A stretch of DNA of 64,000 nucleotides from a virus. Its lineage: Duplodnaviria > Caudoviricetes. The stretch is taken from IMG/VR virus record IMGVR_UViG_3300046167_000798. One strand, given 5' to 3'. Below the pieces are notes generated by a model. It searched no databases. It had not been told where the DNA came from and worked only from the letters and a program-made list of their open reading frames with translations. Positions 1 through 64,000 of the stretch are shown piece after piece. Positions within the stretch are counted from its first letter, which is position 1. Each line of letters starts with the position of its first letter. A program made the translations under genes and the position numbers.

Positions 1-85
1 TAACTCCTATAACAAAATGATTTAGATTTGAAGATTCTAAATAATCTTTTAACCAATCTTTTATTTTATTTCCAGTATCCAACAT
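1..85 (-). CDS. nadE: Probable NAD+ synthetase, N-terminal fragment (runs off the window)
   Basis: Not in the ORF track. ATG at 85 reads MLDTGNKIKDWLKDYLESSNLNHFVIGV, matching the NadE N-terminus that leads into the SGGIDS loop. Only 28 codons are visible. Confidence 0.55.
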   Translation of the reverse strand, partial: MLDTGNKIKDWLKDYLESSNLNHFVIGV

Positions 86-779
86 CTTTTTTAAACCATT
101 TTATGTTCCAAAAATATAAATAATTTAACAAGTTTAGTTTAATAAAATTCCAATAACCGAATTTAAGAAACCTTCTATTATCTTGTCCAATATATTCATT
201 TACTATTTTAAATTTTGATTTTGATATCTGTTTAGATAACCAAAAATCTTCTGAGTTTTGTAAGGTTTCATCAAATCCTCCTAATTCATTAAATTTCTTT
301 TTTGAAATTAAGAAGAAACATCCTGTACAAAATGTGATTGGCATTATTTTTCTAATCCAATCTAATATTTTATAAGTCCAAACTGATTTTTTATCATCAG
401 ATGTAATTGATTTTTGTTTACATGAGATAATTTCATAATCGTTTAGATATTTTTTGACTTCTGTAATAACTTCTGAACCTTGTAATACAGAATCAGCATC
501 CATAAAAAGGATGTAAGGGGTATTTACTAACTTAGCACCATTATTTCTACCTTTTGGTGTATGACCACCTTCTGTTAGTTCTATTTTTAATTTTGGAAAA
601 TCATTTGATGCTTTATTAATATATTCTATTGTTTTATCTGTTGAATTTGCATCAGAAATAATAACTCTAGTTCCATTTATTTCCTTTTGTCTTGAAATTT
701 GCCAAAGTGTATTGTAAATATATCTCTCCTCATTATAAGAAGGTATTACGATAGTTAATAAGTTATTGGTATTTTTCAT
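66..779 (-). CDS. Glycosyltransferase family 2
   Basis: IVIPSYNE, ISDANSTD, RNNGAK, FMDAD (DxD) and GGFDE...EDFWL motifs. Confidence 0.9.
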   Translation of the reverse strand: MKNTNNLLTIVIPSYNEERYIYNTLWQISRQKEINGTRVIISDANSTDKTIEYINKASNDFPKLKIELTEGGHTPKGRNNGAKLVNTPYILFMDADSVLQGSEVITEVKKYLNDYEIISCKQKSITSDDKKSVWTYKILDWIRKIMPITFCTGCFFLISKKKFNELGGFDETLQNSEDFWLSKQISKSKFKIVNEYIGQDNRRFLKFGYWNFIKLNLLNYLYFWNIKWFKKDVGYWK

Positions 780-785
780 ATGATA

Positions 786-815
786 ATAAAAAAGGGGGAA
801 AATTAATCCCCCCTT
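786..815 (-). terminator. Intrinsic terminator after the TonB-dependent receptor
   Basis: Minus strand AAGGGGGGA-TTAATT-TTCCCCCTT followed by a T run. Confidence 0.8.
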
Positions 816-827
816 ATTTTATAAGTT

Positions 828-3540
828 TTAGAATCTTACTTTTAGAGAAGTATTGAACGTACGTCCAAATCCAAACCATACTGAGTTTCTAGTATCTACA
901 CCATTCCATGTTTCTGAAGCATCTCCAGCATGAATATTAGTGTTTGATTCTGCAATATAGTAAGTATCAAACAAGTTGTTTACATTAACTCTAAATGAAG
1001 CATCAGAACCGAATAACTCAAATCTGTAAGTTGCTCCTAAATCAGCCAATCCATAAGATGGTAATTTTAAAGCTCCTTTGTTACCAGGTTGAGTAAATTC
1101 TGAATCTGTGATTGAATAATCAGCATATAATCCATCAACGAATCTATATCCCAAATCAACTCTTAATCCTTGAATTACTTCGTAATCTGCTTCAACATAA
1201 GATGTGAACTGAGCCGCATCTCCTACTTTAGCATCTTTCAAGTACAATGTACCTGTTCCGATTGATTGTTGATTATCATCAAATAATTCTGCTGAGAAGT
1301 CATTAGTATATCTCCAATCTCCGATTGATAACATACCTTTTAATCTCAACTTATCTGTTGGGTTATAAGAAGATTCAACTTCGATACCATTGTGTACAAC
1401 ATCGATATCTTTAAATTGAGCTGAACCATCTACACCTTGTTGGTTAGATAAACTTCTTTGAACGAATCTATTACCCCATACAGTAGAATATGCATTAACA
1501 TTAACTCTAAAGTTATTACCAATGAAACCATATCCTAATTCGAATGATTTAATTTCTTCATTTTGTAAATCTTCAGAAATTGTATTTCCATAGTTAGGGA
1601 ATACTGCTCCGAAGTTTGGTTGTCTTGAAATTACACCAGCATTAAAGAATACGTTTTGTTTATCATCAATGTTGTAGTTTGCACCACCTTTAAGATAACC
1701 TCCACCTTGATTCTTAGTATCTGATTCTGGATTACCTGGTTGGTCAAAGTAATCAATTCTTTGGAATGATTGATTAGAAGTACCTGCTTGTAATACAGCT
1801 GATACTTTTTCATTGTTATATTCAACTAAACCATTGAATCCTTGCCATCCAACTTTACCAACATTGTAATAATCTATCTTCGGTCCTCTGATACCTGTAT
1901 CATTGAACGGAGAAGCTTCGATTGTAGTGTTGATAATCTGACCAGCAGAATTCTTATTACCTGTTGAGTAATACCCATCTAATCCCATAAGATTATTTAT
2001 AGTTCTATAATGGTAACCTGTGTAGTTTCTTAAATCGATACCAACAGAGTATTTCCAATTTCCACTTTCATATTCTAAGTTAGAGATTGCTCCAACCCAG
2101 TCATGAGAGTTCATAGATGCTCTTCTTACAAGTGCACTTCTATTAACACCATCATCTTGGAATCCATTAGAACCAATTAACTGACCAGCGAATGGTAAAT
2201 CACCACTATAAGGGTCTGTATTTGCTTGATTGTATGCAACAACTGCATCAAAATCAATAAACCCTTCAGGAGTTCTTGAACCTCTACCGTTTTCTAAGTA
2301 GTGTTCAGTTAAAGTCTTTTCTGAAAGGTAAGATATCAGTTTCCGAGTTGTAGTAACTTCTACCTCTTGGACCTGTTCCACCACCTCTACCAGCTGAACC
2401 ATATAATGATGTAGCTAGTTTAAGGTTATCAGAAATATCCCAATCCCAATTCAATGTTGCTAATGGTTTGTTATAGAAGTTTCTTCTCATTGAGAATTCT
2501 TCACCATTTAAAACACCACCATTGGAATTCCATCTTCTATCAATTCCTTCTTCACCGAAGTTTTGGTAATCTCTAATAGAAACCCAAACATCTCTTTGGT
2601 GGTGCCATTGTCCAGCACCTAAGAAAGAAAAGTTAACAGAATGGTCTGAATCTTCAGGTGCATATCCTAACGCAAAGAAGTAAGTGTAACCTTCTCCTTT
2701 TGTGTTATAGATATAACCATCACCTTGCCACTTAGAAAGTAACACAGATGTAGCCCATCCATTATCAGATAATCCTGTTGATACAGAAGCAGTAGTTTTA
2801 AAGTACCCATCATTACCAAATGATTGTTGTACCGATGAACCTTTTTTAGCCTCTGCAGCTTTTGTAAAGATTGATACAGTTCCACCTACTGATGGTACTG
2901 CTAATCTCGAAGCCCCAAGACCTCTTTGTAATTGGATACCACTTGCAACATCAGTTAAACCTTGCCAGTTAGACCAATAAACCCATCCGTTTTCCATATC
3001 ATTAACTGGTTGCCCATTAATAAGGAAAGAAGTGTTTCTTTGGTCAAATCCTCTTAAAGAGATTCTTGAATCACCATAACCACCACCTTGTTTGGTAGCG
3101 TAAACTCCAGGAGTTTTATTCATGATTTCAGGAAACTCTTGGTTACCTACTTTTAAAGCAATTTCTGCAGGTGAAATAGTTGATACAGCAACAGGTGTTT
3201 CTCTCACCTTCGCAATATCAATTACACCAGAAGTTACTACAACCTCACCTAATTGATTTAGGTCTGGTTCTAAGTAGATTTCCATAAAATCATCCACAGT
3301 AGAAACAACAAATGCAGTTTCATACCCTAGATAGGAGATAATCAATTCTTCTCCGTTTTTAACATCGAGTTCAAATGTACCATCAAAACCAGTTACAACT
3401 CCATCCGCCGTTCCTTGAACGATGATGGTTGCTCCTGGTAGAGGGTCATTAGTTTCGATGTCTAATACTTTCCCACTAACTTGTGCAAAAGTAGTGATAC
3501 TCGTTAAGAGCATCAATCCAACTAATAATAGTTTTCTCAT
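828..3540 (-). CDS. TonB-dependent receptor of Bacteroidota type (~903 aa after removing one inserted base near 2312)
   Basis: Signal peptide, CarboxypepD_reg-like domain (VSGKVLD..PLPGATI), plug (ISLRGFDQRN..LINGQPVND..IQLQRG), beta-barrel ending in F. The two ORFs join as RKD-L-TEHY once one T is deleted. Confidence 0.9.
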
Positions 3541-3583
3541 AATAATTAATTTTTGTTAATTTAATTTAATTGTAACCTAATCT

Positions 3584-4654
3584 TTATAATAAATGTGGTT
3601 TAGCTTCGTTAATACCTGAATTAGTAACTTTGACATATGGTGGATTAAAATCTTCCAAATCTTTAGCGCCACCATAAGATAGTGCAGATTTCACTCCATC
3701 AATTAACCCATTCACTATGAACTTAACTCCGCCCTTGTAGGGAATGGTTGTAGATTCACCTTCTACGTTTCTGGTCTGTTGACCATGTGTTACTTTCGTT
3801 TCTAACGATGCAGAACCTCTATATCTCTTATAAAGACCTTTTTGAGTTTCAACAATCTGACCTGGTGCTTCATCAGTACCAGCGATTAATGAACCCAACA
3901 TAACAGAACTCGCTCCAATTGCTAGAGCTTTTGATATATCACCACTTGAACGAATACCTCCATCAGCCATAACGGGTGTTTTCGCAACAGATATTATATC
4001 TTCCAAACAACTTACATTCGGTACACCGAATCCTGTCTTAACTCTCGTAGTACAAAGTGAACCTCCACCGATACCGACTCTTAATCCATCAGCACCCCAA
4101 GATTCTAATTCTTGAGCCGCCTCTTTTGTAGCGATATTTCCAGCGATTATATCCACCTTATCATCAAGGTTATTTTTACACCACATCAACATTTTTTCAA
4201 CGTTTTTGTGATGGCCATGAGCTACATCAATAACGATAATGTTACAACCACTATCTACTAAAGATTTAGCTCTATCTTTATCACTTTCACTTACTCCGAT
4301 AGATGCCATAATTGGTATATGAGGAATTTCTGAATGCCAATTATCAACCATGACTCCCCATGATTCAAATTGGTTTCCCCATTCTTCGGAATAAATTCTG
4401 TGATATAGTTCTTTGATTATTTTTGATTGTTCTTGTATTGTATTAAATCGATGGATACAACCAACTCCACCGAGTAAAAATATTTTATATGCCATTTCTA
4501 ATTCACAAACTGTATCCATCGGAGATGCTACAATTGGATTTAGAATACCGTATCTTCGTGATACGAGTGTTTTTAAATTTATTTGAGTACGAGAGGGAAT
4601 TTCTGAGTATTGTGGTACTAACTGAATATCATCGTATGTTAGATAGTTTTTCAT
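3584..4654 (-). CDS. IMP dehydrogenase / GMP reductase family protein, no CBS domains
   Basis: ASPMDTV, IDVAHGH, IAGNIAT, GIGGGSLCTTR (catalytic Cys), ADGGIRSSGD, YRGSAS..NVEG. Confidence 0.9.
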   Translation of the reverse strand: MKNYLTYDDIQLVPQYSEIPSRTQINLKTLVSRRYGILNPIVASPMDTVCELEMAYKIFLLGGVGCIHRFNTIQEQSKIIKELYHRIYSEEWGNQFESWGVMVDNWHSEIPHIPIMASIGVSESDKDRAKSLVDSGCNIIVIDVAHGHHKNVEKMLMWCKNNLDDKVDIIAGNIATKEAAQELESWGADGLRVGIGGGSLCTTRVKTGFGVPNVSCLEDIISVAKTPVMADGGIRSSGDISKALAIGASSVMLGSLIAGTDEAPGQIVETQKGLYKRYRGSASLETKVTHGQQTRNVEGESTTIPYKGGVKFIVNGLIDGVKSALSYGGAKDLEDFNPPYVKVTNSGINEAKPHLL

Positions 4655-4776
4655 TAACTATTACTTTGATTCGTATTTGTTGAATAGAAGGTTATACTAT
4701 CTGTGGTTACAGTAGTATTTAAAAAGTATGGATTATCTTCGTAATTCGTAAAATTTATATTATAAGTTTCACTCAT
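4654..4776 (-). CDS. Small hypothetical protein (40 aa)
   Basis: MSETYNINFTNYEDNPYFLNTTVTTDSITFYSTNTNQSNS fills the gap. Its stop overlaps the next ATG (TAATG). Confidence 0.5.
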   Translation of the reverse strand: MSETYNINFTNYEDNPYFLNTTVTTDSITFYSTNTNQSNS

Positions 4777-4790
4777 CTTTGTATAAGTAT

Positions 4791-6428
4791 TTAAGGTTTG
4801 TAAAAAACGAATATTGGTTCAAATTTATATGCCTTTCCATCGTACTGAACTGCATTCTTAATTCCACTCTTAGAAGGGTCTAATCCAACCATTCGTGTCA
4901 TTAACATTTTAAGTTTTCCTTTATATTCACATCCTAATTCATTTAAGATATCAATTGAATCTTGTTCCAATGGATAGTAAGTACTTTCACCAATCTTAAT
5001 ATCTGCAATATTCCATAGGATATACCTATCGTTTTTAAGATATTCATAGATTGTTGTTAGAGTAGGTCTTAGAAAGTTATCTCTCCAATCTTCATACTCA
5101 CCATAAGCTTTGAAGGATTGGTTCTCATCTTGTGAATATTGTTCTCTATTAAAGTAAGGAGGTGAAGTAAATGAAATATCTAATTTACCTTTATACTTTT
5201 GGAACTCAGGATTGTTTTTAATTAACTCTGAACCATCTTGGAATAACTCATAAGTGTTACCTTGCTTTTCTACATCAAAGAATGATGTAAGTTTATCTGA
5301 ATAATTATCTACACAATTATCATTATAAAACTTAGCCATGTACTCATAACGAGAAATACCTTCTTCATCTAAGAAGTTATCAGGATTAGGGTCTGTACCA
5401 ACATAATGGATTTTCTTACGAGAACTCATTGCTCCTAAGATTCTACCACCCCAACCACTCGATGAATCATAAATATGTAATGGTTCATCTGTATCGATGT
5501 GATTAGTATAGTTTTCATAAATCCACTTTGCAGTTAGTGCAGGGAAGTTTACAGCTGGTTGTCCACAACTTAATCTAAATACTTGTAATATCTTTGGAAA
5601 GATACCTGAATCTTTTTCATACCAACGTATTTGATATGCATAGTTTTGTGTTGTACCTGCTTCAGATGTCCATGAAGATTCAATTCTATCTATATTAGAT
5701 AATTGAGTATCTGATAAGAAACCATCATCTTTTAGTTGTTGAACTTGTTCGGCTTTTAGATAAAGATTTTTAGTACCAATATACTCTTCGTTAAAAGTAC
5801 CATAATTTTCAAGAGTTCTTGTATTTACTTTTGAAATCCAAATAGCTAAATCTTTATATTTTCCTTTGAATACTTTACCATTGTAAACATCTTTTATAAA
5901 ATCAATAGCACCTTGTCCATTCCAAAAAGGATTCTCATCTTTTTTATCTACAACAGAACGAGACCAAGAATACATAGAATCCCTCTTTACTGCTCGTTTC
6001 ATTATATGAACAAACTTATCTTCCATCGTTGGGTCTGAGAAATGGTCATAAATAGATAAACCATTATCAGCAGATTTACCAATTGAAATCTTAGTTTTTA
6101 ACATTGTAGGAAAAAACTGATTTACAACTGATGCATCTTTATTAAAGTTTTTAATGATACCCAATGATTCATCATCACCACTTAAATCCTTTTCCCAATA
6201 ATCTGCTGGGTTAGATTTAAGTTTCTTGAACTTTTCAATAATACCATCTTCATCTCTACCAATTACTGGTGGAGTACCTCGTTCATCCCATTGTTCAGTA
6301 ACTTCTTTACGAAGTAAACGAGCCCATACCACAAACTCATCATCAGTCATTTCTAACAACTGATGATAAGTAGTATTGGAACTAAACTCGGAAAACTTAC
6401 TTCTTTCGTAAAAGTGTTTGTTACTCAT
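4791..6428 (-). CDS. Amino (N4C/N6A) DNA methyltransferase with long N-terminal region
   Basis: SAM motif YDSSSGWGGR followed by catalytic FTSPPY. Confidence 0.75.
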   Translation of the reverse strand: MSNKHFYERSKFSEFSSNTTYHQLLEMTDDEFVVWARLLRKEVTEQWDERGTPPVIGRDEDGIIEKFKKLKSNPADYWEKDLSGDDESLGIIKNFNKDASVVNQFFPTMLKTKISIGKSADNGLSIYDHFSDPTMEDKFVHIMKRAVKRDSMYSWSRSVVDKKDENPFWNGQGAIDFIKDVYNGKVFKGKYKDLAIWISKVNTRTLENYGTFNEEYIGTKNLYLKAEQVQQLKDDGFLSDTQLSNIDRIESSWTSEAGTTQNYAYQIRWYEKDSGIFPKILQVFRLSCGQPAVNFPALTAKWIYENYTNHIDTDEPLHIYDSSSGWGGRILGAMSSRKKIHYVGTDPNPDNFLDEEGISRYEYMAKFYNDNCVDNYSDKLTSFFDVEKQGNTYELFQDGSELIKNNPEFQKYKGKLDISFTSPPYFNREQYSQDENQSFKAYGEYEDWRDNFLRPTLTTIYEYLKNDRYILWNIADIKIGESTYYPLEQDSIDILNELGCEYKGKLKMLMTRMVGLDPSKSGIKNAVQYDGKAYKFEPIFVFYKP

Positions 6429-7144
6429 TAAGATTGAATTTCTACAAGATAATAATTTGATTCGTAGTTATCGATTGAAAAAGAAATATGTGCCAATCCT
6501 TGTGATGAAATCTTTAAGGTAGCATCTGTTGCTTCTTTGTTTGCAACTAGTATCTCTTTTAAGTATGTAGCTGAGAAAGAAATTGGGTCTACTTTATCAG
6601 TTGTACAAGTACATTCAACATCGATGTTAATTCTATTTGTATTGATATTAGAATATCCTAAGATAATCTGACCAGAACCTTCTTTACAAGTAAATGTAAA
6701 GTTATTCTCATCTTGTAAAGCACCTTTTGCTTTGATAAACTTGTTTATAAAGTTTGAATCTAATTTAATTTCTACATTGAAATCAGGTAATTGTTTCAAA
6801 TCTGGTACATTAGGGATAACAGATAAATCTGCTAACATATAATTTACATTTGTTGAACCATCTTTGAATTTTAAAGATACTGGTTTCCCATCAATATCAT
6901 TGATTGAGAAATCTACATCGTTACCAAGAACTGATAACATTTTTGTAAGTTTAGTTGTATCATATACACCAAACTCAGAATTTGAACCTTCGAATTCACT
7001 CATTGATACTGTTCCTAGAACCGATTTATCATCTGAAATGAAATTAGTAGATAGTGAACCATCTTTTGATTCCCATTTTACAGATTCTACTAAACCTGCA
7101 AGGTTGTATTTTGATACAAACCTATTTAATGACTGTTTTTCCAT
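6428..7144 (-). CDS. T4 gp45-like sliding clamp
   Basis: Size, FGVYDTTKL motif, C-terminal YYLVEIQ, replication context. Confidence 0.7.
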   Translation of the reverse strand: MEKQSLNRFVSKYNLAGLVESVKWESKDGSLSTNFISDDKSVLGTVSMSEFEGSNSEFGVYDTTKLTKMLSVLGNDVDFSINDIDGKPVSLKFKDGSTNVNYMLADLSVIPNVPDLKQLPDFNVEIKLDSNFINKFIKAKGALQDENNFTFTCKEGSGQIILGYSNINTNRINIDVECTCTTDKVDPISFSATYLKEILVANKEATDATLKISSQGLAHISFSIDNYESNYYLVEIQS

Positions 7145-7177
7145 TGTTTATTTACTTAATTATAATTTATATTTGTA

Positions 7178-7208
7178 CAAATATACGAAATTTATTTGAA
7201 ACCACCAA
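7178..7208 (-). promoter_or_regulatory. Bacteroidota sigma70-type early promoter (clamp gene)
   Basis: TTG-N20-TATATTTG. Confidence 0.8.
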
Positions 7209-7225
7209 GCTTTTTCGTATTTATT

Positions 7226-8854
<1,629 letters not shown>

Positions 8855-8857
8855 TTA

Positions 8858-9223
8858 TTATACATTTGTTGCTTTTACTTCAAATCCACCATACTTAGTG
8901 TATTCTTCGTTTGGTACTCCAACATCTATCCAATCTTCACATCCTTTATTTCTTGAATCTGAATATACTTCCATTTCATATGCTTCTTCCATAGATAAAT
9001 CATATACTTCATCTTCACCATAAACTTCCATATTAGTTTCATTAGAATAGAATTCTTCGTTACACCAAACATTATCTCCAAGATAATCTAAAAGTTCTTC
9101 TGGTGTGTTACCTTCATATGGTGGTTCACACTTTCTTAATTTTTCAACATCAACCTCAATTGGTTTTGTTGCTTCCCATAGTGTGTATCTTTCACACTTT
9201 CTTACATAAATTTTTTCACTCAT
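8858..9223 (-). CDS. Hypothetical acidic protein
   Basis: 121-aa ORF filling the gap between the polymerase and groEL. No motif recognised. Confidence 0.7.
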   Translation of the reverse strand: MSEKIYVRKCERYTLWEATKPIEVDVEKLRKCEPPYEGNTPEELLDYLGDNVWCNEEFYSNETNMEVYGEDEVYDLSMEEAYEMEVYSDSRNKGCEDWIDVGVPNEEYTKYGGFEVKATNV

Positions 9224-9247
9224 TTGTTTTATATTTAATTTATTAAT

Positions 9248-9291
9248 TTCAATTTTTGTACCATTTGGTATTATACTGACATATTGTCAGT
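9248..9291 (-). promoter_or_regulatory. Sigma54-like promoter with upstream palindrome
   Basis: TGGTACA-N4-TTGAA (9263-9248). ACTGACA-N3-TGTCAGT (9275-9291) lies 11 bp upstream. Confidence 0.5.
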
Positions 9292-11809
9292 TTAAAAGTT
9301 AAAGAACTTTTCAGCAGTTCTTTGTTCACTAATTACTTCACCCCAACCAATCGCATCATAGAAAACTTGAAGTTTATGTCCTAATTCTCTTTCAAAGATT
9401 TTATTGTGGTCAATGTAAGTAGCTAAAAAATCTTCTATCTCTGGTGGGTCATTATAACCTGTAAATGCTAATCCATCAATTCCTAATGGATTATCTTTAA
9501 GATATACCCATTTTACCTTATCACCATTTTTTAGTGGTTCATATTTGAAAGGAGCTTTGAAATGTTTTAAACAATCATTATATAAAATAGATGCCTTAAC
9601 ATGAGCAGGTGTTCCTTTCATCATTGAGAATCTTTCTCTCTTACCTTTCGGCATATACTTCTTAAGATTCTTTACTGCTGAGTTCTTTGCAATCTCAGAT
9701 GTTGGTCTGTTTACCATATTCTTTTTGAAATCTAAAACATAATCTGAAATTTCTTCTTCTGTTTTACCCTTTAGAATATCAATAAGAACAGTACCCATAC
9801 ATTCTTGGAATGCTTTTGGAAATGATGAACGTTTAACATCTAATCCTTTTACATCTAATTTATCGCAAGGTACACCATTATCTGATATAATCCATTGTGC
9901 ATATCGTTTCTTTGCTACCCACAATCCTGCTTTTGCAACATACTCTTTCTTAATCTCTAATCTATGTTTATCAACATCTACATTAAAAATCTTCTTAGAT
10001 AAGATATCATAGAAATCATTGAGGTAATCTTGCATCTCTTCTGCAATATCATTTACATAACCAGCAATTGTATCTTGGTCTTGTTCCTTCCAATTAGGAA
10101 TTCGTTTATCCATCAAAGGAACTGCTGAGAAGAATACAGAATCAGTATCAATGTATATGTTAGAATCCAAATCAGGATTACCAAGTTCCTTATTGTACTT
10201 GATGTTAGCCATATCAGCAGTTGATTTAATAACTGTTTGTCCTGTTGTGGTAACAGCGGTAGCATTATCAACATCATAGAACCTAAAGGCAGGAAGACCA
10301 AGAACACCATATAAAGAGTTAAGTAAAATCTTCTGAACCAACTGACGTTTGTGATAGAAGGCATATTTTTCTTTGTTTCCTGCTTTTCCATATTTTTTCA
10401 TCTCATCTTTATATTCAACTCGTTTTTGAAACCACAAGTCAAGGATACCAGGTATACAACCAACTGTATCTGTTCTATAAAGTACACCATTAGATGCAAT
10501 TGCGAATTTAGATTGTTCTAAATATTCTTTTAAGTTTTCTTTTGATATCGAATCTTCTCCGATATAATAAGTATCAACTTCTCCCTTTACAAACTTATTT
10601 GCATCCCAATCTTGAATCTTACCAATCTTAGTTTCAGGTGAAATGTTTACAGTCATAATGAATAGAAGGATATAGTGAAGTTAAATCCAAATCATAAATC
10701 CATTCATACTTACCAACGATTGGTGCTTTTACATAAGCTCCGATAAACTTCTCTTGGTTATTATCTCTAATAGCCTGCATTCTTTCTTGTCTATCCGCTG
10801 GTTTGTTTGGTGCAACTAAGTTTCTTCTTCTTAGATAAGTTAACATTGCTCCTTCAAGATACTTTGATGAGTAAACAAAATCTTCATATGGTACATGACC
10901 AGCATGACAAATACCTCTACATAAATCAATGAACTGAAGTTTCTTATCGAAATCCACAACTAACTCAACATCCACTAAGTTATACTCAATGAACTTATCA
11001 ATATCATCTCTGAATAATTGGTCTAAGTTTCCTTGATATTCAATCTTACCTCTACCCAATTCTATTTTAGCAACAGTATCTAATCGATAGTTTGGAAGTT
11101 CACCATAGTTATAAATCTTGTAAAGTGAAATGTAATCTAAATAAGATACACCTGCCATAAAATATCTTTTACGATAAGGTGACCAAAAACATTGTCCGAT
11201 TGGTGATAATCTGTTTGCTTGTTTCTCACCTAATAATCTTTTGATTCTATTATATAACATTGGTGTATCGAAATAATCAATATTCCAACCTGTAACGATT
11301 GATGGATTAATCATTTCATATAATTCCAAATACTTCATTAACATATCTCGTTCATCTTGAAATGGAAGAACAATACATTTATCAGTAGTTTTTTCTTTCA
11401 TACCACCTTCCTTATCAACAACTAATACCCAATATTGGTTTGTTGCTGAATCATGAAGTGCAATTGAAGTTAACTCGTTTTTAGCTTCTTCGGGATTTGG
11501 TAATCCACTTAACATCTCACACTCAATATCATATGTAAGAATAACATGACCTGTTGATGCATCATCTGAATCTGAATATAAATCAACTAAAGCTCTAGTA
11601 GTTTCAGGTACATCTGATTCAAATAAATCAGGGTCATCCTTCTTAAACTTATAAACTTTAGTTAAGGTATCTCCATAAATAGATTTATACTCACCTCTCT
11701 GAACTTTCTCATATGCATATCTTGTATATGGAAATGCAGAATATCCTCTTTGGTCATCCCAAAGATGGATTAAATTTCTTTCTCGTTGATAATAAATGTT
11801 TTGATACAA
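9292..11809 (-). CDS. Family B DNA polymerase (~838 aa, one inserted base at ~10661)
   Basis: Exonuclease YDIE, GWNIDYFD, YNLVD. Polymerase DLTSLYPSI, KILLNSLYG, YIDTDS. Deleting one T restores SLYPSIIMTVNISPET. Confidence 0.95.
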
Positions 11810-11833
11810 ATTCTACTGTTTTATTTTATTATA

Positions 11834-11864
11834 CAAATATACGAATTATTTTTCAAATATCCAA
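11834..11864 (-). promoter_or_regulatory. Bacteroidota-type early promoter (polymerase)
   Basis: TTG-N20-TATATTTG. Confidence 0.8.
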
Positions 11865-13096
11865 ATCGGCTCACCAAAAGTTTTATCTTTATTTTCTTCT
11901 GAGTTCTTTAAAGTTTCTTCTGAGTACTGATTTTGGTTATGTTCTGTGTTCTTTACTGTTCCTGCTCCACCACTATTAGGTCTTTTTGCCATTTCCATAC
12001 CAATACAACCTTTGTAGGTTAATCCTTTTGATATTAAGAAATCTCCCATAGGGTTTGTAATTTCTTTCCAATCTTTACCACCTTTACCACTTGTGAATAC
12101 ATCAGCGATATTAATTGCCATTAAACCACCTTTTTTAATTGTTGGTATAATCTTTTCTAATGATTTATGTAGGAAATGTTTATTCCAAGCATCTATTTCT
12201 TTATATCTTATCCAACTTTGAGTATCATCATCACCATACCTTTCTACATTAAAGTAAGGAGGTGAAGTAAATACCAAATCAAAGTAATCTTGATAATCTG
12301 AATAATCAAAATCTTCTGCTGGTGATTGGTAAAAGTTTGTTTTAGTTGGGTTCTCAAAGAACGAAGTATGTTTTCTATAAAAATCAGCTTGTTCTATATA
12401 AATTGGATGATTTTCTTTACGAGGGTCTAACCCTACATAGTGTTCTATTGTTTCACTTGCAAATGCTCCACTTAATCTATCACCCCAACCCATTGAGAAA
12501 TCTAACATAGTTTTACTACCTAGATATTCTGTAAGAGCCTTAGTAACATTTGGTTTGTGTTGAGAAGCAATATACTTTCTTAATCCAATCATTATTCTTA
12601 ATTCCTTTTTACCAACTTGTGTTAGTTTTAAAGAATATGCCGCTCCCATTAAAGATATCATAAAAGGTCTTGTTCTCCAAGTTCTGGCCGGACCAGGATA
12701 ACCTGATGAACATATACTCCATCTGTTTCTCTCTTGAAAGAAATTAGATGAAAGGTTACCTAAGTTATATCTTTTGAATAAAATCTGTTTACCCTCATAT
12801 GTAAGTGGATATTTAGATTCTCTTGATTTTCTTGGAAACCATTCTTCTTCTTTTAATAACTCATTGTACCGAATACCTTTGAGTTTCATATAATCATCTC
12901 TGGCATCTTCGATGGTGTACTTATCAGTTGCATAAGGAAGTGGATACTTCATAAACAAATCAGCCAACATTTCCTTTACTTGGTCTTTTGGATATGATTC
13001 TTTTAAAGTTTCCCAATCCTCAGGTGATATGGTAGGGTATTCTCCATCATAAGTACCCTTTTCATATTTAGATAATATATCTTCTGCGTTTGTCAT
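11846..13096 (-). CDS. Second amino DNA methyltransferase
   Basis: LDFSMGWGDR and VFTSPPYF, same motif order as 4791..6428. Confidence 0.78.
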   Translation of the reverse strand: MTNAEDILSKYEKGTYDGEYPTISPEDWETLKESYPKDQVKEMLADLFMKYPLPYATDKYTIEDARDDYMKLKGIRYNELLKEEEWFPRKSRESKYPLTYEGKQILFKRYNLGNLSSNFFQERNRWSICSSGYPGPARTWRTRPFMISLMGAAYSLKLTQVGKKELRIMIGLRKYIASQHKPNVTKALTEYLGSKTMLDFSMGWGDRLSGAFASETIEHYVGLDPRKENHPIYIEQADFYRKHTSFFENPTKTNFYQSPAEDFDYSDYQDYFDLVFTSPPYFNVERYGDDDTQSWIRYKEIDAWNKHFLHKSLEKIIPTIKKGGLMAINIADVFTSGKGGKDWKEITNPMGDFLISKGLTYKGCIGMEMAKRPNSGGAGTVKNTEHNQNQYSEETLKNSEENKDKTFGEPIWIFEK

Positions 13097-13145
13097 AAGT
13101 TGTTGATACTCAGTTAGTTATAAGTCATTGATACTCAGTTAGTTA
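13096..13145. repeat. Two tandem 25-bp imperfect palindromes
   Basis: TAAGTTGTTGATACTCAGTTAGTTA and TAAGTCATTGATACTCAGTTAGTTA, 23/25 identical. Confidence 0.85.
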
Positions 13146-13579
13146 CTATATGTTTTTACTGCATTTCTATGAATTTCTAAAACTTCTTCTCTTAATAGAT
13201 TTTCAGATTCCCATCCTTCTTCTTTTTCTTTTCTAAATTTATAAACTAAAGATAAAGTTTTACAAATCCATTCATACAATTCTCCTTTACTTAATTCTTC
13301 CCAAATTAACTTTTTTCTGGCTTGTGTTATTATATCTTTTACAGGTATAATATGCTCTCGTAAAAGTTCTTCTTGAATATAATTTGGCCTGAAATAATTT
13401 TCTCTATATTTTTGATACACCATAGTAGATACTGGAAATCTTAGATTAAATTTAGTTTCCATTTTACTATGAAGTTTTCTAAGAGAATCATTCAAATCAT
13501 CATTATCAATTATATCCCCATCAATTTGAGCTTTTAAATTAATATAAAAAGAAGATGATAATTCTGAATAGTTATACAT
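13139..13579 (-). CDS. Hypothetical protein with EHIIP (HNH-like) motif
   Basis: 146-aa ORF containing LREHIIPVK. Confidence 0.6.
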   Translation of the reverse strand: MYNYSELSSSFYINLKAQIDGDIIDNDDLNDSLRKLHSKMETKFNLRFPVSTMVYQKYRENYFRPNYIQEELLREHIIPVKDIITQARKKLIWEELSKGELYEWICKTLSLVYKFRKEKEEGWESENLLREEVLEIHRNAVKTYSN

Positions 13580-14733
13580 TTGGTTTTAATATTTGTCCTT
13601 CTTCAGTATTCTTTTGTCCAATAAATCCAGCAACCTTAATTCTTTCTTTTGAACTTGGATGAATAGCCGATAAACATTCATTTAAATTTTCCATCATAGT
13701 CTTTCTATTCTTATCAATATTCTTTTCAGTTGGTGTATGTCCTGAATGTATTCCTAAAAACAATATCCATTTGATAGTATCACCATTTAATATCTCTTGT
13801 TGAATTTGTTTCGATATGTGCATTACAAAACGGTCAATAGATGAACTATATATGTAAAATGGTTTATATAACTCAGTATCATCTTCAAAAACTTCTTGAG
13901 GAATTACTTTGTTTGAATCAGCAAATTTAAGTCCTCCATTAATAGTTTGTCCTTTCCATACTCCCTCACCATCATATATCGAATCAAACCACTCTGTGGC
14001 TTCTTCTGTTGTAGTTACAACACTACAAAATTTAGATGGTGTATTCTTACCGAGTAAAGAATTAATCAGTTTAGACCACTTTCTTACATCAGGTCTTTTC
14101 CCATATTCTTTTAAAATTGTTTGTAAATGTACTTCAAGAGTTACTCCCATCTGATTTTCACTAAGTTTGGAAGTGATTTCAGATTCTTTAAATCCTTCTT
14201 CTTCATACTCAGAATACAAATCATTCCAAGAATCTTTTGCTCTTCTTAGATTTAGTTCTATATCAGAATCTTTTATTGGGTTTTCAGTAGTTCTATCCGC
14301 TATCCTATTCTCAAGTCCTTTTAATCTCAGTTTAATAGCTTGAACTTCTTTATCTGATAAATGTTTATCAAATTTAACTTCAGCAAAAGGAGGATTATAT
14401 CCTATTTCTGTTGATGAAAAAGCCTTAGTATGAAACCCTAAAAACTCTTGATACTTATTACCTTGAGAATCATAAGAAGTACAGTATAATCCTGCTGGAT
14501 ATTGAGGATTCCATCCTCCATCTAACTTAAAATCATTTTGGAATCTTTTTACACGCTTCCTTATAATCTTCGTTATTTGAAGTTTTTTTAGCTCTTACTG
14601 CATTTTTTAATCGTTTTACATCAGTAATGGAGATAAATTCAATATCTCCTATTGTAATCCTACCAGAATCTACAAATGCATCAGCAAACTTTGGTAAGAA
14701 ATACTCTTCTTTTTTAAATTTTTGTACTATCAT
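13572..14733 (-). CDS. ParB/Srx-like domain protein (~386 aa, one inserted base at ~14550-14590)
   Basis: The frame is open from ~14550 into the 13572..14219 ORF. Loose ParB-like pattern NAVR..FQNDFKLDGGWNPQYP..LGFH..EN..PIKDSDI. Confidence 0.55.
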
Positions 14734-14784
14734 TATTTTTAGTGTGTTTTACGTTTAATTTTCGAGTGTATTATCACTCATTTA

Positions 14785-14816
14785 CAAATATACGAAAATT
14801 ATTTCAATTAGGCCAA
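14785..14816 (-). promoter_or_regulatory. Bacteroidota-type early promoter (ParB-like operon)
   Basis: TTG-N21-TATATTTG. Confidence 0.75.
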
Positions 14817-14828
14817 GCCTTTTATCAA

Positions 14829-15605
14829 TTATTTTCCTACATTCCAAAACTAATGCTCCTTCTGAAGCATGTTCCTTTTATAAATTCCCAAGCCTTACTA
14901 TCATATGTAAGTGAAGATGGGAATGGAGGTCTTTCTGCGTTCTTTACATTCTTGATTGAATTTGTATTTTGATAAGAATGTTTCAGCTCTACCCCTTTCT
15001 CTTTCTGTTGTGTTGTGACCAATTCTAACCCCATATACTTTGGCATCAGGCCACGCAAGTTGTAAACCTCTCGATAATACTCCACTACTCATTACAGTCC
15101 AAACCTCTTTAGGAGGTTCTATATCAAGTGAGAGGGCAGTATTTTTCATTGCCTCTATTATTATCGGGTGGTCACCACCAAATGGAATCAATTGAGAACC
15201 TTCATTCTCTTCAACATAATATCTTGCCTTCGCTTGAATATTAGTAAGATATCCCATTGGTACTTCAATGATATTACAACCTAAACGAATTGCCTCTGTT
15301 GTTAACCAATTATGTTTTCCTTTTGGAACAGTTACAGTTGCCTTCTTACCCAAATCATGACAAGCATATGCCAATGATAATTGAGCATAACCTTCTCTTG
15401 GTGAGGCATAAACCCATTCTTGAACACTAGGAAAAGATTCAACGAATACATTGAATGCTCTTCTCTTAGTTCCACCATCTAATAAATCATCTCTAACTAC
15501 TTTAATACCATCGTGTTCTATAATGATGGGTTTAGGTAATTTAATAGATGATTCTCCAACTGATTTGAAATCAAAAAATTCTAACTCTTTCAAATGTGTG
15601 TCCAA
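14829..15605 (-). CDS. PLP-dependent fold-II enzyme, ACC deaminase / cysteine desulfhydrase-like (~257 aa, three inserted bases near the 3' end)
   Basis: VVRDDLLDGGTKRR (PLP lysine), VMSSGVL. Corrected end reads PPFPSSLTYDSKAWEFIKEHASEGAL.WNVGK. Confidence 0.8.
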
Positions 15606-15793
15606 GTTTTACGTTTCACAATCTCTTCAATATTCCATGTACTAACTTTGAAGTTTCTAGCAATAACATTTGTAGAGAATCCTTGTTTTGCTAATTCTCT
15701 TATCTGTTTAACTTGCTCTGAAGTTAATTTAGAACGAGGGTGTGATTCACCTCTCAGTCTATTACTGAAAAACCAAAGTTCATCTATATTCAT
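15590..15793 (-). CDS. Stand-alone DNA-binding tail of HNH homing endonuclease type
   Basis: RGESHPRSKLTSEQVKQIR...IARNFKVS..IEEIVKRKTWTHI, with no nuclease domain. Confidence 0.7.
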   Translation of the reverse strand: MNIDELWFFSNRLRGESHPRSKLTSEQVKQIRELAKQGFSTNVIARNFKVSTWNIEEIVKRKTWTHI

Positions 15794-15798
15794 TAAAT

Positions 15799-16446
15799 TT
15801 ATTTTCTTTGTTCATCTCTTTCAATCAAAGTACTCATATGGTCTGCAAAATGTAGAACATGACCTATATTACTTCGTTGAGCCTTTTTGATATCAAAGGT
15901 CTTTAGATATTTCATATTATCTTCATCGTAAATACCATCAGTAAGTTTAATTCCAAAGAATTCTTTTTCTGAGTATTTTAAATCATATTGAGATAATAGA
16001 TAAAATGTTCTATCAGTATGAGTCATATAACTGATATCATCATTCCAAGTATAAACATCACCTCTATTTTTTCGGTGCCATTCTGATTCTTGAATTTTGT
16101 AAGCCATATTTCCTCGTTCACCTAACTTTCCTAAATCGTGGTGAAATGCTGAAAATAATAACTCTTCTTGTGTGAAATCCACAATACCACCAGCTTCTTT
16201 ATAAAGTTTTAACATACGAAGTGAGTTTCTAGCCACATTCATAACATGGTCGATATACCCACCTTCATAAGCATTGTGGTAGTTTACATTTCCACTCGCT
16301 GGTGATAACATTAGGTTTGGTCCTAATTCTTCCATCGAGTACATATGGAGTAATTTTTCTAATCGTTCTCCATCAAACGATTTTTTAAGTGCCTCGATAA
16401 ACTTATTATAGTTCTCTTCGAGTTGAACTTCATTGTAACGATTCAT
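15799..16446 (-). CDS. HD-domain phosphohydrolase
   Basis: HNAYEGGYIDH, FHHDLGK, HFADH. Confidence 0.85.
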   Translation of the reverse strand: MNRYNEVQLEENYNKFIEALKKSFDGERLEKLLHMYSMEELGPNLMLSPASGNVNYHNAYEGGYIDHVMNVARNSLRMLKLYKEAGGIVDFTQEELLFSAFHHDLGKLGERGNMAYKIQESEWHRKNRGDVYTWNDDISYMTHTDRTFYLLSQYDLKYSEKEFFGIKLTDGIYDEDNMKYLKTFDIKKAQRSNIGHVLHFADHMSTLIERDEQRK

Positions 16447-16464
16447 TTTAATTAATTTTATGTT

Positions 16465-16704
16465 TTATTCTACTCTCTCAATTGGTACTGTGATTAACAC
16501 ATAACTATCGGTTTGAGGATGTTTTTGTGTAAAATCACAAAATGTTTCTAACTTCATCTTAAATGCAGTTTCAACATCTATATAGTATAGAACTTGAGAG
16601 CCATCCATACTACTTAACTTTTTACTTTTGTTAAATGGAATCTTTGGAGTTCCTTTTAACTTTACTTCTTTGTCATCTTTGTGTACAAATTTAATTCCTG
16701 CCAT
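16465..16704 (-). CDS. Hypothetical protein
   Basis: 79-aa ORF directly after an early promoter. Confidence 0.65.
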   Translation of the reverse strand: MAGIKFVHKDDKEVKLKGTPKIPFNKSKKLSSMDGSQVLYYIDVETAFKMKLETFCDFTQKHPQTDSYVLITVPIERVE

Positions 16705-16725
16705 ATAATTTATTTATTTGTTATA

Positions 16726-16756
16726 CAAATATACGAAAAAAAATCGATATATCCAA
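16726..16756 (-). promoter_or_regulatory. Bacteroidota-type early promoter
   Basis: TTG-N20-TATATTTG. Confidence 0.8.
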
Positions 16757-16761
16757 ATTAT

Positions 16762-17025
16762 TTACGATAAATTTTCATTTAAAGCATTTGTATAAGCCAA
16801 TTCTGATTGAACTCCTACCATTCTTTGTACTTCAACACCATCTTTTTCGATGATTACTGTTGGTACAGAACGTACATGATACTTTTGAGCCACTTCGAAT
16901 TGTGAATCAATATCCACATTTTGAAAGTTAACACTTGAAAATTTATTTTTAACGTTTTCCATTAGAGGTGTTAGAACCTTACAAGGTCCACACCATTCTG
17001 CATAAAACTTCTTTACTTCTACCAT
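16762..17025 (-). CDS. trxA: Thioredoxin
   Basis: WCGPC and VRSVPT. Confidence 0.95.
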   Translation of the reverse strand: MVEVKKFYAEWCGPCKVLTPLMENVKNKFSSVNFQNVDIDSQFEVAQKYHVRSVPTVIIEKDGVEVQRMVGVQSELAYTNALNENLS

Positions 17026-17053
17026 TTTAATTTCTCCTATTATTAATTAATTG

Positions 17054-18838
17054 TTATCCATCACACGCAACACAATCAGGGTCAACTGCTCTTGTTGCGA
17101 TATCACCTCTAAGAACAGATTCAGTTCTCATATAATACAACGTTTTAATTCCTTGTTTCCAAGCTTCCATAGTTACTTGGTTAATCCATTTCGGTGATGC
17201 AATGGAAGGGAATGCTAAATTTAATGAAACTCCTTGGTCAATGTATTGTTGTCTTACACCAGCTTGTTTAACTAAATCCATTTGATTGATTTCTTTGAAA
17301 GTTCTGAAAACATCTTTAACAGGATAAATCTTATCTCTATCTCCATTTTCGATTTCATTACAAAGTAACATTTTACCATCTAAGTAACACCACTTATCAA
17401 GTTCTTTAATACCTTGAACAGAACCACCATCGGACATTATCTGGTCCCATGTTTCTTTATTATTGATACCTGCTTTTCTTAAAACCTTTACTAACTCATT
17501 GTTCTTTCTAATGAAAGTTCCTTTTGCAGTTTGTTCGGTGAATACATTCGCCGCCCAAGGTTCAATACCAGCAGATACGTTTCCAGCTAATTTAGAGTTA
17601 CTAACTGTTGGAGCAACTGCTCTTAAGTGAGTGTTTCTAAATCCACTTTCTCTACACCAAAGAGGTTCACCCATTTCAGATGCCATATCTCTTGATGCTC
17701 TTTCTGATTCTATCTTTAACTGAGAAAAAATCTTACGAGTTTCAAATTGAGCCTCCATACCTTCAAATGGAACACCATTTTGTTGTAGGTAAGTGTGCCA
17801 TCCTAAAACTCCCAATCCTAATGCTCTACCCTTTTCAGCAGATGCAACAGAGTTTTCGAATCCTCTCATATTTTTAGCCTTTTGAATAAACTCAGAAAGT
17901 ACTCCATCTAAGAACCAAGTTGCTGTATAAACTAAATCAGTATCTCTCCACTCGTTGTATTTAGCAAGATTTACTGATGATAAACAACAAACAAATGAAT
18001 GGTTCTCATCTGTATGTAAAGTAATTTCAGAACATATGTTTGTCATATGAACTTTTAATCCATTTTTTTTGTACATTTCAGGATTAGCTTTATTGATATT
18101 CCCTTTGTACATGATGTATGGTTCACCAGTTGCTTTTCTTTTTTGTAGTAATTTTCCCCACTTTCTTCTCGCATCAGGTTCTCCTTGTTCGAGTTTTCTC
18201 ATAAACTTATCACCTACAACTGCACATTGATGTAAGTTAAGTGATTGTCTATTTACATCTCCTTTAGGTTCTCTGATTTCTAACCACTCTTCGAAATCTT
18301 GGTGGTCAATATTAAGGTTAACTGAAGCAGCTCCCCTTCTTACTGAACCTTGGTTAGTTGCAAGTATTGTAGAATCGTATATCTTAGCAAATGGTACTAC
18401 ACCATCAGATGTTCCATTTCCACTAATTACAGAACCGGCTGGTCTGATTTGGTTTATTCCAATACCAACACCACCACCATGTTTTGCAAGTAACATCAAT
18501 TCTAAGTTCTTATTTCCAATATCATATATAGAATCAGCAACATCAATACCAAAACAAGATATAGGTAATCCTCTATCAGTACCAGTATTTGAAAGTACAG
18601 GAGTTGCAAGATTTAACCAACCTTTCCAAATATAATCGAAGAATTTAGTTGCCATCTGAGGTTTGTTTAACCTTTGAGCTACTCTTGTTGCAACTCTCCA
18701 ATACGCATCTTTTGGTTTTTCACCTGGTAACAAATATCCTTTTGATATTGTTTTAACATATATTTCTGTATTTGCCCATGAAGGGAAATCTACATCAAGT
18801 TCCCAACCTAAATCTGCTCCGTAGTTTGTTTTTGCCAT
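17054..18838 (-). CDS. nrdA: Class Ia ribonucleotide reductase alpha subunit, no ATP cone
   Basis: ISCF, TNICSEI, APTVSNS, TLYYMR, C-terminal CVAC. Confidence 0.95.
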   Translation of the reverse strand: MAKTNYGADLGWELDVDFPSWANTEIYVKTISKGYLLPGEKPKDAYWRVATRVAQRLNKPQMATKFFDYIWKGWLNLATPVLSNTGTDRGLPISCFGIDVADSIYDIGNKNLELMLLAKHGGGVGIGINQIRPAGSVISGNGTSDGVVPFAKIYDSTILATNQGSVRRGAASVNLNIDHQDFEEWLEIREPKGDVNRQSLNLHQCAVVGDKFMRKLEQGEPDARRKWGKLLQKRKATGEPYIMYKGNINKANPEMYKKNGLKVHMTNICSEITLHTDENHSFVCCLSSVNLAKYNEWRDTDLVYTATWFLDGVLSEFIQKAKNMRGFENSVASAEKGRALGLGVLGWHTYLQQNGVPFEGMEAQFETRKIFSQLKIESERASRDMASEMGEPLWCRESGFRNTHLRAVAPTVSNSKLAGNVSAGIEPWAANVFTEQTAKGTFIRKNNELVKVLRKAGINNKETWDQIMSDGGSVQGIKELDKWCYLDGKMLLCNEIENGDRDKIYPVKDVFRTFKEINQMDLVKQAGVRQQYIDQGVSLNLAFPSIASPKWINQVTMEAWKQGIKTLYYMRTESVLRGDIATRAVDPDCVACDG

Positions 18839-18839
18839 T

Positions 18840-19283
18840 TTATATTAAATCTTTTTTTATTTTTTCTTTGTAGGTGTTTTCATCTATAAAACTATAAGTT
18901 CCTAAAATTTCTTCACCCTTTTTAATTTTCCTAATTGCAAGACCAGTTAAACTATCAATATTACCTAAAAGGCCTTTAGTATTAATTAAAGACCTTGGGT
19001 TTGTAAACAAAAAATTAGAATTTTTTGTTAATATAAATCTAACATCAGAATCATCATCTATAATATCACTCCCAAAGGAACGAAGTATATAAAGTAATAC
19101 ATCTTCAGGAAGTTTTTTTGCCAGTTTTAGTTTTACACTATACCAACCTGTTTTACCTTCCCATTTTGGGAAAACTTCGTCTCCCTTTTCTATATCAGTT
19201 AAAGCAAATAACCCAATTCCATGAATTTTACTAGGTTTTGCACAACTTTTTATAGAGTTAGAAATATACTCAAGTACATTCAT
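18840..19283 (-). CDS. SET-domain protein
   Basis: SKIHGIGLFA..IEKG and AIRKIKKGEEILGTY. The NHS motif is degenerate (LINTK). Confidence 0.8.
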   Translation of the reverse strand: MNVLEYISNSIKSCAKPSKIHGIGLFALTDIEKGDEVFPKWEGKTGWYSVKLKLAKKLPEDVLLYILRSFGSDIIDDDSDVRFILTKNSNFLFTNPRSLINTKGLLGNIDSLTGLAIRKIKKGEEILGTYSFIDENTYKEKIKKDLI

Positions 19284-19292
19284 ACTCTTAGT

Positions 19293-20289
19293 TTAAAATA
19301 AATCTCCCCAATCTTCTCCTTCATTAGCCTTGCTATAATCAGTAGGTCTAACTGCAAAGAAATCAGTATGGGTTAATCCACCAGTTAAGTGATAGAACCA
19401 TTCTAATTTTTCTGCTTTGTTTTTATCGAATTCAAAAATAGATTCATACCCTAATTCTTGTAGTTTAGTATTTGTTCTTGCCTTTAATGAATTCTTTTAA
19501 ATCTTCTTTTTCAAGATTTTCCAAATCTCCTTGTTCAAAAATCATATCAATAAAGTTTGTTTCTAATTGTACAATTAGTTTTGATGCTTCAATAATTGAT
19601 TCTTTACATTCATCTAATAACTCAGGATATTCATCACACATATGTCTGAATAATTGACAACCCATTTTAGAATGTAGAGATTCATCTCTTACACTCCATT
19701 TCATTTGTTGTCCAATACCTTTTAATAGATTTCTCATTTGGAATGAGTAGAGTACTGCAAAGGAAGAGTAGAGCGATACTCCTTCAGCAAATGCTGAAAA
19801 TATCGCTAAGCTCCTACCTACTTCCTGTCTTGCTTTTGGATTTGTTGCCAAATCTTCATGTTTCCATTCTGCAGTAGTTGAAGTAAGGAGTTCAAACTTC
19901 TCAGCAACTGCAGGTTCGTGCAGAAATGCTGAAAAGTCATCTAATCCTAATGTTTCATTTAAGTATGAATATGCAGTAGCATGAATAGTTTCTTGAGAAC
20001 CGAACATCATAGCCATTTGTTTGATTTCGTGTTTCGGAAACCAATCAGTAACCATGTTAGTCCAATAATCAGAAACTGCACATTCAGTTTGAGCAAAACC
20101 AAGTAAGATATTCCCCACTAGATTTTTCTCAGCTGGGGTTAAACGTTCATTCCAATCCTTTACATCACCCTGCATCGGTATTTCTGTATGTAACCAAAAT
20201 GCTTGTGCCTGTTTTAACCAACCTTCTGTATAGTAGATTGGGTATTCGAATGGTTTAAATGGAATTCTTTCTTGAAATAGTTTGCTCAT
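19293..20289 (-). CDS. nrdB: Ribonucleotide reductase beta subunit (~331 aa, one inserted base at ~19483)
   Basis: QTECAV, ETIHATAY, AEGVSLYSSF, RDESLH. Corrected tail IKARTNTKLQELGY...HTDFFAVRPTDYSKANEGEDWGDLF*. Confidence 0.95.
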
Positions 20290-20298
20290 AGTAACTTA

Positions 20299-20469
20299 TT
20301 ATTTTGATTCTTCTACTGAAGCTTTTCTGTAATCTGTTACTAGTTTCTTAACTTCACCAATTGCTTTTCTTGCTCTTGATTTAGCTGCTTTTGAACCACC
20401 ATTGTGTTCTGTTTCAAATTGAACGAATAAATCTTTAATCTGTTCAAATAGTTCTTGTGAATTTGCCAT
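20299..20469 (-). CDS. Histone H1-like (Hc1 family) nucleoid protein, 56 aa
   Basis: MANSQELF...GSKAAKSRARKAIGEVKKLVTDYRKAS. The ATG at 20469 is preferred over the ORF-track start. Confidence 0.75.
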   Translation of the reverse strand: MANSQELFEQIKDLFVQFETEHNGGSKAAKSRARKAIGEVKKLVTDYRKASVEESK

Positions 20470-20617
20470 AAAATATTTAATTATTAATTGTTTTGAAGTG
20501 ACCAATCATTTGGTCGTGTTTATAATTATAGTATATATTGAAAAACGAAATGATTTTTTTCATAATTTTTTTATCTTTTTCATTTTGTTATACTAAGTTA
20601 TTCTTTTTTAATGTGTG

Positions 20618-21589
20618 TTATAATTTTTTGATACACTTATCTAGTATATTTTTATTAGGTGTAGAATTAATATCAATCCCAAATTTGCCTGTATAATCAC
20701 AAGCTAATTCACTCCATGTAGATAATGATGTTTTAAATAATTCTCTAGTATTAGATAAACAATACAGGTCTAAAAAGTTCTTTGTATGTAATTCTAATGG
20801 AATTTCCCAACTAGATAATAAATCATAAAATTGATTTTTAAAAATCAAATTATCAGGATATCTATCAATCCATCTTTGAAAATCATTATCGTGTAAATCA
20901 TGAGAAATATAAAATTTTTGATTTGGACTTTTTTCTAATATCAAATCTATCTTTTCAAAATAAACTTCATCTTTAATAAAATCAAATTGATAAAATTTCC
21001 AAGCTGGCATATCTTTTACTTTTAATCTAATATACTCAGAAAGTATATCATGATTCCAACCTTCAAATAAATTTAAATCAATTGAATTTCCATTATTTAT
21101 TTTTACACCTCTACCTCTTCTAATATGAATACCAATACTGTTCTTAACAATATCTCTTATATCTTTATTTATATCCTTATGCTTAAACTGTAAGTTATTA
21201 ATAAATCTTTTTGTATAGTTTGATGAGAAATCAGAAATTTGTCTTTGTGTAAAATCTGTATAATAATTCTTATCTTCTAATTTTAACTTACCATTTACAA
21301 TATCTTGAACCATTTCATCAGTAATTGGTAAGTATTCATCAAAGTTAATTGTATCTGTTCTTAATACTGTTGTATTTTCTAATTCAAAACAGTTATTGGT
21401 TTCAGGATTTTGTTGAATATCAATAATAACTTCAAATTTATCATCATGTATATGATTTATAATTTTTAGTAATTCCCAACACAATAAACGATTACATAAT
21501 CCTGTATCATTTAATTGGTCTTCTCCATAGATTTCATCCAATGGTCTATAAATTCCTCTATTATTTAAATCTGCTACAACTAATTTCAT
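20618..21589 (-). CDS. GT11/GT23-like fucosyltransferase-type glycosyltransferase
   Basis: IGIHIRRG, FYISHD, DLYCLS...STWS motifs. Confidence 0.65.
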   Translation of the reverse strand: MKLVVADLNNRGIYRPLDEIYGEDQLNDTGLCNRLLCWELLKIINHIHDDKFEVIIDIQQNPETNNCFELENTTVLRTDTINFDEYLPITDEMVQDIVNGKLKLEDKNYYTDFTQRQISDFSSNYTKRFINNLQFKHKDINKDIRDIVKNSIGIHIRRGRGVKINNGNSIDLNLFEGWNHDILSEYIRLKVKDMPAWKFYQFDFIKDEVYFEKIDLILEKSPNQKFYISHDLHDNDFQRWIDRYPDNLIFKNQFYDLLSSWEIPLELHTKNFLDLYCLSNTRELFKTSLSTWSELACDYTGKFGIDINSTPNKNILDKCIKKL

Positions 21590-22954
21590 CTATCCCATAT
21601 TCTCTACATACTTTTTATGTAGAAGTTTTTTTGTTTCTAATTGTCCACTAGCCGATTGTTTTGTTGCAATCACACCATCTGGTGATGTTCCTTCATATAC
21701 TTCAATGTAACCTGTATTGGTATTCATCTTACAAGGAAATGTTATTCCATCTGGTCCGAATCTGTTTTTCATAATGTGAGCTCTTGCAGTATCATTAAGT
21801 TTATCTTTTGATTTTCTACTCCAACTCATAATGAAATCGGCGTTCATTACTTTTGCATAAGAATCTGCAATCTTATCTGCCTCAATAACTTCGGAATCAA
21901 TTGCTGAACGGTTGGTCTGAGATGCAGTCCAAATTGGTATTTCCAATTCACCACTCATTCCACGAAGGTCAATATAAACCCCTCCTTGTTCCGCATAAGT
22001 AGAGTCTGACTTATTCGAATGGGAGAGTAGAAGGTCGGCATAATCTACAATGATAACATCGGGTTTGTTATCTAACGTAACCATTTTCTCAATATGTTGC
22101 TGTAACTTTTTTACTGTAACACCCTTTGGAGGAAAATATTTTATCAATAATTTCCCATTAAGATTTGTAATTTTTGCTTTAACTTCTTCTTTCTTTTCCT
22201 TCAATTCTGTGGAAGGTATTTGTGTAAACACAGTATCATATCTAGCACCAACGTAGTGCTCTGATAATTCCATTGTGTAATGTACTACACTCAAACCTTT
22301 CCGAACAGCTTCTGCACCGATTGCGGTGAGAATCCATGTTTTTCCTACACCCGAAGGTGCTACAACTACTCCAAGTTCACCAGGTCCTAATCCACCATCC
22401 ATCAGTGCATTAATTGGCTCCCATTTAGTTGGAACTGTTGTTCTATTTAGTTCTTCGGCTCTTAAATCAAAGTCCTCTATATAATCCATACCTAAGTTGG
22501 TTTCATTACCAACCTTCATAGCCGAATCTACTAAATCTTTTATTCTATCATACGAACCAGCTTGTAATAAATCTACTGATTGTAAGATTACTCCTTTTAA
22601 ATTTTGATTAATACAGAAATTCTTAAACTCATCCTTTATATAATCTAAATCTACATTACCAATATTAGTAAAAACGTGTCTTAGTTGTTCAACAACAGTT
22701 TTCTTTAAAACTTCGTTATCTACTTTTGATAATTGTGATTTGAATACATCGAGTGTAGGAGGTTTTTTATATTCTGAATGATACTGAAGTATTTCTGAAA
22801 CAATCCACTTGTTTGCATCGTTCTCAAAGAACTTTTGAGTGGTTATTTCTGAAATAGTATCTAAGAACTTGCCATCAACCAAAAGTGATGATACAACCTT
22901 CGATTGAAATGATTGTCCATATTTTGATAATGTATCTACTTTTTGTTCTTGCAT
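21590..22954 (-). CDS. DnaB / T4 gp41-like replicative helicase
   Basis: APSGVGKT, IIVDYADLL, WTASQTNR, MKNRFG. Confidence 0.92.
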   Translation of the reverse strand: MQEQKVDTLSKYGQSFQSKVVSSLLVDGKFLDTISEITTQKFFENDANKWIVSEILQYHSEYKKPPTLDVFKSQLSKVDNEVLKKTVVEQLRHVFTNIGNVDLDYIKDEFKNFCINQNLKGVILQSVDLLQAGSYDRIKDLVDSAMKVGNETNLGMDYIEDFDLRAEELNRTTVPTKWEPINALMDGGLGPGELGVVVAPSGVGKTWILTAIGAEAVRKGLSVVHYTMELSEHYVGARYDTVFTQIPSTELKEKKEEVKAKITNLNGKLLIKYFPPKGVTVKKLQQHIEKMVTLDNKPDVIIVDYADLLLSHSNKSDSTYAEQGGVYIDLRGMSGELEIPIWTASQTNRSAIDSEVIEADKIADSYAKVMNADFIMSWSRKSKDKLNDTARAHIMKNRFGPDGITFPCKMNTNTGYIEVYEGTSPDGVIATKQSASGQLETKKLLHKKYVENMG

Positions 22955-22976
22955 TGACTCTTTTTTAAAACTTATA

Positions 22977-23007
22977 CAAATATACGAAATTTATTTTTAA
23001 TATCCAA
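22977..23007 (-). promoter_or_regulatory. Bacteroidota-type early promoter (helicase)
   Basis: TTG-N20-TATATTTG. Confidence 0.8.
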
Positions 23008-23008
23008 A

Positions 23009-24064
23009 TTAATCAGTAATTAAATTTCCAAATGTTATTTTTAACCAATCATTTATATCACCAAAACTACCCAATGATTTATATTTTAGTAATATTTTCA
23101 TAAAATCCATTTTATTTAATGGTTTAATTGGTTCGTTAAACCTATCTAAAGTTTTCATTTTAATTTGGCCCGAAATATCAACATCATCTAACTGCATTAA
23201 ATCTTCATTAAGTAAGATTTGTCTTTTAGATTTAAGTATATCTTTGTATATTTTTATTTTTCCTTTTGTTTCCTCTACTTTTACCTCAGCTAATTCTAAT
23301 AAATCATCTACTGATAATTTCTTTTCTTCGGTAATTTCAGGAAATCTTTTTACTAGGGTTTTAATTCCACACCCATATACACCAGGTATGTTATCTGATT
23401 TATCCCCATCTAATACTCTGTATAATAAAAGATTTTTAGATTCTATTCCATATTCTTCTTTTACCATTTTTGTATTATACATTTTCTTTTTAGTAGGTGA
23501 CCAAACAATTGTAGTATCATTAACTAATTGAAGGAAATCCTTATCAGTTGACATTATCACCGCTTGTTCATCTTCTTTTAAAATATTTGTGGTTATATAA
23601 GCCATGATATCATCGGCTTCAACACCATCGTATATCATAGTTGTAAGAGGTAATCCATCTAACATTTCGTTTAACCAAACGAATTGTCTTTTCATAGATT
23701 CTCTTTCATCCTCATCGTTCATCAAATCAGCGTACTGTCTGTTAACTCTGAGTTTGTTTTTATCTCTTTGTGCTTTATAACCACTAAATACTTTTTTTCT
23801 TCTTTTAGAACCACCCTGTCCATCAAAAACTACAACAACACGAGATGGTTGAGTTTGCCTAATTGCATATCCAATAGATTTTAGGGCTCCTGTTACACCA
23901 CCAATATGGTCTCCATCCTCATTCATAGTGGGGATAGATGACCAACATCTGATAAATGTATTTAACCCATCAATAATTAATACACGAGAATTCTTGTGTC
24001 TATTGATATTATTTTCTCTATCGGTCTCAACCGAATCTAATATGTTCTTGTAAAGTTCTTTCAT
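23009..24064 (-). CDS. 5'-3' exonuclease / flap endonuclease (T4 RNase H-like)
   Basis: LIIDGLN, VVFDG, VEADD, STDKD, GDKSDNIPGV. Confidence 0.92.
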   Translation of the reverse strand: MKELYKNILDSVETDRENNINRHKNSRVLIIDGLNTFIRCWSSIPTMNEDGDHIGGVTGALKSIGYAIRQTQPSRVVVVFDGQGGSKRRKKVFSGYKAQRDKNKLRVNRQYADLMNDEDERESMKRQFVWLNEMLDGLPLTTMIYDGVEADDIMAYITTNILKEDEQAVIMSTDKDFLQLVNDTTIVWSPTKKKMYNTKMVKEEYGIESKNLLLYRVLDGDKSDNIPGVYGCGIKTLVKRFPEITEEKKLSVDDLLELAEVKVEETKGKIKIYKDILKSKRQILLNEDLMQLDDVDISGQIKMKTLDRFNEPIKPLNKMDFMKILLKYKSLGSFGDINDWLKITFGNLITD

Positions 24065-24285
24065 TATAATACAGTTTTTCCGTCAAAGTAAGTTTGTAAT
24101 GTTCCTATTCTATCATCTGCATCTACTAACTTAATCAGAGCTTCCTCTGCATTTTTGTAGAAATCTTCAGTAGAATGGTCACCAATACCAACTGCTTTTG
24201 AACCCAATAGTTCTAATGAAAGTAGAGCCTTTGCTTTATCAGCTTTGGCACTACTCATTAACATTTCATATAATTTTGCATCCAT
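24064..24285 (-). CDS. Hypothetical protein
   Basis: 73-aa ORF coupled to both neighbours. Confidence 0.7.
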   Translation of the reverse strand: MDAKLYEMLMSSAKADKAKALLSLELLGSKAVGIGDHSTEDFYKNAEEALIKLVDADDRIGTLQTYFDGKTVL

Positions 24286-24289
24286 AGTT

Positions 24290-25417
24290 TTACTCGTTTA
24301 TACCAGCACCTTTGGTATCTATTTCCATATTATCAATATCGAGAGTATCTCCTTTATATTGTAAGATTGTTTCTTCACATATCTTTTTATAAATTTGTTC
24401 TCTAAGTTCTTCATTCTCACCCATCAAAGGAATAAAATCTTTTGATTGAAATTTGAATTCTTCACCTGTTTCAGTATCAACATATGCATACCATGCACCA
24501 GCTTGTTTTACTAGTTTATTTTCTTTCATTACAGATAACCATGAACCATAGTTATCAATACCTCTATCGAAGAAAATTTCAAAATCAGCTGCCCTTAGAG
24601 GTGGGCCCATTCTGTTTTTTACAACTTGACAACGTACTTTCATACCAACTGTCTTATCCTTACCATTTACCTTCATCTTGATTTGTCCCATATTCTTTAA
24701 CCTTAATCTTACAGATGCATGGAAAGCCAAAGCTTTTCCACCACTTGTAGTCCAAGGGTCACCGAACATAGCATTCATCTTCTGTCTTAATTGGTTAGTA
24801 AATACCAATGAGATTTTCTGTCTACCAATCATATTGGTAATCTTTCTCATTGCCTTCGAGATAATAATAGCTTTATCAGTAGCATATCCATCTTTCTTGT
24901 AATCTGCCGCTAATTCATTAGTTGTAGAAGCAGCCGCAACTGAATCTACTACTATTGTTACTATCTTATCTTTGGAAGTTTCTCTAACTTTCTCAATGAT
25001 AGTTTCTGTGAAATCAAAGATTTGTTCAACCGAATCAGCTGTAACATAAAGAAGTTTAGAAACGTCAACACCGATTGCTTCTAAAAATTCTCTACTTACT
25101 GCAGTTTCTGTATCAATAAGAACAGCAACACCACCTTGTTTCTGTGTTTCCGCAAGGAGGTGTGCTGATACTAATGATTTTCCTGATTGTTCTAATCCTG
25201 TGATTTCAGTTATTCTACCAACAGGTAAACCACCATAAGGACGATTGGAGACAGCTACATCCAACATTGCACATCCTGTCGATATCCACCCATCTACATT
25301 TGTAGGAGCTTCATCATCATTAAGAAAAAATGCTACTTTGGAATCTTTCGATTGTTTGTTAAGTTCACCCGCCAGAATATCTGCCAAGTCAAGCTCTTTT
25401 GCTTTCTTTTTCGCCAT
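24290..25417 (-). CDS. recA: RecA/UvsX recombinase
   Basis: ISTGCAMLD, GLEQSGKS, VVDSVAA, FTNQLR, SGGKALAFHASVR. Confidence 0.95.
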   Translation of the reverse strand: MAKKKAKELDLADILAGELNKQSKDSKVAFFLNDDEAPTNVDGWISTGCAMLDVAVSNRPYGGLPVGRITEITGLEQSGKSLVSAHLLAETQKQGGVAVLIDTETAVSREFLEAIGVDVSKLLYVTADSVEQIFDFTETIIEKVRETSKDKIVTIVVDSVAAASTTNELAADYKKDGYATDKAIIISKAMRKITNMIGRQKISLVFTNQLRQKMNAMFGDPWTTSGGKALAFHASVRLRLKNMGQIKMKVNGKDKTVGMKVRCQVVKNRMGPPLRAADFEIFFDRGIDNYGSWLSVMKENKLVKQAGAWYAYVDTETGEEFKFQSKDFIPLMGENEELREQIYKKICEETILQYKGDTLDIDNMEIDTKGAGINE

Positions 25418-25428
25418 TAAATTGGTTT

Positions 25429-26232
25429 TTAGTTGTTAAATAAATCATCAAATGCAGCCGCTACATCATCAGTTTTCTTTGCAGATTCTGTTGTAGTTGG
25501 TGCAACTTTTGTTGGTTGAGTTGTAGGTGTACTTTGAGATAAAGTAGACTGAGATACAGTTTCTTCTTTTCCTTCACCACTTGGGTTCAACCATCCCTCT
25601 AATACTGATTTTAATTCATCATAAGATAATTCAGAATATAAATCTGTAATTTCAGTTTGTGATTCAATCCATTTAGTTACCTTTTCAGCATCTTCGCTTA
25701 CTGGTGTAGCTTTTGGTTTAACTCTAATAGTAGTAGTTGGATAAGTAGTTCCAGCTTCTTCTGCTGATTTATACTCTATCGTTAAATCTCTACCACCACT
25801 TGGGTCTGTGATATCTCCATAATCAGGGTCAGCAATGTAACCAAGAATTTCTTGATATACTGTTTTACCGAATCCCCAAAAACGAACTCCTTCACCTTCT
25901 TCGCCTCTTACAACAACAGGTACGAAAGTTCTCAACTTAGGCTCCATAGCCTTTGCTGCTTTCCAATCTTCTTTATCTCCCATTCTTTTTAGTTTATCCG
26001 CAAACTCTACAATAGGGTCTGGTCTACCAAATGATTGTGGTGATAAATAAGTTTTGTTGTTAATGTTATAGTGAAAGTACAATTCGATGAATGGATTATC
26101 TTTTTCGAATTGGTAAGGAACGATTCTCACTTGGTGCTTACCAGGTGTTGGTTTCCATAATGAGTCTGATTTCCTTTGTGTGTTTTGTAGTTTGTTCAGT
26201 CTACCTCTGATTGCGTTAATGTCTAAAGCCAT
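25429..26232 (-). CDS. T4 gp32-like ssDNA-binding protein, no cysteines
   Basis: WKP..VRIVP, FWGFGKTVY, DITDP..GRDL, acidic tail DDLFNN. Lies next to recA. Confidence 0.85.
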   Translation of the reverse strand: MALDINAIRGRLNKLQNTQRKSDSLWKPTPGKHQVRIVPYQFEKDNPFIELYFHYNINNKTYLSPQSFGRPDPIVEFADKLKRMGDKEDWKAAKAMEPKLRTFVPVVVRGEEGEGVRFWGFGKTVYQEILGYIADPDYGDITDPSGGRDLTIEYKSAEEAGTTYPTTTIRVKPKATPVSEDAEKVTKWIESQTEITDLYSELSYDELKSVLEGWLNPSGEGKEETVSQSTLSQSTPTTQPTKVAPTTTESAKKTDDVAAAFDDLFNN

Positions 26233-26267
26233 GATTTTTACCTTTTAGTTTTAATTAATTTATTTTT

Positions 26268-26304
26268 TAAGTTTAAGTTTTGAGTGCTAAACTTATTAAC
26301 ACTC
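26268..26304 (-). ncRNA. Predicted H-type pseudoknot in the SSB mRNA leader
   Basis: S1 GAGUGUU/AGCACUC, L1 AA, S2 UAAGUUU/AAACUUA, L3 AAAACUU, then 35 A/U-rich nt to the ATG. Confidence 0.65.
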
Positions 26305-26312
26305 GGTGTATA

Positions 26313-26320
26313 TATAAATA
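26313..26320 (-). promoter_or_regulatory. TATTTATA late-type promoter motif (SSB leader)
   Basis: Same octamer that precedes the structural genes. Confidence 0.55.
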
Positions 26321-26369
26321 TAAAGAAATCATAAAAAACACCGAATTTTTATAATTACTTATTAACAAT

Positions 26370-26804
26370 TTACTTAGCCCATTTCCCACTTGAAACCAAC
26401 TGAGCAATGATACCATATACTGATAAATCTTGGAAGGTATCTTCACATGATTCACCTATATTATCTTGTTTACCTAATACAACTAATTGTTTTAATCTTT
26501 GAATCTTATCATTCATTCTAAACCAAAGACCTGTAAGAGATACTTTCTTTTCATCTTCAGTTTCTAAATTACTACCAACAGAAATATTATCTGGTCCATA
26601 GTTAGATTGTTTTAAACAAAATAATTCATATTGTGTAAACATAATTCTTTTAAACTCTGCCGTCATTTCAGGCCATTGTTTTTCCATTTCTTCTACAACC
26701 TTTGGGTTATCATATTGTAAAACCTCATCATATTGGGGTTCTACCTTAATTGGATTAAAACTGTGTTTTTTACTTTTAGTACTTAATACTTTTTTTCCTG
26801 CCAT
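26370..26804 (-). CDS. DUF1599 / nucleotide-modification-associated domain protein
   Basis: KQSNYGPDNI, FRMNDKIQRL, DTFQDLSVYGII. Confidence 0.8.
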   Translation of the reverse strand: MAGKKVLSTKSKKHSFNPIKVEPQYDEVLQYDNPKVVEEMEKQWPEMTAEFKRIMFTQYELFCLKQSNYGPDNISVGSNLETEDEKKVSLTGLWFRMNDKIQRLKQLVVLGKQDNIGESCEDTFQDLSVYGIIAQLVSSGKWAK

Positions 26805-26829
26805 TTATTTAAATTTTAATTTTGTTATA

Positions 26830-26860
26830 CAAATATACGAAAGTTTTTTCAAACTTCCAA
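26830..26860 (-). promoter_or_regulatory. Bacteroidota-type early promoter
   Basis: TTG-N20-TATATTTG. Confidence 0.8.
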
Positions 26861-26882
26861 GTCTTTTTTAATTTTTTTTTTA

Positions 26883-27269
26883 TTATATGAATAATTTATA
26901 ATCTTTTTCGTAACTAATAGCTTCAATCTCATATGGGTGAGTTACATAATCATATCCCATATTGTAATATCTTTTAAACCAAGATGGTGATTGTAAGTAG
27001 TGAATGTATTCGTGGATAAGAGTTTGAATAACCATTTTCTTAGATTTCATCTGTGGATAGTAAACTGTGATTTCGTTCATCATTGAACAATACTCAGCGT
27101 GACATTTATCTTCCTCACCTTGAGCACCTTCTTCACCACTATATTTTTCGTAGATGTTTTTGTGAAGTTCAACATATGGAGTACATTCTTGGAATTTAGA
27201 GAATCCATAGTGTTTCTCTATCTTTGGAAACACTTCATCGATTATTTTTAATACTTTATCTTTCAACAT
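26883..27269 (-). CDS. Small zincin metallopeptidase
   Basis: LIHEYIHYLQ (HExxH) plus HPYEIEA. Confidence 0.8.
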   Translation of the reverse strand: MLKDKVLKIIDEVFPKIEKHYGFSKFQECTPYVELHKNIYEKYSGEEGAQGEEDKCHAEYCSMMNEITVYYPQMKSKKMVIQTLIHEYIHYLQSPSWFKRYYNMGYDYVTHPYEIEAISYEKDYKLFI

Positions 27270-27288
27270 ATCTTTCTTATTTACTATG

Positions 27289-27319
27289 TAAATATACGAA
27301 AAATATTTGAACTATCCAA
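27289..27319 (-). promoter_or_regulatory. Bacteroidota-type early promoter (variant)
   Basis: TTG-N20-TATATTTA. Confidence 0.7.
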
Positions 27320-27331
27320 GCAAAAAGTGAA

Positions 27332-27733
27332 TTATTTTTTGTTAAATTCGATTACCTCGAAGATTCGTGTAGAAATTTTCTTAGTTCCTTCTACATTGGT
27401 AACGATGATTGAATTTTTGAATTTATTCCAATCTATTGCAAACTTTTTATCCAATACACCACCATTTTCTTCCTTAACTAATTCGTTAAGTGCATTAATT
27501 GTATAAAGAGTATTAGATTGTTTTTTACGATGTACTAAAATAGTATCATCTAAAGGTCTATCTGGTTTAAATGATGTATCTATATTATATGTAATAAATA
27601 ATTCATCTAAGTTTCCTTTATTTTGAAGAACGTAAATATAGTTATAGACAATATGATATGTCTCCCTAATTAGTTGTAAAGATTCTTGGAGTTTTTCCTT
27701 TGTTGTGAAAGTACATAATAACTGTGTTTGCAT
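27332..27733 (-). CDS. Hypothetical phage protein
   Basis: 133-aa ORF after a TATTTATA motif. Confidence 0.7.
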   Translation of the reverse strand: MQTQLLCTFTTKEKLQESLQLIRETYHIVYNYIYVLQNKGNLDELFITYNIDTSFKPDRPLDDTILVHRKKQSNTLYTINALNELVKEENGGVLDKKFAIDWNKFKNSIIVTNVEGTKKISTRIFEVIEFNKK

Positions 27734-27769
27734 AACTACCTGTTTAAATCGATTAGTTGATTTAACACA

Positions 27770-27777
27770 TATAAATA
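27770..27777 (-). promoter_or_regulatory. TATTTATA late-type promoter motif
   Basis: Intergenic, 36 nt before the ATG. Confidence 0.5.
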
Positions 27778-27859
27778 TTAAAAATTAAATGGAAAATGTT
27801 AAAATATTAACAAAAGGTAATGTACATCTGATTAGAGTTATATAAGAGGGGTTATAATA

Positions 27860-29912
27860 TTAATTTTCCCCATAAATAGCTACTAAGTTATTCAACTCTT
27901 TTTGTCTATTTTCTCTTTTCTTACCTTGTATATTTGGGTCTGCTAGTTGAACCTTTAATATTTCAATTCTTTTAGTATCTAATTGTTTGTTCATTTCTTT
28001 TCTTGCTTCATCAATCACTTCTTCTTGATTTTTATCATCTTCCAATGAACTACCAAAGTAACCAAATTTCTTAAACTCTTCAATGAGATATTCGTGGTCT
28101 TGTCCTTTACTTCTTCTTTTTGCACCACCCCTACTTCTACCAGCTTGTACATATACAGTTAAAGTTTTATTGAAAGGTTCTTGTTTGAAATCAATATCTT
28201 CCTTATTCTCAGGTAACTCTACTCCCTTTTCTTTCCAAAATGCCTTTACTTTATCATAATACTGTGGGTCTGCTGGAATTCCCTTTGATGGGTCTCCTCC
28301 TTCTAATTCAGTAATTGTTTTGGCATCAGGATGATAAAAATTATGAGCTTTCATCATTGCATTAGTTTCAGTACTATCCGCATTTCTGATACCATATTCG
28401 TTATATGGTGGATTATCTCCTCTACTAACTTTATCAGCATGATGTTCTCTAATTAATTTTTTTCTTAAGGTTTTATACTCATTCTGTAATTTCTTTTCCT
28501 CAGGATTCTCTGCTAACTTTCTTCTAATTGAATTTAATAAATCATTATCTATCAAATCACTCTTGAATTGATTTACAGGACCTGCCATTAAATCCATATT
28601 AGTATCAGGGTCATCATACTTAGCTTGTAATGGTTCTAAATCCTTTACAATATTTTGTTCTCTTTCACTTAGTTCATCTTTTCTCTTCTTCATTATCTCT
28701 TGTAATGAATTTCCATCAGCTGGTTTTTTAGCCTTAAGAGATAATCCTTCGTACTTACCCTGATTCTACAATATCAGATTCTGCAGTTGTAAATGGTAAT
28801 CTATGGTCTGGTTCCATATGACTTAGAGGTAATGGTTTACCTGTTACAGGACTTTTACAATCATTTTTCAAATATAATTTTAGAATCTTTTTTGCTCTTA
28901 TATATCCTGGTGAGTTTTTATCAATACCTGGATACCCATCCTCACCTTTTTTAAGTTTAGTAACTTTCGTTAAGTGTCTTGGTACTGCTCCTCCTGCAGA
29001 GAATTTTTTTAACAATTTACCAAAATCAGATGGTTCTAACTTTTCTTCGAAATAATCCATTGCAGTATCAACTTCATCATCAGTAACATTTCTCTGAATG
29101 ATAGATGGATGTACATATGGTTCTTCATTGAATTCCTCACCTTTTTCAAGTGCCTCTTTTCTTCTTCTATCTTGAACCATTCGTTTTTCAGTAAATTCTT
29201 TCAAATCCTTAACATCTTGTACTGATGGTGAGTTTGAACCTCCACCAGTTTTCAATCTAACTTTATCGTAATTTTCTTCAATAAATTTTAAGTTATCAGA
29301 TAACTTTTCATTTACTTTTATTATCTTTTCAGTACTTCTTTTACTACCAACTTCAAAAGTAGATGTATCTGGTTTTTCTTCAGAATCACTACTTGATTTA
29401 TCTTCTTTAGATTTCTTTACCCTATCTTCAAGTTCTTTAGATTTCTTTGCATAATCACTACCAGGTTTCAATGCACTACCTTGTGTGGGTTGAGTATCAT
29501 CGGTAGTATCATCTGAATTTCCTTTTGGGGAATCAATTTTTTTCTCAGTTCCTTGAGAACCAACTTCTTTATTTATTGCATCTCTTTCAGGTGTACCATC
29601 TTTTGGTAACATTTTTTCTGCAGCTATTCTACCTGGTGAATCTTTTGGTGAAGTTAATAGATTTCCAACAATACCTTCTTTCTCATTACCATTTTTATCT
29701 TTATACTTAACGGTTCTATTAAGAATTGGATTTTTAAATTTTCTTGGGTCTTCAGTAAGAAATTCAAAGATAGTTTGTTTTATATCATACTCACCCCACT
29801 CTGAAAGGATTTCAGACATGATTGATTGATGTTCTTTATTTTCTACATTAGGGATACCTACCCTATATGAGAGTTCTCTTACTAACTTATCTATTACTTT
29901 TTTATAATCCAT
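27860..29912 (-). CDS. Large charged protein with an interrupted HNH-like motif (~683 aa, one inserted G-run base at ~28759)
   Basis: The ORFs join as ESG-KYEGLSLK...EIMKKRKD. Motif CKSPVTG..EPDH...NMDLMAGPVNQFKSD. Confidence 0.65.
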
Positions 29913-29919
29913 ACTATAC

Positions 29920-29927
29920 TATAAATA
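29920..29927 (-). promoter_or_regulatory. TATTTATA late-type promoter motif
   Basis: 7 nt before the ATG, so the mRNA would be almost leaderless. Confidence 0.55.
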
Positions 29928-30825
29928 TTAAGGTGCTGATGTTTTGTAAGGATGTGAACTTGGTAGAGAACTTGTTAATCCCCATTTGTGTGCAAGATAT
30001 CCTTCTGCTTTTATTAAATGTGTTAAATCAGTACCACTTGTACCAGGTATATTTGCTACTGCAAAGAATTCACCTAATTTACCATCCAATTCTTGAGATG
30101 ACCTGTTTCTCATCAACCTTAATTGTTGGTTTGTTTGTAATGAGTTATCATAATCATTTACAGGTGTGAATGCGTTTGTACCATCTACTCTAACACCGAT
30201 TTGGTTTCCACTCTTATTAAACCAACAAGCAACTACATGATATTGGTTTCTTGTTAAACTTTTATCATCCCATAATTCTACATTACCAATTGTAGAACTA
30301 ATTCTGTTAGAAAATAAACCATCCAAATCTAATTCACCTGGCCAAGAGTTTGAGTTGTTACCACTACTCAATGCATAATCTCTTTTTGGTGATTGATTTG
30401 TTTCATAACTCCAAAGTGTATCTTGGGTACTATTTGTTCCTTCAAATCTAAACACACCGATTGCCCAATGGTTACCATTTGATACTTGTGCTTCATTTGT
30501 ACTACTTTGTAGATAATCTCCATTACCATCAAAATCGAATACATTCAATCCGTTCTGAGTTGATGAGTTAGTTACTACATTACTACCAATATCTATTGTA
30601 TAAGTTCCTGATTTATCAGTTACAGAATCTAGGCCTGTTCCACTTCTTGTGTAAGTTGAAGAATCTGATGCATCAATCCAAGCAACAGTTGTGATATCAG
30701 TACTTGGTGACCAAGGATTTGAAAGCACTACCTGTCGGCCAGATGTGTTCGTTATTATAATAAACATCATCTACCGAAACATTATTAAAAGTAATGCCTT
30801 GTGCAGTATTAATCCTTCTGTCCAT
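29928..30825 (-). CDS. LamG / concanavalin-like virion-type protein (~298 aa, one inserted base at ~30723)
   Basis: True start MDRRINTAQG..VYYNNEHIWPTGS joins SNPWSPSTD. AWIDASD, FDGNGDYL, EGYLAHKWGL. Confidence 0.7.
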
Positions 30826-30827
30826 TT

Positions 30828-31233
30828 TTATCCTTGTATAATATATAAAGTACCACTAACTGGTGTAATTGCATCATAAGATGCAGATGTCATTACTTCT
30901 ATAATATTTGTTGAAGATGAACTTACAAATCCATCTAACTGAGATGAACCACTAACTAATCCACTTGGTAAAGTTGTATGTGATAAATCTGAAATTTGTG
31001 ATTCAGTAATTGTAATTTGAGAACTTCCACTAATTACTCCACTTGGAAGTTGGTCAGTCACAGAACCACTTAAAATTCCATCACCATTTGTATTTAAATA
31101 TTTTGTATCGAAGTTTGTTGTAGTGGTTGTTGAATCAACTAACCATGTTGTTCCATTGTAAATATAAACTGTACCATTACTTGCTGTATGTGTATCTCCG
31201 TTTGATTGCTCCATCAGGAAAATTGAAAGCCAT
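30828..31233 (-). CDS. Small fibre-module protein (~134 aa, one inserted base at ~31206)
   Basis: Corrected start MAFNFPDGASNGDTH. SGSSQI repeats shared with the tail fibres. C-terminus ASYDAITPVSGTLYII. Confidence 0.7.
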
Positions 31234-31252
31234 AATTAAATCTCCTCTTTAG

Positions 31253-31260
31253 TATAAATA
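31253..31260 (-). promoter_or_regulatory. TATTTATA late-type promoter motif followed by AGGAG
   Basis: Octamer, then AGGAG 8 nt before the ATG at 31233. Confidence 0.6.
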
Positions 31261-31873
31261 TTAATGAGAATGTGTTACCTCATGTTCTTCCCACCCTTCG
31301 ATTGGCTTAACATTTGGAAATCTAAAACATCTATAACTACCATCGTTATCAAATCTAATGTGTTTTATCATATGAGTTGGAACGTGTCCACCTGTTGGTA
31401 AAACTTCATGTCCATCTATAAATTCTAAATTAACTGTAATAGTTAAGTTTGAATCATCATCCCATCTTCTTTCTTGTTCTTCTAATAATCTCCACTCACC
31501 TCTATTAAGATATTGGTTTTGTAGAGCACAATTTAAAAACGAGAATGTTTGTCGTAGATTTTCTTTAGAATCGGAAAAAGTTGCTGGCTGGAGCAAGATG
31601 ACCTTTATCCCATACGTTTGCATAATAGTCAGCATTATCAGATGTATGATAATCTGCTTCATTATAAAAATTCATTGAACCTCTATCTACATTTTTTGGT
31701 CTATTAGTTGATGTGTAAATTAATTGAACAGGTTGTTCTAATACTTCGTTGTACCAAACTTTAAATACCGCATTTTCAACAATTACATTTTCTCTTAAGT
31801 CTTGTGCAACAATTCCGTCTGGTTCACATCCCCACAAGATGAATGATAACAGTAATATTTTAAATAATTTCAT
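31261..31873 (-). CDS. Lipoprotein DNA/RNA non-specific endonuclease of NucA/EndA type (~203 aa, one inserted base at ~31587)
   Basis: Lipobox LWGC, DKGHLAPA active site, NCALQNQYLNRGEW..LEEQER. Confidence 0.85.
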
Positions 31874-31899
31874 AATTTTCCTTATTTTTTTAATGTATA

Positions 31900-31907
31900 T
31901 ATAAATA
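31900..31907 (-). promoter_or_regulatory. TATTTATA late-type promoter motif (nuclease gene)
   Basis: Intergenic, 26 nt before the ATG. Confidence 0.55.
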
Positions 31908-31912
31908 TGGTT

Positions 31913-33211
31913 TTATATTAAATTTGTATTTTTTGAATCTAATTTAGTATTTGTTACTACATAATCTAAATAAGAATTATTTTCATGGATTATTTCAATA
32001 ATTCCTTTTCTTAAATTAAGAACATATTCTGTTAAAGATTTTAAGAATGGTTGCCATAAAGAATCATCTTTGGTTATTTTATCTAACCAATCTATTTTGC
32101 TTATTATATTATCGTATTCGATTGGAAATTTCACAACTGATTTATTATATTTTTTAAGTTGTGAATCGTAAAAATCAATTGTTTCTTTATAATATGGTAT
32201 AAATGGTTTTCCAGCTAATATATGAGATATTGATTTTTCAGTCATATATTCTTTACCAGGTATCCATGATTTAAAATTACTTTTATAAACTCCACTTGGG
32301 CAATATTCGTAAATAATAGATACTTCAGATATACCGAACATTTTCCACATATTTTCATTCATATTATTTGAATTCCATTCACCACCCCAATCGTGAATAC
32401 CATATCCTCTTTTTTGGATAAAATTTTCTTTTGGTATTTTTGAAATTAACTCTTTTCTAAAATTAGAATCATCTTTATCAATTTGACCAGAATCTCCGAA
32501 TGAAGAATGAGTTATTGTTATATTTGGGTTATTTAATTCTAAAACTTTTTTTGCTAAATCTTCTTTATTACCATACAATCTTCTAATTGGAACATTTATT
32601 TTATATTTGTAATCGTTTTTGTATTTTAAATAATCGTGGAAAAAATAATAATCTCTTATACCCAATGTGTTTGGATATATAAAAGACCAAACAGTATTTG
32701 TAAAAACAAAATTATGATTATCTACATTCTTAACTGCAGTATCTGTTTCATCTACAAAAATCTGTATTTTTGGATTTATTCTTTTTTTCCAATTTTTTTC
32801 TCTATATGAATCAGAACCTTCCCAATCAATAAACATATAACCTAGTCGATGTCCTAAATTTTTTGAATGATTATTTAAGTTATCAATATTTTCTCCATCT
32901 AACCATTCAAGATTATGATTATATCCTCTATCAAATGTATATCCTAATTGTAAACAACTAATACTATAATCAAATAAATGATATCCATCTAATTTTTCCC
33001 ATAACTCATCATGACAAAAAATAATTTCTATTTCATTATTTTTATAAACAGCGTTTAATCTTATGATTTCTTTCAAGTTTACATTTTTATTAAAACGATT
33101 TTCTTGATTATAAAGAAAAATATCATTAGGGTCTATATCTACACCATGGCAGAAATACCAAAATAATTCATAAGTATAATGATGATGTATGTATATTTTA
33201 AACTTCTCCAT
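31913..33211 (-). CDS. Hypothetical protein, possibly GT10-like
   Basis: Start trimmed to MEKFKIY. C-terminal TEKSISHILAGKPFIP resembles the S/TEK motif of GT10-like proteins. Confidence 0.5.
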   Translation of the reverse strand: MEKFKIYIHHHYTYELFWYFCHGVDIDPNDIFLYNQENRFNKNVNLKEIIRLNAVYKNNEIEIIFCHDELWEKLDGYHLFDYSISCLQLGYTFDRGYNHNLEWLDGENIDNLNNHSKNLGHRLGYMFIDWEGSDSYREKNWKKRINPKIQIFVDETDTAVKNVDNHNFVFTNTVWSFIYPNTLGIRDYYFFHDYLKYKNDYKYKINVPIRRLYGNKEDLAKKVLELNNPNITITHSSFGDSGQIDKDDSNFRKELISKIPKENFIQKRGYGIHDWGGEWNSNNMNENMWKMFGISEVSIIYEYCPSGVYKSNFKSWIPGKEYMTEKSISHILAGKPFIPYYKETIDFYDSQLKKYNKSVVKFPIEYDNIISKIDWLDKITKDDSLWQPFLKSLTEYVLNLRKGIIEIIHENNSYLDYVVTNTKLDSKNTNLI

Positions 33212-34466
33212 AATTTTTACCCCAATCTGCTTTGACAGGAAATCCATAACTTTCGAGAACGGATTTAATCTTTTTAATAGTTTCAACCTCAGAATCATCA
33301 AACTCGAATAAGAATGAATCATATGTGTATAATATAGGTAGAGGTAACCCTTTTTCTTTTAGTTTATTCAGTACCTCAATATTGAACTCAGTTTCCGTCG
33401 CTTGGAGAATATAATTAAAGAACTTTTGAGAATTAGGTTTTTCAATCCACTCTAAAGGTATTTTTCTTCCTTTTGGAGTTTGTAGATAACCATTCCTCAC
33501 TGCTTCATTTTGCATCTTAGAAATAAACTTATCTACTTTATCAAAGAATGGTATCTTTCTATCTTCATCGGATACTCCCCCATATAGGATTCTAAACGTT
33601 CTTCCTTTGGATTCCCCATAATCACAACCATATTGGTCTGCTAACCATTGGTGAACCGAAGTATCGGGTAAATCGTATTTAATCAACTTACCAATAATTC
33701 TAACATGATACGCATCGTAATCGAATTGTAAGAAGAGAGAATCTTCGGGTGGAATAAAGGATGCTCTTGAACCATCTTTTTTGTTAAGAGCAGAGAAGTT
33801 TACACCACCATGTCTATTCGAAGGTCTTGATGTAATCGTGTATGGATTGTACTCGGTATAAACAACATCTCCTTGTGGATGTAATTTAATGTGTTTTGAA
33901 TTATCGGGCCATCTATCAAAAAATTTTTCCCTATCGACATTTATCCCACTTCGTTCTAAATCTGAAAGGATTGGAATCATCGTATCATCAACCCAATTGT
34001 TTGTATCTTTTATATCCCATTCACCAACAATACCTCGTAGTACCTCACTCCACTTCATTATAGAGATACTCTTACCCAAGTCATCTCTTATACCCAAACG
34101 ATAGTAAAAGTTCGTTAAACCCTCTAATTTCGATTGTATATCATATAATTGGAATTTCTCAAAGAATAAAGAAGTTTGCACATCTTTTAGATTATTTACC
34201 TTAATATTGGTTTGTAAGAAACCTTTTTTATCCCAAATCCACTTTGTTTGATTCGAGGTTGATAAATCTATTTCTAACTTTTCACAATCATTATGGTTGA
34301 ATGGAAGAATAAAGTCATCTTTTGGAAATCGGACATACAAAAATGACAACCCATTAGTCATAGGATGTCTATCCAAATCTTCCCAAATCGGAATAATCTT
34401 AGATTCTTCGTTATTCCAATATTCGAGAAACTGGTCTTTCTCTTTATTAGTTTCTACTATAATCAT
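33198..34466 (-). CDS. Compact family A DNA polymerase-like protein
   Basis: Motif A FDYDAYHVR, motif B K..TFRILYGG, NYILQAT, motif C YTYDSFLFE. Confidence 0.8.
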   Translation of the reverse strand: MIIVETNKEKDQFLEYWNNEESKIIPIWEDLDRHPMTNGLSFLYVRFPKDDFILPFNHNDCEKLEIDLSTSNQTKWIWDKKGFLQTNIKVNNLKDVQTSLFFEKFQLYDIQSKLEGLTNFYYRLGIRDDLGKSISIMKWSEVLRGIVGEWDIKDTNNWVDDTMIPILSDLERSGINVDREKFFDRWPDNSKHIKLHPQGDVVYTEYNPYTITSRPSNRHGGVNFSALNKKDGSRASFIPPEDSLFLQFDYDAYHVRIIGKLIKYDLPDTSVHQWLADQYGCDYGESKGRTFRILYGGVSDEDRKIPFFDKVDKFISKMQNEAVRNGYLQTPKGRKIPLEWIEKPNSQKFFNYILQATETEFNIEVLNKLKEKGLPLPILYTYDSFLFEFDDSEVETIKKIKSVLESYGFPVKADWGKNYGEV

Positions 34467-34469
34467 ATG

Positions 34470-34598
34470 TTAATCCATCCATTTTCCATGGGTTCGTAGA
34501 TGCCAAAATCTATGTTTTAGTACTTCTAATACTAATTGAAAGAAAGTATCTGTTTCATAGATACCCGCTCTTGTTATAAGTTTAAACTTTGGTTTCAT
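34470..34598 (-). CDS. Small hypothetical protein (42 aa)
   Basis: MKPKFKLITRAGIYETDTFFQLVLEVLKHRFWHLRTHGKWMD. ATGA overlap with the upstream ORF. Confidence 0.65.
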   Translation of the reverse strand: MKPKFKLITRAGIYETDTFFQLVLEVLKHRFWHLRTHGKWMD

Positions 34599-34729
34599 CT
34601 TACTCCTGCATTATGTTCTAATAGGATTAGTTCTGCAGTTTCTTCATCTACATAACCACTTCCATCGATATCGATTAAGTGTCCTACATAATACATTCCA
34701 TCTTGTTGTGTTAAATCTGTTTTATTCAT
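34595..34729 (-). CDS. Small hypothetical protein (44 aa)
   Basis: MNKTDLTQQDGMYYVGHLIDIDGSGYVDEETAELILLEHNAGVR, directly after a promoter. Confidence 0.65.
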   Translation of the reverse strand: MNKTDLTQQDGMYYVGHLIDIDGSGYVDEETAELILLEHNAGVR

Positions 34730-34736
34730 AATGGTA

Positions 34737-34767
34737 CTAATATACAAAATTTATTTTTAATATCCAA
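34737..34767 (-). promoter_or_regulatory. Bacteroidota-type early promoter (variant)
   Basis: TTG-N20-TATATTAG. Confidence 0.65.
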
Positions 34768-35110
34768 GAAATTTTTCATTTATTTTTTTTACATACCCTT
34801 TTTCAACAGCATAATCCCATTCCTCATTTAACCAATAGTTTTCTACTCGTTCTACTTCTGTTAAACAATCTTCCCATAATTCACCAAGTGTGTAACTATC
34901 TCCATACTTAATACCACCACAAAGAACCATTAGTTCGTTTAGGGTATCGAAATCATCTAGTTCTTCTGCCAAATTGATTTGAAATGTAATTTCTTTTTTC
35001 ATTATATCAGCAACCTTATCATTATGGTCATACATTTCTTTTGACCAGGGTTTTGTAATTTGAATATCTTTATTCAAAACATCTGAATATACTTCTTTTA
35101 TTATTTTCAT
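34757..35110 (-). CDS. Hypothetical acidic protein
   Basis: 117-aa ORF in an early operon. Confidence 0.7.
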   Translation of the reverse strand: MKIIKEVYSDVLNKDIQITKPWSKEMYDHNDKVADIMKKEITFQINLAEELDDFDTLNELMVLCGGIKYGDSYTLGELWEDCLTEVERVENYWLNEEWDYAVEKGYVKKINEKFLGY

Positions 35111-35114
35111 GTTT

Positions 35115-35393
35115 TTAAAGTTTAATTATGTTTAATGAAGGATTAAATACTGTTTTATATCCCTTAGTATAAGATGATATGATAGTATCTATAAAATCTT
35201 TTAGAAGATAAGTTCCATCGGAAGAACCAAATCCTTGGTCTTCATCCCAATCGTTAGTCCATTCTTCAGCTATCTCAACTGAAGTATCAACCAATTCAGA
35301 GAATTGAACTTGTTCGTCATTAATCATTTTTGTGAAAGAATCGATACCAAGGGCTCTTGATACGATATGTTGAGGATGTACTAAGTAATTCAT
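35115..35393 (-). CDS. Hypothetical acidic protein
   Basis: 92-aa ORF after an early promoter. Confidence 0.7.
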   Translation of the reverse strand: MNYLVHPQHIVSRALGIDSFTKMINDEQVQFSELVDTSVEIAEEWTNDWDEDQGFGSSDGTYLLKDFIDTIISSYTKGYKTVFNPSLNIIKL

Positions 35394-35430
35394 TTATTTA
35401 AGTTTTAACTGTTATTAATTATTTACATAG

Positions 35431-35461
35431 TAAATATACGAAAAATAAATGATATATCCAA
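35431..35461 (-). promoter_or_regulatory. Bacteroidota-type early promoter (variant)
   Basis: TTG-N20-TATATTTA. Confidence 0.7.
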
Positions 35462-35466
35462 GCTTT

Positions 35467-36435
35467 TTATAAGAAATTTTCTGCTTCTTTTATATTAGTT
35501 TCCCACCAATCTCTATTTTCTAACACTATTTTTGCTATTTCGAAGTTTTTTTCTATTTTTTCTTTATTTAAATCATAAAGTAGTGAAATATCATCTATTG
35601 AGTATCTATTATAATAATCAATACAATTAGAAAATTTATTTATTTTTATAGGTAAAGAAGAATGATAATTATCACCATCACCATATCCAAATTCATCATT
35701 CCAAACATAAAAACCCATTTTCTTTAATTCTTTGATATAGTTTTTACCCCCATATACAATAGGCATAGTTTTTGTAAGAAATGCAAATAATGTTTTATCT
35801 GATAGTTGGTTTTGTATTTCAGATTCTTGATACGTTTCCACCACGAAAGATACATATGATTTTAAATACTCCGATATTAGTTCAGTTATAGTTGGAAAGT
35901 TATTTACTAACTTTAATACTTCTTCTGTCTCTTCTATTTCACTATGAACCCAATTTGCATATCTACATACACCTTCAAATTCTTTTATTTTACTAAAAAT
36001 TCTAGTTCTTATCTCATTGGATTTTCTTACAGATATAATCCCCTTTACAGATTTACTAAAATTAGTATATAGAGATTTATCAAACCAGTTAATATTTTCA
36101 GAATCCCAATTAATTTTACTTTTATGTTTACTACCTTGCCAAAAATATAAATTAGAAAGTGGATGCATGAAAAGATAGTTTTCGGTGGTTGTTGATGATG
36201 ATATTAACACCTCCTTTTTACTCTCATCTATAATATCACAAATTTTGTATAATGCATTGGTATTTTTAAAAACTTCATTGTATATTACTATACTAAATTT
36301 ATCGTATCTTTCTATAAATTTATCTAATAAACCACTTTTATTAATTTCACTTTCAGATGGTGAACATAATATTGGATTAGATTCAATAAAATTCTTTTCG
36401 TATTTTAATCTATCTTGTAATGTCAAAATTACCAA
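35467..36435 (-). CDS. GT10-like putative glycosyltransferase
   Basis: SYVSFVVET..LSDKTLFAF...MPIVYG..YIKELKKMGF. Confidence 0.55.
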   Translation of the reverse strand: MVILTLQDRLKYEKNFIESNPILCSPSESEINKSGLLDKFIERYDKFSIVIYNEVFKNTNALYKICDIIDESKKEVLISSSTTTENYLFMHPLSNLYFWQGSKHKSKINWDSENINWFDKSLYTNFSKSVKGIISVRKSNEIRTRIFSKIKEFEGVCRYANWVHSEIEETEEVLKLVNNFPTITELISEYLKSYVSFVVETYQESEIQNQLSDKTLFAFLTKTMPIVYGGKNYIKELKKMGFYVWNDEFGYGDGDNYHSSLPIKINKFSNCIDYYNRYSIDDISLLYDLNKEKIEKNFEIAKIVLENRDWWETNIKEAENFL

Positions 36436-37196
36436 TATTTGTTTTGTAATGAATAAATATCAATAGGTTCTCTCTTCATATGTCCACCCTTTTTAAATTC
36501 AATTCCTTTTAACGAATATCCTGCTAAAAAACTTCTTCTAAATCTATTTGAGTAATTTGGTTCTGAACCGTGTATTGTATGTGAATGTAATAAAACTACA
36601 TTACCCTTTTTAGTAGTACCTTCTACTTTTTTGAAATTATGTCCTTCAGGCATTACACAAGGTTTACCTCTTTCATTAGACCAATTTTTAGGATTTGTTT
36701 TTACCCTTTCTTCATCTATTTCAATTGGTAATAAACCTAATCTATGTGTACCTTCATAGTTCCATACTGCACCATTTTCTTTATCGTGATTATCTAGTGC
36801 AACAGTAATGTTTAAATATTCATTATGTTTACATCCTGTATAAAATGCATTTTGATGCATATCTCTACCTAATTGACCTGGTGGTTTAAAGTAACACCAA
36901 GTTTGTGTTCCATTTATTTTACCATTTAGTAAAAATTCTGTTGCTTCTATAATTTTAGGATGAGAAAATATTTTTTCAAATTTTTCTGATAATTTGTGTG
37001 GATACATAAATGGGTCATATTCTCCCCATTCACTACCATCTTCTTTTGTTGTTTCTTGTCTTTGCTTACGAAGTTTTTCTAATTCTTCATTCAATTCATC
37101 ACATTCCTCTTCACTAAGTAATTCTATTGTAGAAAATCCTTTGTATCTCCAATCAAAAAGTAATTGTTGTTTTTCTTCTTCTGTAAGATAATTCAT
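36429..37196 (-). CDS. PhyH-family Fe(II)/2-oxoglutarate dioxygenase
   Basis: YFKPPG..MHQN (HxD replaced by HxN), VALD..NGA..GTH, LHSHTIHGSEPN..RR. Confidence 0.88.
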   Translation of the reverse strand: MNYLTEEEKQQLLFDWRYKGFSTIELLSEEECDELNEELEKLRKQRQETTKEDGSEWGEYDPFMYPHKLSEKFEKIFSHPKIIEATEFLLNGKINGTQTWCYFKPPGQLGRDMHQNAFYTGCKHNEYLNITVALDNHDKENGAVWNYEGTHRLGLLPIEIDEERVKTNPKNWSNERGKPCVMPEGHNFKKVEGTTKKGNVVLLHSHTIHGSEPNYSNRFRRSFLAGYSLKGIEFKKGGHMKREPIDIYSLQNKYW

Positions 37197-37227
37197 GTAA
37201 CCTAATTTAGTTGTATATCTATATATA

Positions 37228-37623
37228 TTAACTTTTGTAAAATTGTAATAAATTTGGTAAATATAATTTTAGGTTGGGAATTTTTTTAGATTGTAAATTT
37301 ATAGATATTCTATTTGATTCAGAGACAGATTTATCAACAATACTCCCATCTTCATCATATACTGTTTCTTTAGGTCCAACTATTCTCCATCTAACTGCAG
37401 ATGCTATAAAAAATGGATTATTATTATAACTTGAATATGATGATGAAGATATTTCATATATGGGCGAATTTGTATCATTCGATTTTTGTACAAAATATCT
37501 AGTAATAAATCCTCGATTATAATCACTTTCATTTAATTTAGGAAAATGAGTCTTTACATCTAACTTAGAAAATTTTTGTTTAAAACCAGTTAGGTTATCA
37601 TATTTATCTATCATATTACTCAT
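37228..37623 (-). CDS. Hypothetical baseplate-region protein
   Basis: Start trimmed to MSNMIDKY, giving a TAATG overlap with the upstream stop. Confidence 0.65.
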   Translation of the reverse strand: MSNMIDKYDNLTGFKQKFSKLDVKTHFPKLNESDYNRGFITRYFVQKSNDTNSPIYEISSSSYSSYNNNPFFIASAVRWRIVGPKETVYDEDGSIVDKSVSESNRISINLQSKKIPNLKLYLPNLLQFYKS

Positions 37624-39971
37624 TATCCAAAGTTCCTCATTGTACCTTCTACGGTTGTTCTCCATAGACCATCAGTTAATTCATGTCCTACTTTTGTTAC
37701 TTGAAAAGCATTTTTAGCATATCTTTTTGGTATATCATTAATTCTAAATAACTGTCCTGTTACTATTCCAGTAATACCAAGTGTTGTAAAACCAAATTTT
37801 ATTGGTACAAGAACATTAGTTGATGATTTATTATCAGATTTTCCTAAAAACAACCTTCTTAATGCAAGTGAATCATTCCATGCTCCTACAAAAAGTATAT
37901 CTTCTATTGATGCATTTGCATTGTTAAAGACATTGTACCAAGCACCTTCTGCTGCATCGTAATCATCATCTCTTCCTTTAACACTAGGTAGAACAGTAGC
38001 CTTTGACATAAATAGTTCATAGTTTGCTTTTCTAATTTCATCTTCAGAATCTTCATCAACCTCACCACCATCATCATCAGCTTTTTGTTCTTCTTTGATT
38101 TGAAATGAATCTAATATAGATAATACTCTATCTGGTTTTTTAGCAAATAAGGCAGAATTGGCCACAGTAACATCAGTATCACCCGATTCTTGAGTATTTA
38201 CCTCCGCCGCACTTCGTTGACCTGTTATCATGTTCTGCATTGCAGCTGGTATTGATAAATCAAAATTTGATTGTAAAAATGGAGTATTTGGGCCTGATGA
38301 ATCAAATTTTGCACATTTATCAAAAATTGTTGCATCTGGTTTACATAAAGTTAAATCATGTACTGCTAAATGAAAATTACCCTCATTACCTTTTCTTGTA
38401 TCTGGAACTTCATTTATTTCAAATTGCCAAAATCCACTTACACCATTTGATAATCCATTTAATATTTCGTAATATAAATCTTTATTAACATAATTTGTTC
38501 TTCCAAGTACCTCAAGAAAGAATTCAAAATTTATAAATAAATCTTTTAAATATCCATAAGTATGTGCTTCAAATTCTTGTGTTACCACACCATCTGGCCA
38601 TTTATATTCATTTAAAGGTTTTATTTGTGGAAATGCATAATCTTCTGCATTAGTAATCCCCCCAGCAAATATGGAATTTCTCCATTGATTTAAGTTTGCT
38701 GTTTTCTTTGGAGTTCCACTAGCATTAAAGTAACTGTCAATTGGTTCACTTGATGTTAATGAACTTACTAAATTAAATTCAGGAGTATTTGTATTTGGAA
38801 TGAGTAATTTACCACCATCAATAGAAAACATAAATTTATGTGCTCTACATAATGTATAATCAATACATATTTCATAAGAATATGATTTAACCTCACAATT
38901 CTTAACTTGCTTGGGTTTCATATTTGTTTGATATGTAGATAATATTTTAAATGCAAGTTCTAATCTAATATATGAATGATTAGCTACAAGAGGAATTCCT
39001 TCAGGTATCTTTGCACTAGAATCATCTTCATTAGTTTCAACATCAGTATCAGTTAAATCTTCTATTAATGATTTTCTAATTTCATCATCCATATTGATAA
39101 AGTTACCATCATCCGACCATGGATTACCTCGTGTATCTGTCCCACTTTCATATAATACCTTTATTGGTTCAATTTGTTTTTGTTGTGGTAACCTATTATA
39201 CATCTGCATAAAAAGAGCCTTTCCAACAAGCCCATCTTCACTTTCATTTTCTATTGTTGTTTCTTTAAAACTTTTTCCACTTTTTCCATCAACTTTACCC
39301 CCAACTGCTCCTTTATTTGATTGAATATATGCTGGTATCTCACCAATAGTAGTTAATTCAACTGATAAATTATAAATTTCTCCCTCTTCATAAGTAAGTC
39401 CACCTTGTGTTATGAATCCTAAAAATCCACCATATTCATAATTAGAATCAACTATTTTTTTCTTATTATGTTGAAACGAATTAAACTTGGCCATATTACA
39501 AGGGCTTAAATCAATTTTCTGATTAACTGATGCATCGGTATTCCATCCCCACTCTACTAAAACAGTATATCCTGGTTCAATAAAATATTCTGAAAGTTTA
39601 TCTGCTTGGTTTAATGTAAAACATTTAATATTAAATTTTGCTTTTTTTGTTAAACCCCCTGCTCCAAATTCTATTGTTAATCCCTCAATTATAGGTGAAG
39701 GTCTTCCTTTTCTATCAGTTACATCTACTGATATTGATTTACCAGCAAATGTTTGTCCTATCCTTCCACTATCATTATTTTTATTAAATCCATATCTGTC
39801 ATTAAATGAATCTGATGGTGGAAGTGATTCCATAACAAATCCTTCATCATTTGCTGCGGAAGCTACACGAATCCATGATGTCATTCCACTAGCTACATCA
39901 TTTTTTCCAGCTCTGGATGTCATTTTACTTGCTACTGCATCTTCTATATTTGCTAATAATGGAAATAACAT
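37623..39971 (-). CDS. Putative baseplate hub / tail protein
   Basis: 782 aa. PGYTVLVEWGW and GITGIVTGQLFRINDIP..FQVTKVGHEL. Follows the LysM gene. Confidence 0.6.
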   Translation of the reverse strand: MLFPLLANIEDAVASKMTSRAGKNDVASGMTSWIRVASAANDEGFVMESLPPSDSFNDRYGFNKNNDSGRIGQTFAGKSISVDVTDRKGRPSPIIEGLTIEFGAGGLTKKAKFNIKCFTLNQADKLSEYFIEPGYTVLVEWGWNTDASVNQKIDLSPCNMAKFNSFQHNKKKIVDSNYEYGGFLGFITQGGLTYEEGEIYNLSVELTTIGEIPAYIQSNKGAVGGKVDGKSGKSFKETTIENESEDGLVGKALFMQMYNRLPQQKQIEPIKVLYESGTDTRGNPWSDDGNFINMDDEIRKSLIEDLTDTDVETNEDDSSAKIPEGIPLVANHSYIRLELAFKILSTYQTNMKPKQVKNCEVKSYSYEICIDYTLCRAHKFMFSIDGGKLLIPNTNTPEFNLVSSLTSSEPIDSYFNASGTPKKTANLNQWRNSIFAGGITNAEDYAFPQIKPLNEYKWPDGVVTQEFEAHTYGYLKDLFINFEFFLEVLGRTNYVNKDLYYEILNGLSNGVSGFWQFEINEVPDTRKGNEGNFHLAVHDLTLCKPDATIFDKCAKFDSSGPNTPFLQSNFDLSIPAAMQNMITGQRSAAEVNTQESGDTDVTVANSALFAKKPDRVLSILDSFQIKEEQKADDDGGEVDEDSEDEIRKANYELFMSKATVLPSVKGRDDDYDAAEGAWYNVFNNANASIEDILFVGAWNDSLALRRLFLGKSDNKSSTNVLVPIKFGFTTLGITGIVTGQLFRINDIPKRYAKNAFQVTKVGHELTDGLWRTTVEGTMRNFG

Positions 39972-39975
39972 ATTT

Positions 39976-40269
39976 TTATTTATTAAAATCGTTTATAATT
40001 TTTCTAAAATCTTTTGGTATTCTAAGAATAGTACCATCTTCAAAAGCAAGTGAAGAATCATGTATTTTATTTGCAGATGCAATTATCCACCACAAAGATG
40101 AATCACCAAGAAACTGATATGCAAGTGTATCTATCCTATCTCCTGTTTGAGTTACAATATATAGGTCACTATCTTGTAAAGGTATAGTAGGGTATATTTT
40201 AGATTTATATACCTCTCTACCATCTTTCAGTTTTTTACTTTTATTATTTGTATATCTACTATTTGCCAT
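39976..40269 (-). CDS. LysM-domain baseplate protein (gp53-like)
   Basis: TQTGDRIDTLAYQFLGDSSLWWIIASAN...GTILRIP. Confidence 0.85.
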   Translation of the reverse strand: MANSRYTNNKSKKLKDGREVYKSKIYPTIPLQDSDLYIVTQTGDRIDTLAYQFLGDSSLWWIIASANKIHDSSLAFEDGTILRIPKDFRKIINDFNK

Positions 40270-40272
40270 CTA

Positions 40273-42876
40273 TTATATACCTGCTTTTAATTCTTTTAAT
40301 TTTGTCTGTTTATCAGCTTTTCTCTTTTCATCTCGTTCTTTAATCTTTTTTAGATTCTCATCACGATTTGCTTTTTTAGTTTCATTTCTCTTCTTTTCTC
40401 TGTCTTCTCTAGCTTTTCTTTGAGTTTCTTCTTTTTCGTATTTCGCATCTTCTTCAGCTACTGCTTTTTTGTAAACTTCTTGTTGAGTTCCAATAGGGTC
40501 ATCTACATTTTGTTTTACCCAAATTCTATATTCTTGTTTACCAATAATTTGTCTACCCATAGTTGGACTGAAAATATCTGTTTGATAAACAACGAACTCC
40601 TTTTTAACTTCCTGTCCTTTTAAAGTACCAATTTGAGTAAAATAGAAACAAGGATTACCATCAATATTTGAAATTTTCTCTACACTATTTTCATCAAAAT
40701 TAGATGCAGCAATTCTTTCAGTTGCCCAATCATCTACACCCTTAGATTTTAGTTTTTCTTTCTTTTTTTCTAATTCTGTTCTAGTTTGTGATTGTTCACT
40801 TTTAAAAGTTGATGTTCCATTATCTGATTCTTTTGGTGTTTCTGAAGAACCTTTAGGTGATAATGATTTTGGTTTTTTATTTATACCATCATTACTTTTT
40901 GCTTGTTCTTCTTCAGTTTGTGGAATACCTTCGTTGTTAACATTAACACTAGGACTTGATTCTGTATTAGATTGTGCTCCTCCACCTATATTATCAGTAC
41001 CACCACCTGTTTGAGGGTCTGATTCGAAACTACTTTTTCTTTTTTCGTTTATAGATTTTGTTGCTTCATCACTTCTTCCATAATTATAAAGTACATTTTC
41101 ATCACCAGCAGATTCAATTAACTTAATTGTTAATGCAACATCAACAAGTTTTGGTAAATAAAGTCCATTTTGTGCAATTTCCCAAGTTCCATTATCAGGT
41201 ATATTATATGTTAATGATTCTATAAACCCTTGTTTATTATTATACATACTACCTAATCTAAACTGAATAATAGGTGGTGTTACATATTTTCTACTATCCA
41301 CCTCTCCACCAATTGTTGGATAACATTGTTTAGTTACAATTGATATCTTTTCCCACATTGCAGCCAATTCTAATTCATTATAACAGAACAGTTGTAATGT
41401 AAAAGTACAATTTCTTTCAACACCTTGGTAGGTATAAAAACTATATGGATTACCATAAAATTTATTGCCACTCCAAGAAGGTGTAACATTTTCAGATATA
41501 CCAGTTAAAGAAGCTCTGAAGTGTACAGAATTACCACCCAATGGTCTTATCCAAAATGGAATTAAATCAGAATTTTCTAAATCTTCTTTAGAATTACCTT
41601 CACCAGATATACCATTTGAATTTAATTTATCACTTCCTTTTGTAATACCATATAAAGAATCCATATTAGCACTAGGTTCATTAGAACCAGCTTTTTTGGG
41701 ATATCTCAAATCTATATCATATGGATTTTTAGAATATTGAGGTAATCTAAAAAATGATGTTCCTCTATCTGTTGAGTTTTGTGGTAATGTAGTTAAATCT
41801 ATTCTAGTAAATTCCCCACTTTGGTCATCATCTGTTGCCTCATCTCTAACTATACTTGAATATTTATTTTCTTTTGAGTATTCTATATTTGGAGTAGTAT
41901 CTTCTCCTAATTTTTTATTTTTTTCTTGACTTTTTGCTGTTTTTTTAGCTAAATCATCTTCTGTTTCTGCAGATGGTATTTCTAAATCAGTTTCTTCACT
42001 ATCTTCTGTTAGGTAAGTTTCTACATATTTTGTGTAAGGAGCATCTGAACGATATTCTCTATCACTATCTAATGAACTATTACTATTAGAAATACTTTCA
42101 CCTATTGTTTTTTTCTTAAATAAACCTTCTTTTGTTTTACTAGTTAGTTCAGATACTTTTTCTGTACCTTGTGATTGAATCTTACTAGGGTCAGCTTCAT
42201 TATTTTTTGCATTTCTTATTGAAGTTGAATATGATTGTTGTGAACTATATGGAAAAGCAGAATCTTCACTAGTTCCACCACCTAATATATTTTCTCCAAT
42301 AGATTGTGATTTACCTAAAAGAACATCTCTTGCTTTATCCTTAACTAAAGAAATACCTTGTCCTAATAAATTTCTACCAATTGTTTGAAAATTACCACCA
42401 CCACTATTTTTTAAAAACTTACCAAGTTCAGTTCCTGCTGCATCTTTTCGTATTTTTCCAAGTGTAATCATGGTATCAGGTTCTGCACCTTTTTGTAAAT
42501 CACCATGATTATCTACAAAAGTTGGAATAGCCGAAGTAGGTATTCCTAATTTTGAGTTAAATTTATCTCTTACATCACTTAGTGAGTTTAAACTTCCTCC
42601 TGTTAATGCTGCTATACCTTTTCCGATTAATCCACCATCTCCTCCTTCACCACCAGTAGAATCTTTCATCTTATCAAGTGTAGGGGTACTTCTTATTGCA
42701 ATACGAGTTGCTTCATTACCATATATTAAAGGATTGTTTATTTCAACTGCAGATTTGATTCTAATACCACTTGTTTCTTGTTCGACAAGAGTTTCTGTAT
42801 CAGATTTTAAAGAGGTATAGTTAGTACCAAAAATCCAACTTGATTGTCCTTCGTATATTTCTTTTAATGTTGGCAT
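40273..42876 (-). CDS. Tail tube initiator / baseplate protein (gp48/54-like core) with low-complexity flanks
   Basis: SENVTPSWSG..YTYQGVERNCTFTL..PPIIQFRLG..FIESLTY. Follows the tape measure gene. Confidence 0.65.
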   Translation of the reverse strand: MPTLKEIYEGQSSWIFGTNYTSLKSDTETLVEQETSGIRIKSAVEINNPLIYGNEATRIAIRSTPTLDKMKDSTGGEGGDGGLIGKGIAALTGGSLNSLSDVRDKFNSKLGIPTSAIPTFVDNHGDLQKGAEPDTMITLGKIRKDAAGTELGKFLKNSGGGNFQTIGRNLLGQGISLVKDKARDVLLGKSQSIGENILGGGTSEDSAFPYSSQQSYSTSIRNAKNNEADPSKIQSQGTEKVSELTSKTKEGLFKKKTIGESISNSNSSLDSDREYRSDAPYTKYVETYLTEDSEETDLEIPSAETEDDLAKKTAKSQEKNKKLGEDTTPNIEYSKENKYSSIVRDEATDDDQSGEFTRIDLTTLPQNSTDRGTSFFRLPQYSKNPYDIDLRYPKKAGSNEPSANMDSLYGITKGSDKLNSNGISGEGNSKEDLENSDLIPFWIRPLGGNSVHFRASLTGISENVTPSWSGNKFYGNPYSFYTYQGVERNCTFTLQLFCYNELELAAMWEKISIVTKQCYPTIGGEVDSRKYVTPPIIQFRLGSMYNNKQGFIESLTYNIPDNGTWEIAQNGLYLPKLVDVALTIKLIESAGDENVLYNYGRSDEATKSINEKRKSSFESDPQTGGGTDNIGGGAQSNTESSPSVNVNNEGIPQTEEEQAKSNDGINKKPKSLSPKGSSETPKESDNGTSTFKSEQSQTRTELEKKKEKLKSKGVDDWATERIAASNFDENSVEKISNIDGNPCFYFTQIGTLKGQEVKKEFVVYQTDIFSPTMGRQIIGKQEYRIWVKQNVDDPIGTQQEVYKKAVAEEDAKYEKEETQRKAREDREKKRNETKKANRDENLKKIKERDEKRKADKQTKLKELKAGI

Positions 42877-42882
42877 ATATTA

Positions 42883-45449
42883 TTATCCTGTGTTAGAAGC
42901 TCCGTATGCAGAGTTACTCATTTTACTTTCTGATTTTTTACCTATTAAATCAGTTACAATAGTTCCATCTATATAAACATCAAAACTTTTCTTTTCTATT
43001 GCCGATACAACTCCTTGTAATCCAGCAGTTATTTGTTCACTTATAATACTTAGTGATTCATTTTCAACAGATGATACTTCGGATGAACTATTATCACCTC
43101 CACCACCAAATGCACTAAATAACATTCCTAATCCTGCTCCAGCAACTCCTAATCCTAATAGAGTTGGTAACGCCGCAATACCAGCAACTCCCAATAATCC
43201 AAGTGAAACAGCTAATGCAGCAAATGCCGCAGATAACATAAATATTCCACCTACCATCGATATTAGACCAGTTAGATGTGGCCCAATTACAGTAAGTGTT
43301 TGTAATCCACTTGCTAATTGATTTAATCCAAATCCTAATGCCGCAACGGCCGCACCGATTAAGAACATTCCAGCGGCGGCGGTTAATATTACTGCCGCTT
43401 GAGGTCCACTAAATAATAACCCCAATCCAAACATCGCCGCAGTTAGTAGTACCATACCACCTATTGCCATTCCTATTTCTTTTAATCCAACATTAGAAAA
43501 TTCTTGTAATGCCTTTCCAAGTATAAAGAGTGAACCTGCAATTAAAACCATTGCTGCCGCACCTTTAACTACATCGGTCATTTTTATTCCTTTCATGGCT
43601 CCTGTTAATTTACTAACACCACCACCTGCTTTTCCACCAGCATCTGGTGTAACTGAATCGGTTATTTTTGGAGTATCTCCAACACCTTTCATTGCTCCAG
43701 CTTTTAACTTACCAAATAAATTACCTGTTTTTTGGCCAATTGGAGAATCTTTTATTTTAGTTCCAAGAGATGAAGCCAATCCTCCTAACTTAGCACCAGC
43801 TCCTCCAAATAGTTTTGAAACACCAGAAGCAGCCATCATTGTTAGGTTTTTAAGTACCTTTGCAGAGTTTTTAACCATACCACCCATGTTTATACCCATA
43901 TCCTTTAAGAAAGGAGATGCTTGTCCTGCAGCGATTGCAAATCCACCTAATCCTTTTAATGATTTACCAAGTGGTCCTGATGCAAATGCTGATAAACTTT
44001 GTGACCAAGTTTCAAATGTTGATAATTGCATTGTACCATCATCATTTAACTTATCCATGTTTTTAGCCATTTTGGAAAGTTCTTCTACTGATAATCCTAA
44101 TGCTTCAGGCAGCAGCTCGTTTCTCAATAACATTCATTTTTTCAAATGCAACTTGTCCACCAAGTTGTTTTATTGTTTCCTTAACTGATGCTCCAATTTT
44201 TCCTTGGAAAGCAAGTCCTCTTGCTCTCGTTAGATTTATATTTCTACCTAATATAGCTGATAGTTCTAATTCTTTTGTAATTGATGATTCAAAATCAAGT
44301 AACCCATCTGTTACTTTACCAAGTGTACTCATCGATACACCAAGTTTTGCCGCTTGAACTGCTGATTTAGCTAATTCTTTTGTTGCCGATTGCACCATAT
44401 GAAGCAAATAATTCTGCATTCTGAGCAATATCTTCCATTGCCTGTGATGGTATAACTCCTTGTTGTTTAGCAAAATCTTTTGTCTGTTGTGCTAAATCTT
44501 GAGCCTGTTTTGCGGTTAAGTTACCAGACCTTGCTAAAATACCTGTAAGTTTTGCAGCTGATTCTCCACTAATACCCATGTTAACGGCCATTAGATTCGT
44601 ATTCAGTTGTGTTCTAAAAGAAGTTCCCTCTACACCCGCAAATTCATTTGCAAGTGTTTTTGATACTGCCGCCGCATCATCAAATACAAGACCAAGTGCA
44701 GTTGTTTGAACTGTGGCCATTCCCAAGAATCCACCAAACTCTCTAACATTCTTACCAATAGCCTCTGCTGCATATCCAGCTCCTATTAAAGCTCCACCCA
44801 ATACTCCACCTACTGTTTTTGAAAGTAATGATGCAGTTTCAAGGATTCCTCCAATAGTATCCTTCATTCCTTCATATACAGCCATTTGTTTATTTAGTAA
44901 ACCTTGTTGTTTTTCTGTTAAACTAGATAGATTTTTTGCTTTATCAAATTTTTCCTTTTCTATATCCAATTGAGCCTGTGCATCAGCACCAAGGCCTTTC
45001 ATACCTTTCATGATATCTTGAATCTTCTGTTCTATTACTGCTTTTGATACTTCATCTTCTGCAGATAATCCTAGTAATTCATCGTTAAGTGAACGAATAG
45101 AACTAAGTTTATCTCTAGTACTTGAATTCATACTATCAGATTTAGACATCAATTTTATTCTATCTCTTTCTAATCCTACAAATGATGCTTGAATACCAGA
45201 TAGACCTTTTAGTTTCTGTTCCTCTTGCATTAAGGTAGATATTCTATCTGATTGGTTTTTCTTTGCTTCGGTTATTTCACCATTTATTTCTTTTAATTTA
45301 GAAACAATATCGTTATACTGTTTATTTGATTTTTTAAACTCAGCTGCTAATGCGGCGTTACCCTTTGTCTCTTGTTCTAAGAGGGATAAGGCTTCTTTTT
45401 TAAGTGTATTACCTTCTTTAAGTAAATTATTTAGCTGTTGTTGAGTCAT
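42883..45449 (-). CDS. Tail tape measure protein (~854 aa, inserted bases at ~44109 and ~44390)
   Basis: Coiled-coil N-terminus, Ala/Gly-rich amphipathic repeats, hydrophobic C-terminal third. Three ORFs fuse after deleting two bases. Confidence 0.85.
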
Positions 45450-45461
45450 CTATTAAAAGTC

Positions 45462-45668
45462 CTATTGTAAATCTTTTAACATCTTTTCTAATTCTTTAGA
45501 TGCTTTTTCTATTTGAGACATTTTTTGTACTACCTTTGGTGGTACTTTTTTGTTTTTCTTTGCAGCCTTAATTGCACTATTAGTTGCATTCTTTTTTAAT
45601 CCATCGAAAAATGCATCTGTGAATTTCTTTGTAGCCGAAAATAATCCTTCTTTTAATTCTTTTGCCAT
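45462..45668 (-). CDS. Small basic hypothetical protein
   Basis: 68 aa, with TATTTATA and AGGAG upstream. Confidence 0.7.
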   Translation of the reverse strand: MAKELKEGLFSATKKFTDAFFDGLKKNATNSAIKAAKKNKKVPPKVVQKMSQIEKASKELEKMLKDLQ

Positions 45669-45698
45669 ATGAGTTTCTCCTATATAGTTTTATACTAA

Positions 45699-45706
45699 TA
45701 TAAATA
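45699..45706 (-). promoter_or_regulatory. TATTTATA late-type promoter motif
   Basis: Between the terminator and the AGGAG of the tape measure operon. Confidence 0.6.
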
Positions 45707-45711
45707 TAGGG

Positions 45712-45742
45712 TAAAAAAAAAGTGAGGAATTATTTCCTCACT
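45712..45742 (-). terminator. Intrinsic terminator
   Basis: AGTGAGGAA-ATAA-TTCCTCACT followed by T9. The stop codon sits in the loop. Confidence 0.85.
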
Positions 45743-45969
45743 CTTACATTTGGTCCTTTAGCACCACCTTGTTTAGTGGCCTTATCGTGTTCCTGTTTTT
45801 CTTTTTTCTTGGCATCTACTAATTTCTTAAAGTAGAAGTTTCTCCAATGAATTGGCATCGAATATACTTCTGACCAAGTAAATCCATTACCATAGTTAAC
45901 CATTTCCCAAATTTGGTTATGTAGTTGTATCGAGTAGTTACTCGGAAGGGTAAAAAAACCCAACCCCAA
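45730..45969 (-). CDS. T4 gp51-like baseplate / tail assembly protein, possibly a frameshift extension
   Basis: FTWSEVYSMPIHWRNFYF. Overlaps the upstream gene across a T7 run and has no good ATG. Confidence 0.65.
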   Translation of the reverse strand: MGLGFFTLPSNYSIQLHNQIWEMVNYGNGFTWSEVYSMPIHWRNFYFKKLVDAKKKEKQEHDKATKQGGAKGPNVRVRK

Positions 45970-46708
45970 AGGGGATATCTAGGGCCTCCTCTTCTCCTGT
46001 TATGTCAGAGGTGAAATGGAATGTCAAATCCAAATCAGGTGAGATATCTCTTACATAGTTTCTCAAAGCTCTCGAATCACGAGCTAAAAGATTGTTTTTA
46101 ACCCAATTGTTGATAAAACCTCTATCGGTATTACCATCAACCTCTTGAATCATATATCTTAATCTTGTTGATACTTCTTGTGAAATAGGCTCACTTCCTT
46201 TTTTCTGAAGTCTTTGTATTGCCTGTATCTCTGCATTTATATCTCCCTCATCTTTATGAGTTAATAATTTAAATACAATCTTTTTCTTTGAAATTGGTAA
46301 TTCAAAGTCATATCTATTATCACCATTTAATTTAGAACTATCTACTTCTTTAATTTGTATTTTAGAAAGGTCTATTTGTACTTCTTGTGGTTCTCCACTA
46401 GAAGGGTCTATTACTTCTGCTTTGTATTCTGGTCCATATCCTAAGATACGAGTTGCTAAAAGGATTGCATTTTTATCACCGATGAATATATCACCAATAT
46501 CCAAACCTTCTTCTACTACCACAGATTCAAAGAGTTTATCGAGAACCACCCCCTTCCTTATCAAATTTTGTGAAGCAAGTATATCCTCTTCTTTAGCGGT
46601 CATATACTTTATCTCAACAGTACCCTTTGATAACGGGTGTCCTTCGGTGTACATTTTACCACCTGAAGGTAAATCTACTATTTCAGTAGGGAAATCAAAT
46701 TTTGCCAT
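45938..46708 (-). CDS. T4 gp26-like baseplate hub / tail assembly chaperone
   Basis: VDLPSGG..Y, IKYMTAKEEDIL, GDKNAILLATRILGYG, ends FFYP. Confidence 0.75.
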   Translation of the reverse strand: MAKFDFPTEIVDLPSGGKMYTEGHPLSKGTVEIKYMTAKEEDILASQNLIRKGVVLDKLFESVVVEEGLDIGDIFIGDKNAILLATRILGYGPEYKAEVIDPSSGEPQEVQIDLSKIQIKEVDSSKLNGDNRYDFELPISKKKIVFKLLTHKDEGDINAEIQAIQRLQKKGSEPISQEVSTRLRYMIQEVDGNTDRGFINNWVKNNLLARDSRALRNYVRDISPDLDLTFHFTSDITGEEEALDIPFGVGFFYPSE

Positions 46709-46730
46709 AACGTTAGTTTATTTATTTGTA

Positions 46731-46738
46731 TATAAATA
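46731..46738 (-). promoter_or_regulatory. TATTTATA late-type promoter motif
   Basis: 22 nt before the ATG. A second copy lies at 46803-46810. Confidence 0.55.
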
Positions 46739-46768
46739 TATAATATTTAGAAATTTAAAAATTAAGCA

Positions 46769-46797
46769 CAAAAAAAGTTCTCACTAAGAGAACTTTT
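46769..46797 (-). terminator. Intrinsic terminator after the tail tube gene
   Basis: AAAAGTTCTC-N5-GAGAACTTTT with T runs on both sides. Confidence 0.8.
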
Positions 46798-46823
46798 TCC
46801 TTTATAAATATGTTGAATATGTA

Positions 46824-47315
46824 TTAGAATTCTAAAACTGCGTAATCATAAGATAGTGTTAAAGTAATTTCAGCAGGGTCAGAGGCATTTGACCAATCTA
46901 AATCATTAAACACTGCATTGTTGATAAATGCACCTTTCATAGTCCATTGTTCAATTTTATCACCAACTGGTCCTAACATATAACATTGGATATCTTTCTT
47001 ATAGAAATCTGCATATCCATCTCTACCTGTTAAAGATTCATGTGATAATCTTACCCATTCCATTACTGCTTGAGCTCCTGAAGGAACGATAGGGTCATAT
47101 AGAGTAATCTCTACATCTTGCCATTCACCTTTTCCTTTAAGTTTTCTTTTAACGTTAATGTGGTCTAGTGTAACAGTTTCAAATTGAATTGAAGGTCTGT
47201 TTGCTGTTTTTATAAGATATGAAGGGATACCATCGATTTCCATGATGAATCTATTCTTCATCTTCGGTTCGAAGTTGGTATAAAACATATCGTTAAATTC
47301 TAATACTTCTGCCAT
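46824..47315 (-). CDS. Tail tube protein (gp19-like)
   Basis: EPKMKNRF, KGKGEWQDVEITLYDPI, ITLTLSYDY. Follows the sheath gene. Confidence 0.9.
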   Translation of the reverse strand: MAEVLEFNDMFYTNFEPKMKNRFIMEIDGIPSYLIKTANRPSIQFETVTLDHINVKRKLKGKGEWQDVEITLYDPIVPSGAQAVMEWVRLSHESLTGRDGYADFYKKDIQCYMLGPVGDKIEQWTMKGAFINNAVFNDLDWSNASDPAEITLTLSYDYAVLEF

Positions 47316-47341
47316 TTTGTTTTCTCCTAATTATATTCTAC

Positions 47342-47349
47342 TATAAATA
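47342..47349 (-). promoter_or_regulatory. TATTTATA late-type promoter motif (tail tube)
   Basis: Followed by AGGAG 8 nt before the ATG. Confidence 0.6.
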
Positions 47350-47373
47350 TAGTTCTTTTTTATTTTTAATTAA

Positions 47374-49745
47374 TTATGCCGAGAATGATGCCCCTGTCGG
47401 TAAGATGTTGAAGTCTAACACGATGAATTCAGCAGTTTTTGTTGGTTGTAAGAAAATCTGTCCAGCCAATATATTTCTGTCAATTACATCTGGTGTGTTA
47501 TTACTCTCATCCATCACCACTCTAAATGCATACAATCCTTGTCTTTGTTGTATTCCTTCTAAATAAGGATTCACAGTATTTAAGAATCTACCTCTCGTTT
47601 GAGAAGTGTTTTGTTCGAATACTAAGTATCTTGAAGTTGAAGCAATATACTTCTTAACTTTAATCATTAATCTTCTTACGTTGATTCTATCAAGTGCAGA
47701 TGCCTTATCTTGTAAAGTTTTTTGTCCGAATGCTACGATACCTTCTCCTGGGAACTGAGCAATTGGATTAACTTTTCCTTCATATAGTGTATCTCTCTCT
47801 GAATGTGTTAATCTGTTTAATACAGATACCGCACCTACGATACCACCTCTATTTAAACCAGCTGGTGCAAACCACTCAGCAGCAACCGCATCGTTGGCCG
47901 CATATATACCTGGCATCAATACTGATGGTGGTATAGTTGTTAGTTTATTAGTTCTTGAATCTATTGTCTTAACCCATGGGTAGTAAGAACCTACATAGTT
48001 AGAATCTATATTACTTGCCTGTGATGTAGCATCTGATATAGTATCTCCTCCATCAGTAATATCACCGATAAAGAATGCATCTTCTCTTGCTTCTACCATA
48101 TCAACTACTTTATCAAATACATAAGAATGTAATCTTCTTACTACACCTGGTGCAGATACTAAGTTAATATCGAAATCATCTGGATTAGATACTGAGTTGA
48201 TTGCCTTTACATAAGCAACTGAACCACTTGCAGTTGAAGTAGATAAGTTAAATCCTTGTGAGTTTCCAGCACCCCAATCAGAATCACCATATTTAGCTGA
48301 TTTGATATTTGGAGAGACTACCATCGAATCCACTTTGGAATCCTACGATAAATTGTCTTTTGTTAATAGTTGTTGCAGTATCTGATGTAGATAATGTATA
48401 TCCAAAGTTCTTAGTTGAAATAACACCATCCTACGATTGCAGTAAATGCCGCATCGAATGAGAAAGCAGTATTACCACCACTAGTTGCCGAAGCAGGTAT
48501 TGGAGATAAGTAACTGTTGTTATCAATTTTTACTACTGCAGTTTCTAAATCAATACCACTATATTGTATATTCTTAGAACCATTGTTATCTCCCGAACCA
48601 GTTGAAAATATAACTGATGGTATCATAGCTTCTGTTCCATTAGAACCAACATAAATTGGATTAACGTATGCTGCATGTCCAAATGGTGCAGCAACTATTG
48701 GGAATGAACCTTCATCAGAACATTCTACTCTAATAAATTTAGAGTTATTTTGATAATCACCACTCATGTTCATTTTACCAACTGAATCGATAGAAACGTT
48801 CATATCACCAATTCTTTTCTTAATATAGTTTGGTGATGCAGGGTCTAGGTTTACATTATTCCATGTTTCAAGAATAATTGGTCTTTTATGTGTATCAGAG
48901 TATCCTCTTACTACAACTGAGAATGTTGAATAATCAGTAGAGTTAGTAGAACCAGCTGCTTTTACATTAAAGAAACCTATTTTGTATTCTTTGTTGTAAT
49001 TAGTACCATCACCTAAAGTATGGAACTTAATTAAATTATGTCTTTCACCAGAAATCAACTGTGATTGTATCCATGGAGTTGAGGCATGTTGAATATCTTG
49101 TGTGAAATCTTGTGTTGCCAATTCTATTGATTTTACTTGAGAACCACTTTGTGATAAATACGATGTATGGTCAACAGCCGCTTTTTCAAAGTACTTGTGA
49201 GCATATGCTTTTTTAGAACCTCTAGCAGATTCTCCAAATACATCAGATATATCGTTTCCTGCACTTGGTAGTACAGATGAGGATACTGATGTTCCTATTT
49301 CTGAACCACTAATAAGGAAAGCTGATGCTGATGGTTGTGAATCAATGATATTGGAAGCTGTTGCAAATCCAACAGTTTGAGAACCTTGATGTGTTGCGTT
49401 TAAAACACCGATTAATCTTCTTCCACCTTGTGCGGTAGAACCACTTACTTCAATTCCTAAAGGTTTAACTTGTGAATAACCACCTTGATGACCAACACGA
49501 ACAATAGTTACTGTTCCTGCTTCTCTTAGGTAGTTTTGTACGGTATATCCTGTATAGTAATCTCCATTAGGTACACCAAATATTTCTTCGAATTCTGATT
49601 GTGTATTAACAACGGTTGGTACGAAAGCAGGTCCTTTATGGAAAGGTCCAATTATTGCTGCTCCAATTTCACCAATCCCTTGTGATAAGAAAGAAAGGTC
49701 ATTTTCTCTCGTAAATACACCAGGTGATACAATTTTTTCTGCCAT
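47374..49745 (-). CDS. Tail sheath protein, gp18-like (~789 aa, inserted bases at ~48317 and ~48430)
   Basis: SPGVFTRENDLS, YYPWVK, WFAPAGLNRG, FGQKTLQ, RINVRRL, PTKTAEFI. The gap 48334-48410 is open in the intermediate frame. Confidence 0.95.
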
Positions 49746-49788
49746 TTTATTTACTCCTTGTTATGTTTTTTGTATATGAATACTCTTA

Positions 49789-49796
49789 TATAAGTA
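49789..49796 (-). promoter_or_regulatory. TACTTATA late-type promoter variant (sheath)
   Basis: One mismatch to the octamer. AAGGAG lies downstream. Confidence 0.5.
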
Positions 49797-49823
49797 TTAA
49801 TAACTTTATTGAAAATATATTTT

Positions 49824-50108
49824 TTACTTAGTTTCTTTATTTTCAGAAACCGGTACGAATGTGTTTGATGATGGGTCATAGTTACCATCTCCATACTTTC
49901 CATTCAATTCTGAGAACATATCTTTCTCATTTTGTACTAAAGCTGAATGTTTATTTAACAATTCATTTTCTAAATTTTCAATTTCTTCTACTCTTCTTCG
50001 TTTTTCAACTTGTAATTGTCCTAATTGAACAAATAGATTAGAAACATCTTGTCTTAATGAATTGATTTTTCCAACTTCTTCTTCTGTAAACTTAATTTCT
50101 TTTGCCAT
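49824..50108 (-). CDS. Small coiled-coil protein
   Basis: 94 aa ending ELNGKYGDGNYD...TFVP. TATTTATA at 50143-50150 upstream. Confidence 0.7.
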   Translation of the reverse strand: MAKEIKFTEEEVGKINSLRQDVSNLFVQLGQLQVEKRRRVEEIENLENELLNKHSALVQNEKDMFSELNGKYGDGNYDPSSNTFVPVSENKETK

Positions 50109-50176
50109 TTTTAAAATATTTTGTTAACTTTTACTTTGTATATATAAATATATAGTTTTTTTCAAAACGATAAAAA

Positions 50177-51487
50177 TTATCTACTAATAGTCAAGGTACC
50201 TGAGTAGTTTCCATTCAATCCATGGTCAATTGACCTTACTCTGGCATAGAATGTTCCACTTCCTAAAGCAGTTACAACATTTAATGTAGTTGAAGTATAT
50301 TCATCTTCATCAATTATAGGTGATGAGAAATCTGAATTATTATCAACTTGTAATCTATATCCTGTTATACCACTTACAGCATCCCATGTAATATTATGGT
50401 TTTGACCATTAACTTCAGTATAAGCTAAATTAGCTGGGGCTGATGGGGCTGATAAATCACTATGTGAGTTTCCTCCTTTATTGTGTGTTACATAGTCATT
50501 TATTAAATAGGTATCATGTGATTCTACATCAATAGTAACAATCTCAACAGTATCTTCGATAACTTCAATTGATGATATATTAGTTTCAACCAATTCTCCA
50601 TCGATTCTTTTTACTAATTTATCGTTTTCAGTAATATCTTTTATTTGTTTAAATTTGAACAACCCATCATAATTATCTTTAACTAACATTGGGTGTTCCG
50701 ATGTTGCCTTTATATCACCATCATTTATATTATAGTATTTTTCTGCAAATGAGAATATAACATTTGTAACTTCAACTTCTTCTTCAACTTCTCCCTTTTC
50801 TTCACTTGACCAATTAAAAAAGTTACCCTCATCTTCACTTAAATCATTAAATGAATATCCTTGAAGTTTTAATCCTTCACTAACATCTCCTGCTTCTATC
50901 TTTGAACCATCAATTAAAGTAACTGGTGTATCAACTAAAATACAAAGTGCAGTAGAGTTACCATCATATGTATCTACTGAATAAACAGTTTTATCTACAG
51001 CTGTATTATATCGTGTAGCGTGGTGATTGAATCCATCTGCAAATGTTGCTGATAATGTATGTGAATGATTACTCATTAATGATGTTTGTCCTGAACTATA
51101 TTGTGGATTCATAGTACCAACTGTTATAACTGCAGTTGCATCTTGATTAGCACCTACTGATAAAAATCCTTCATCATCACCATCTGAATCAAATGCTGGT
51201 GTAACTCCCCAAGTGAAGTTTTGATATCTATTTCCGATATAAGAATCGAAATTAGCTCCTCTTTCAACAAATCCTAGTTCATAAGTTTCATTAGTACCTT
51301 CTACGGCGTATTGATATCCTCCTAAAGATGCACTTACTGCATCTATACCAAATGAAGATAATGTAATATTATCACCAGCTGATGGTGAACCTTTTATACT
51401 ACCTAATGATACATTTGAATTTTGTACATCACCTGTAGCTCCCGCCAAATTATTTAAACTGAGTGTTTCTCCTGCTGAAATTGCCAT
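50177..51487 (-). CDS. Virion-type protein with a Hint domain and C-terminal FN3
   Basis: Hint from CILVDT through TSEHP to VTHN (50944-50480), then an FN3-like WDAVSG..YRLQV..YARVRS. Confidence 0.85.
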   Translation of the reverse strand: MAISAGETLSLNNLAGATGDVQNSNVSLGSIKGSPSAGDNITLSSFGIDAVSASLGGYQYAVEGTNETYELGFVERGANFDSYIGNRYQNFTWGVTPAFDSDGDDEGFLSVGANQDATAVITVGTMNPQYSSGQTSLMSNHSHTLSATFADGFNHHATRYNTAVDKTVYSVDTYDGNSTALCILVDTPVTLIDGSKIEAGDVSEGLKLQGYSFNDLSEDEGNFFNWSSEEKGEVEEEVEVTNVIFSFAEKYYNINDGDIKATSEHPMLVKDNYDGLFKFKQIKDITENDKLVKRIDGELVETNISSIEVIEDTVEIVTIDVESHDTYLINDYVTHNKGGNSHSDLSAPSAPANLAYTEVNGQNHNITWDAVSGITGYRLQVDNNSDFSSPIIDEDEYTSTTLNVVTALGSGTFYARVRSIDHGLNGNYSGTLTISR

Positions 51488-51499
51488 ATATACTTTTCC

Positions 51500-52495
51500 C
51501 TATATATTATAAATATCGAGTAATTTGTTTATCCACTCTTCTTTATTAGTATAATTATTAATCATAAATTGTTTTAATGATTTAAACCATTTATTTTTTT
51601 CAGAGTATGGGGTTTCGATTAACCTCTTATAAATATCATTAAATTCTTTTTTAGATGAAGCTCTATAAGGATAATTTAAATCCTTACACCAACTTCCATG
51701 TAAAATAGGTAACTTACCTCTATCTATTGCCTCGAATATAGAATATCCAAATGGTTCACTCGTAAAAGAAGAATGAGATATTCCCCAATCCATATTGTAA
51801 AAAGTATCTTTAAATTTAGAATTGTAATGATATATTTTTGATTTTGAGTAATCATATTTACCAAACCCCTTCCATATTGTTTTAAAATGAAATGAATTTG
51901 TAAATATAAAAGATTTTAATCCATCTAAGTAATGTGGATTCTTTCTTCCCTCACACCTTGAAGCAAATCCTATATTATTAGAATCACTTAAATCTAAATT
52001 ATTTTTAAATTCATAAAAGTTTGGTATATTTACATTTTTTGTTAAAATATCATAAACACCAACCCATATATTATATTTTGAACTCTTATTAACTTTTTGT
52101 TCCCATTGTGAATTTATAAATGGATGCCATCCAAAATAAGCATCAGTACCAACTTGGGATTTAATAATATGGTCTACTGAATTATGTAAAACATTTGAAT
52201 GTATTTTATCTAAGTTTTCTTCTATTACTTTCATTGGGGTATAATGACCATGTAATATATTTATTCTTCTTGCTCCTTTACATAGTTCCTCAAACTTTTC
52301 TATATCATCTCCATGCCAATAAGCTTCGATAGGAAATTCATAATCTTCATGTCCTGTTGGTTTATTTCTATGTAAAAGAAGAATTGGTTTTACATTTAAT
52401 TTAGGTACAACTAACTCCATCCATAGATTTACCCAAGTATCAGTTCCAGCATTTACCCAAGGACCACCACCGGTTGTATAATATACATCATACAT
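51500..52495 (-). CDS. GT-B (GT4-like) glycosyltransferase
   Basis: FASRCEGRKNP and EPFGYSIFEA. Confidence 0.75.
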   Translation of the reverse strand: MYDVYYTTGGGPWVNAGTDTWVNLWMELVVPKLNVKPILLLHRNKPTGHEDYEFPIEAYWHGDDIEKFEELCKGARRINILHGHYTPMKVIEENLDKIHSNVLHNSVDHIIKSQVGTDAYFGWHPFINSQWEQKVNKSSKYNIWVGVYDILTKNVNIPNFYEFKNNLDLSDSNNIGFASRCEGRKNPHYLDGLKSFIFTNSFHFKTIWKGFGKYDYSKSKIYHYNSKFKDTFYNMDWGISHSSFTSEPFGYSIFEAIDRGKLPILHGSWCKDLNYPYRASSKKEFNDIYKRLIETPYSEKNKWFKSLKQFMINNYTNKEEWINKLLDIYNI

Positions 52496-52498
52496 ATT

Positions 52499-54193
52499 TT
52501 ATTTTTTTACGATTATAATTCCAGCAAAATTATGATTAAAAACAACTGTTACTCTATTTACAGAGTTTGTTGTTATTGATTGAGGAAATTCTTGTTGTGA
52601 AGTTGAAGTATTCCAACATTGTACTATTGGATACTGTTCACCCAAGTTGTGGTCTACTGCATATGAAGATGCTCCACTAACTGTTTCTTTGTGAGTTGTT
52701 AAATTTGTTATTTGTGCTGAACCACTTATAAGACCTGTACCATTAAATGATGAACCACTAATATTACCTACTGCTTGAATATTGTTATTAAATATTGCAG
52801 TACCAGCTTCAGACATATCCAAAGTTAATGCATTTATGGTTGAACCACCATCTTGTCCTCTAAATACAATATCTTTATTGTTGGTTTCGGATTTTATAAT
52901 AAAATCAGAACTATCTCTTTTAAATCTACCGAAAGAAGTTCCACCATCTTTTAATATGATATCTGTACCATCTGCATCTAAAATGATATCACCACCTGCA
53001 TCAATTGTGAAATCACTACTTTCTGTAATTGTAGAACCACTATGAACTCCATCTGCATTTAATTTAGTTTTAACAAGTGCATCTGTATATCCAACTTTAC
53101 TTGTATTAGCAGTTATTGCATTTGCTTGTGAAGTTGTAATAGTTGTTGGAGTATTTGTATGATTATTATAATTTAAGTAATATGCTGCATTTTGACCATC
53201 TAGTAAGTTTGAATCATCAGCTGCAACTCCTTGTACAATATGACCTCCTTTTGCAACTACTACTCTACCACTTTCAGCTGATGCAAATGTTACTGTTACT
53301 GTATTTACATTTGTTGTTACAATTGAATTTGGGATGAAGTAAGAATCATCATCACCATATACTGTTACAATTACATTTTTAGTATTAAAGTTGTGTGTTA
53401 CTACTTTAGAAGTTGCATTTGTGAAAGTATCGGATACTGTTGCAACTTCTGCAATAGATGAAGAAACATTAGTTAATCCACTACCATCACCTACAAATGA
53501 ACCACTAAATGAACCACTTACGGTCATTCCACTTAATATACTACCACTTAATACTGCTTCAGTATTTAATTTAGATTTTACTCTTGCATCTGTATAATAA
53601 AGGTTTGTATTCTCTGATAATTGTGAAGTATTAAATCCACTAAGTGATATTTGTGAAGAACCACTAACAGTTCCACTTGGTAAGTTTGTTACTATATTAG
53701 ATGTAGTAATTACTTCTGATTCAGAACCTAATTTTCCTACTTTCCAATAATCATTTGTTGAATCCCATAATAAAGAACCACTTACAGTTGAAGAACCAGT
53801 TGCATCTTTTATTAAGATACCTCCTGTTGTTTGAGAACCACCATAGTTAAGTTCTAAAATGTTATCTCCTATGTTAACAGTAGTTGAATCAATTGTAGTT
53901 GTAGTTCCCTCTACTGAAAGGTTTCCTACTATCGTTATGTTGTTTGAAAATGTTTTGTTACCTGCAATGGTTTCATTACCTGTGAGGTTAACATATCTTG
54001 AATCTAGTGAGGTTGTGTAAAAGTGGTAAGTATCTTCTGTGGCTATTTCTTTAATGGAAGGAGTTCCATTATCTTTTTCAAAGTAAATCTTTCCATCGTA
54101 TGTGTTTATTGCCAACTCACCTAACTCTAAATTAGATGTAGTAGGTTTTCTTCCTTCAACCGATGTTCTTTTTAGCTTAACTAATTGTGCCAT
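52499..54193 (-). CDS. Tail fibre protein
   Basis: Mtd_N-like start (VKLKR..PTTSNLELGELAIN), SGSSQ repeats, two HNLG/HNFN..V.VTF modules. Confidence 0.8.
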   Translation of the reverse strand: MAQLVKLKRTSVEGRKPTTSNLELGELAINTYDGKIYFEKDNGTPSIKEIATEDTYHFYTTSLDSRYVNLTGNETIAGNKTFSNNITIVGNLSVEGTTTTIDSTTVNIGDNILELNYGGSQTTGGILIKDATGSSTVSGSLLWDSTNDYWKVGKLGSESEVITTSNIVTNLPSGTVSGSSQISLSGFNTSQLSENTNLYYTDARVKSKLNTEAVLSGSILSGMTVSGSFSGSFVGDGSGLTNVSSSIAEVATVSDTFTNATSKVVTHNFNTKNVIVTVYGDDDSYFIPNSIVTTNVNTVTVTFASAESGRVVVAKGGHIVQGVAADDSNLLDGQNAAYYLNYNNHTNTPTTITTSQANAITANTSKVGYTDALVKTKLNADGVHSGSTITESSDFTIDAGGDIILDADGTDIILKDGGTSFGRFKRDSSDFIIKSETNNKDIVFRGQDGGSTINALTLDMSEAGTAIFNNNIQAVGNISGSSFNGTGLISGSAQITNLTTHKETVSGASSYAVDHNLGEQYPIVQCWNTSTSQQEFPQSITTNSVNRVTVVFNHNFAGIIIVKK

Positions 54194-54313
54194 ATATATG
54201 ACTTACCTTTTTTATATAATTATCTACCCTAAATAATATACTATCTTTATATAAAGATATATATATACTATTTAATTTTTTAAAAATTTGAATCGTTAAA
54301 TGAACTCTCTTAT

Positions 54314-57300
54314 TTAAGAAAGTTTACTTTTCAATTCGTCAATCTGTTTTTGTTGGTCTTTAACTGCTTCGATAAGTAATCCAGTAAGTTTTGCATAATC
54401 CACACCCTTGAATCCATTATCTCTATCAGTTACCAACTGTGGTAAAACCTTCTCAACATCTTGTGCAATTACACCAACATTTGGTAATGATTGTTGTACT
54501 TCATCTGCATTATCATTCCAATCCCAAGTAACACCTTTAAGTGATTGTACTTTTTCGATTGGGTTTTCGATATTTTGAATGTTATCTTTTAATCTTTCAT
54601 CAGAAGAAGCATATGCCACAACATCTCCACCTACTTGTAATGCTTTTGCAATACCCACACCACCATCTACGATTAGTGCTCCAGTCGTTTTACTTGCTGC
54701 CTCTGTTGTTTTATTTATATTAACTGCTTCATTGAATGATTTAGCACCTGTAAATGTTTGTGTTCCACTTAAGTGTGCAGTATCTGAATCTAAATTAGCT
54801 GATGGTAACACACCTGTTACATCATTTGCTAAATCAATTTGATTTCTTGTAATTACTTGTCCACTTATTGTTATATAATCAGGTGTACCAGTTAAACTTA
54901 CATTAGTTGAGTTATCAGTTCCTGCTGCATCTACACCTAGATTACCTCTTGCAGTTGAAGCATCTGCTAAATCAGATAAGTTACTTGATTTAGCTAATTT
55001 AGTACCAACAGTTGTAGTTAATGCAGTTAATGCATCTTCATCATCTGATAAAGAAGCTGATAGTTCACCTAAAGTATCTAGTGTTGAACCAGCCGTACCA
55101 ATTAACTCTGTAAGTTCTGCTTGTACATAAGCAGTTGTTGCAATTTTTGTTGAATCATCATTTGCAGAAGGTGTTGGTGCTGCAGTTGTTCCAGTAAATG
55201 TAGGTGATGCGAACATCGTACTTTTACTTTCGTTTGTTACATTTCCTAATCCTAAATCAGTAGGTGTAAGGTCTCTTGTACTAACTGTTCCATTTGCATC
55301 TGTAACGTGTCCTTCTCCATTAGTTGTAATGTTAATATCTAAATCAGATATTACAGTAGCCCCACTTAATGCTGTTGTATCAATACTAAAGTCATCGCCA
55401 TCAAAAGTTGGGTGAGAATAAACTGTATTTGTATCAGTTGCAGTTATTGTTATATTATCTGCATCTGTATGAGTTAGAGTAATATTAGAACCTGCAACAA
55501 ATTTTATATCATCTGTTCCACTTCCAGCTCCACCAGTTGTATTTCTTAAAATAATATCATTACTACTATCTACAAAAGATAATGTTGTAGTATTTTGAGT
55601 ATTATCGTTAGCTGTCATATCAGTAACAACTAAATCAATAGTTCCATCACCATCTTGGTAAGTAGCTGCAATTCTTGTTTCAGTATTACCACTAAACATT
55701 CCACCTACGATATCTTGAACTTGTTCTGTTGTTAATTGTGTATTATCATTTGGAGTAGTTACAGAACCACCTAATGAAATAGCCGAACCATTAATTGTTA
55801 TACTTGAGTTTGATAATTTAGCATTTGCGATTGAACCAGCAAGTTGTGAACTAGTTACACCACTAATTTGTGATGAACCAGATACTACACCACTTGGTAG
55901 TGATGATAATACGTTTGCTGCATCTGTTACATCAGCATTTTCTTCAATATTATCTAATTTAGATTTTAAAGTATTTGTAAAATCATTTGCTGTTTGAGAT
56001 GCAACTACGAAATCAATATCATTAGTACCATCTTGATAAGTTACTGTTATACCTGTTTCAGTACCACCTAACATTCCACCTACTATATCTTGAACTTGTT
56101 CTGTTGATAATTGAGTGTTATCGTTTGGAGTTGTTACTGAACCTCCTAGTGAGACAGCCTGAACCATTAATTGTAATTGATGAATTTGCTAAATCATCAT
56201 TTTGTATTGTTCCTAATGTTATTGCCTGTCCACTAATTCCTAAATAATCATGTGAGGTTGTTACAAGTGTTACATCTGTTGAATTATCTGTTCCTGCTGC
56301 ATCTACACCAAGTGCTGTTCTTGCTGCACCTGCTGAAGTTGCTCCTGTACCACCACTTCCGATTGGTACTGTTCCACCAGTTATTTCTTGTCCACTTAAT
56401 GATAAGTAATTTGTATTTCCTAAAGTTACATCTGTTGAGTTATCAGTTCCAGCTGCATCTACACCTAAGTTAGTTCTTGCAGTTCCAGCATTTGCTAAAT
56501 CAGATAAGTTTGAAGATTTAGCCAATTTAGTACCAACAGTTGTAGTTAATGCAGTTAATGCATCTTCATCATCCGATAAAGAAGCAGAAAGTTCTCCAAG
56601 TGTATCTAATGTTGAACCAGCAGTACCTACTAATTCTGTAAGTTCCCCTTGTACATAAGCAGTTGTTGCTATTTTTGTTGAACTATCGTTTGCCGAAGGT
56701 GTTGGTGCCGCGGTTGTTCCAGTAAATGTAGGAGAAGTAAACATTGTTGATTTACTCTCATTTGTTACATTACCCAAACCAACATCACCTTTAGTAGTTG
56801 CCTGTGCTCTTAAGTTTGCATAAGTTCCACTTTGTGAGAAAGCAGCAACATCAGAAATATCTGATGAAGATATGGATAAGAACGATTTTACATCTGAAGC
56901 CGAACCACTAACAACTTCTTCTGCAGTTAATTTTGTTTTTACAAGTGCATCTGTATATCCAACTTTACTTGAGTTAGCACTAATTGCTGATGCCTGAGCC
57001 CCACTAATAGTTGTAGTATCACCTGCAAGTGCAGTTGTTGAACTTGTACCTAGTTGTAGAGTTGTTACCGAACCACCTAGTGAAACAGCCGAACCATCTA
57101 TTGTTATACTTGAATTTGATAATTTACTATTTGCTATTGAACCAGCTAATTGAGTATTTGTAATCGTACCACTTAAATTACTTGTTAAATATCCTGTTGA
57201 ATCTGCCAAATCAAATGCTGGTGTTGCATCTGAACCACCTAGTGATACCGAAACTCCACCGAATGATACCGATGAGTTTGATAATTTAGAATTCGCTATT

Positions 57301-59099
57301 GAACCAGCAAGTTGTGAATTAGTTATTCCACTAATTTGTGATGAACCACTTACTACACCATCAGCTACTGTAAATGTTATTGTTTCATCTGAACTTTGGT
57401 TAAGTGTTATTGCACCACCTCCATCTAATCCATTTCCTGCAGTAAATGTGATTGTATTATTATTAACATCACTTGCTAATGCATTTACCTGGTCTGAACC
57501 AGATACTACACCACTTGGAAGAATTGCAGTTACATTACCTGCAGTTACAGTACCTATTGTTACTATTGAATTATCACCAGCATATGTTCCACCAGCAACA
57601 GTTGCCAATGTTGAATTAAATGCTTGTACATCTGAGCCGATTGCAACTCCTAAGTTTGTTCTTGCAGTTGATGCATTTGCTAAATCAGATAAATTACTTG
57701 ATTTTGCTAATTTTGTTCCTACTGTTGTTACTAAACTTGCAAGTGAACCAGAATCTTCAGATAATGAAGCAGAAAGTTCTCCTAGTGTATCTAGTGTTGA
57801 ACCAGCAGTACCTACTAAATCAGTAAGTTCTTGTTGTACATAAGCAGTTGTTGCAATTCTAGTAGAATTATTATTTACTCCTTGTGTTGGTGCAGTTGGA
57901 TTACCAGTAAGTGCTGGTGAACTGAACATTGTTGTTTTTGATTCATTTGTTACATTACCTAAACCAACATCTCCTGCCGTAGTTCCTTGTGCTCTTAAGT
58001 TTGCATAAGTTCCACTTTGTGAGAACGCTGCAACATCAGTAATATCAGCAGATGTAATTGAACCACTTAATACTTCTTCTGCATCTAATTTTGTTTTTAC
58101 TCGTGTATCAGTATAGTATAAGTTTGTATTTTCAGATAATTGTGAAGTATTAAATCCACTTAAAGATATTTGTTCTGAACCTGATACTATTCCACTACCA
58201 TTTGTTATTGTTGCTAATGCAAGTGAACCACCTAATGAAACTGCGTTACCTGCAATACTAATTGATGAATTAGAAAGTTTTGAATTTCCAATTGAACCAG
58301 CTAATTTACTTGATGCAATTGAACCTGCTAATTGTGTGTTTGTAATCGTACCACTTAAATTACTTGTTAAATATCCAGTTGCATCTGCCAAATCAAATGC
58401 TGGTGTTGCATCTGAAGCTCCTAAAGCTACACTTACACCACCAAATGATACTGAACTATTACTAAGTTTAGAATTTGCAATTGAACCAGCTAATTGTGTG
58501 TTAGTTACACCACTTATTTGTGCTGAACTAGATATTACTTCTTGATTATCTAATTGTTGTTTAACATCAGCTACCCAACCAGTAGTTTGGTCTGCACTAA
58601 TTTGTCCCGAACCAGATACAATACCTGTTCCGAAATAATTTATTTTTGAAGATGCAATTGCTGCAGATGCATTTACATCAGCATTTACAATTGCTCCCGC
58701 CGTAATAGAAACAGTACCGCCAGCAGCGATTCCTATATCACCACTAACATTCCCATATATACTATCTTCTAAATTTGAAAAAGTTACTTTTTTCTCTGTT
58801 CCATTATCACTTATAAGGAAATTATCTCCTTGTGCAACTGAAGCTCCTCCAAGTGCACTTAGTGAATCTATATTAAAAGCAGTTGCCGCAACACCTGTAA
58901 GATTAGAACCATCCCCTACGAATGAACCAGTAAATGAACCAGAAAAATCTGCAGAAGGTTTTGCTCCTGTCGGATTACCTCCTGAGTTCTGTTCAACTGT
59001 TGTAAGTCCACCTGCAGAATCTAATTCTAATACTACTCTTGTTCCATCGGTTCTTGGGAATATTAATGAACCGGTTATTTCGGGATTGTGTATTTTCAT
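54314..59099 (-). CDS. Long tail fibre with C-terminal S74 autocleaving chaperone (~1594 aa, one inserted base at ~56158)
   Basis: Three ~115-aa repeats (KIATTAYVQ..LDTLGELSA..KSSNLSDL), SSDERLKDNI...GVIAQ. The ORFs join as INGS-AVSLGG. Confidence 0.88.
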
Positions 59100-59135
59100 T
59101 GTATATTTTTCCTTTTCAAATTTATTTTAATTTTA

Positions 59136-59786
59136 TTATACAGTGCCACCATCAATTGATGATATCACCACCGCATTAGCAGTTCCACTAACATCTCCAC
59201 CCATTGTTATTTGAGCGGATGATGAGAAAACTCCTTCTGCATTTAATTTTGTTTTTATTTGTCCTGATAGTCCATCAATACTTGCGGCTGATATTGAACC
59301 ACTTATTAAATGTCCACCTTGTGCAACAACTATATAACCACTTGTTGCTGTTGAAAATGTTACAGTTGCACTATTATTATTATCTAATTTTATAGATTCT
59401 GGTATAAGCTGAAAGTTAGTAGAGTCATATACTTGTATGATTGGACTTTCTGTAGCTAGATTATGGTCTACTGTTACAGAGGTTTGATTTGTAAAGTTAG
59501 CTTTGGTTGTAGCAACTTGTGCTACTGTTATATTTGTAAGTTGTGAACCATCACCTTGAAATGCTGAAGCAGATATTGAACCACTTGCTCTTAATGAACC
59601 GGTTAAAATTCCTTGATGGTCGAGAGTAACAAACTGTTTTATACTATCTCCAACCGCAGAACCCGATTTTCTTAGGAATACTGTTCCATCGTTTACATTT
59701 AATGCTAATTCACCAACTGCTAAATTGGATGTAGTTGGTTTACTTCCTGCTGTTAGACTTCTCTTGAGTTTTACTATCTGAGCCAT
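59136..59786 (-). CDS. Short tail fibre-like protein
   Basis: Same Mtd_N-like N-terminus and HNL module as 52499..54193. Confidence 0.75.
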   Translation of the reverse strand: MAQIVKLKRSLTAGSKPTTSNLAVGELALNVNDGTVFLRKSGSAVGDSIKQFVTLDHQGILTGSLRASGSISASAFQGDGSQLTNITVAQVATTKANFTNQTSVTVDHNLATESPIIQVYDSTNFQLIPESIKLDNNNSATVTFSTATSGYIVVAQGGHLISGSISAASIDGLSGQIKTKLNAEGVFSSSAQITMGGDVSGTANAVVISSIDGGTV

Positions 59787-62700
59787 TTATTTTGATTCCT
59801 TAATAATTTTTTTTAGTTCTATTACTTCTTTATTTAAATCTTTTATTCCTTCTATAAGTAATGGGATTATTTTATCGTATTTTACAGATTTAAATCCACT
59901 CTCTTTTGTATGAACCAATTCCGGTAAGATTTTTTCAATTTCTTGAGCTATTACACCATAATCCTTACCTTTATAAGTATCTTGTTTTTCTTCATTCCAA
60001 TCAAAAGTATTACCAGAAATCTCATTTATTTTCTCTAATGGATTTTGAATAGGTTGGATATTATTTTTTAATCTTTCATCTGAAGAAGCATAAGCCACAA
60101 TATCATCACTTGCTTTTATAGTACCAGTTACATGAATATCATCTGAAATTTGGAATCTTGAATTTGCATGATTCCATGTAATTGATTCATTTGCTCCTGC
60201 TATTTCAATACCAGCACCATCAGCAGCTGCTGAATCAGCTGAACCACTTGCAACTGTTATTACTTTATCTTCAATTCTTAATTCTGTTACTTGTAGTTCA
60301 GTTGCTGAACCTTGTACTACTAAACTTCCATTTATTTGAACATCACCTGTAAAATCACCATCTGCAAACGTAACATTATTTGTTGTTGCAAGATTTTGGT
60401 TAATTGTATCTAGGTTTGCCTTATTAGAATGAGTGTGTGTATCTGATTCTAAAGAATCTAAACGAGAATCTAATGAAGTTGAAACGGCAGTTCCTGCAAA
60501 TAAACTATTGATTTGAGATGAACCACTAACAACACTATCACCATTTATTTCTAAATAAACTGAATTTAAATTAGAAGTTAATTGAGTAGAACCACTAATT
60601 ACACCACTTGGAAGAATTGCAGTTACATTACCTGCAGTTACAGTTCCTAATGTTGTAATGTTTCCTTGTGTAAAGTGTTCGTTTGAATTATATCCAGTTA
60701 CCGAAGAGAGTGTAATTTGAGATGAACCACTAACTACTGTTTCTTCATTTAATTTTGCTTTTACAAGTGCATCTGTATATCCAACTTTACCTGTGTTGGT
60801 TGAAATTGCAGATGCTTGACCACCTGTTATAGTTGTTGGTTGATTTTGTATTGAATTATAATCAATTTGAGCAGATGAGGAAACTACACTATCTCCTTCT
60901 ACTTTTAAGAATCCTAATGAATCAATTTGTGCAGATGAAGAAACTAATCCACTTCCATTTGTAATTTGAGCAGAACCACTAAGTACTCCCTCTGTATTTA
61001 ATTTTGCTTTTACAAGAGCATCTGTATATCCAACTTTACTTGAGTTAGTTCCAACATTAGTTTCTAATGTATCTAAATCAACTGCTTGTGTAATAGATAT
61101 AAATGCCAATTTATTAGATTGACCAGATGAAATTGTTGTTGGTTGATTTTGTATTGAATTATAATCAATTTGAGCAGATGAGGAAACTACACTATCCCCA
61201 TTAGTATTTAAGTATCTTGAATCAAATACAGATGTTAATTGTGAAGAACCACTAATTACACCTTCAGTATTTAATTTTGTTTTTACTTTAGTATCTGAAT
61301 ATTGATTTATAGAAGAATAGTTTGTTGTTTGAGATACATCAACTTGTGATGAACCACTAACTACACTATCTCCATCTTTTTCTAAAAATAAGTTATAATT
61401 TTGAATTTGTGCAGAAGAAGATACAACACCATCTCCTAGTGTATCTAAGAAATCTGCCGATAATTGTGCAGAAGATGAAAATACACCCTCAGCATTTAAT
61501 TTAGTTTTTACACCACCAGTAAAGTGAGCCGAACCTGTACTAACAGCAATGTGAATATTACCTTGTACACCTTTTGCTCCACCAACTTCAGTACCAGTTG
61601 GTAAATGAATAAGACCGGTTGTTGCATCTGAGAATACAGATGATGGGTTAACTTCTGTGATATCACCAGCACCTGCTGAAATTAATGCATCATTTACTGC
61701 TTTTGTGGTTGGTATTGAGTTAGGGTCATCTGCAATAGAAGCAGAAACATTAAAGAATGCTGAAGTTCCTAAAACTCTTTTTCCAATCTGTCCTGCAGAA
61801 CCACTAAATAATGCAGTTTGTTGACCTATAGCCAGAGTACCTAAATTTGTTAAAGTTACTCCTTGGAATGTAGGTGAATCTCCTGTTTGTAATCCGGTAT
61901 CTACATCTTGATTAACTCCATTAATTTGTGCTCTTACTGTACCTTGTGATGGGGAACTGAATACAGAACCACTAACCAATCCACTTGGTAAAATAGCACT
62001 TATATCTCCACTTGTTACAGTTCCTACTGTTGTAATATTTCCTTGTGTAAAGTGTTCGTTTGAATTATATCCGGTTACTGAAGTTAATGAAACTTGTGAA
62101 GAACCACTAATTACACCTTCATCGTTTATTTTTTCTTTTATACCATTAGTAAAATGAACAGAACCAGTATCTAATGTAATACTTCTATTTGTATCAATAG
62201 TACCACCACCACTTAAACCTTTACCACTTCCAACTGATATAGATGAGTGGTCAATATGTTCACTTGTTACAAAACCAGTTGTATCATCGTGAGATATTTG
62301 AGCAGATGATGAAATTACATCATCTCCATTAGTATTTAAGTATCTTGAATCAAATGTACTTGTTAATTGACCAGAACCACTAATTACACCTTCAGTATTT
62401 AATTTTGTTTTTACTTTTGTATCTGTATAATATTCATTTGAACCTTCTGATAAATCAGATGTTGAAAATCCACTTAATGATACTTGAGCAGAACCACTAA
62501 ATAAAGTTGGTTTGTTTAATACATTAGAATATTCTACTGAACTTGCTTGTATATTACCTACTACTCTTGAACCATCTAAGTTACCTGTCGTATTAGCAAG
62601 GGTAATTTGAGCAGATGAGGAAACTACATTATCTCCATCTATTTCTAAATATCTTAAATCTAAATCACCAGTTAATTGAGCTGAAGATGAAATTACTCCA

Positions 62701-64000
62701 TCTCCATTGGTGTTTAAGTATCTTGTATCGAATGTAGATGTTAATTGTGAAGAACCACTAATTACACCTTCATCGTTTATTTTATTTTTTACTCTAACAT
62801 CAGTATAGTAAAGATTACTACCTTCAGTTACTTGGTCTGTATCAATACCTGTTAGTAATCCACCTTCTCCTTTGAATCCTACTGATGAACTTACTTGAGC
62901 ATCAAATACGAATTGAGATGTATTGTGGTCCCATTGTAATGATTTATTAGCACCATCAATCTCTATACCTGCACCATCAGCAGCTGCCGAATCAACTGAA
63001 CCACTTGCAACAGTAATAAGTTTATCTTCGATTCTTAATTCAGTAGAAGATATTTCTGTTGCTGAACCTAAAACTGTAAAATCTCCTGTAATTGTAACAT
63101 CTCCTGTAAATGAACCAGTATTAAATGTTACGTTTGATGTTGATGATAGATTCTGATTTATAGTATCTAATTGTGCTTTATTAGAATGAGTATGTATATC
63201 TGATTCTAAAGAATCTAAACGTGCATCTAAAGATGTTGAAACAGAAGTTCCTACAAATAGTGAATTTACTTGAGTTGAACCACTAACTACATTATCACCA
63301 TTTATTTCTAAGAATTTATTATATCCACTAATCTGAGCAGATGATGAAACAACGTTATCACCATTAATTTCTAAAAATACATTATCTAATTGACCCGAAC
63401 CTGATATAACTCCATCGGAGTTCATTTTTGATTTTACATTTGAATCAAAATTGGTTATTGTATTAGCATTTACCTGTACAGATGAACTAAATACATTATC
63501 ACCATTGGTATTTAAATACCTTGTATCAAATTCAGTTGTTAGTTGAGAAGAACCACTAAGTACTCCCTCGGTATTTAATTTATTTTTTACTCTAGTATCT
63601 GTATAATATAGATTTGTATTTTCTGATAAATTTGCAGTTGTTGCAGTTCCTAAGAACGAACCACTATGTACATTTTCATCATTTAATTTTGTTTTTACAT
63701 TTGAATCAAAATTGGTTATTGTATTAGCATTTACCTGTACAGATGAACTAAATACATTATCACCATCTTTTTCTAAGAATTTGTTATATCCACTAATTTG
63801 AGCAGATGATGAAACAACGTTATCACCATCTTTTTCTAAGAATTTATCATATGCACTTATTTGAGCAGATGATGAAACAATGTTACTTCCATGTAAAATT
63901 TGAGATGAACCACTAATTACATTTTCTGCATTTAATTTATCTTTTACATTACTATCAAAGTTTGTAATTGTATTTGCATTTACTTGTGCAGATGAACTAA
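59787..64000 (-). CDS. Long repeat tail fibre with S74 chaperone, over 1400 aa, 5' end outside the window
   Basis: The frame stays open from 63425 to the window end. Many SSSAQI/SGSSQL and TDxxVKTKLN repeats, then SSDERLKNNI...YGVIAQE. Confidence 0.88.
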   Translation of the reverse strand, partial: SSSAQVNANTITNFDSNVKDKLNAENVISGSSQILHGSNIVSSSAQISAYDKFLEKDGDNVVSSSAQISGYNKFLEKDGDNVFSSSVQVNANTITNFDSNVKTKLNDENVHSGSFLGTATTANLSENTNLYYTDTRVKNKLNTEGVLSGSSQLTTEFDTRYLNTNGDNVFSSSVQVNANTITNFDSNVKSKMNSDGVISGSGQLDNVFLEINGDNVVSSSAQISGYNKFLEINGDNVVSGSTQVNSLFVGTSVSTSLDARLDSLESDIHTHSNKAQLDTINQNLSSTSNVTFNTGSFTGDVTITGDFTVLGSATEISSTELRIEDKLITVASGSVDSAAADGAGIEIDGANKSLQWDHNTSQFVFDAQVSSSVGFKGEGGLLTGIDTDQVTEGSNLYYTDVRVKNKINDEGVISGSSQLTSTFDTRYLNTNGDGVISSSAQLTGDLDLRYLEIDGDNVVSSSAQITLANTTGNLDGSRVVGNIQASSVEYSNVLNKPTLFSGSAQVSLSGFSTSDLSEGSNEYYTDTKVKTKLNTEGVISGSGQLTSTFDSRYLNTNGDDVISSSAQISHDDTTGFVTSEHIDHSSISVGSGKGLSGGGTIDTNRSITLDTGSVHFTNGIKEKINDEGVISGSSQVSLTSVTGYNSNEHFTQGNITTVGTVTSGDISAILPSGLVSGSVFSSPSQGTVRAQINGVNQDVDTGLQTGDSPTFQGVTLTNLGTLAIGQQTALFSGSAGQIGKRVLGTSAFFNVSASIADDPNSIPTTKAVNDALISAGAGDITEVNPSSVFSDATTGLIHLPTGTEVGGAKGVQGNIHIAVSTGSAHFTGGVKTKLNAEGVFSSSAQLSADFLDTLGDGVVSSSAQIQNYNLFLEKDGDSVVSGSSQVDVSQTTNYSSINQYSDTKVKTKLNTEGVISGSSQLTSVFDSRYLNTNGDSVVSSSAQIDYNSIQNQPTTISSGQSNKLAFISITQAVDLDTLETNVGTNSSKVGYTDALVKAKLNTEGVLSGSAQITNGSGLVSSSAQIDSLGFLKVEGDSVVSSSAQIDYNSIQNQPTTITGGQASAISTNTGKVGYTDALVKAKLNEETVVSGSSQITLSSVTGYNSNEHFTQGNITTLGTVTAGNVTAILPSGVISGSTQLTSNLNSVYLEINGDSVVSGSSQINSLFAGTAVSTSLDSRLDSLESDTHTHSNKANLDTINQNLATTNNVTFADGDFTGDVQINGSLVVQGSATELQVTELRIEDKVITVASGSADSAAADGAGIEIAGANESITWNHANSRFQISDDIHVTGTIKASDDIVAYASSDERLKNNIQPIQNPLEKINEISGNTFDWNEEKQDTYKGKDYGVIAQEIEKILPELVHTKESGFKSVKYDKIIPLLIEGIKDLNKEVIELKKIIKESK
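63432..63766. repeat. Perfect 74-bp direct repeat (63432-63505 and 63693-63766)
   Basis: Both copies read identically and are in frame within the fibre gene. Confidence 0.9.

Follow-up and report, generated by a model that had tools for sequence, protein, structure and literature searches.

Bacteroidia ribosomes are the one well-studied case in which the anti-Shine-Dalgarno (anti-SD) sequence is hidden by protein. Why, then, would a virus of such a host place AGGAG sites ahead of some of its genes, and which ribosomes would read them? This question is raised by the window analysed here (i.e., the whole 64,000-nucleotide stretch of viral DNA), which represents the tail and replication region of a T4-like giant phage from the sea, about 276 kb in size, whose host is most likely among Flavobacteriia. 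No match to the window was found by megablast among phage records; near-identical DNA was found in 14 seawater and marine runs, and relatives of the tail tube gene in IMG/VR number more than 595.

AGGAG sites at gene starts of the window

All five AGGAG sites of the original prediction are present on the minus (coding) strand, each 8 nt before an ATG. They belong to the tail sheath gene (AAGGAG, 49754–49758; ATG 49745), the tail tube gene (AGGAG, 47324–47328; ATG 47315), the gene for a Lys-rich protein of 68 aa that precedes the tape-measure gene (AGGAG, 45677–45681; ATG 45668), a fibre-type protein gene (GAGGAG, 31242–31246; ATG 31233) and the thioredoxin gene (AGGAG, 17034–17038; ATG 17025), which lies 28 nt behind the nrdA stop. 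No other AGGAG-N8-ATG strings occur on the coding strand of the window, and 5/5 are gene starts (binomial P of 5e-8 at this spacing and 3e-4 if all spacers of 5–10 nt are allowed). Each site can base-pair with the CCUCC core in the 3' tail of 16S rRNA, with duplex energies against ACCUCCUUU of -7.3 to -9.0 kcal/mol, while other starts are mostly above -4 (duplexfold). Their cores measure 5–6 nt, and continuation as AGGAGG is never met in the window. A sixth AGGAG (34603–34607, minus strand) stands 4 nt before a 42-aa ORF (34470–34598) that is carried on a strain-specific 135-nt insertion; public contigs skip 34466–34602, and in other strains, including the layout of the relative G009, the same AGGAG is 7 nt before a 422-aa gene starting at 34466.

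The genes behind the sites are on the minus strand. The sheath gene (47374–49745; phrog_23, 1.8e-66, C-terminal part) lies in three frames in the window, split by assembly indels near 48430 and 48320, and it is the N-terminal part that stands behind the SD; public contigs are without one base at 48320, and the orthologue in G009 is an intact 783-aa ORF. The tube gene (46824–47315) encodes 163 aa (phrog_4542, 4.2e-29), and the thioredoxin gene (16762–17025) encodes 87 aa with a CGPC motif (phrog_22, 4.7e-11). The fibre-type protein gene (30828–31233; 134 aa, MAFNFPDGA...) carries one extra base near 31206 in the window, and the resulting frameshift leaves ATG 31233 with just 18 codons, while its orthologues are intact 134-aa ORFs; because public contigs lack one base at 31206, the extra base is attributed to a 1-nt assembly insertion. 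That the split genes reflect an alternative genetic code was ruled out, because the breaks are 1-nt indels that public contigs lack. No tRNA genes were found in the window. In metatranscriptome run X15, contig depth, which cannot rank genes, was far higher over the sheath and tube genes than elsewhere in the stretch.

Three of the sites follow a late-promoter-type motif, TATTTATA, also on the minus strand: it ends 13 nt upstream of the tube SD (47342–47349), 17 nt upstream of the SD of the 68-aa protein (45699–45706) and 6 nt upstream of the fibre SD (31253–31260). Ten copies of the motif lie between genes on the coding strand, and no copy of its longer form, ATATTTATA, occurs on the other strand. 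Since the distance from SD to ATG is constant at 8 nt in the window and that from late promoter to SD varies (6, 13, and 17 nt), the position of the SD is set relative to the ATG and not to the promoter.

Conservation of the sites and the classes of genes that carry them

Among distinct upstream sequences from related phages, GGAG precedes the tail tube gene at a spacer of 6–10 nt in 37/37, the sheath gene at 8–9 nt in 28/28 and the thioredoxin gene at 5–9 nt in 39/47, the last down to 63% protein identity; in G009 the thioredoxin SD is kept despite a different upstream ORF. The small fibre protein is preceded by (A)AGGAG-N8-ATG, behind TAATATTTATA or TAATACTTATA, in all 7 orthologues with upstream sequence. 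For the 68-aa protein, relatives have AGGAG, a weakened AGGA, or no SD, and the counterpart in Mel-JY01, the nearest cultured relative by sheath identity, has TTAGGAG. GGAG was met in none of the leaders of the neighbouring genes p94 (0/30), hub (0/43) and p79 (0/23). The comparison shows selection on the SD sites, which are kept while their flanks and neighbouring leaders drift, and it supports the reading that the AGGAG sites behave as real, selected SD sites. The spacing of exactly 8 nt holds in this strain and fails as a general rule, given that the spacer in relatives ranges from 5 to 10 nt.

The contrasting leaders that had been described behind early promoters are also real. Six early promoters of the form TTGG-N19/20-ttCGTATATTTGTA were identified on the minus strand, one at 22977–22984 and the others with their TATATTTG at 26830–26837, 16726–16733, 14785–14792, 11834–11841, and 7178–7185; each is followed by an A-rich leader that lacks an SD, and all eight genes directly behind early-type motifs (8/8) have A-rich, G-poor, SD-less leaders. 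The exact 10-mer CGTATATTTG is absent from the relatives G002 and G005 and from Flavobacterium phage vB_FspM_immuto (MW353176; hereafter immuto), because the promoter ends vary (TATATTTAC, TATATTTAGG); the promoter family itself is present.

The frequency of SD at gene starts was 8.1% in G009 against an all-ATG background of 2.0%, and 17% against 1.6% in G002, where an SD precedes, among others, the genes for the major head protein and prohead protease and for proteins of the baseplate wedge and hub. Of roughly 36 genes in the window's structural half, 4 have an SD. The proposal that SD sites mark late mRNAs is borne out as an enrichment in the complete genome of G009, in which 21/150 late-class and 6/157 early-class genes have an SD (p 0.002); Fisher tests of late against early genes were not significant in the window alone, G002, or Mel-JY01. 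It does not fit the SD set as a whole, because only a subset of late genes is marked and because the thioredoxin gene sits in an early-type operon without a late promoter.

A phage bS21 and the readers of the sites

Of the ribosomal proteins encoded by viruses, the bS21 of phages is the most common; it binds mainly rRNA. The original prediction was of a bS21 or equivalent elsewhere in the genome. The window itself has none, an HMM search with PF01165 giving nothing at E ≤ 10 and 2e-31 for the G009 control. The predicted protein exists in the close relatives with enough sequence: bS21 was above the Pfam cut-off in G002, G005, G007, and G009, the last a complete 276 kb genome collinear with the window, as well as in Mel-JY01. 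It is absent from the complete immuto genome. By tblastn the phage bS21 had no match among phage records, and a single-sequence scan of IMG/VR returned 2 loci only. Inspection of the anti-SD-binding residues in the relatives revealed that Tyr54, which stacks on the anti-SD tail and is Tyr in all five Bacteroidota bS21 compared, is missing; five clade members all have Arg at this column, and in Mel-JY01 the residue is Arg or Lys. The C-terminal tail of the clade bS21 is long and basic, with 54–61 residues and a net charge of +11 to +17. The gene lies in the head-gene region, in G002 behind a late-type promoter motif, and its own AGGAG is 1 nt from the ATG in all five clade members examined, the only recurring exception to the placement of SD sites.

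The altered bS21, with Arg for Tyr54, could unlock SD sites for host ribosomes. Late in infection, phage bS21 would replace host bS21 on 30S subunits but would not retain the 16S 3' tail in the bS21/bS18/bS6 pocket, which would free the anti-SD; SD-led phage messages, mainly those of high-copy virion proteins, would then gain a translational advantage. We regard this account, in which phage bS21 frees the host anti-SD late in infection and favours SD-led phage messages, as having about an even chance of being right. An extended form of it may be offered more tentatively, as a possibility on the unlikely side: ribosomes with a hidden anti-SD would read A-rich early messages and the bS21 message, and the variant bS21 would then convert them to SD-reading ribosomes, boosting the virion genes and thioredoxin. 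The AGGAG at 1 nt from the bS21 start might then act as a brake, since SD-reading ribosomes would be mispositioned there, in a mirror image of the host rpsU circuit. Several observations point against unlocking, namely that the SD cores are short, that six early-class genes of G009 and thioredoxin have an SD, and that Flavobacterium johnsoniae ribosomes with bS21 Y54A or deltaC show no preference for weak-SD mRNA (PMC9976891).

It is unlikely, although consistent with some of these observations, that the sites are read by host ribosomes that are bS21-free, either naturally or after shut-off (bS21 binds late and loosely), and that phage bS21 does something else. A natural subpopulation of bS21-free ribosomes in F. 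johnsoniae prefers the SD-led rpsU mRNA (PMC9976891), and an SD on thioredoxin and some early-class genes would fit SD-competent ribosomes that act before late expression of bS21. Such ribosomes, however, needed very strong SDs, which those of the phage are not, and immuto, which infects Flavobacterium and has the same late promoter and orthologues, would meet them, yet it lacks SD sites, and its gene starts are depleted of SD-like strings.

The assignment of the host to Bacteroidota is backed indirectly by GroEL, the early promoters, and the A-rich leaders without SD; a host in Bacteroidota (Flavobacteriia) is the most supported reading of these indirect signals and the most likely one. The phage GroEL is placed inside Bacteroidota (support 100) and with Flavobacteriia (86); look-up of GroEL in the ESM Atlas gave only a weak hint, with Bacteroidota commonest. 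The early promoters fit TTG-N19/20-TAnnTTTG, an architecture shared with immuto, and in 14 promoters of Mel-JY01 the TTTG of TAnnTTTG is invariant and the middle positions are variable, which is the Bacteroidota signature. As in the host class, A-rich leaders without an SD precede more than 90% of the phage's genes. The rpsU genes of marine Flavobacteriaceae carry an extended SD, AAAGGAGGT, and therefore the canonical anti-SD is present in the likely host group.

It is quite improbable that the host lies outside Bacteroidia or reads SD normally, in which case an AT-rich phage with a few SD sites on highly expressed genes would be nothing unusual and the phage bS21 would simply resemble the type of its host. 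With no Tyr54 and a basic tail, the phage bS21 is like that of other phyla (PMC7797042); Mel-JY01 was recorded on Microcystis; and the promoter TTGGAT-N17-TATATT is also readable as a sigma-70 type. Of the T9SS sorting domains, which are a mark of Bacteroidota hosts, PF18962 was matched only in immuto and not in the clade (PF13585 had no match anywhere, controls included, and is uninformative), and relatives of the tube gene were found in none of 185,579 GTDB species genomes, hence no host link through a MAG or SAG. Against this stand the nesting of GroEL in Flavobacteriia, the promoter signature and its sharing with a phage cultured on Flavobacterium, the prevailing SD-less leaders, and the bS21 core, whose best solved-structure match is Porphyromonas gingivalis (PMC12123416).

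It is highly improbable that AGGAG is instead recognised by a phage nuclease or RNA-binding regulator that sets message timing or stability. In favour of this reading, the sites form a small and heterogeneous set (virion genes, thioredoxin, and small unknown proteins), and T4 RegB cleaves GGAG in the SD regions of early genes. Against it, AGGAG matches the anti-SD complement exactly and stands 5–10 nt before the start in about 100 divergent sequences.

Comparison with known systems

Large bS21-encoding freshwater myoviruses of Bacteroidetes with predicted Flavobacteriia hosts were previously described, in which the bS21 gene has head genes as neighbours and is co-expressed with late structural genes. 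Their authors suggested that the phage protein takes the place of host bS21 in the ribosome, to the benefit of phage transcripts (Chen et al., 2022, ISME Commun, PMC9723584). The bS21 of those phages keeps an aromatic residue at Tyr54, proposed to keep the anti-SD blocked, while that of the present clade has Arg and a basic tail, and SD sites on phage genes were not reported in that paper. We found no published account of such SD sites together with a phage bS21 that lacks Tyr54.

The autoregulation of rpsU (bS21) in F. johnsoniae operates via bS21-free ribosomes, with control by Tyr54 and the C-terminal region (PMC7797042, PMC9976891). In that system, the Y54A form of bS21 increased expression 1.7-fold for a strong-SD reporter in vivo and 3-fold for rpsU'-gfp in vitro (PMC9976891), an experimental precedent for the unlocking proposed here. 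The likeness to the proposal for the phage is that, in a host blind to SD, ribosomes with a free anti-SD prefer an SD-led mRNA. The host circuit, however, concerns one gene with pairing below -13 kcal/mol, whereas the phage has 5–6 nt cores on about 8% of genes; the phage SDs miss the extended pairing of the rpsU type (below about -13 kcal/mol), a comparison that is approximate since the scales of duplexfold and of free_scan, used in that paper, differ. The trigger differs as well, being the absence of bS21 in the host and, as proposed here, a variant bS21 in the phage. In Francisella tularensis, bS21 paralogues change which mRNAs ribosomes translate (PMC9578407), and there too a swap of bS21 versions alters mRNA choice; the paralogues are cellular, the host uses SD normally, and there is no viral takeover.

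A contrast is provided by immuto, the nearest cultured relative with a Bacteroidota host. Its tail module is collinear with that of the window and its sheath is 57% identical; the late motif ATATTTATA is found there too, including before the sheath and tube genes, and its early promoter is similar (TTG-N-cgTATATTT). It differs in lacking bS21 and in having no SD on its sheath, tube, or other orthologues, including 0/6 orthologues of the G009 SD genes, and the frequency of SD at its starts (3/226, or 1.3%) is below its background of 3.9%. Because just one relative without bS21 is available, the association between bS21 and SD sites is close to a single contrast. A clade that is very common in seawater pairs an SD regulon with a bS21 that misses the key hiding residue, and a cultured phage without bS21 or SD sites serves as its natural control. 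The concrete leaders and proteins make testable the role of phage bS21, a question standing since 2019; if the proposed unlocking is true, a virus re-specifies which messages the ribosomes of its host choose.

Shine-Dalgarno sites in the window and its relatives

The window has a G+C content of ~31%, and its minus strand holds 67 of the 69 called ORFs. The genes for tail fibres, baseplate parts, sheath, tube, hub and tape measure run from 64 kb down to ~27 kb, and those for the gp32-type SSB, UvsX, exonuclease, DnaB-type helicase, NrdA/NrdB, thioredoxin, family-B DNA polymerase, GroEL and methyltransferase-like proteins lie within ~27 kb down to position 1. All five of the AGGAG sites described as ending exactly 8 nt before an ATG were confirmed. 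They precede the genes for the sheath, the tube, a 68-aa protein encoded before the tape measure, a 134-aa fibre protein and thioredoxin, and these five gene starts account for every AGGAG-N8-ATG string on the coding strand. Given a total of 91 AGGAG in 64 kb, the probability of AGGAG at that exact offset in 5 of 67 starts is 5e-8. The window overall is not rich in Shine-Dalgarno (SD) sites, as pairing of -5 kcal/mol or stronger is reached at 13 of 67 starts, compared to 12.8% of all ATGs. Thus, the SD signal consists of a few strong sites and is not a general habit. Thioredoxin carries the lone SD of the replication half (31 genes). The A-rich leaders described behind the early promoters were also found: six such promoters of the common form TTGG-N19/20-ttCGTATATTTGTA occur in the window, and no G runs follow them.

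Among the IMG/VR relatives, counting distinct upstream sequences only, GGAG preceded the tail tube gene in 37/37 (spacer of 6-10 nt), the sheath gene in 28/28 (8-9 nt) and the thioredoxin gene in 39/47 (5-9 nt; 4 weakened, 4 lost), while it was found in 0/30 for p94 (before the sheath), 0/43 for the hub (after the tube) and 0/23 for p79 (after thioredoxin). For the small fibre protein, each of the seven full-length orthologues carries (A)AGGAG-N8-ATG behind TAATATTTATA. A spacing of exactly 8 nt is strain-specific and not a general property, given that spacers in relatives range from 5 to 10 nt. G009, an IMG/VR contig (275,970 bp) with a completeness rating of 100%, is collinear with the window at 134-198 kb with protein identity mostly of 60-95%, and it keeps the thioredoxin SD despite a different upstream ORF. 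A sixth AGGAG serves a 422-aa gene (at 34466) in other strains. In the window, a strain-specific 135-nt insertion (34467-34601) with a 42-aa ORF separates the two; it is missing from G009 and from the contigs of three DNA runs. It should be noted that the gp32-type SSB gene combines an upstream late-type TATTTATA motif with a weak AAAGG whose distance to the ATG is 8 nt (26313-26320 and 26232), an arrangement unusual for a replication gene.

DNA near-identical to the window was found in 14 DNA runs of seawater or marine origin and, partially, in six RNA runs. At five 1-nt frameshifts (31206, 31586, 44107, 44390 and 48320) the public contigs are one base shorter, and further gene breaks occur at ~48430, 10634-10656, ~19465 and 2305-2402. 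The genes split by frameshifts are essential ones, namely those for the sheath, tape measure, DNA polymerase, NrdB, DNA/RNA non-specific nuclease and 134-aa fibre protein, as well as one for a 902-aa protein. The G009 ORFs are intact at every corresponding place. The 1-nt frameshifts are assembly errors; pseudogenes and recoding were rejected as the cause. The 134-aa fibre-type protein (30828-31233) is 99% identical to its G009 counterpart (167501-167905), while flanking genes show 45-87% identity, which suggests a recent exchange of the receptor-side module that holds it.

Phage bS21 and the genes that carry SD sites

The original prediction also called for a phage bS21, the ribosomal protein that in Bacteroidota hides the 16S rRNA 3' tail (anti-SD) with bS18/bS6. 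No bS21 was found within the window, but Pfam PF01165 scored above cut-off in four relatives, G002 (123 kb), G005, G007 and G009, as well as in Microcystis phage Mel-JY01. In G009, the gene is located 17.6 kb away from the stretch corresponding to the window's end. The clade proteins are 101-108 aa long, compared to 64-65 aa for five Bacteroidota bS21. In the latter, position 54 is Tyr and the C-terminal part has a net charge of +1 to +3, whereas in the clade proteins the corresponding position is an invariant Arg, and the C-terminal part comprises 54-61 residues and has a net charge of +11 to +17. An ungapped match to Flavobacterium johnsoniae bS21 (7jil_z; residues 14-59 on 9-54) likewise pairs Arg with Tyr54, and Mel-JY01 bS21 also lacks Tyr54. 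In F. johnsoniae, Tyr54 stacks on A1534 and helps the tail of the 16S rRNA turn into the bS18/bS6 pocket (PMC7797042), and the Y54A substitution led to a 1.7-fold gain for a strong-SD reporter in vivo and a 3-fold gain for rpsU'-gfp in vitro (PMC9976891). In all five clade members compared (L084:1465-1479, L193:1465-1479, L083, L086 and L209, relatives outside the window), the bS21 gene has its own AGGAG 1 nt before the ATG (AGGAGA ATG), and the sequence further upstream differs. As such a spacer is too close for SD-guided initiation, this AGGAG may act to repress the synthesis of bS21 after ribosomes begin to read SD sites.

The SD genes of G002 include those for the major head protein, prohead protease, baseplate wedge and hub proteins, sheath and tube. 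In G009, GGAG at a spacer of 4-10 nt was found on 28/345 starts (8.1%), compared to 2.0% of all ATGs. When genes were classed by the nearest upstream promoter motif, it occurred in 21/150 late-class and 6/157 early-class genes (Fisher p 0.002), and directly behind a promoter in 10/44 late and 1/36 early genes. SD sites are therefore enriched on late genes as proposed, notably those for abundant virion proteins, but they are neither on all of them nor exclusive to them. The strongest G009 SDs, AAAGGAGGT and AAGGAGGAG, precede small function-unassigned proteins (53 and 108 aa; 18577-18738 and 236857-237183) outside the virion modules.

Flavobacterium phage immuto, cultured on Flavobacterium sp. 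LMO8, has no PF01165 match in its complete genome. The late motif also precedes its sheath and tube genes, yet the leaders there are plain A-rich; GGAG occurs at 3/226 starts, below its 3.9% background, and strict orthologues of G009 SD genes had an SD in 0/6. In Mel-JY01, which does encode bS21, GGAG precedes the capsid, sheath and tube genes as well as the small gene before the tape measure. From these genomes, immuto could serve as a natural control linking bS21 with SD use, though as effectively a single contrast it is suggestive only. The immuto (MW353176) thioredoxin orthologue has AAAGGAG with a 3-nt spacer (CAAAAGGAGCAT ATG), either a remnant SD or chance.

Proposed mechanism, alternatives and host

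The most economical reading is that the variant bS21, made late, would replace host bS21, that this replacement would free the anti-SD, and that the free anti-SD would favour the SD regulon. Counting against it are the SD cores of only 5-6 nt, weak-SD mRNA not having been favoured by F. johnsoniae mutant ribosomes (PMC9976891), and the SDs on thioredoxin and some early-class genes. A less likely rival is that the sites are read by bS21-free host ribosomes; the lack of SDs in bS21-less immuto counts against it.

It could also be that the host is not SD-blind. No direct host link emerged: the tube gene was found in no GTDB species genome, and T9SS-tagged proteins were not found in the clade. The full-length phage GroEL (7226-8842; phrog_5725, 7e-174), in a tree with that of G009, falls inside the Bacteroidota split (SH-aLRT 100) and clusters with Flavobacteriia (86), where marine Flavobacteriaceae and Formosa are its nearest neighbours among the matches listed (best 80 sequences); this position on a long branch points to an ancient acquisition from the host lineage. 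The early promoters match the Bacteroidota -33 TTG / -7 TAnnTTTG layout, although that of the window is also readable as TTGGAT-N17-TATATT. Immuto has the closely related TTG-N-cgTATATTTAGG form, and Mel-JY01 (PP395634.1) has at least 14 promoters of the Bacteroidota type common to the clade, ttcTTGcat-N-tttcgTAnnTTTGta (e.g., 53716, 83393, 111436 and 143695), with the two middle positions variable and TTTG invariant; its recorded cyanobacterial host may be questionable, e.g., if a Bacteroidota companion was in the culture. The bS21 core has its best solved-structure match in Porphyromonas gingivalis, and >90% of leaders are A-rich and SD-less. Together, GroEL, promoter layout, bS21 core and leaders point to Flavobacteriia, and we regard a Bacteroidota host as probable.

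That AGGAG is a regulator or nuclease site is the least likely alternative. The distance from the late motif TATTTATA to the SD varies (6, 13 and 17 nt) while that from SD to ATG is constant, which fits a translational rather than a transcriptional signal.

The observation behind the original prediction is thus confirmed, and its interpretation is partly supported. In the literature searched, we found no paper on SD sites in Bacteroidota phage genes or tying them to phage bS21, and phages go unmentioned in the two NAR papers of 2026 that deal with the anti-SD of F. johnsoniae. The finding is of interest because this clade makes the open question of the role of phage bS21 testable at the bench. 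The clade also departs from the phages of Chen et al. (2022; PMC9723584), who reported that the aromatic residue is retained in their Bacteroidetes phage bS21, in contrast to the Arg found here.

Follow-up and report, generated by a model that had tools for sequence, protein, structure and literature searches.

The window analysed here is a stretch of 64,000 nucleotides from a virus of the Caudoviricetes (IMG/VR record IMGVR_UViG_3300046167_000798). A block of genes lying entirely on the minus strand codes, in this order, for RecA, a small ORF, a 5'-3' exonuclease, DnaB, a 323-aa protein, an Hc1-like protein, the ribonucleotide reductase (RNR) subunit NrdB, a SET-domain protein, NrdA and thioredoxin. 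The second half of this block comprises the following features:

20470..20617, minus strand: AT-rich intergenic region 5' of the Hc1-like gene, holding a 16-nt palindrome
20469-20299, minus strand: Hc1-like gene, 56 aa, conserved Hc1 core only (PF07432)
19465..20289, minus strand: nrdB, first 274 codons (PF00268 at 186 bits), with a premature stop from a 1-nt insertion
19293..19482, minus strand: C-terminal part of nrdB in the +1 frame, within the stop-to-stop ORF 19496-19293 (phrog_86, RNR small subunit, E 1.8e-7)
18860..19291, minus strand: variable cassette segment, with unrelated DNA in its place in close relatives (blastn)
19283-18840, minus strand: SET gene of the N-T-K variant subfamily, 147 aa, minimal SET domain (PF00856)
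17054..18838, minus strand: nrdA, class I RNR large subunit, 594 aa (PF02867 and PF00317)
16762..17025, minus strand: thioredoxin, 87 aa (PF00085 at 73.7 bits)

The gene order given by a first-pass annotation of this DNA (Hc1-like, nrdB, SET, nrdA, thioredoxin) is correct, and the Hc1-like and SET genes lie exactly where it had placed them on the minus strand. It had also reported gaps of 1-28 nt between these genes; they amount to 9, 9, 1 and 28 nt when a frameshift in nrdB is read through, but the claim does not apply to the sequence as assembled, in which the nrdB frame is closed after 274 aa by a stop at 19465, the C-terminal ~60 aa being encoded in the +1 frame (to 19293). A DNA alignment with five relatives, all of which harbor an intact nrdB of 331 aa, revealed a single extra G in the window at 19481/19482 (GG where the five relatives have G). 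Moreover, the family A DNA polymerase (9292-11809) is split in the window into overlapping frames of 391 and 454 aa, whereas it is encoded by one frame of 838-852 aa in four relatives. As this is the second frameshift and affects an essential gene, the assembly appears prone to indels, and both frameshifts are most simply explained as assembly errors.

The palindrome upstream of the Hc1-like gene, GACCAAATGATTGGTC, is perfect over its 16 nt (20500-20515), lies 31 nt before the Hc1 ATG and occurs only once in the window. It is exactly conserved 5' of Hc1 in 11 related loci and, on these grounds, may represent an operator or an RNA (5') hairpin. A scan for sigma-70 promoters and terminators gave counts no higher than those obtained with shuffled sequences, Bacteroidota-type promoters being outside the models of the scan. 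The gene for the 323-aa protein (20618-21589), located between DnaB and Hc1, has a weak similarity to glycosyltransferase family 11 as its sole match; it is variable, being present in some close relatives, at times in a highly diverged form, and missing from others.

The window also codes for GroEL, a tail sheath and tail fibres, and the lineage to which it belongs is one of marine, immuto-like myophages. Its nearest cultured relatives are Flavobacterium myophages of the genus Immutovirus, which share the order RecA, exonuclease, DnaB, nrdB, nrdA, with no gene between nrdB and nrdA, and whose Hc1 homologue, 63% identical, is located after GroEL. The nearest virus record (G001) is an 18-kb fragment, and the locus falls outside its span.

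Both domain assignments of the first-pass annotation hold, the Hc1-like and SET proteins matching PF07432 and PF00856, respectively, above the cut-offs. The Hc1-like protein scores 41.9 bits against PF07432 (cut-off 23.5), in a match spanning positions 2-56 of the 57-position model. With its C-terminus at residue 56, it contains 11 K/R versus 9 D/E (net charge +2, pI 9.1) and lacks a Lys/Ala-rich C-terminal tail. No tailed form was identified among the longer Hc1 proteins in databases, whose additional residues are all N-terminal and stem from over-called ORFs. The Hc1 of Chlamydia dimerises through its conserved N-terminus and binds DNA through its Lys-rich C-terminus (PMC2848022); since this DNA-binding tail is missing here, it is an extrapolation to regard the phage protein as a histone-like compactor of DNA.

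The Hc1-like gene is nevertheless a core gene in two phage groups and evolves under strong constraint, with a dN/dS of 0-0.19 and protein identities of 73-100% across loci where the SET proteins are only 38-62% identical. As many as 455 metagenomic contigs encode exactly the protein of the window, close variants of which are numerous in Tara and other marine data sets. The peptide GGSKAAKSRARKA, which had been highlighted as reminiscent of the ARK sites of histone H3, is indeed found in the protein. However, the ARK of its S-R-A-R-K-A stretch belongs to the invariant Hc1 core A-R-K-A-I-G-E and is also present in the phage immuto, which has no SET gene, so that the conservation of ARK is not explicable by recognition by SET.

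The SET protein scores 25.0 bits against PF00856 (cut-off 22.4), and a profile of its family matches the SET domain of MLL3 (E 9e-11), all three SET motifs being aligned in register. An AF2 model based on a 113-sequence alignment reached a pLDDT of 92.2 and a pTM of 0.82, and supersedes an earlier model from 11 sequences that was unusable (pLDDT 52). The best structural matches of this model are all SET lysine methyltransferases, namely vSET (Z 11.4; rmsd 1.7 Å over 66 residues, 29% identity), SETD8 (Z 11.1) and MLL1 (Z 10.9), and MLL1 was also retrieved by Foldseek at E 2.4e-6. The near-invariant positions of the family (S18, G22, G24, A27, I31, N101, N108, I120, E124, E125 and Y130) are all kept in the protein of the window. 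The GxG SAM-binding motif reads H-G-I-G-L-F-A, with G22 and G24 each present in 112/113 family members, and the C-terminal EELxxxY motif reads K-K-G-E-E-I-L-G-T-Y, with E125 invariant and Y130 found in 102/113 members. This Y130 aligns with the final tyrosine of GEELCYDY in MLL3, the Tyr of the catalytic position. Within the clade, pairwise dN/dS values of 0.21-0.39 indicate that the SET gene is maintained by purifying selection.

The third motif, NHSxxPN, is not fully matched: N101 and N108 are kept, but His 102 is replaced by Thr, Ser 103 by Lys, and one residue is inserted, which bears out the caveat of the first-pass annotation that the motif reads LINTK. Across the family, the His position is occupied by His in 67 of the 113 members and by Thr or Ser in 30. 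These 30 clusters constitute an N-[T/S] variant, mostly with the one-residue insertion, and all of them keep the Tyr. Judging from this alignment, the N-T-K change marks a whole phage subfamily and is no private defect of the window protein. The replacement of His by Thr implies that activity could be lost or altered, and an H324L mutant of SUV39H1, affected at this very His, is reportedly catalytically dead. The phage protein could accordingly be a pseudoenzyme that lost catalysis together with the NHS His and now binds, or acts as a decoy for, a partner that contains lysine or is related to SAM, as the two substitutions, the insertion and a Pfam score barely above the cut-off might suggest. 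We regard this as rather unlikely, because there is almost no variation within the variant subfamily in the GxG motif, the two Asn, the EE pair or the Tyr of the catalytic position, and because Thr or Ser stands at the His position in as many as 30 clusters under purifying selection. Furthermore, the SAM contacts in the NHS motif are made largely through the backbone. That the SET protein of the window is an active enzyme appears plausible from its motifs, and somewhat more probable than the contrary.

The family is large and almost entirely viral. A profile search of 1.84 billion representative proteins returned 762 hits at E <= 1e-3 (counted as clusters at 50% identity), mostly of 130-150 aa, and the nearest clusters in the ESM Atlas are 100% viral. 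Only 14 weak relatives were detected with an 11-row alignment in cellular genomes (one per prokaryotic species), none of them in Bacteroidota. A tblastn search of the SET protein against 50,697 deposited phage genomes gave nothing at E <= 0.01, PHROGs contains no family for either the SET or the Hc1-like protein, and a literature search retrieved no paper on phage SET proteins and no experimental work on the minimal SET family.

The genomic neighborhood of the SET gene was compared across 55 related viral loci anchored on Hc1, which is present in all, and spanning nrdB to nrdA. SET is found in 18 of them, alone in 8 and together with a methyltransferase in 10; a further 6 harbor the methyltransferase only, and 31 have neither. 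In L070, L079, L085, L071 and other loci, the hypervariable nrdB-nrdA junction accommodates a MazG-like protein, a class I methyltransferase of 196 aa, this methyltransferase plus SET, a fusion protein, or SET alone. The fusion, in L085, is a 370-aa protein combining a methyltransferase and a 2OG oxygenase, and the MazG-like protein, of 103 aa, occupies the slot in L070, the only locus without SET and methyltransferase whose slot content was inspected. Alignment of the window with L070, L073 and L074 by blastn shows flanks that are 89-92% identical, between which the 432-nt segment 18860..19291 is replaced by a 303-nt MazG-like segment; homology is lost right after the nrdB stop and regained 21 nt before the nrdA start. 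In addition, the SET proteins of relatives are only 38-62% identical, versus 84-95% for NrdA. SET is a swappable, fast-diverging accessory cassette of the nrdB-nrdA slot.

In three loci (L043, L044 and L046), SET lies at another junction, between Hc1 and nrdB. These loci belong to a sister lineage that has kept DnaB and Hc1 (73-75% identical) and harbors a different RNR pair, which is only 32-38% identical and has a longer nrdB ORF. A representative protein of 328 aa (P0023) is a direct fusion of methyltransferase and SET, and the 213.6-kb genome G043 (the record of locus L131), estimated to be 100% complete and belonging to the lineage of the window, carries two SET genes (at about 70.7 and 154.8 kb), of which one occupies the nrd slot and the other lies ~84 kb away.

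The position between nrdB and nrdA, and the presence of a MazG-like nucleotide pyrophosphohydrolase as an alternative occupant of the same slot, could suggest that SET acts on the RNR subunits or thioredoxin encoded alongside and thereby modulates the dNTP supply. This is extremely improbable in our opinion: the SET family also has members that are not part of nrd operons and are found in Hint/AXH-2OG oxygenase contexts or next to a class I methyltransferase, the SET gene of L043 stands upstream of an unrelated RNR pair, and lysine methylation of RNR has, to our knowledge, no precedent.

The relationship between SET and Hc1 was also considered from the side of SET, by analysing 47 viral loci anchored on this gene. 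The closest of them display the order DnaB, Hc1, nrdB, (196-aa class I methyltransferase), SET, nrdA, thioredoxin, and L043, L044 and L046 the order DnaB, Hc1, SET, followed by the different RNR pair. Three loci contain the methyltransferase and SET without nrd genes or Hc1, and the remaining ones have neither nrd genes nor Hc1 nearby. A second recurrent context of the N-[T/S] subfamily (L017-L022 and L165-L168) consists of a 750-770-aa Hint/AXH protein, a 45-47-aa gene, SET, a 188-196-aa gene and a 2OG-Fe(II) oxygenase, again without Hc1. The 45-47-aa genes located 5' of distant SET homologues were considered as Hc1 candidates and rejected, as they show no likeness by eye and a narrow Hc1 HMM found nothing there; likewise, the 196-aa genes beside distant SET homologues bear no relationship to the class I methyltransferase found in the nrd slot.

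Among the closest relatives of the window, L070, L073 and L074 have a 100% identical Hc1 protein, with NrdA 95% and DnaB 94% identical, and lack SET. Since identical Hc1 proteins occur in genomes with and without SET, Hc1 does not co-vary with SET, which argues against a functional pairing as writer and substrate. SET was not found anywhere in five close-relative records of 39-71 kb, the whole record of L070 contains none, and the complete genome of immuto harbors Hc1 and no SET. A second phage group, with the order clamp, RFC, Hc1, zinc-ribbon gene, p150, p90, MazG, (SET), exonuclease, has a different SET protein of 101 aa with a canonical NHS motif. This group includes loci with both Hc1 and SET (L114, L172, L173 and L175), with Hc1 only (L141, L148, L143 and L104) and with SET only (L174).

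Elsewhere, Hc1 is nearly absent from SET-bearing phages. It scores above the Pfam cut-off in none of 25 other records harboring the SET family of the window, two complete genomes included, and it is present in 3 of 40 records of the 101-aa subfamily. Two of these three belong to the second group, and in the remaining one, a phage of 298 kb, more than 200 kb separates the two genes. Outside both groups, Hc1 is thus present in only 1 of 63 SET-bearing viral records (0/25 and 1/38); these absences are partly uncertain, most metagenomic records being fragments, and among the near-complete genomes of the 101-aa set Hc1 is found in just one of six. The presence of SET and Hc1 across related phages is therefore uncorrelated, an outcome that the first-pass annotation had listed as refuting its hypothesis, with SET in 18 of 55 Hc1 loci, a mixed second group and 1/63 elsewhere.

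That hypothesis was that the two genes form a writer-substrate pair, in which the phage SET protein would methylate the phage Hc1-like protein or Hc1-family proteins of the host (for example at K35 of ARK) and tune the compaction of the nucleoid or of phage DNA. If true, it would represent a chromatin-style writer-substrate module in a bacterial virus. Such a pair would be consistent with the location of both genes in one tight operon with predicted co-transcription, with SET following Hc1 at a distance of no more than 1.5 kb in three distinct arrangements, and with the closest solved structure being that of vSET, which acts on the ARKS motif of H3. It would also have a precedent in Chlamydia pneumoniae, in which cpnSET bound and methylated Hc1 (PMC3980110). 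This precedent stands in part: methylation of Hc1 fragments by cpnSET is documented (PMC3980110, PMC2904774), but NUE did not methylate full-length Hc1 (PMC2904774), and the case is contested. In the phages, SET comes and goes independently of Hc1, the two SET subfamilies reside almost entirely in phages without Hc1, the ARK motif is family-wide and kept in the SET-less immuto, and the Hc1-like protein has a net charge of only +2 and no Lys-rich tail. We conclude that the proposed pair is unsupported, and consider it quite improbable. A complex prediction with SET, SAM and Hc1, for which alignments of both proteins were supplied, gave a score of 0.00, which counts neither for nor against binding.

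The proximity of SET and Hc1 still exceeds what a naive random model would produce, so a weak functional or regulatory link may exist. For example, SET could be an optional regulator superimposed on a core function of Hc1, methylating the invariant ARK lysine or host homologues, a possibility to which we give little credence. The proximity could also result if only a few junctions in the module for replication and nucleotide metabolism are permissive and well expressed.

The probable explanation, in our view, is that of an accessory phage SET cassette next to a core Hc1 gene, the two not forming a working pair, with SET being a protein methyltransferase whose target is probably a host protein. 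The Hc1-like gene is a strongly conserved core gene of the lineage, and SET one of several interchangeable nrdB-nrdA cassettes, all predicted to be transcribed with the operon; under this scenario, the two genes would adjoin through the position of a variable slot and not through a joint function. The SET protein would bind SAM via the GxG motif and the Asn positions and, by means of the conserved C-terminal Tyr, transfer a methyl group to a lysine of its protein target. Its catalytic activity and the class of its target are inferred here, while the comparisons establish the domain and its fold, the retained motifs, the purifying selection, the behaviour as a cassette and the independence from Hc1. 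SET is often found beside protein-modifying enzymes (class I methyltransferase, 2OG-Fe(II) oxygenase), pointing towards modification of host proteins, and the target would more likely be a protein of the host, or some phage protein different from Hc1.

The existence of a large, almost entirely viral SET family raises the question of which role a lysine methyltransferase plays in a virus whose bacterial hosts have no histones, and Hc1, an attractive answer, is removed as unsupported. The natural variants with and without SET, which have near-identical flanks, provide ready-made comparisons.

Some elements of this locus are already known from other viruses, namely PF07432 proteins in large aquatic phages and minimal viral SET proteins in chloroviruses. 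A PF07432 "histone H1-like" gene of unknown function was reported in moraphages, which are large aquatic phages, with no mention of SET domains (PMC12619734). With respect to moraphages, the PF07432 gene occupies here a defined operon position and is a core gene under strong purifying selection. Similarly to Chlamydia, where cpnSET/NUE coexist with Hc1/Hc2, the window combines SET and PF07432 proteins in one genome. However, chlamydial Hc1 has a Lys-rich DNA-binding tail (PMC2848022) that the phage protein does not have, and the phage SET and Hc1 genes vary independently.

The best structural match, vSET (A612L) of Paramecium bursaria chlorella virus 1, is likewise a minimal, virus-encoded, stand-alone SET protein. 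It has a canonical NHS motif and methylates eukaryotic H3K27, whereas the phage protein has N-T-K with a one-residue insertion and a helical insert of ~50 residues, and belongs to a virus of a bacterium without histones. Finally, the RNR locus of phages is a hot spot of insertion, as exemplified by mobE of T4, located between nrdA and nrdB. As at the mobE site, the junction of the RNR subunits takes up foreign genes in the phages studied here while the flanks stay conserved; unlike in T4, the occupants of the slot are enzymes (SET, class I methyltransferase, MazG-like protein) and not homing endonucleases.

Follow-up and report, generated by a model that had tools for sequence, protein, structure and literature searches.

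The window (the whole 64,000-nt stretch of viral DNA analyzed here) carries on its minus strand, at 25429–26232, a gene for a 267-aa SSB of the gp32 family with an acidic C-terminal tail. The product scores 48.6 bits against the Pfam gp32 model PF08804 (cut-off 26.8; E = 1.3e-12), and BLASTP aligns it to T4 gp32 at 22% identity (E = 4e-4). The sequence-only reading of this DNA had called the protein zinc-less, and we agree: cysteine is absent from all 267 residues and likewise from the relatives checked, and the zinc ligands of T4 gp32, C77, H81, C87, and C90 (PMC535899), fall opposite Q, R, a gap, and V in the alignment. By its sequence and its alignment to T4 gp32, the SSB does not contain a T4-type zinc-binding subdomain. 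A phmmer search against PDB sequences returned no gp32 match up to E = 1, and an AlphaFold2 model built from a 20-row alignment had a mean pLDDT of 36, too low for use. The neighboring gene, a RecA/UvsX-type recombinase at 24290–25417 on the same strand (Pfam RecA, E = 4e-60), begins 11 nt past the SSB stop, and this SSB–recombinase gene order is shared with Flavobacterium phage immuto and Microcystis phage Mel-JY01.

The leader of the SSB gene is read on the minus strand, where every element that had been described for it was found exactly, at its place and in the described order. It is preceded by a promoter-like octamer, TATTTATA (26320–26313; extended form TATATTTATATATACA), and begins with ACACC (26309–26305), a motif that is invariant across all leader types, the hairpin-less one included. 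Stem 1 (S1) follows, with its 5′ arm GAGUGUU at 26304–26298 and its 3′ arm AGCACUC at 26288–26282. The loop between these arms consists of AA (L1, 26297–26296) and, as its 3′ half, UAAGUUU (26295–26289), which is the 5′ arm of a candidate second stem (S2). Beyond S1, L3 (AAAACUU, 26281–26275) is a proximal and variable near-copy of the candidate 3′ arm of S2, AAACUUA (26274–26268), and the latter lies within an invariant block, UUAAACUUAAA. A 35-nt A/U-rich spacer with UAAA and UUAA repeats (26267–26233), which includes the SD AAGG at 26241–26244, then leads to the AUG start codon of the SSB gene (26232–26230).

Drawn as an H-type pseudoknot, the leader has an S1 of 7 bp, an L1 of 2 nt, an S2 of 7 bp set flush on S1 (L2 of 0 nt), an L3 of 7 nt, and 35 nt to the AUG. 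The MFE fold is the plain 9-bp hairpin that had been proposed as a competing structure, in which L1 is paired instead; its energy of −11.1 kcal/mol (z = −2.5) was equalled by 5 of 200 shuffles. Summed helix stacking for the pseudoknot amounts to −20.7 kcal/mol, against −19.2 kcal/mol for the T4 pseudoknot. Given a loop penalty of 8–9 kcal/mol, a rough estimate made with no pseudoknot program, the pseudoknotted leader is about as stable as the 9-bp hairpin, which is thus a genuine rival fold.

The octamer occurs 14 times on the coding strand and 4 times on the opposite strand in the 64-kb window. Most copies stand 15–46 nt ahead of ORF starts, the SSB leader being the longest, and the octamer is kept in every related SSB leader. 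Judged by distance from the octamer, ACACC marks the probable region of transcription start, with the first base of the SSB mRNA probably a little way ahead of this motif. A start so few nucleotides past the octamer would place the S1 helix at the extreme 5′ end of the mRNA. Metatranscriptome contigs mapped on 25200–27000 cover the SSB gene more than the region upstream in two runs, and one contig ends at 26298, although contigs of this kind are unable to show a transcript start. In two metatranscriptome runs there are contigs that connect 26157/26159 with 26825 and skip about 666 nt, comprising the SSB 5′ end, the leader, and a DUF1599-like gene; they most likely come from a divergent or rearranged relative.

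The octamer is flanked by the halves of an inverted repeat, TTCGGTGT (26338–26345) and ACACCGAG (26302–26309), both on the minus strand and separated by a 28-nt spacer. The second half overlaps the leader start, and the two could pair only in read-through transcripts. This repeat is retained in the leaders of types A and E defined below and is missing from several other types, which have small palindromes, such as ACGTTTTTAGAAAAACGT, in its place. Another copy of TATTTATA, at 29912–29927 on the minus strand, ends only 7 nt before the ATG of a gene for a 385-aa protein (28755–29912); if this octamer is the promoter of that gene, the transcript would have little or no leader.

The last 60 nt before the SSB AUG hold six UAAA and four UUAA motifs. 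In UAAA count this tract ranks first among 58 regions upstream of genes, the mean for the window being 0.86 per 60 nt, and it is nearly free of structure (MFE −0.8 kcal/mol). Both values confirm the A/U-rich unstructured spacer that had been claimed for the leader. The unstructured tract measures 35 nt past S2, or about 55 nt from the end of S1. In the T4 gene 32 operator the second part is a stretch without structure, longer than 40 nt, that carries UUAAA/UAAA repeats across the RBS (PMC535899), and a tract of this description covers the RBS here.

Close relatives of the SSB number in the hundreds in IMG/VR marine contigs, the first 80 having 81–99% identity, and further protein and pattern scans extended the set to SSBs of 72–85% identity. 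Common to all related leaders are the octamer, ACACC(G/A), and the A/U-rich tract ahead of the SD. Between ACACC and UAAAAC (26268–26309, minus strand, in the window) stand at least seven alternative cassettes (loci L030, L041, L084, L157, L205, L227, and L273), of which two are pseudoknot-capable, four are plain hairpins whose loops differ, and one is empty. Type A, that of the window, consists of S1 with a loop ending in AGUUU and is followed by AAAACUUAAACUUAAA. Type F, also pseudoknot-capable, has the stem AGUGU/ACACU with ACAGU within its loop and is followed by UAAAAUAAACUGUAA.

The plain hairpins comprise type B (a 6-bp stem with the loop AAGAAAC, then AAAACUAAACUAUAAAAC), type C (stem AGUGG/CCACU, loop AGGAAAG, then UAACAUUCAACC), type D (stem CGUGU/ACACG, loop AGGAUAG), and type D2 (stem CGAGU/ACUCG, loop AGGAAAG), the last two both followed by UAAAUAAAACC. 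Type E has no structure, ACACCGA being fused straight to UAAAAC; the element is wholly missing in this way from 13 of 97 distinct SSB-protein/leader combinations, about one in seven. Locus L273 is an outlier with a tetraloop-closed stem. At L026 and L253 (IMGVR_UViG_3300048551_000108, at a contig end) the hairpin has given way to an inverted second copy of the SSB start and of the leader, apparently an artefact of assembly.

Farther from this group, Microcystis phage Mel-JY01, whose SSB shares 55% amino acid identity, has a 14-bp A-U hairpin after a promoter-like motif with z = 0, and in the leader of Flavobacterium phage immuto (SSB identity 40%) no hairpin was found. As neither leader gives a comparable hairpin signal, the element appears to be confined to the close group.

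The comparison for S1 drew on about 50 distinct leaders of IMG/VR relatives, and six core pairs were scored in an alignment of 27 rows in which every cassette type is represented. All six pairs have compensatory changes on both sides, and with this the stem passed the covariation check that had been suggested for it. Standard pairs make up 98.8% of S1 cells, compared with 82.7% in shuffles, and doubly changed cells number 19, compared with 3.9 in shuffles; the six controls slid by 1–3 columns all fall to 17–52% paired. The first base of the hairpin lies at one fixed distance from ACACC in every hairpin type. The S1 cells include 20 G-U or U-G pairs, which would become A-C mismatches if the other strand were the one that folds, and this indicates that the structure under selection is that of the sense RNA. 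On this comparative evidence S1 is among the better-supported small RNA helices, and we are highly confident that it represents a selected mRNA structure.

Support for S2 comes from complementarity, conservation, and geometry. In type A the loop and the downstream sequence are more complementary than in shuffles, both with free geometry (p = 0.013) and for an 8-bp helix in H-type geometry (p = 0.008). Across 33 distinct type-A leaders, AGUU in the loop is invariant and AGUUU nearly so, and the 5′ half of the loop is variable. Variability within the structured element is greatest in the L1 columns (0.67 bits, none of five invariant), and because their changes are uncompensated, the 9-bp hairpin does not have its two uppermost pairs conserved. 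All seven columns of the S2 3′ arm are invariant, forming the sole fully invariant 7-mer past ACACC; in L3 the first four A residues are invariant and the remainder varies (CUU, CUUU, UUU, AUU, or CAUU). In one leader (L039) S1 is wholly swapped, to GAUUCCU/GGGAAUC, yet UGAGUUU still lies flush on the new 3′ arm.

Type F leaders have potential S2 arms in the same geometry that are unrelated to these in sequence: UUACAGU/ACUGUAA (7 bp) in L205 and ACAGU/ACUGU in L214 and L225, with an L2 of 0 nt and an L3 of 7–8 nt (p = 0.004–0.012). Two such hits in six hairpin types would be unlikely by chance, an argument that we discount because the limits of the H-type geometry were chosen after the data had been seen.

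Covariation was not found in S2 among the 33 distinct type-A leaders, where four pairs never vary, one changes on one side, and two depart by unpaired cells only. In 24 of these 33 variants a 1-nt deletion in the 5′ arm shortens S2 to 5–6 bp. A scan without constraint on the S2 arms recovered 39 variants, all with an identical UUAAACUUAAA and none varying in the 3′ arm; protein- and pattern-based scans of viral contigs and a metagenome scan gave no S2 3′-arm variant and no new type-F variant. The invariance of the arm is not specific evidence for S2, since AAACUUAAA, the motif in which this arm lies, is retained by cassettes B, C, D, and F as well, with loops unable to pair with it. Loop conservation alone is likewise no proof of S2 pairing, as the type-B loop AAGAAAC is invariant while its stem covaries. 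In types B, C, D, and D2 no S2 was detected (p > 0.25 with free geometry, 1–2 bp in H-type geometry). For the claimed H-type pseudoknot speak the covariation of S1 and an S2 complementarity above that of shuffles; against it speak an S2 that is conserved without covariation and sister types that have none. On these comparisons S2 may form, the doubts being slightly the heavier.

On a protein tree of the SSBs (97 rows) the cassette labels require at least 15 changes. One D leader is nested within A leaders and one A leader within D leaders, the empty type E is scattered over several places, and the identical SSB proteins of L206 and L281 are preceded by cassettes B and C. The leaders of these two loci are identical 3′ of the cassette, which puts a recombination breakpoint within the leader. 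Phylogeny and alignment together indicate that leader cassettes are reshuffled by recombination. This cassette polymorphism was an unexpected result, and it shows that 5′-UTR structures can act as exchangeable cassettes in phage populations.

Exchange of this kind bears on recognition. The existence of cassette-less leaders implies that the element is dispensable in some backgrounds, and the occurrence of identical SSBs with different cassettes makes it unlikely that the SSB recognizes a particular loop or pseudoknot, so any binding would have to read generic features. The sequence-only reading had argued that recognition must differ from that of T4; in view of the identical SSBs behind different cassettes, the statement is better recast as any recognition having to be generic.

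The closest counterpart is in T4, where gp32 binds cooperatively along a UUAAA tract from a nucleating pseudoknot of about 28 nt that lies roughly 67 nt ahead of the AUG (PMC535899, PMC3014915). Read in the same manner as the SSB leader, the T4 leader has an S1 of 4 bp, an L1 of 1 nt, an S2 of 7 bp, an L3 of 5 nt, and about 40 nt to the AUG. The T4-like layout that had been claimed for the SSB leader is recognizable: as in the T4/T2/T6 gene 32 operator, a gp32-family SSB gene is preceded by a 5′ leader with a structured element at its 5′ edge (from −76 to −36 in the present leader, at about −67 in T4). Each element allows a drawing with one stem stacked on the other, in which S2 has 7 bp, L2 has 0 nt, L1 is short, and L3 measures 5–7 nt, and an unstructured UAAA/UUAA-rich tract of at least 35 nt then runs across the RBS. 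Unlike T4, however, S1 is 7 bp rather than 4–6 bp, S2 consists of A-U pairs except for one G-C and is only a candidate, and the SSB is without a zinc domain. Similarity in leader sequence is nil, and the fixed feature of T4 is here a dispensable, interchangeable cassette.

Rapid divergence of gene 32 operators has been described before: RB69 keeps a pseudoknot-like element and the unstructured tract with a different footprint, and RB49 is reported to be without a pseudoknot (PMC535899, PMC3014915). The SSB leaders share this tendency, but the RB69 and RB49 differences are between species, whereas pseudoknot-capable, hairpin-only, and empty leaders occur here among phages with SSBs that are 73–100% identical. 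A 2023 survey of IMG/VR described 12 candidate structured RNAs upstream of gp32 genes, predicted by comparative genomics to be cis-regulatory RNAs of marine and freshwater Caudovirales (PMC10690425). A position no more than 25 nt from the gene was a requirement for these GP32 motifs, in contrast to the present hairpin, which ends 49 nt before the AUG. Rfam is without a gene 32 pseudoknot model (PMC10690425), and our Rfam covariance-model scan of the region gave only chance-level snoRNA matches; as the T4 gene 32 leader, run as a control, also matches nothing at the Rfam threshold, this null result is uninformative.

The explanation we tentatively favor is a selected, pseudoknot-capable 5′ hairpin in a gene-32-like leader. 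The 5′ structure is an RNA helix under selection, as S1 covariation shows, and the S1 hairpin would stand at the very 5′ end of the SSB mRNA. The 3′ half of its loop could stack a second helix of 6–8 bp on S1 to give an H-type pseudoknot in the layout of T4/T2 gene 32. Such a structure may cap and stabilize the transcript and mark the 5′ edge of the unstructured UAAA-rich tract of about 50 nt, which surplus SSB would coat cooperatively, hiding the SD and AUG, by analogy with gene 32 of T4 and RB69. What the SSB recognized would be generic, a helix beside an A-rich single strand, and not a loop or pseudoknot. Autoregulation of the SSB through its leader, drawn from the same analogy, is conceivable and is put forward with some reserve. 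Unlikely as a whole is the fuller scenario of a marine Flavobacteria-type jumbo phage whose zinc-less gp32-type SSB autoregulates via a T4-like leader, with the nucleating structure drawn from recombining cassettes and a pseudoknot that arose at least twice (types A and F). If this were true, neither a zinc domain nor a constant RNA sequence would be required for pseudoknot-nucleated SSB autoregulation.

The E. coli ompA leader is an example of a 5′-terminal stabilizing stem-loop, and the SSB leader is like others of that type in its stable hairpin a few nucleotides from the inferred 5′ end, its freely varying stem, and its highly expressed gene. Conserved loop sequences are not expected in a pure stabilizing stem-loop, and they are conserved here. 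It is somewhat unlikely, in our estimate, that S1 is simply a hairpin of this kind, guarding a highly expressed mRNA from 5′-end-dependent decay, with S2 fortuitous or a by-product and no self-regulation by the SSB. Such a hairpin would account for covariation in S1 and none in S2, for the lack of S2 in four of six hairpin types, for cassettes that swap freely even on identical SSBs, and for the 1–5 nt between the hairpin and the inferred start. It would leave unexplained why loops or loop halves (AGUUU, AAGAAAC) stay invariant when their stems covary, why loop and downstream sequence match in H-type geometry in two independent cases, and why the UAAA density ranks first. The viability of the hairpin-less allele E also tells against it. 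A precedent for protection exists in T4 gene 32 mRNA itself: its stability is out of the ordinary, and RNase E trims it at −71, immediately ahead of the structured element (PMC3014915).

The complete proposal of the sequence-only reading is a T4-type pseudoknot serving as the specific nucleation site for translational self-repression by a zinc-less SSB. The shared layout, the S2 complementarity above shuffles, the gp32 family membership of the SSB, and the UAAA-rich tract over the RBS all point in its direction. We consider it improbable nonetheless, because identical or near-identical SSBs have cassettes that are incapable of a pseudoknot or no cassette at all, S2 does not covary, and the zinc domain, which in T4 is reported to be essential for repression (Shamoo 1991, as cited in PMC535899), is absent. 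A two-state switch, in which S1 and a loop/downstream helix exclude each other (AAGUUU with the proximal AAACUU, or S2 with S1 open) and so set access for ribosome binding or RNase, could draw on the use of two S2 bases by the MFE hairpin, on a 6-bp alternative hairpin with the proximal AAACUU (−2.3 kcal/mol), and on the MFE fold of L214, which pairs loop with downstream sequence inside an outer helix. The proximal copy is the variable one, however (AAAUUU, AAAAUU, AACAUU), the alternatives are far weaker than S1, and a flush L2 of 0 nt suits pseudoknot stacking and not switching, all of which makes a switch very unlikely.

Least probable of all is an element that acts at the level of DNA or transcription. 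It might be the operator of a DNA-binding regulator, terminate or attenuate transcription of the gene upstream, or be a hotspot of recombination that has no function as RNA. The inverted repeats TTCGGTGT and ACACCGAG around the promoter and the frequent recombination at the site would fit such an element, but G-U pairs in S1 are meaningless in duplex DNA, and stem sequences change with pairing kept. A DNA cruciform or operator was rejected on account of these G-U pairs. An intrinsic terminator was rejected as well, the hairpin lying downstream of the promoter motif and being followed by CAAAACUU (CAAAAC), with no U-run.

The locus amounts to a natural allelic series, with pseudoknot-capable, hairpin-only, and empty leaders before near-identical zinc-less SSBs. 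This series could separate a 5′ structure that acts as stabilizer from one that acts as nucleation site or as both, the benefit of a pseudoknot from that of a hairpin, and the need for a zinc domain.

Two further observations concern the relatives. The sister cassettes carry invariant purine-rich 7-nt loops (AGGAAAG, AGGAUAG, and AAGAAAC) on covarying stems, at L084:2780–2813, L227:328–361, L041:1429–1462, and L157:856–889. The AGGA in these loops resembles a Shine-Dalgarno core, and it is speculation that the loops contact the ribosome or a protein. The closest cultured SSB, at 55% identity, is that of Mel-JY01 (PP395634.1; L081, 1400–1503), for which the recorded host is cyanobacterial. The motif upstream of that gene, TCGTATATTTGTA, matches TAnnTTTG, the Bacteroidota −7 consensus, and is also present in the IMG/VR relatives.
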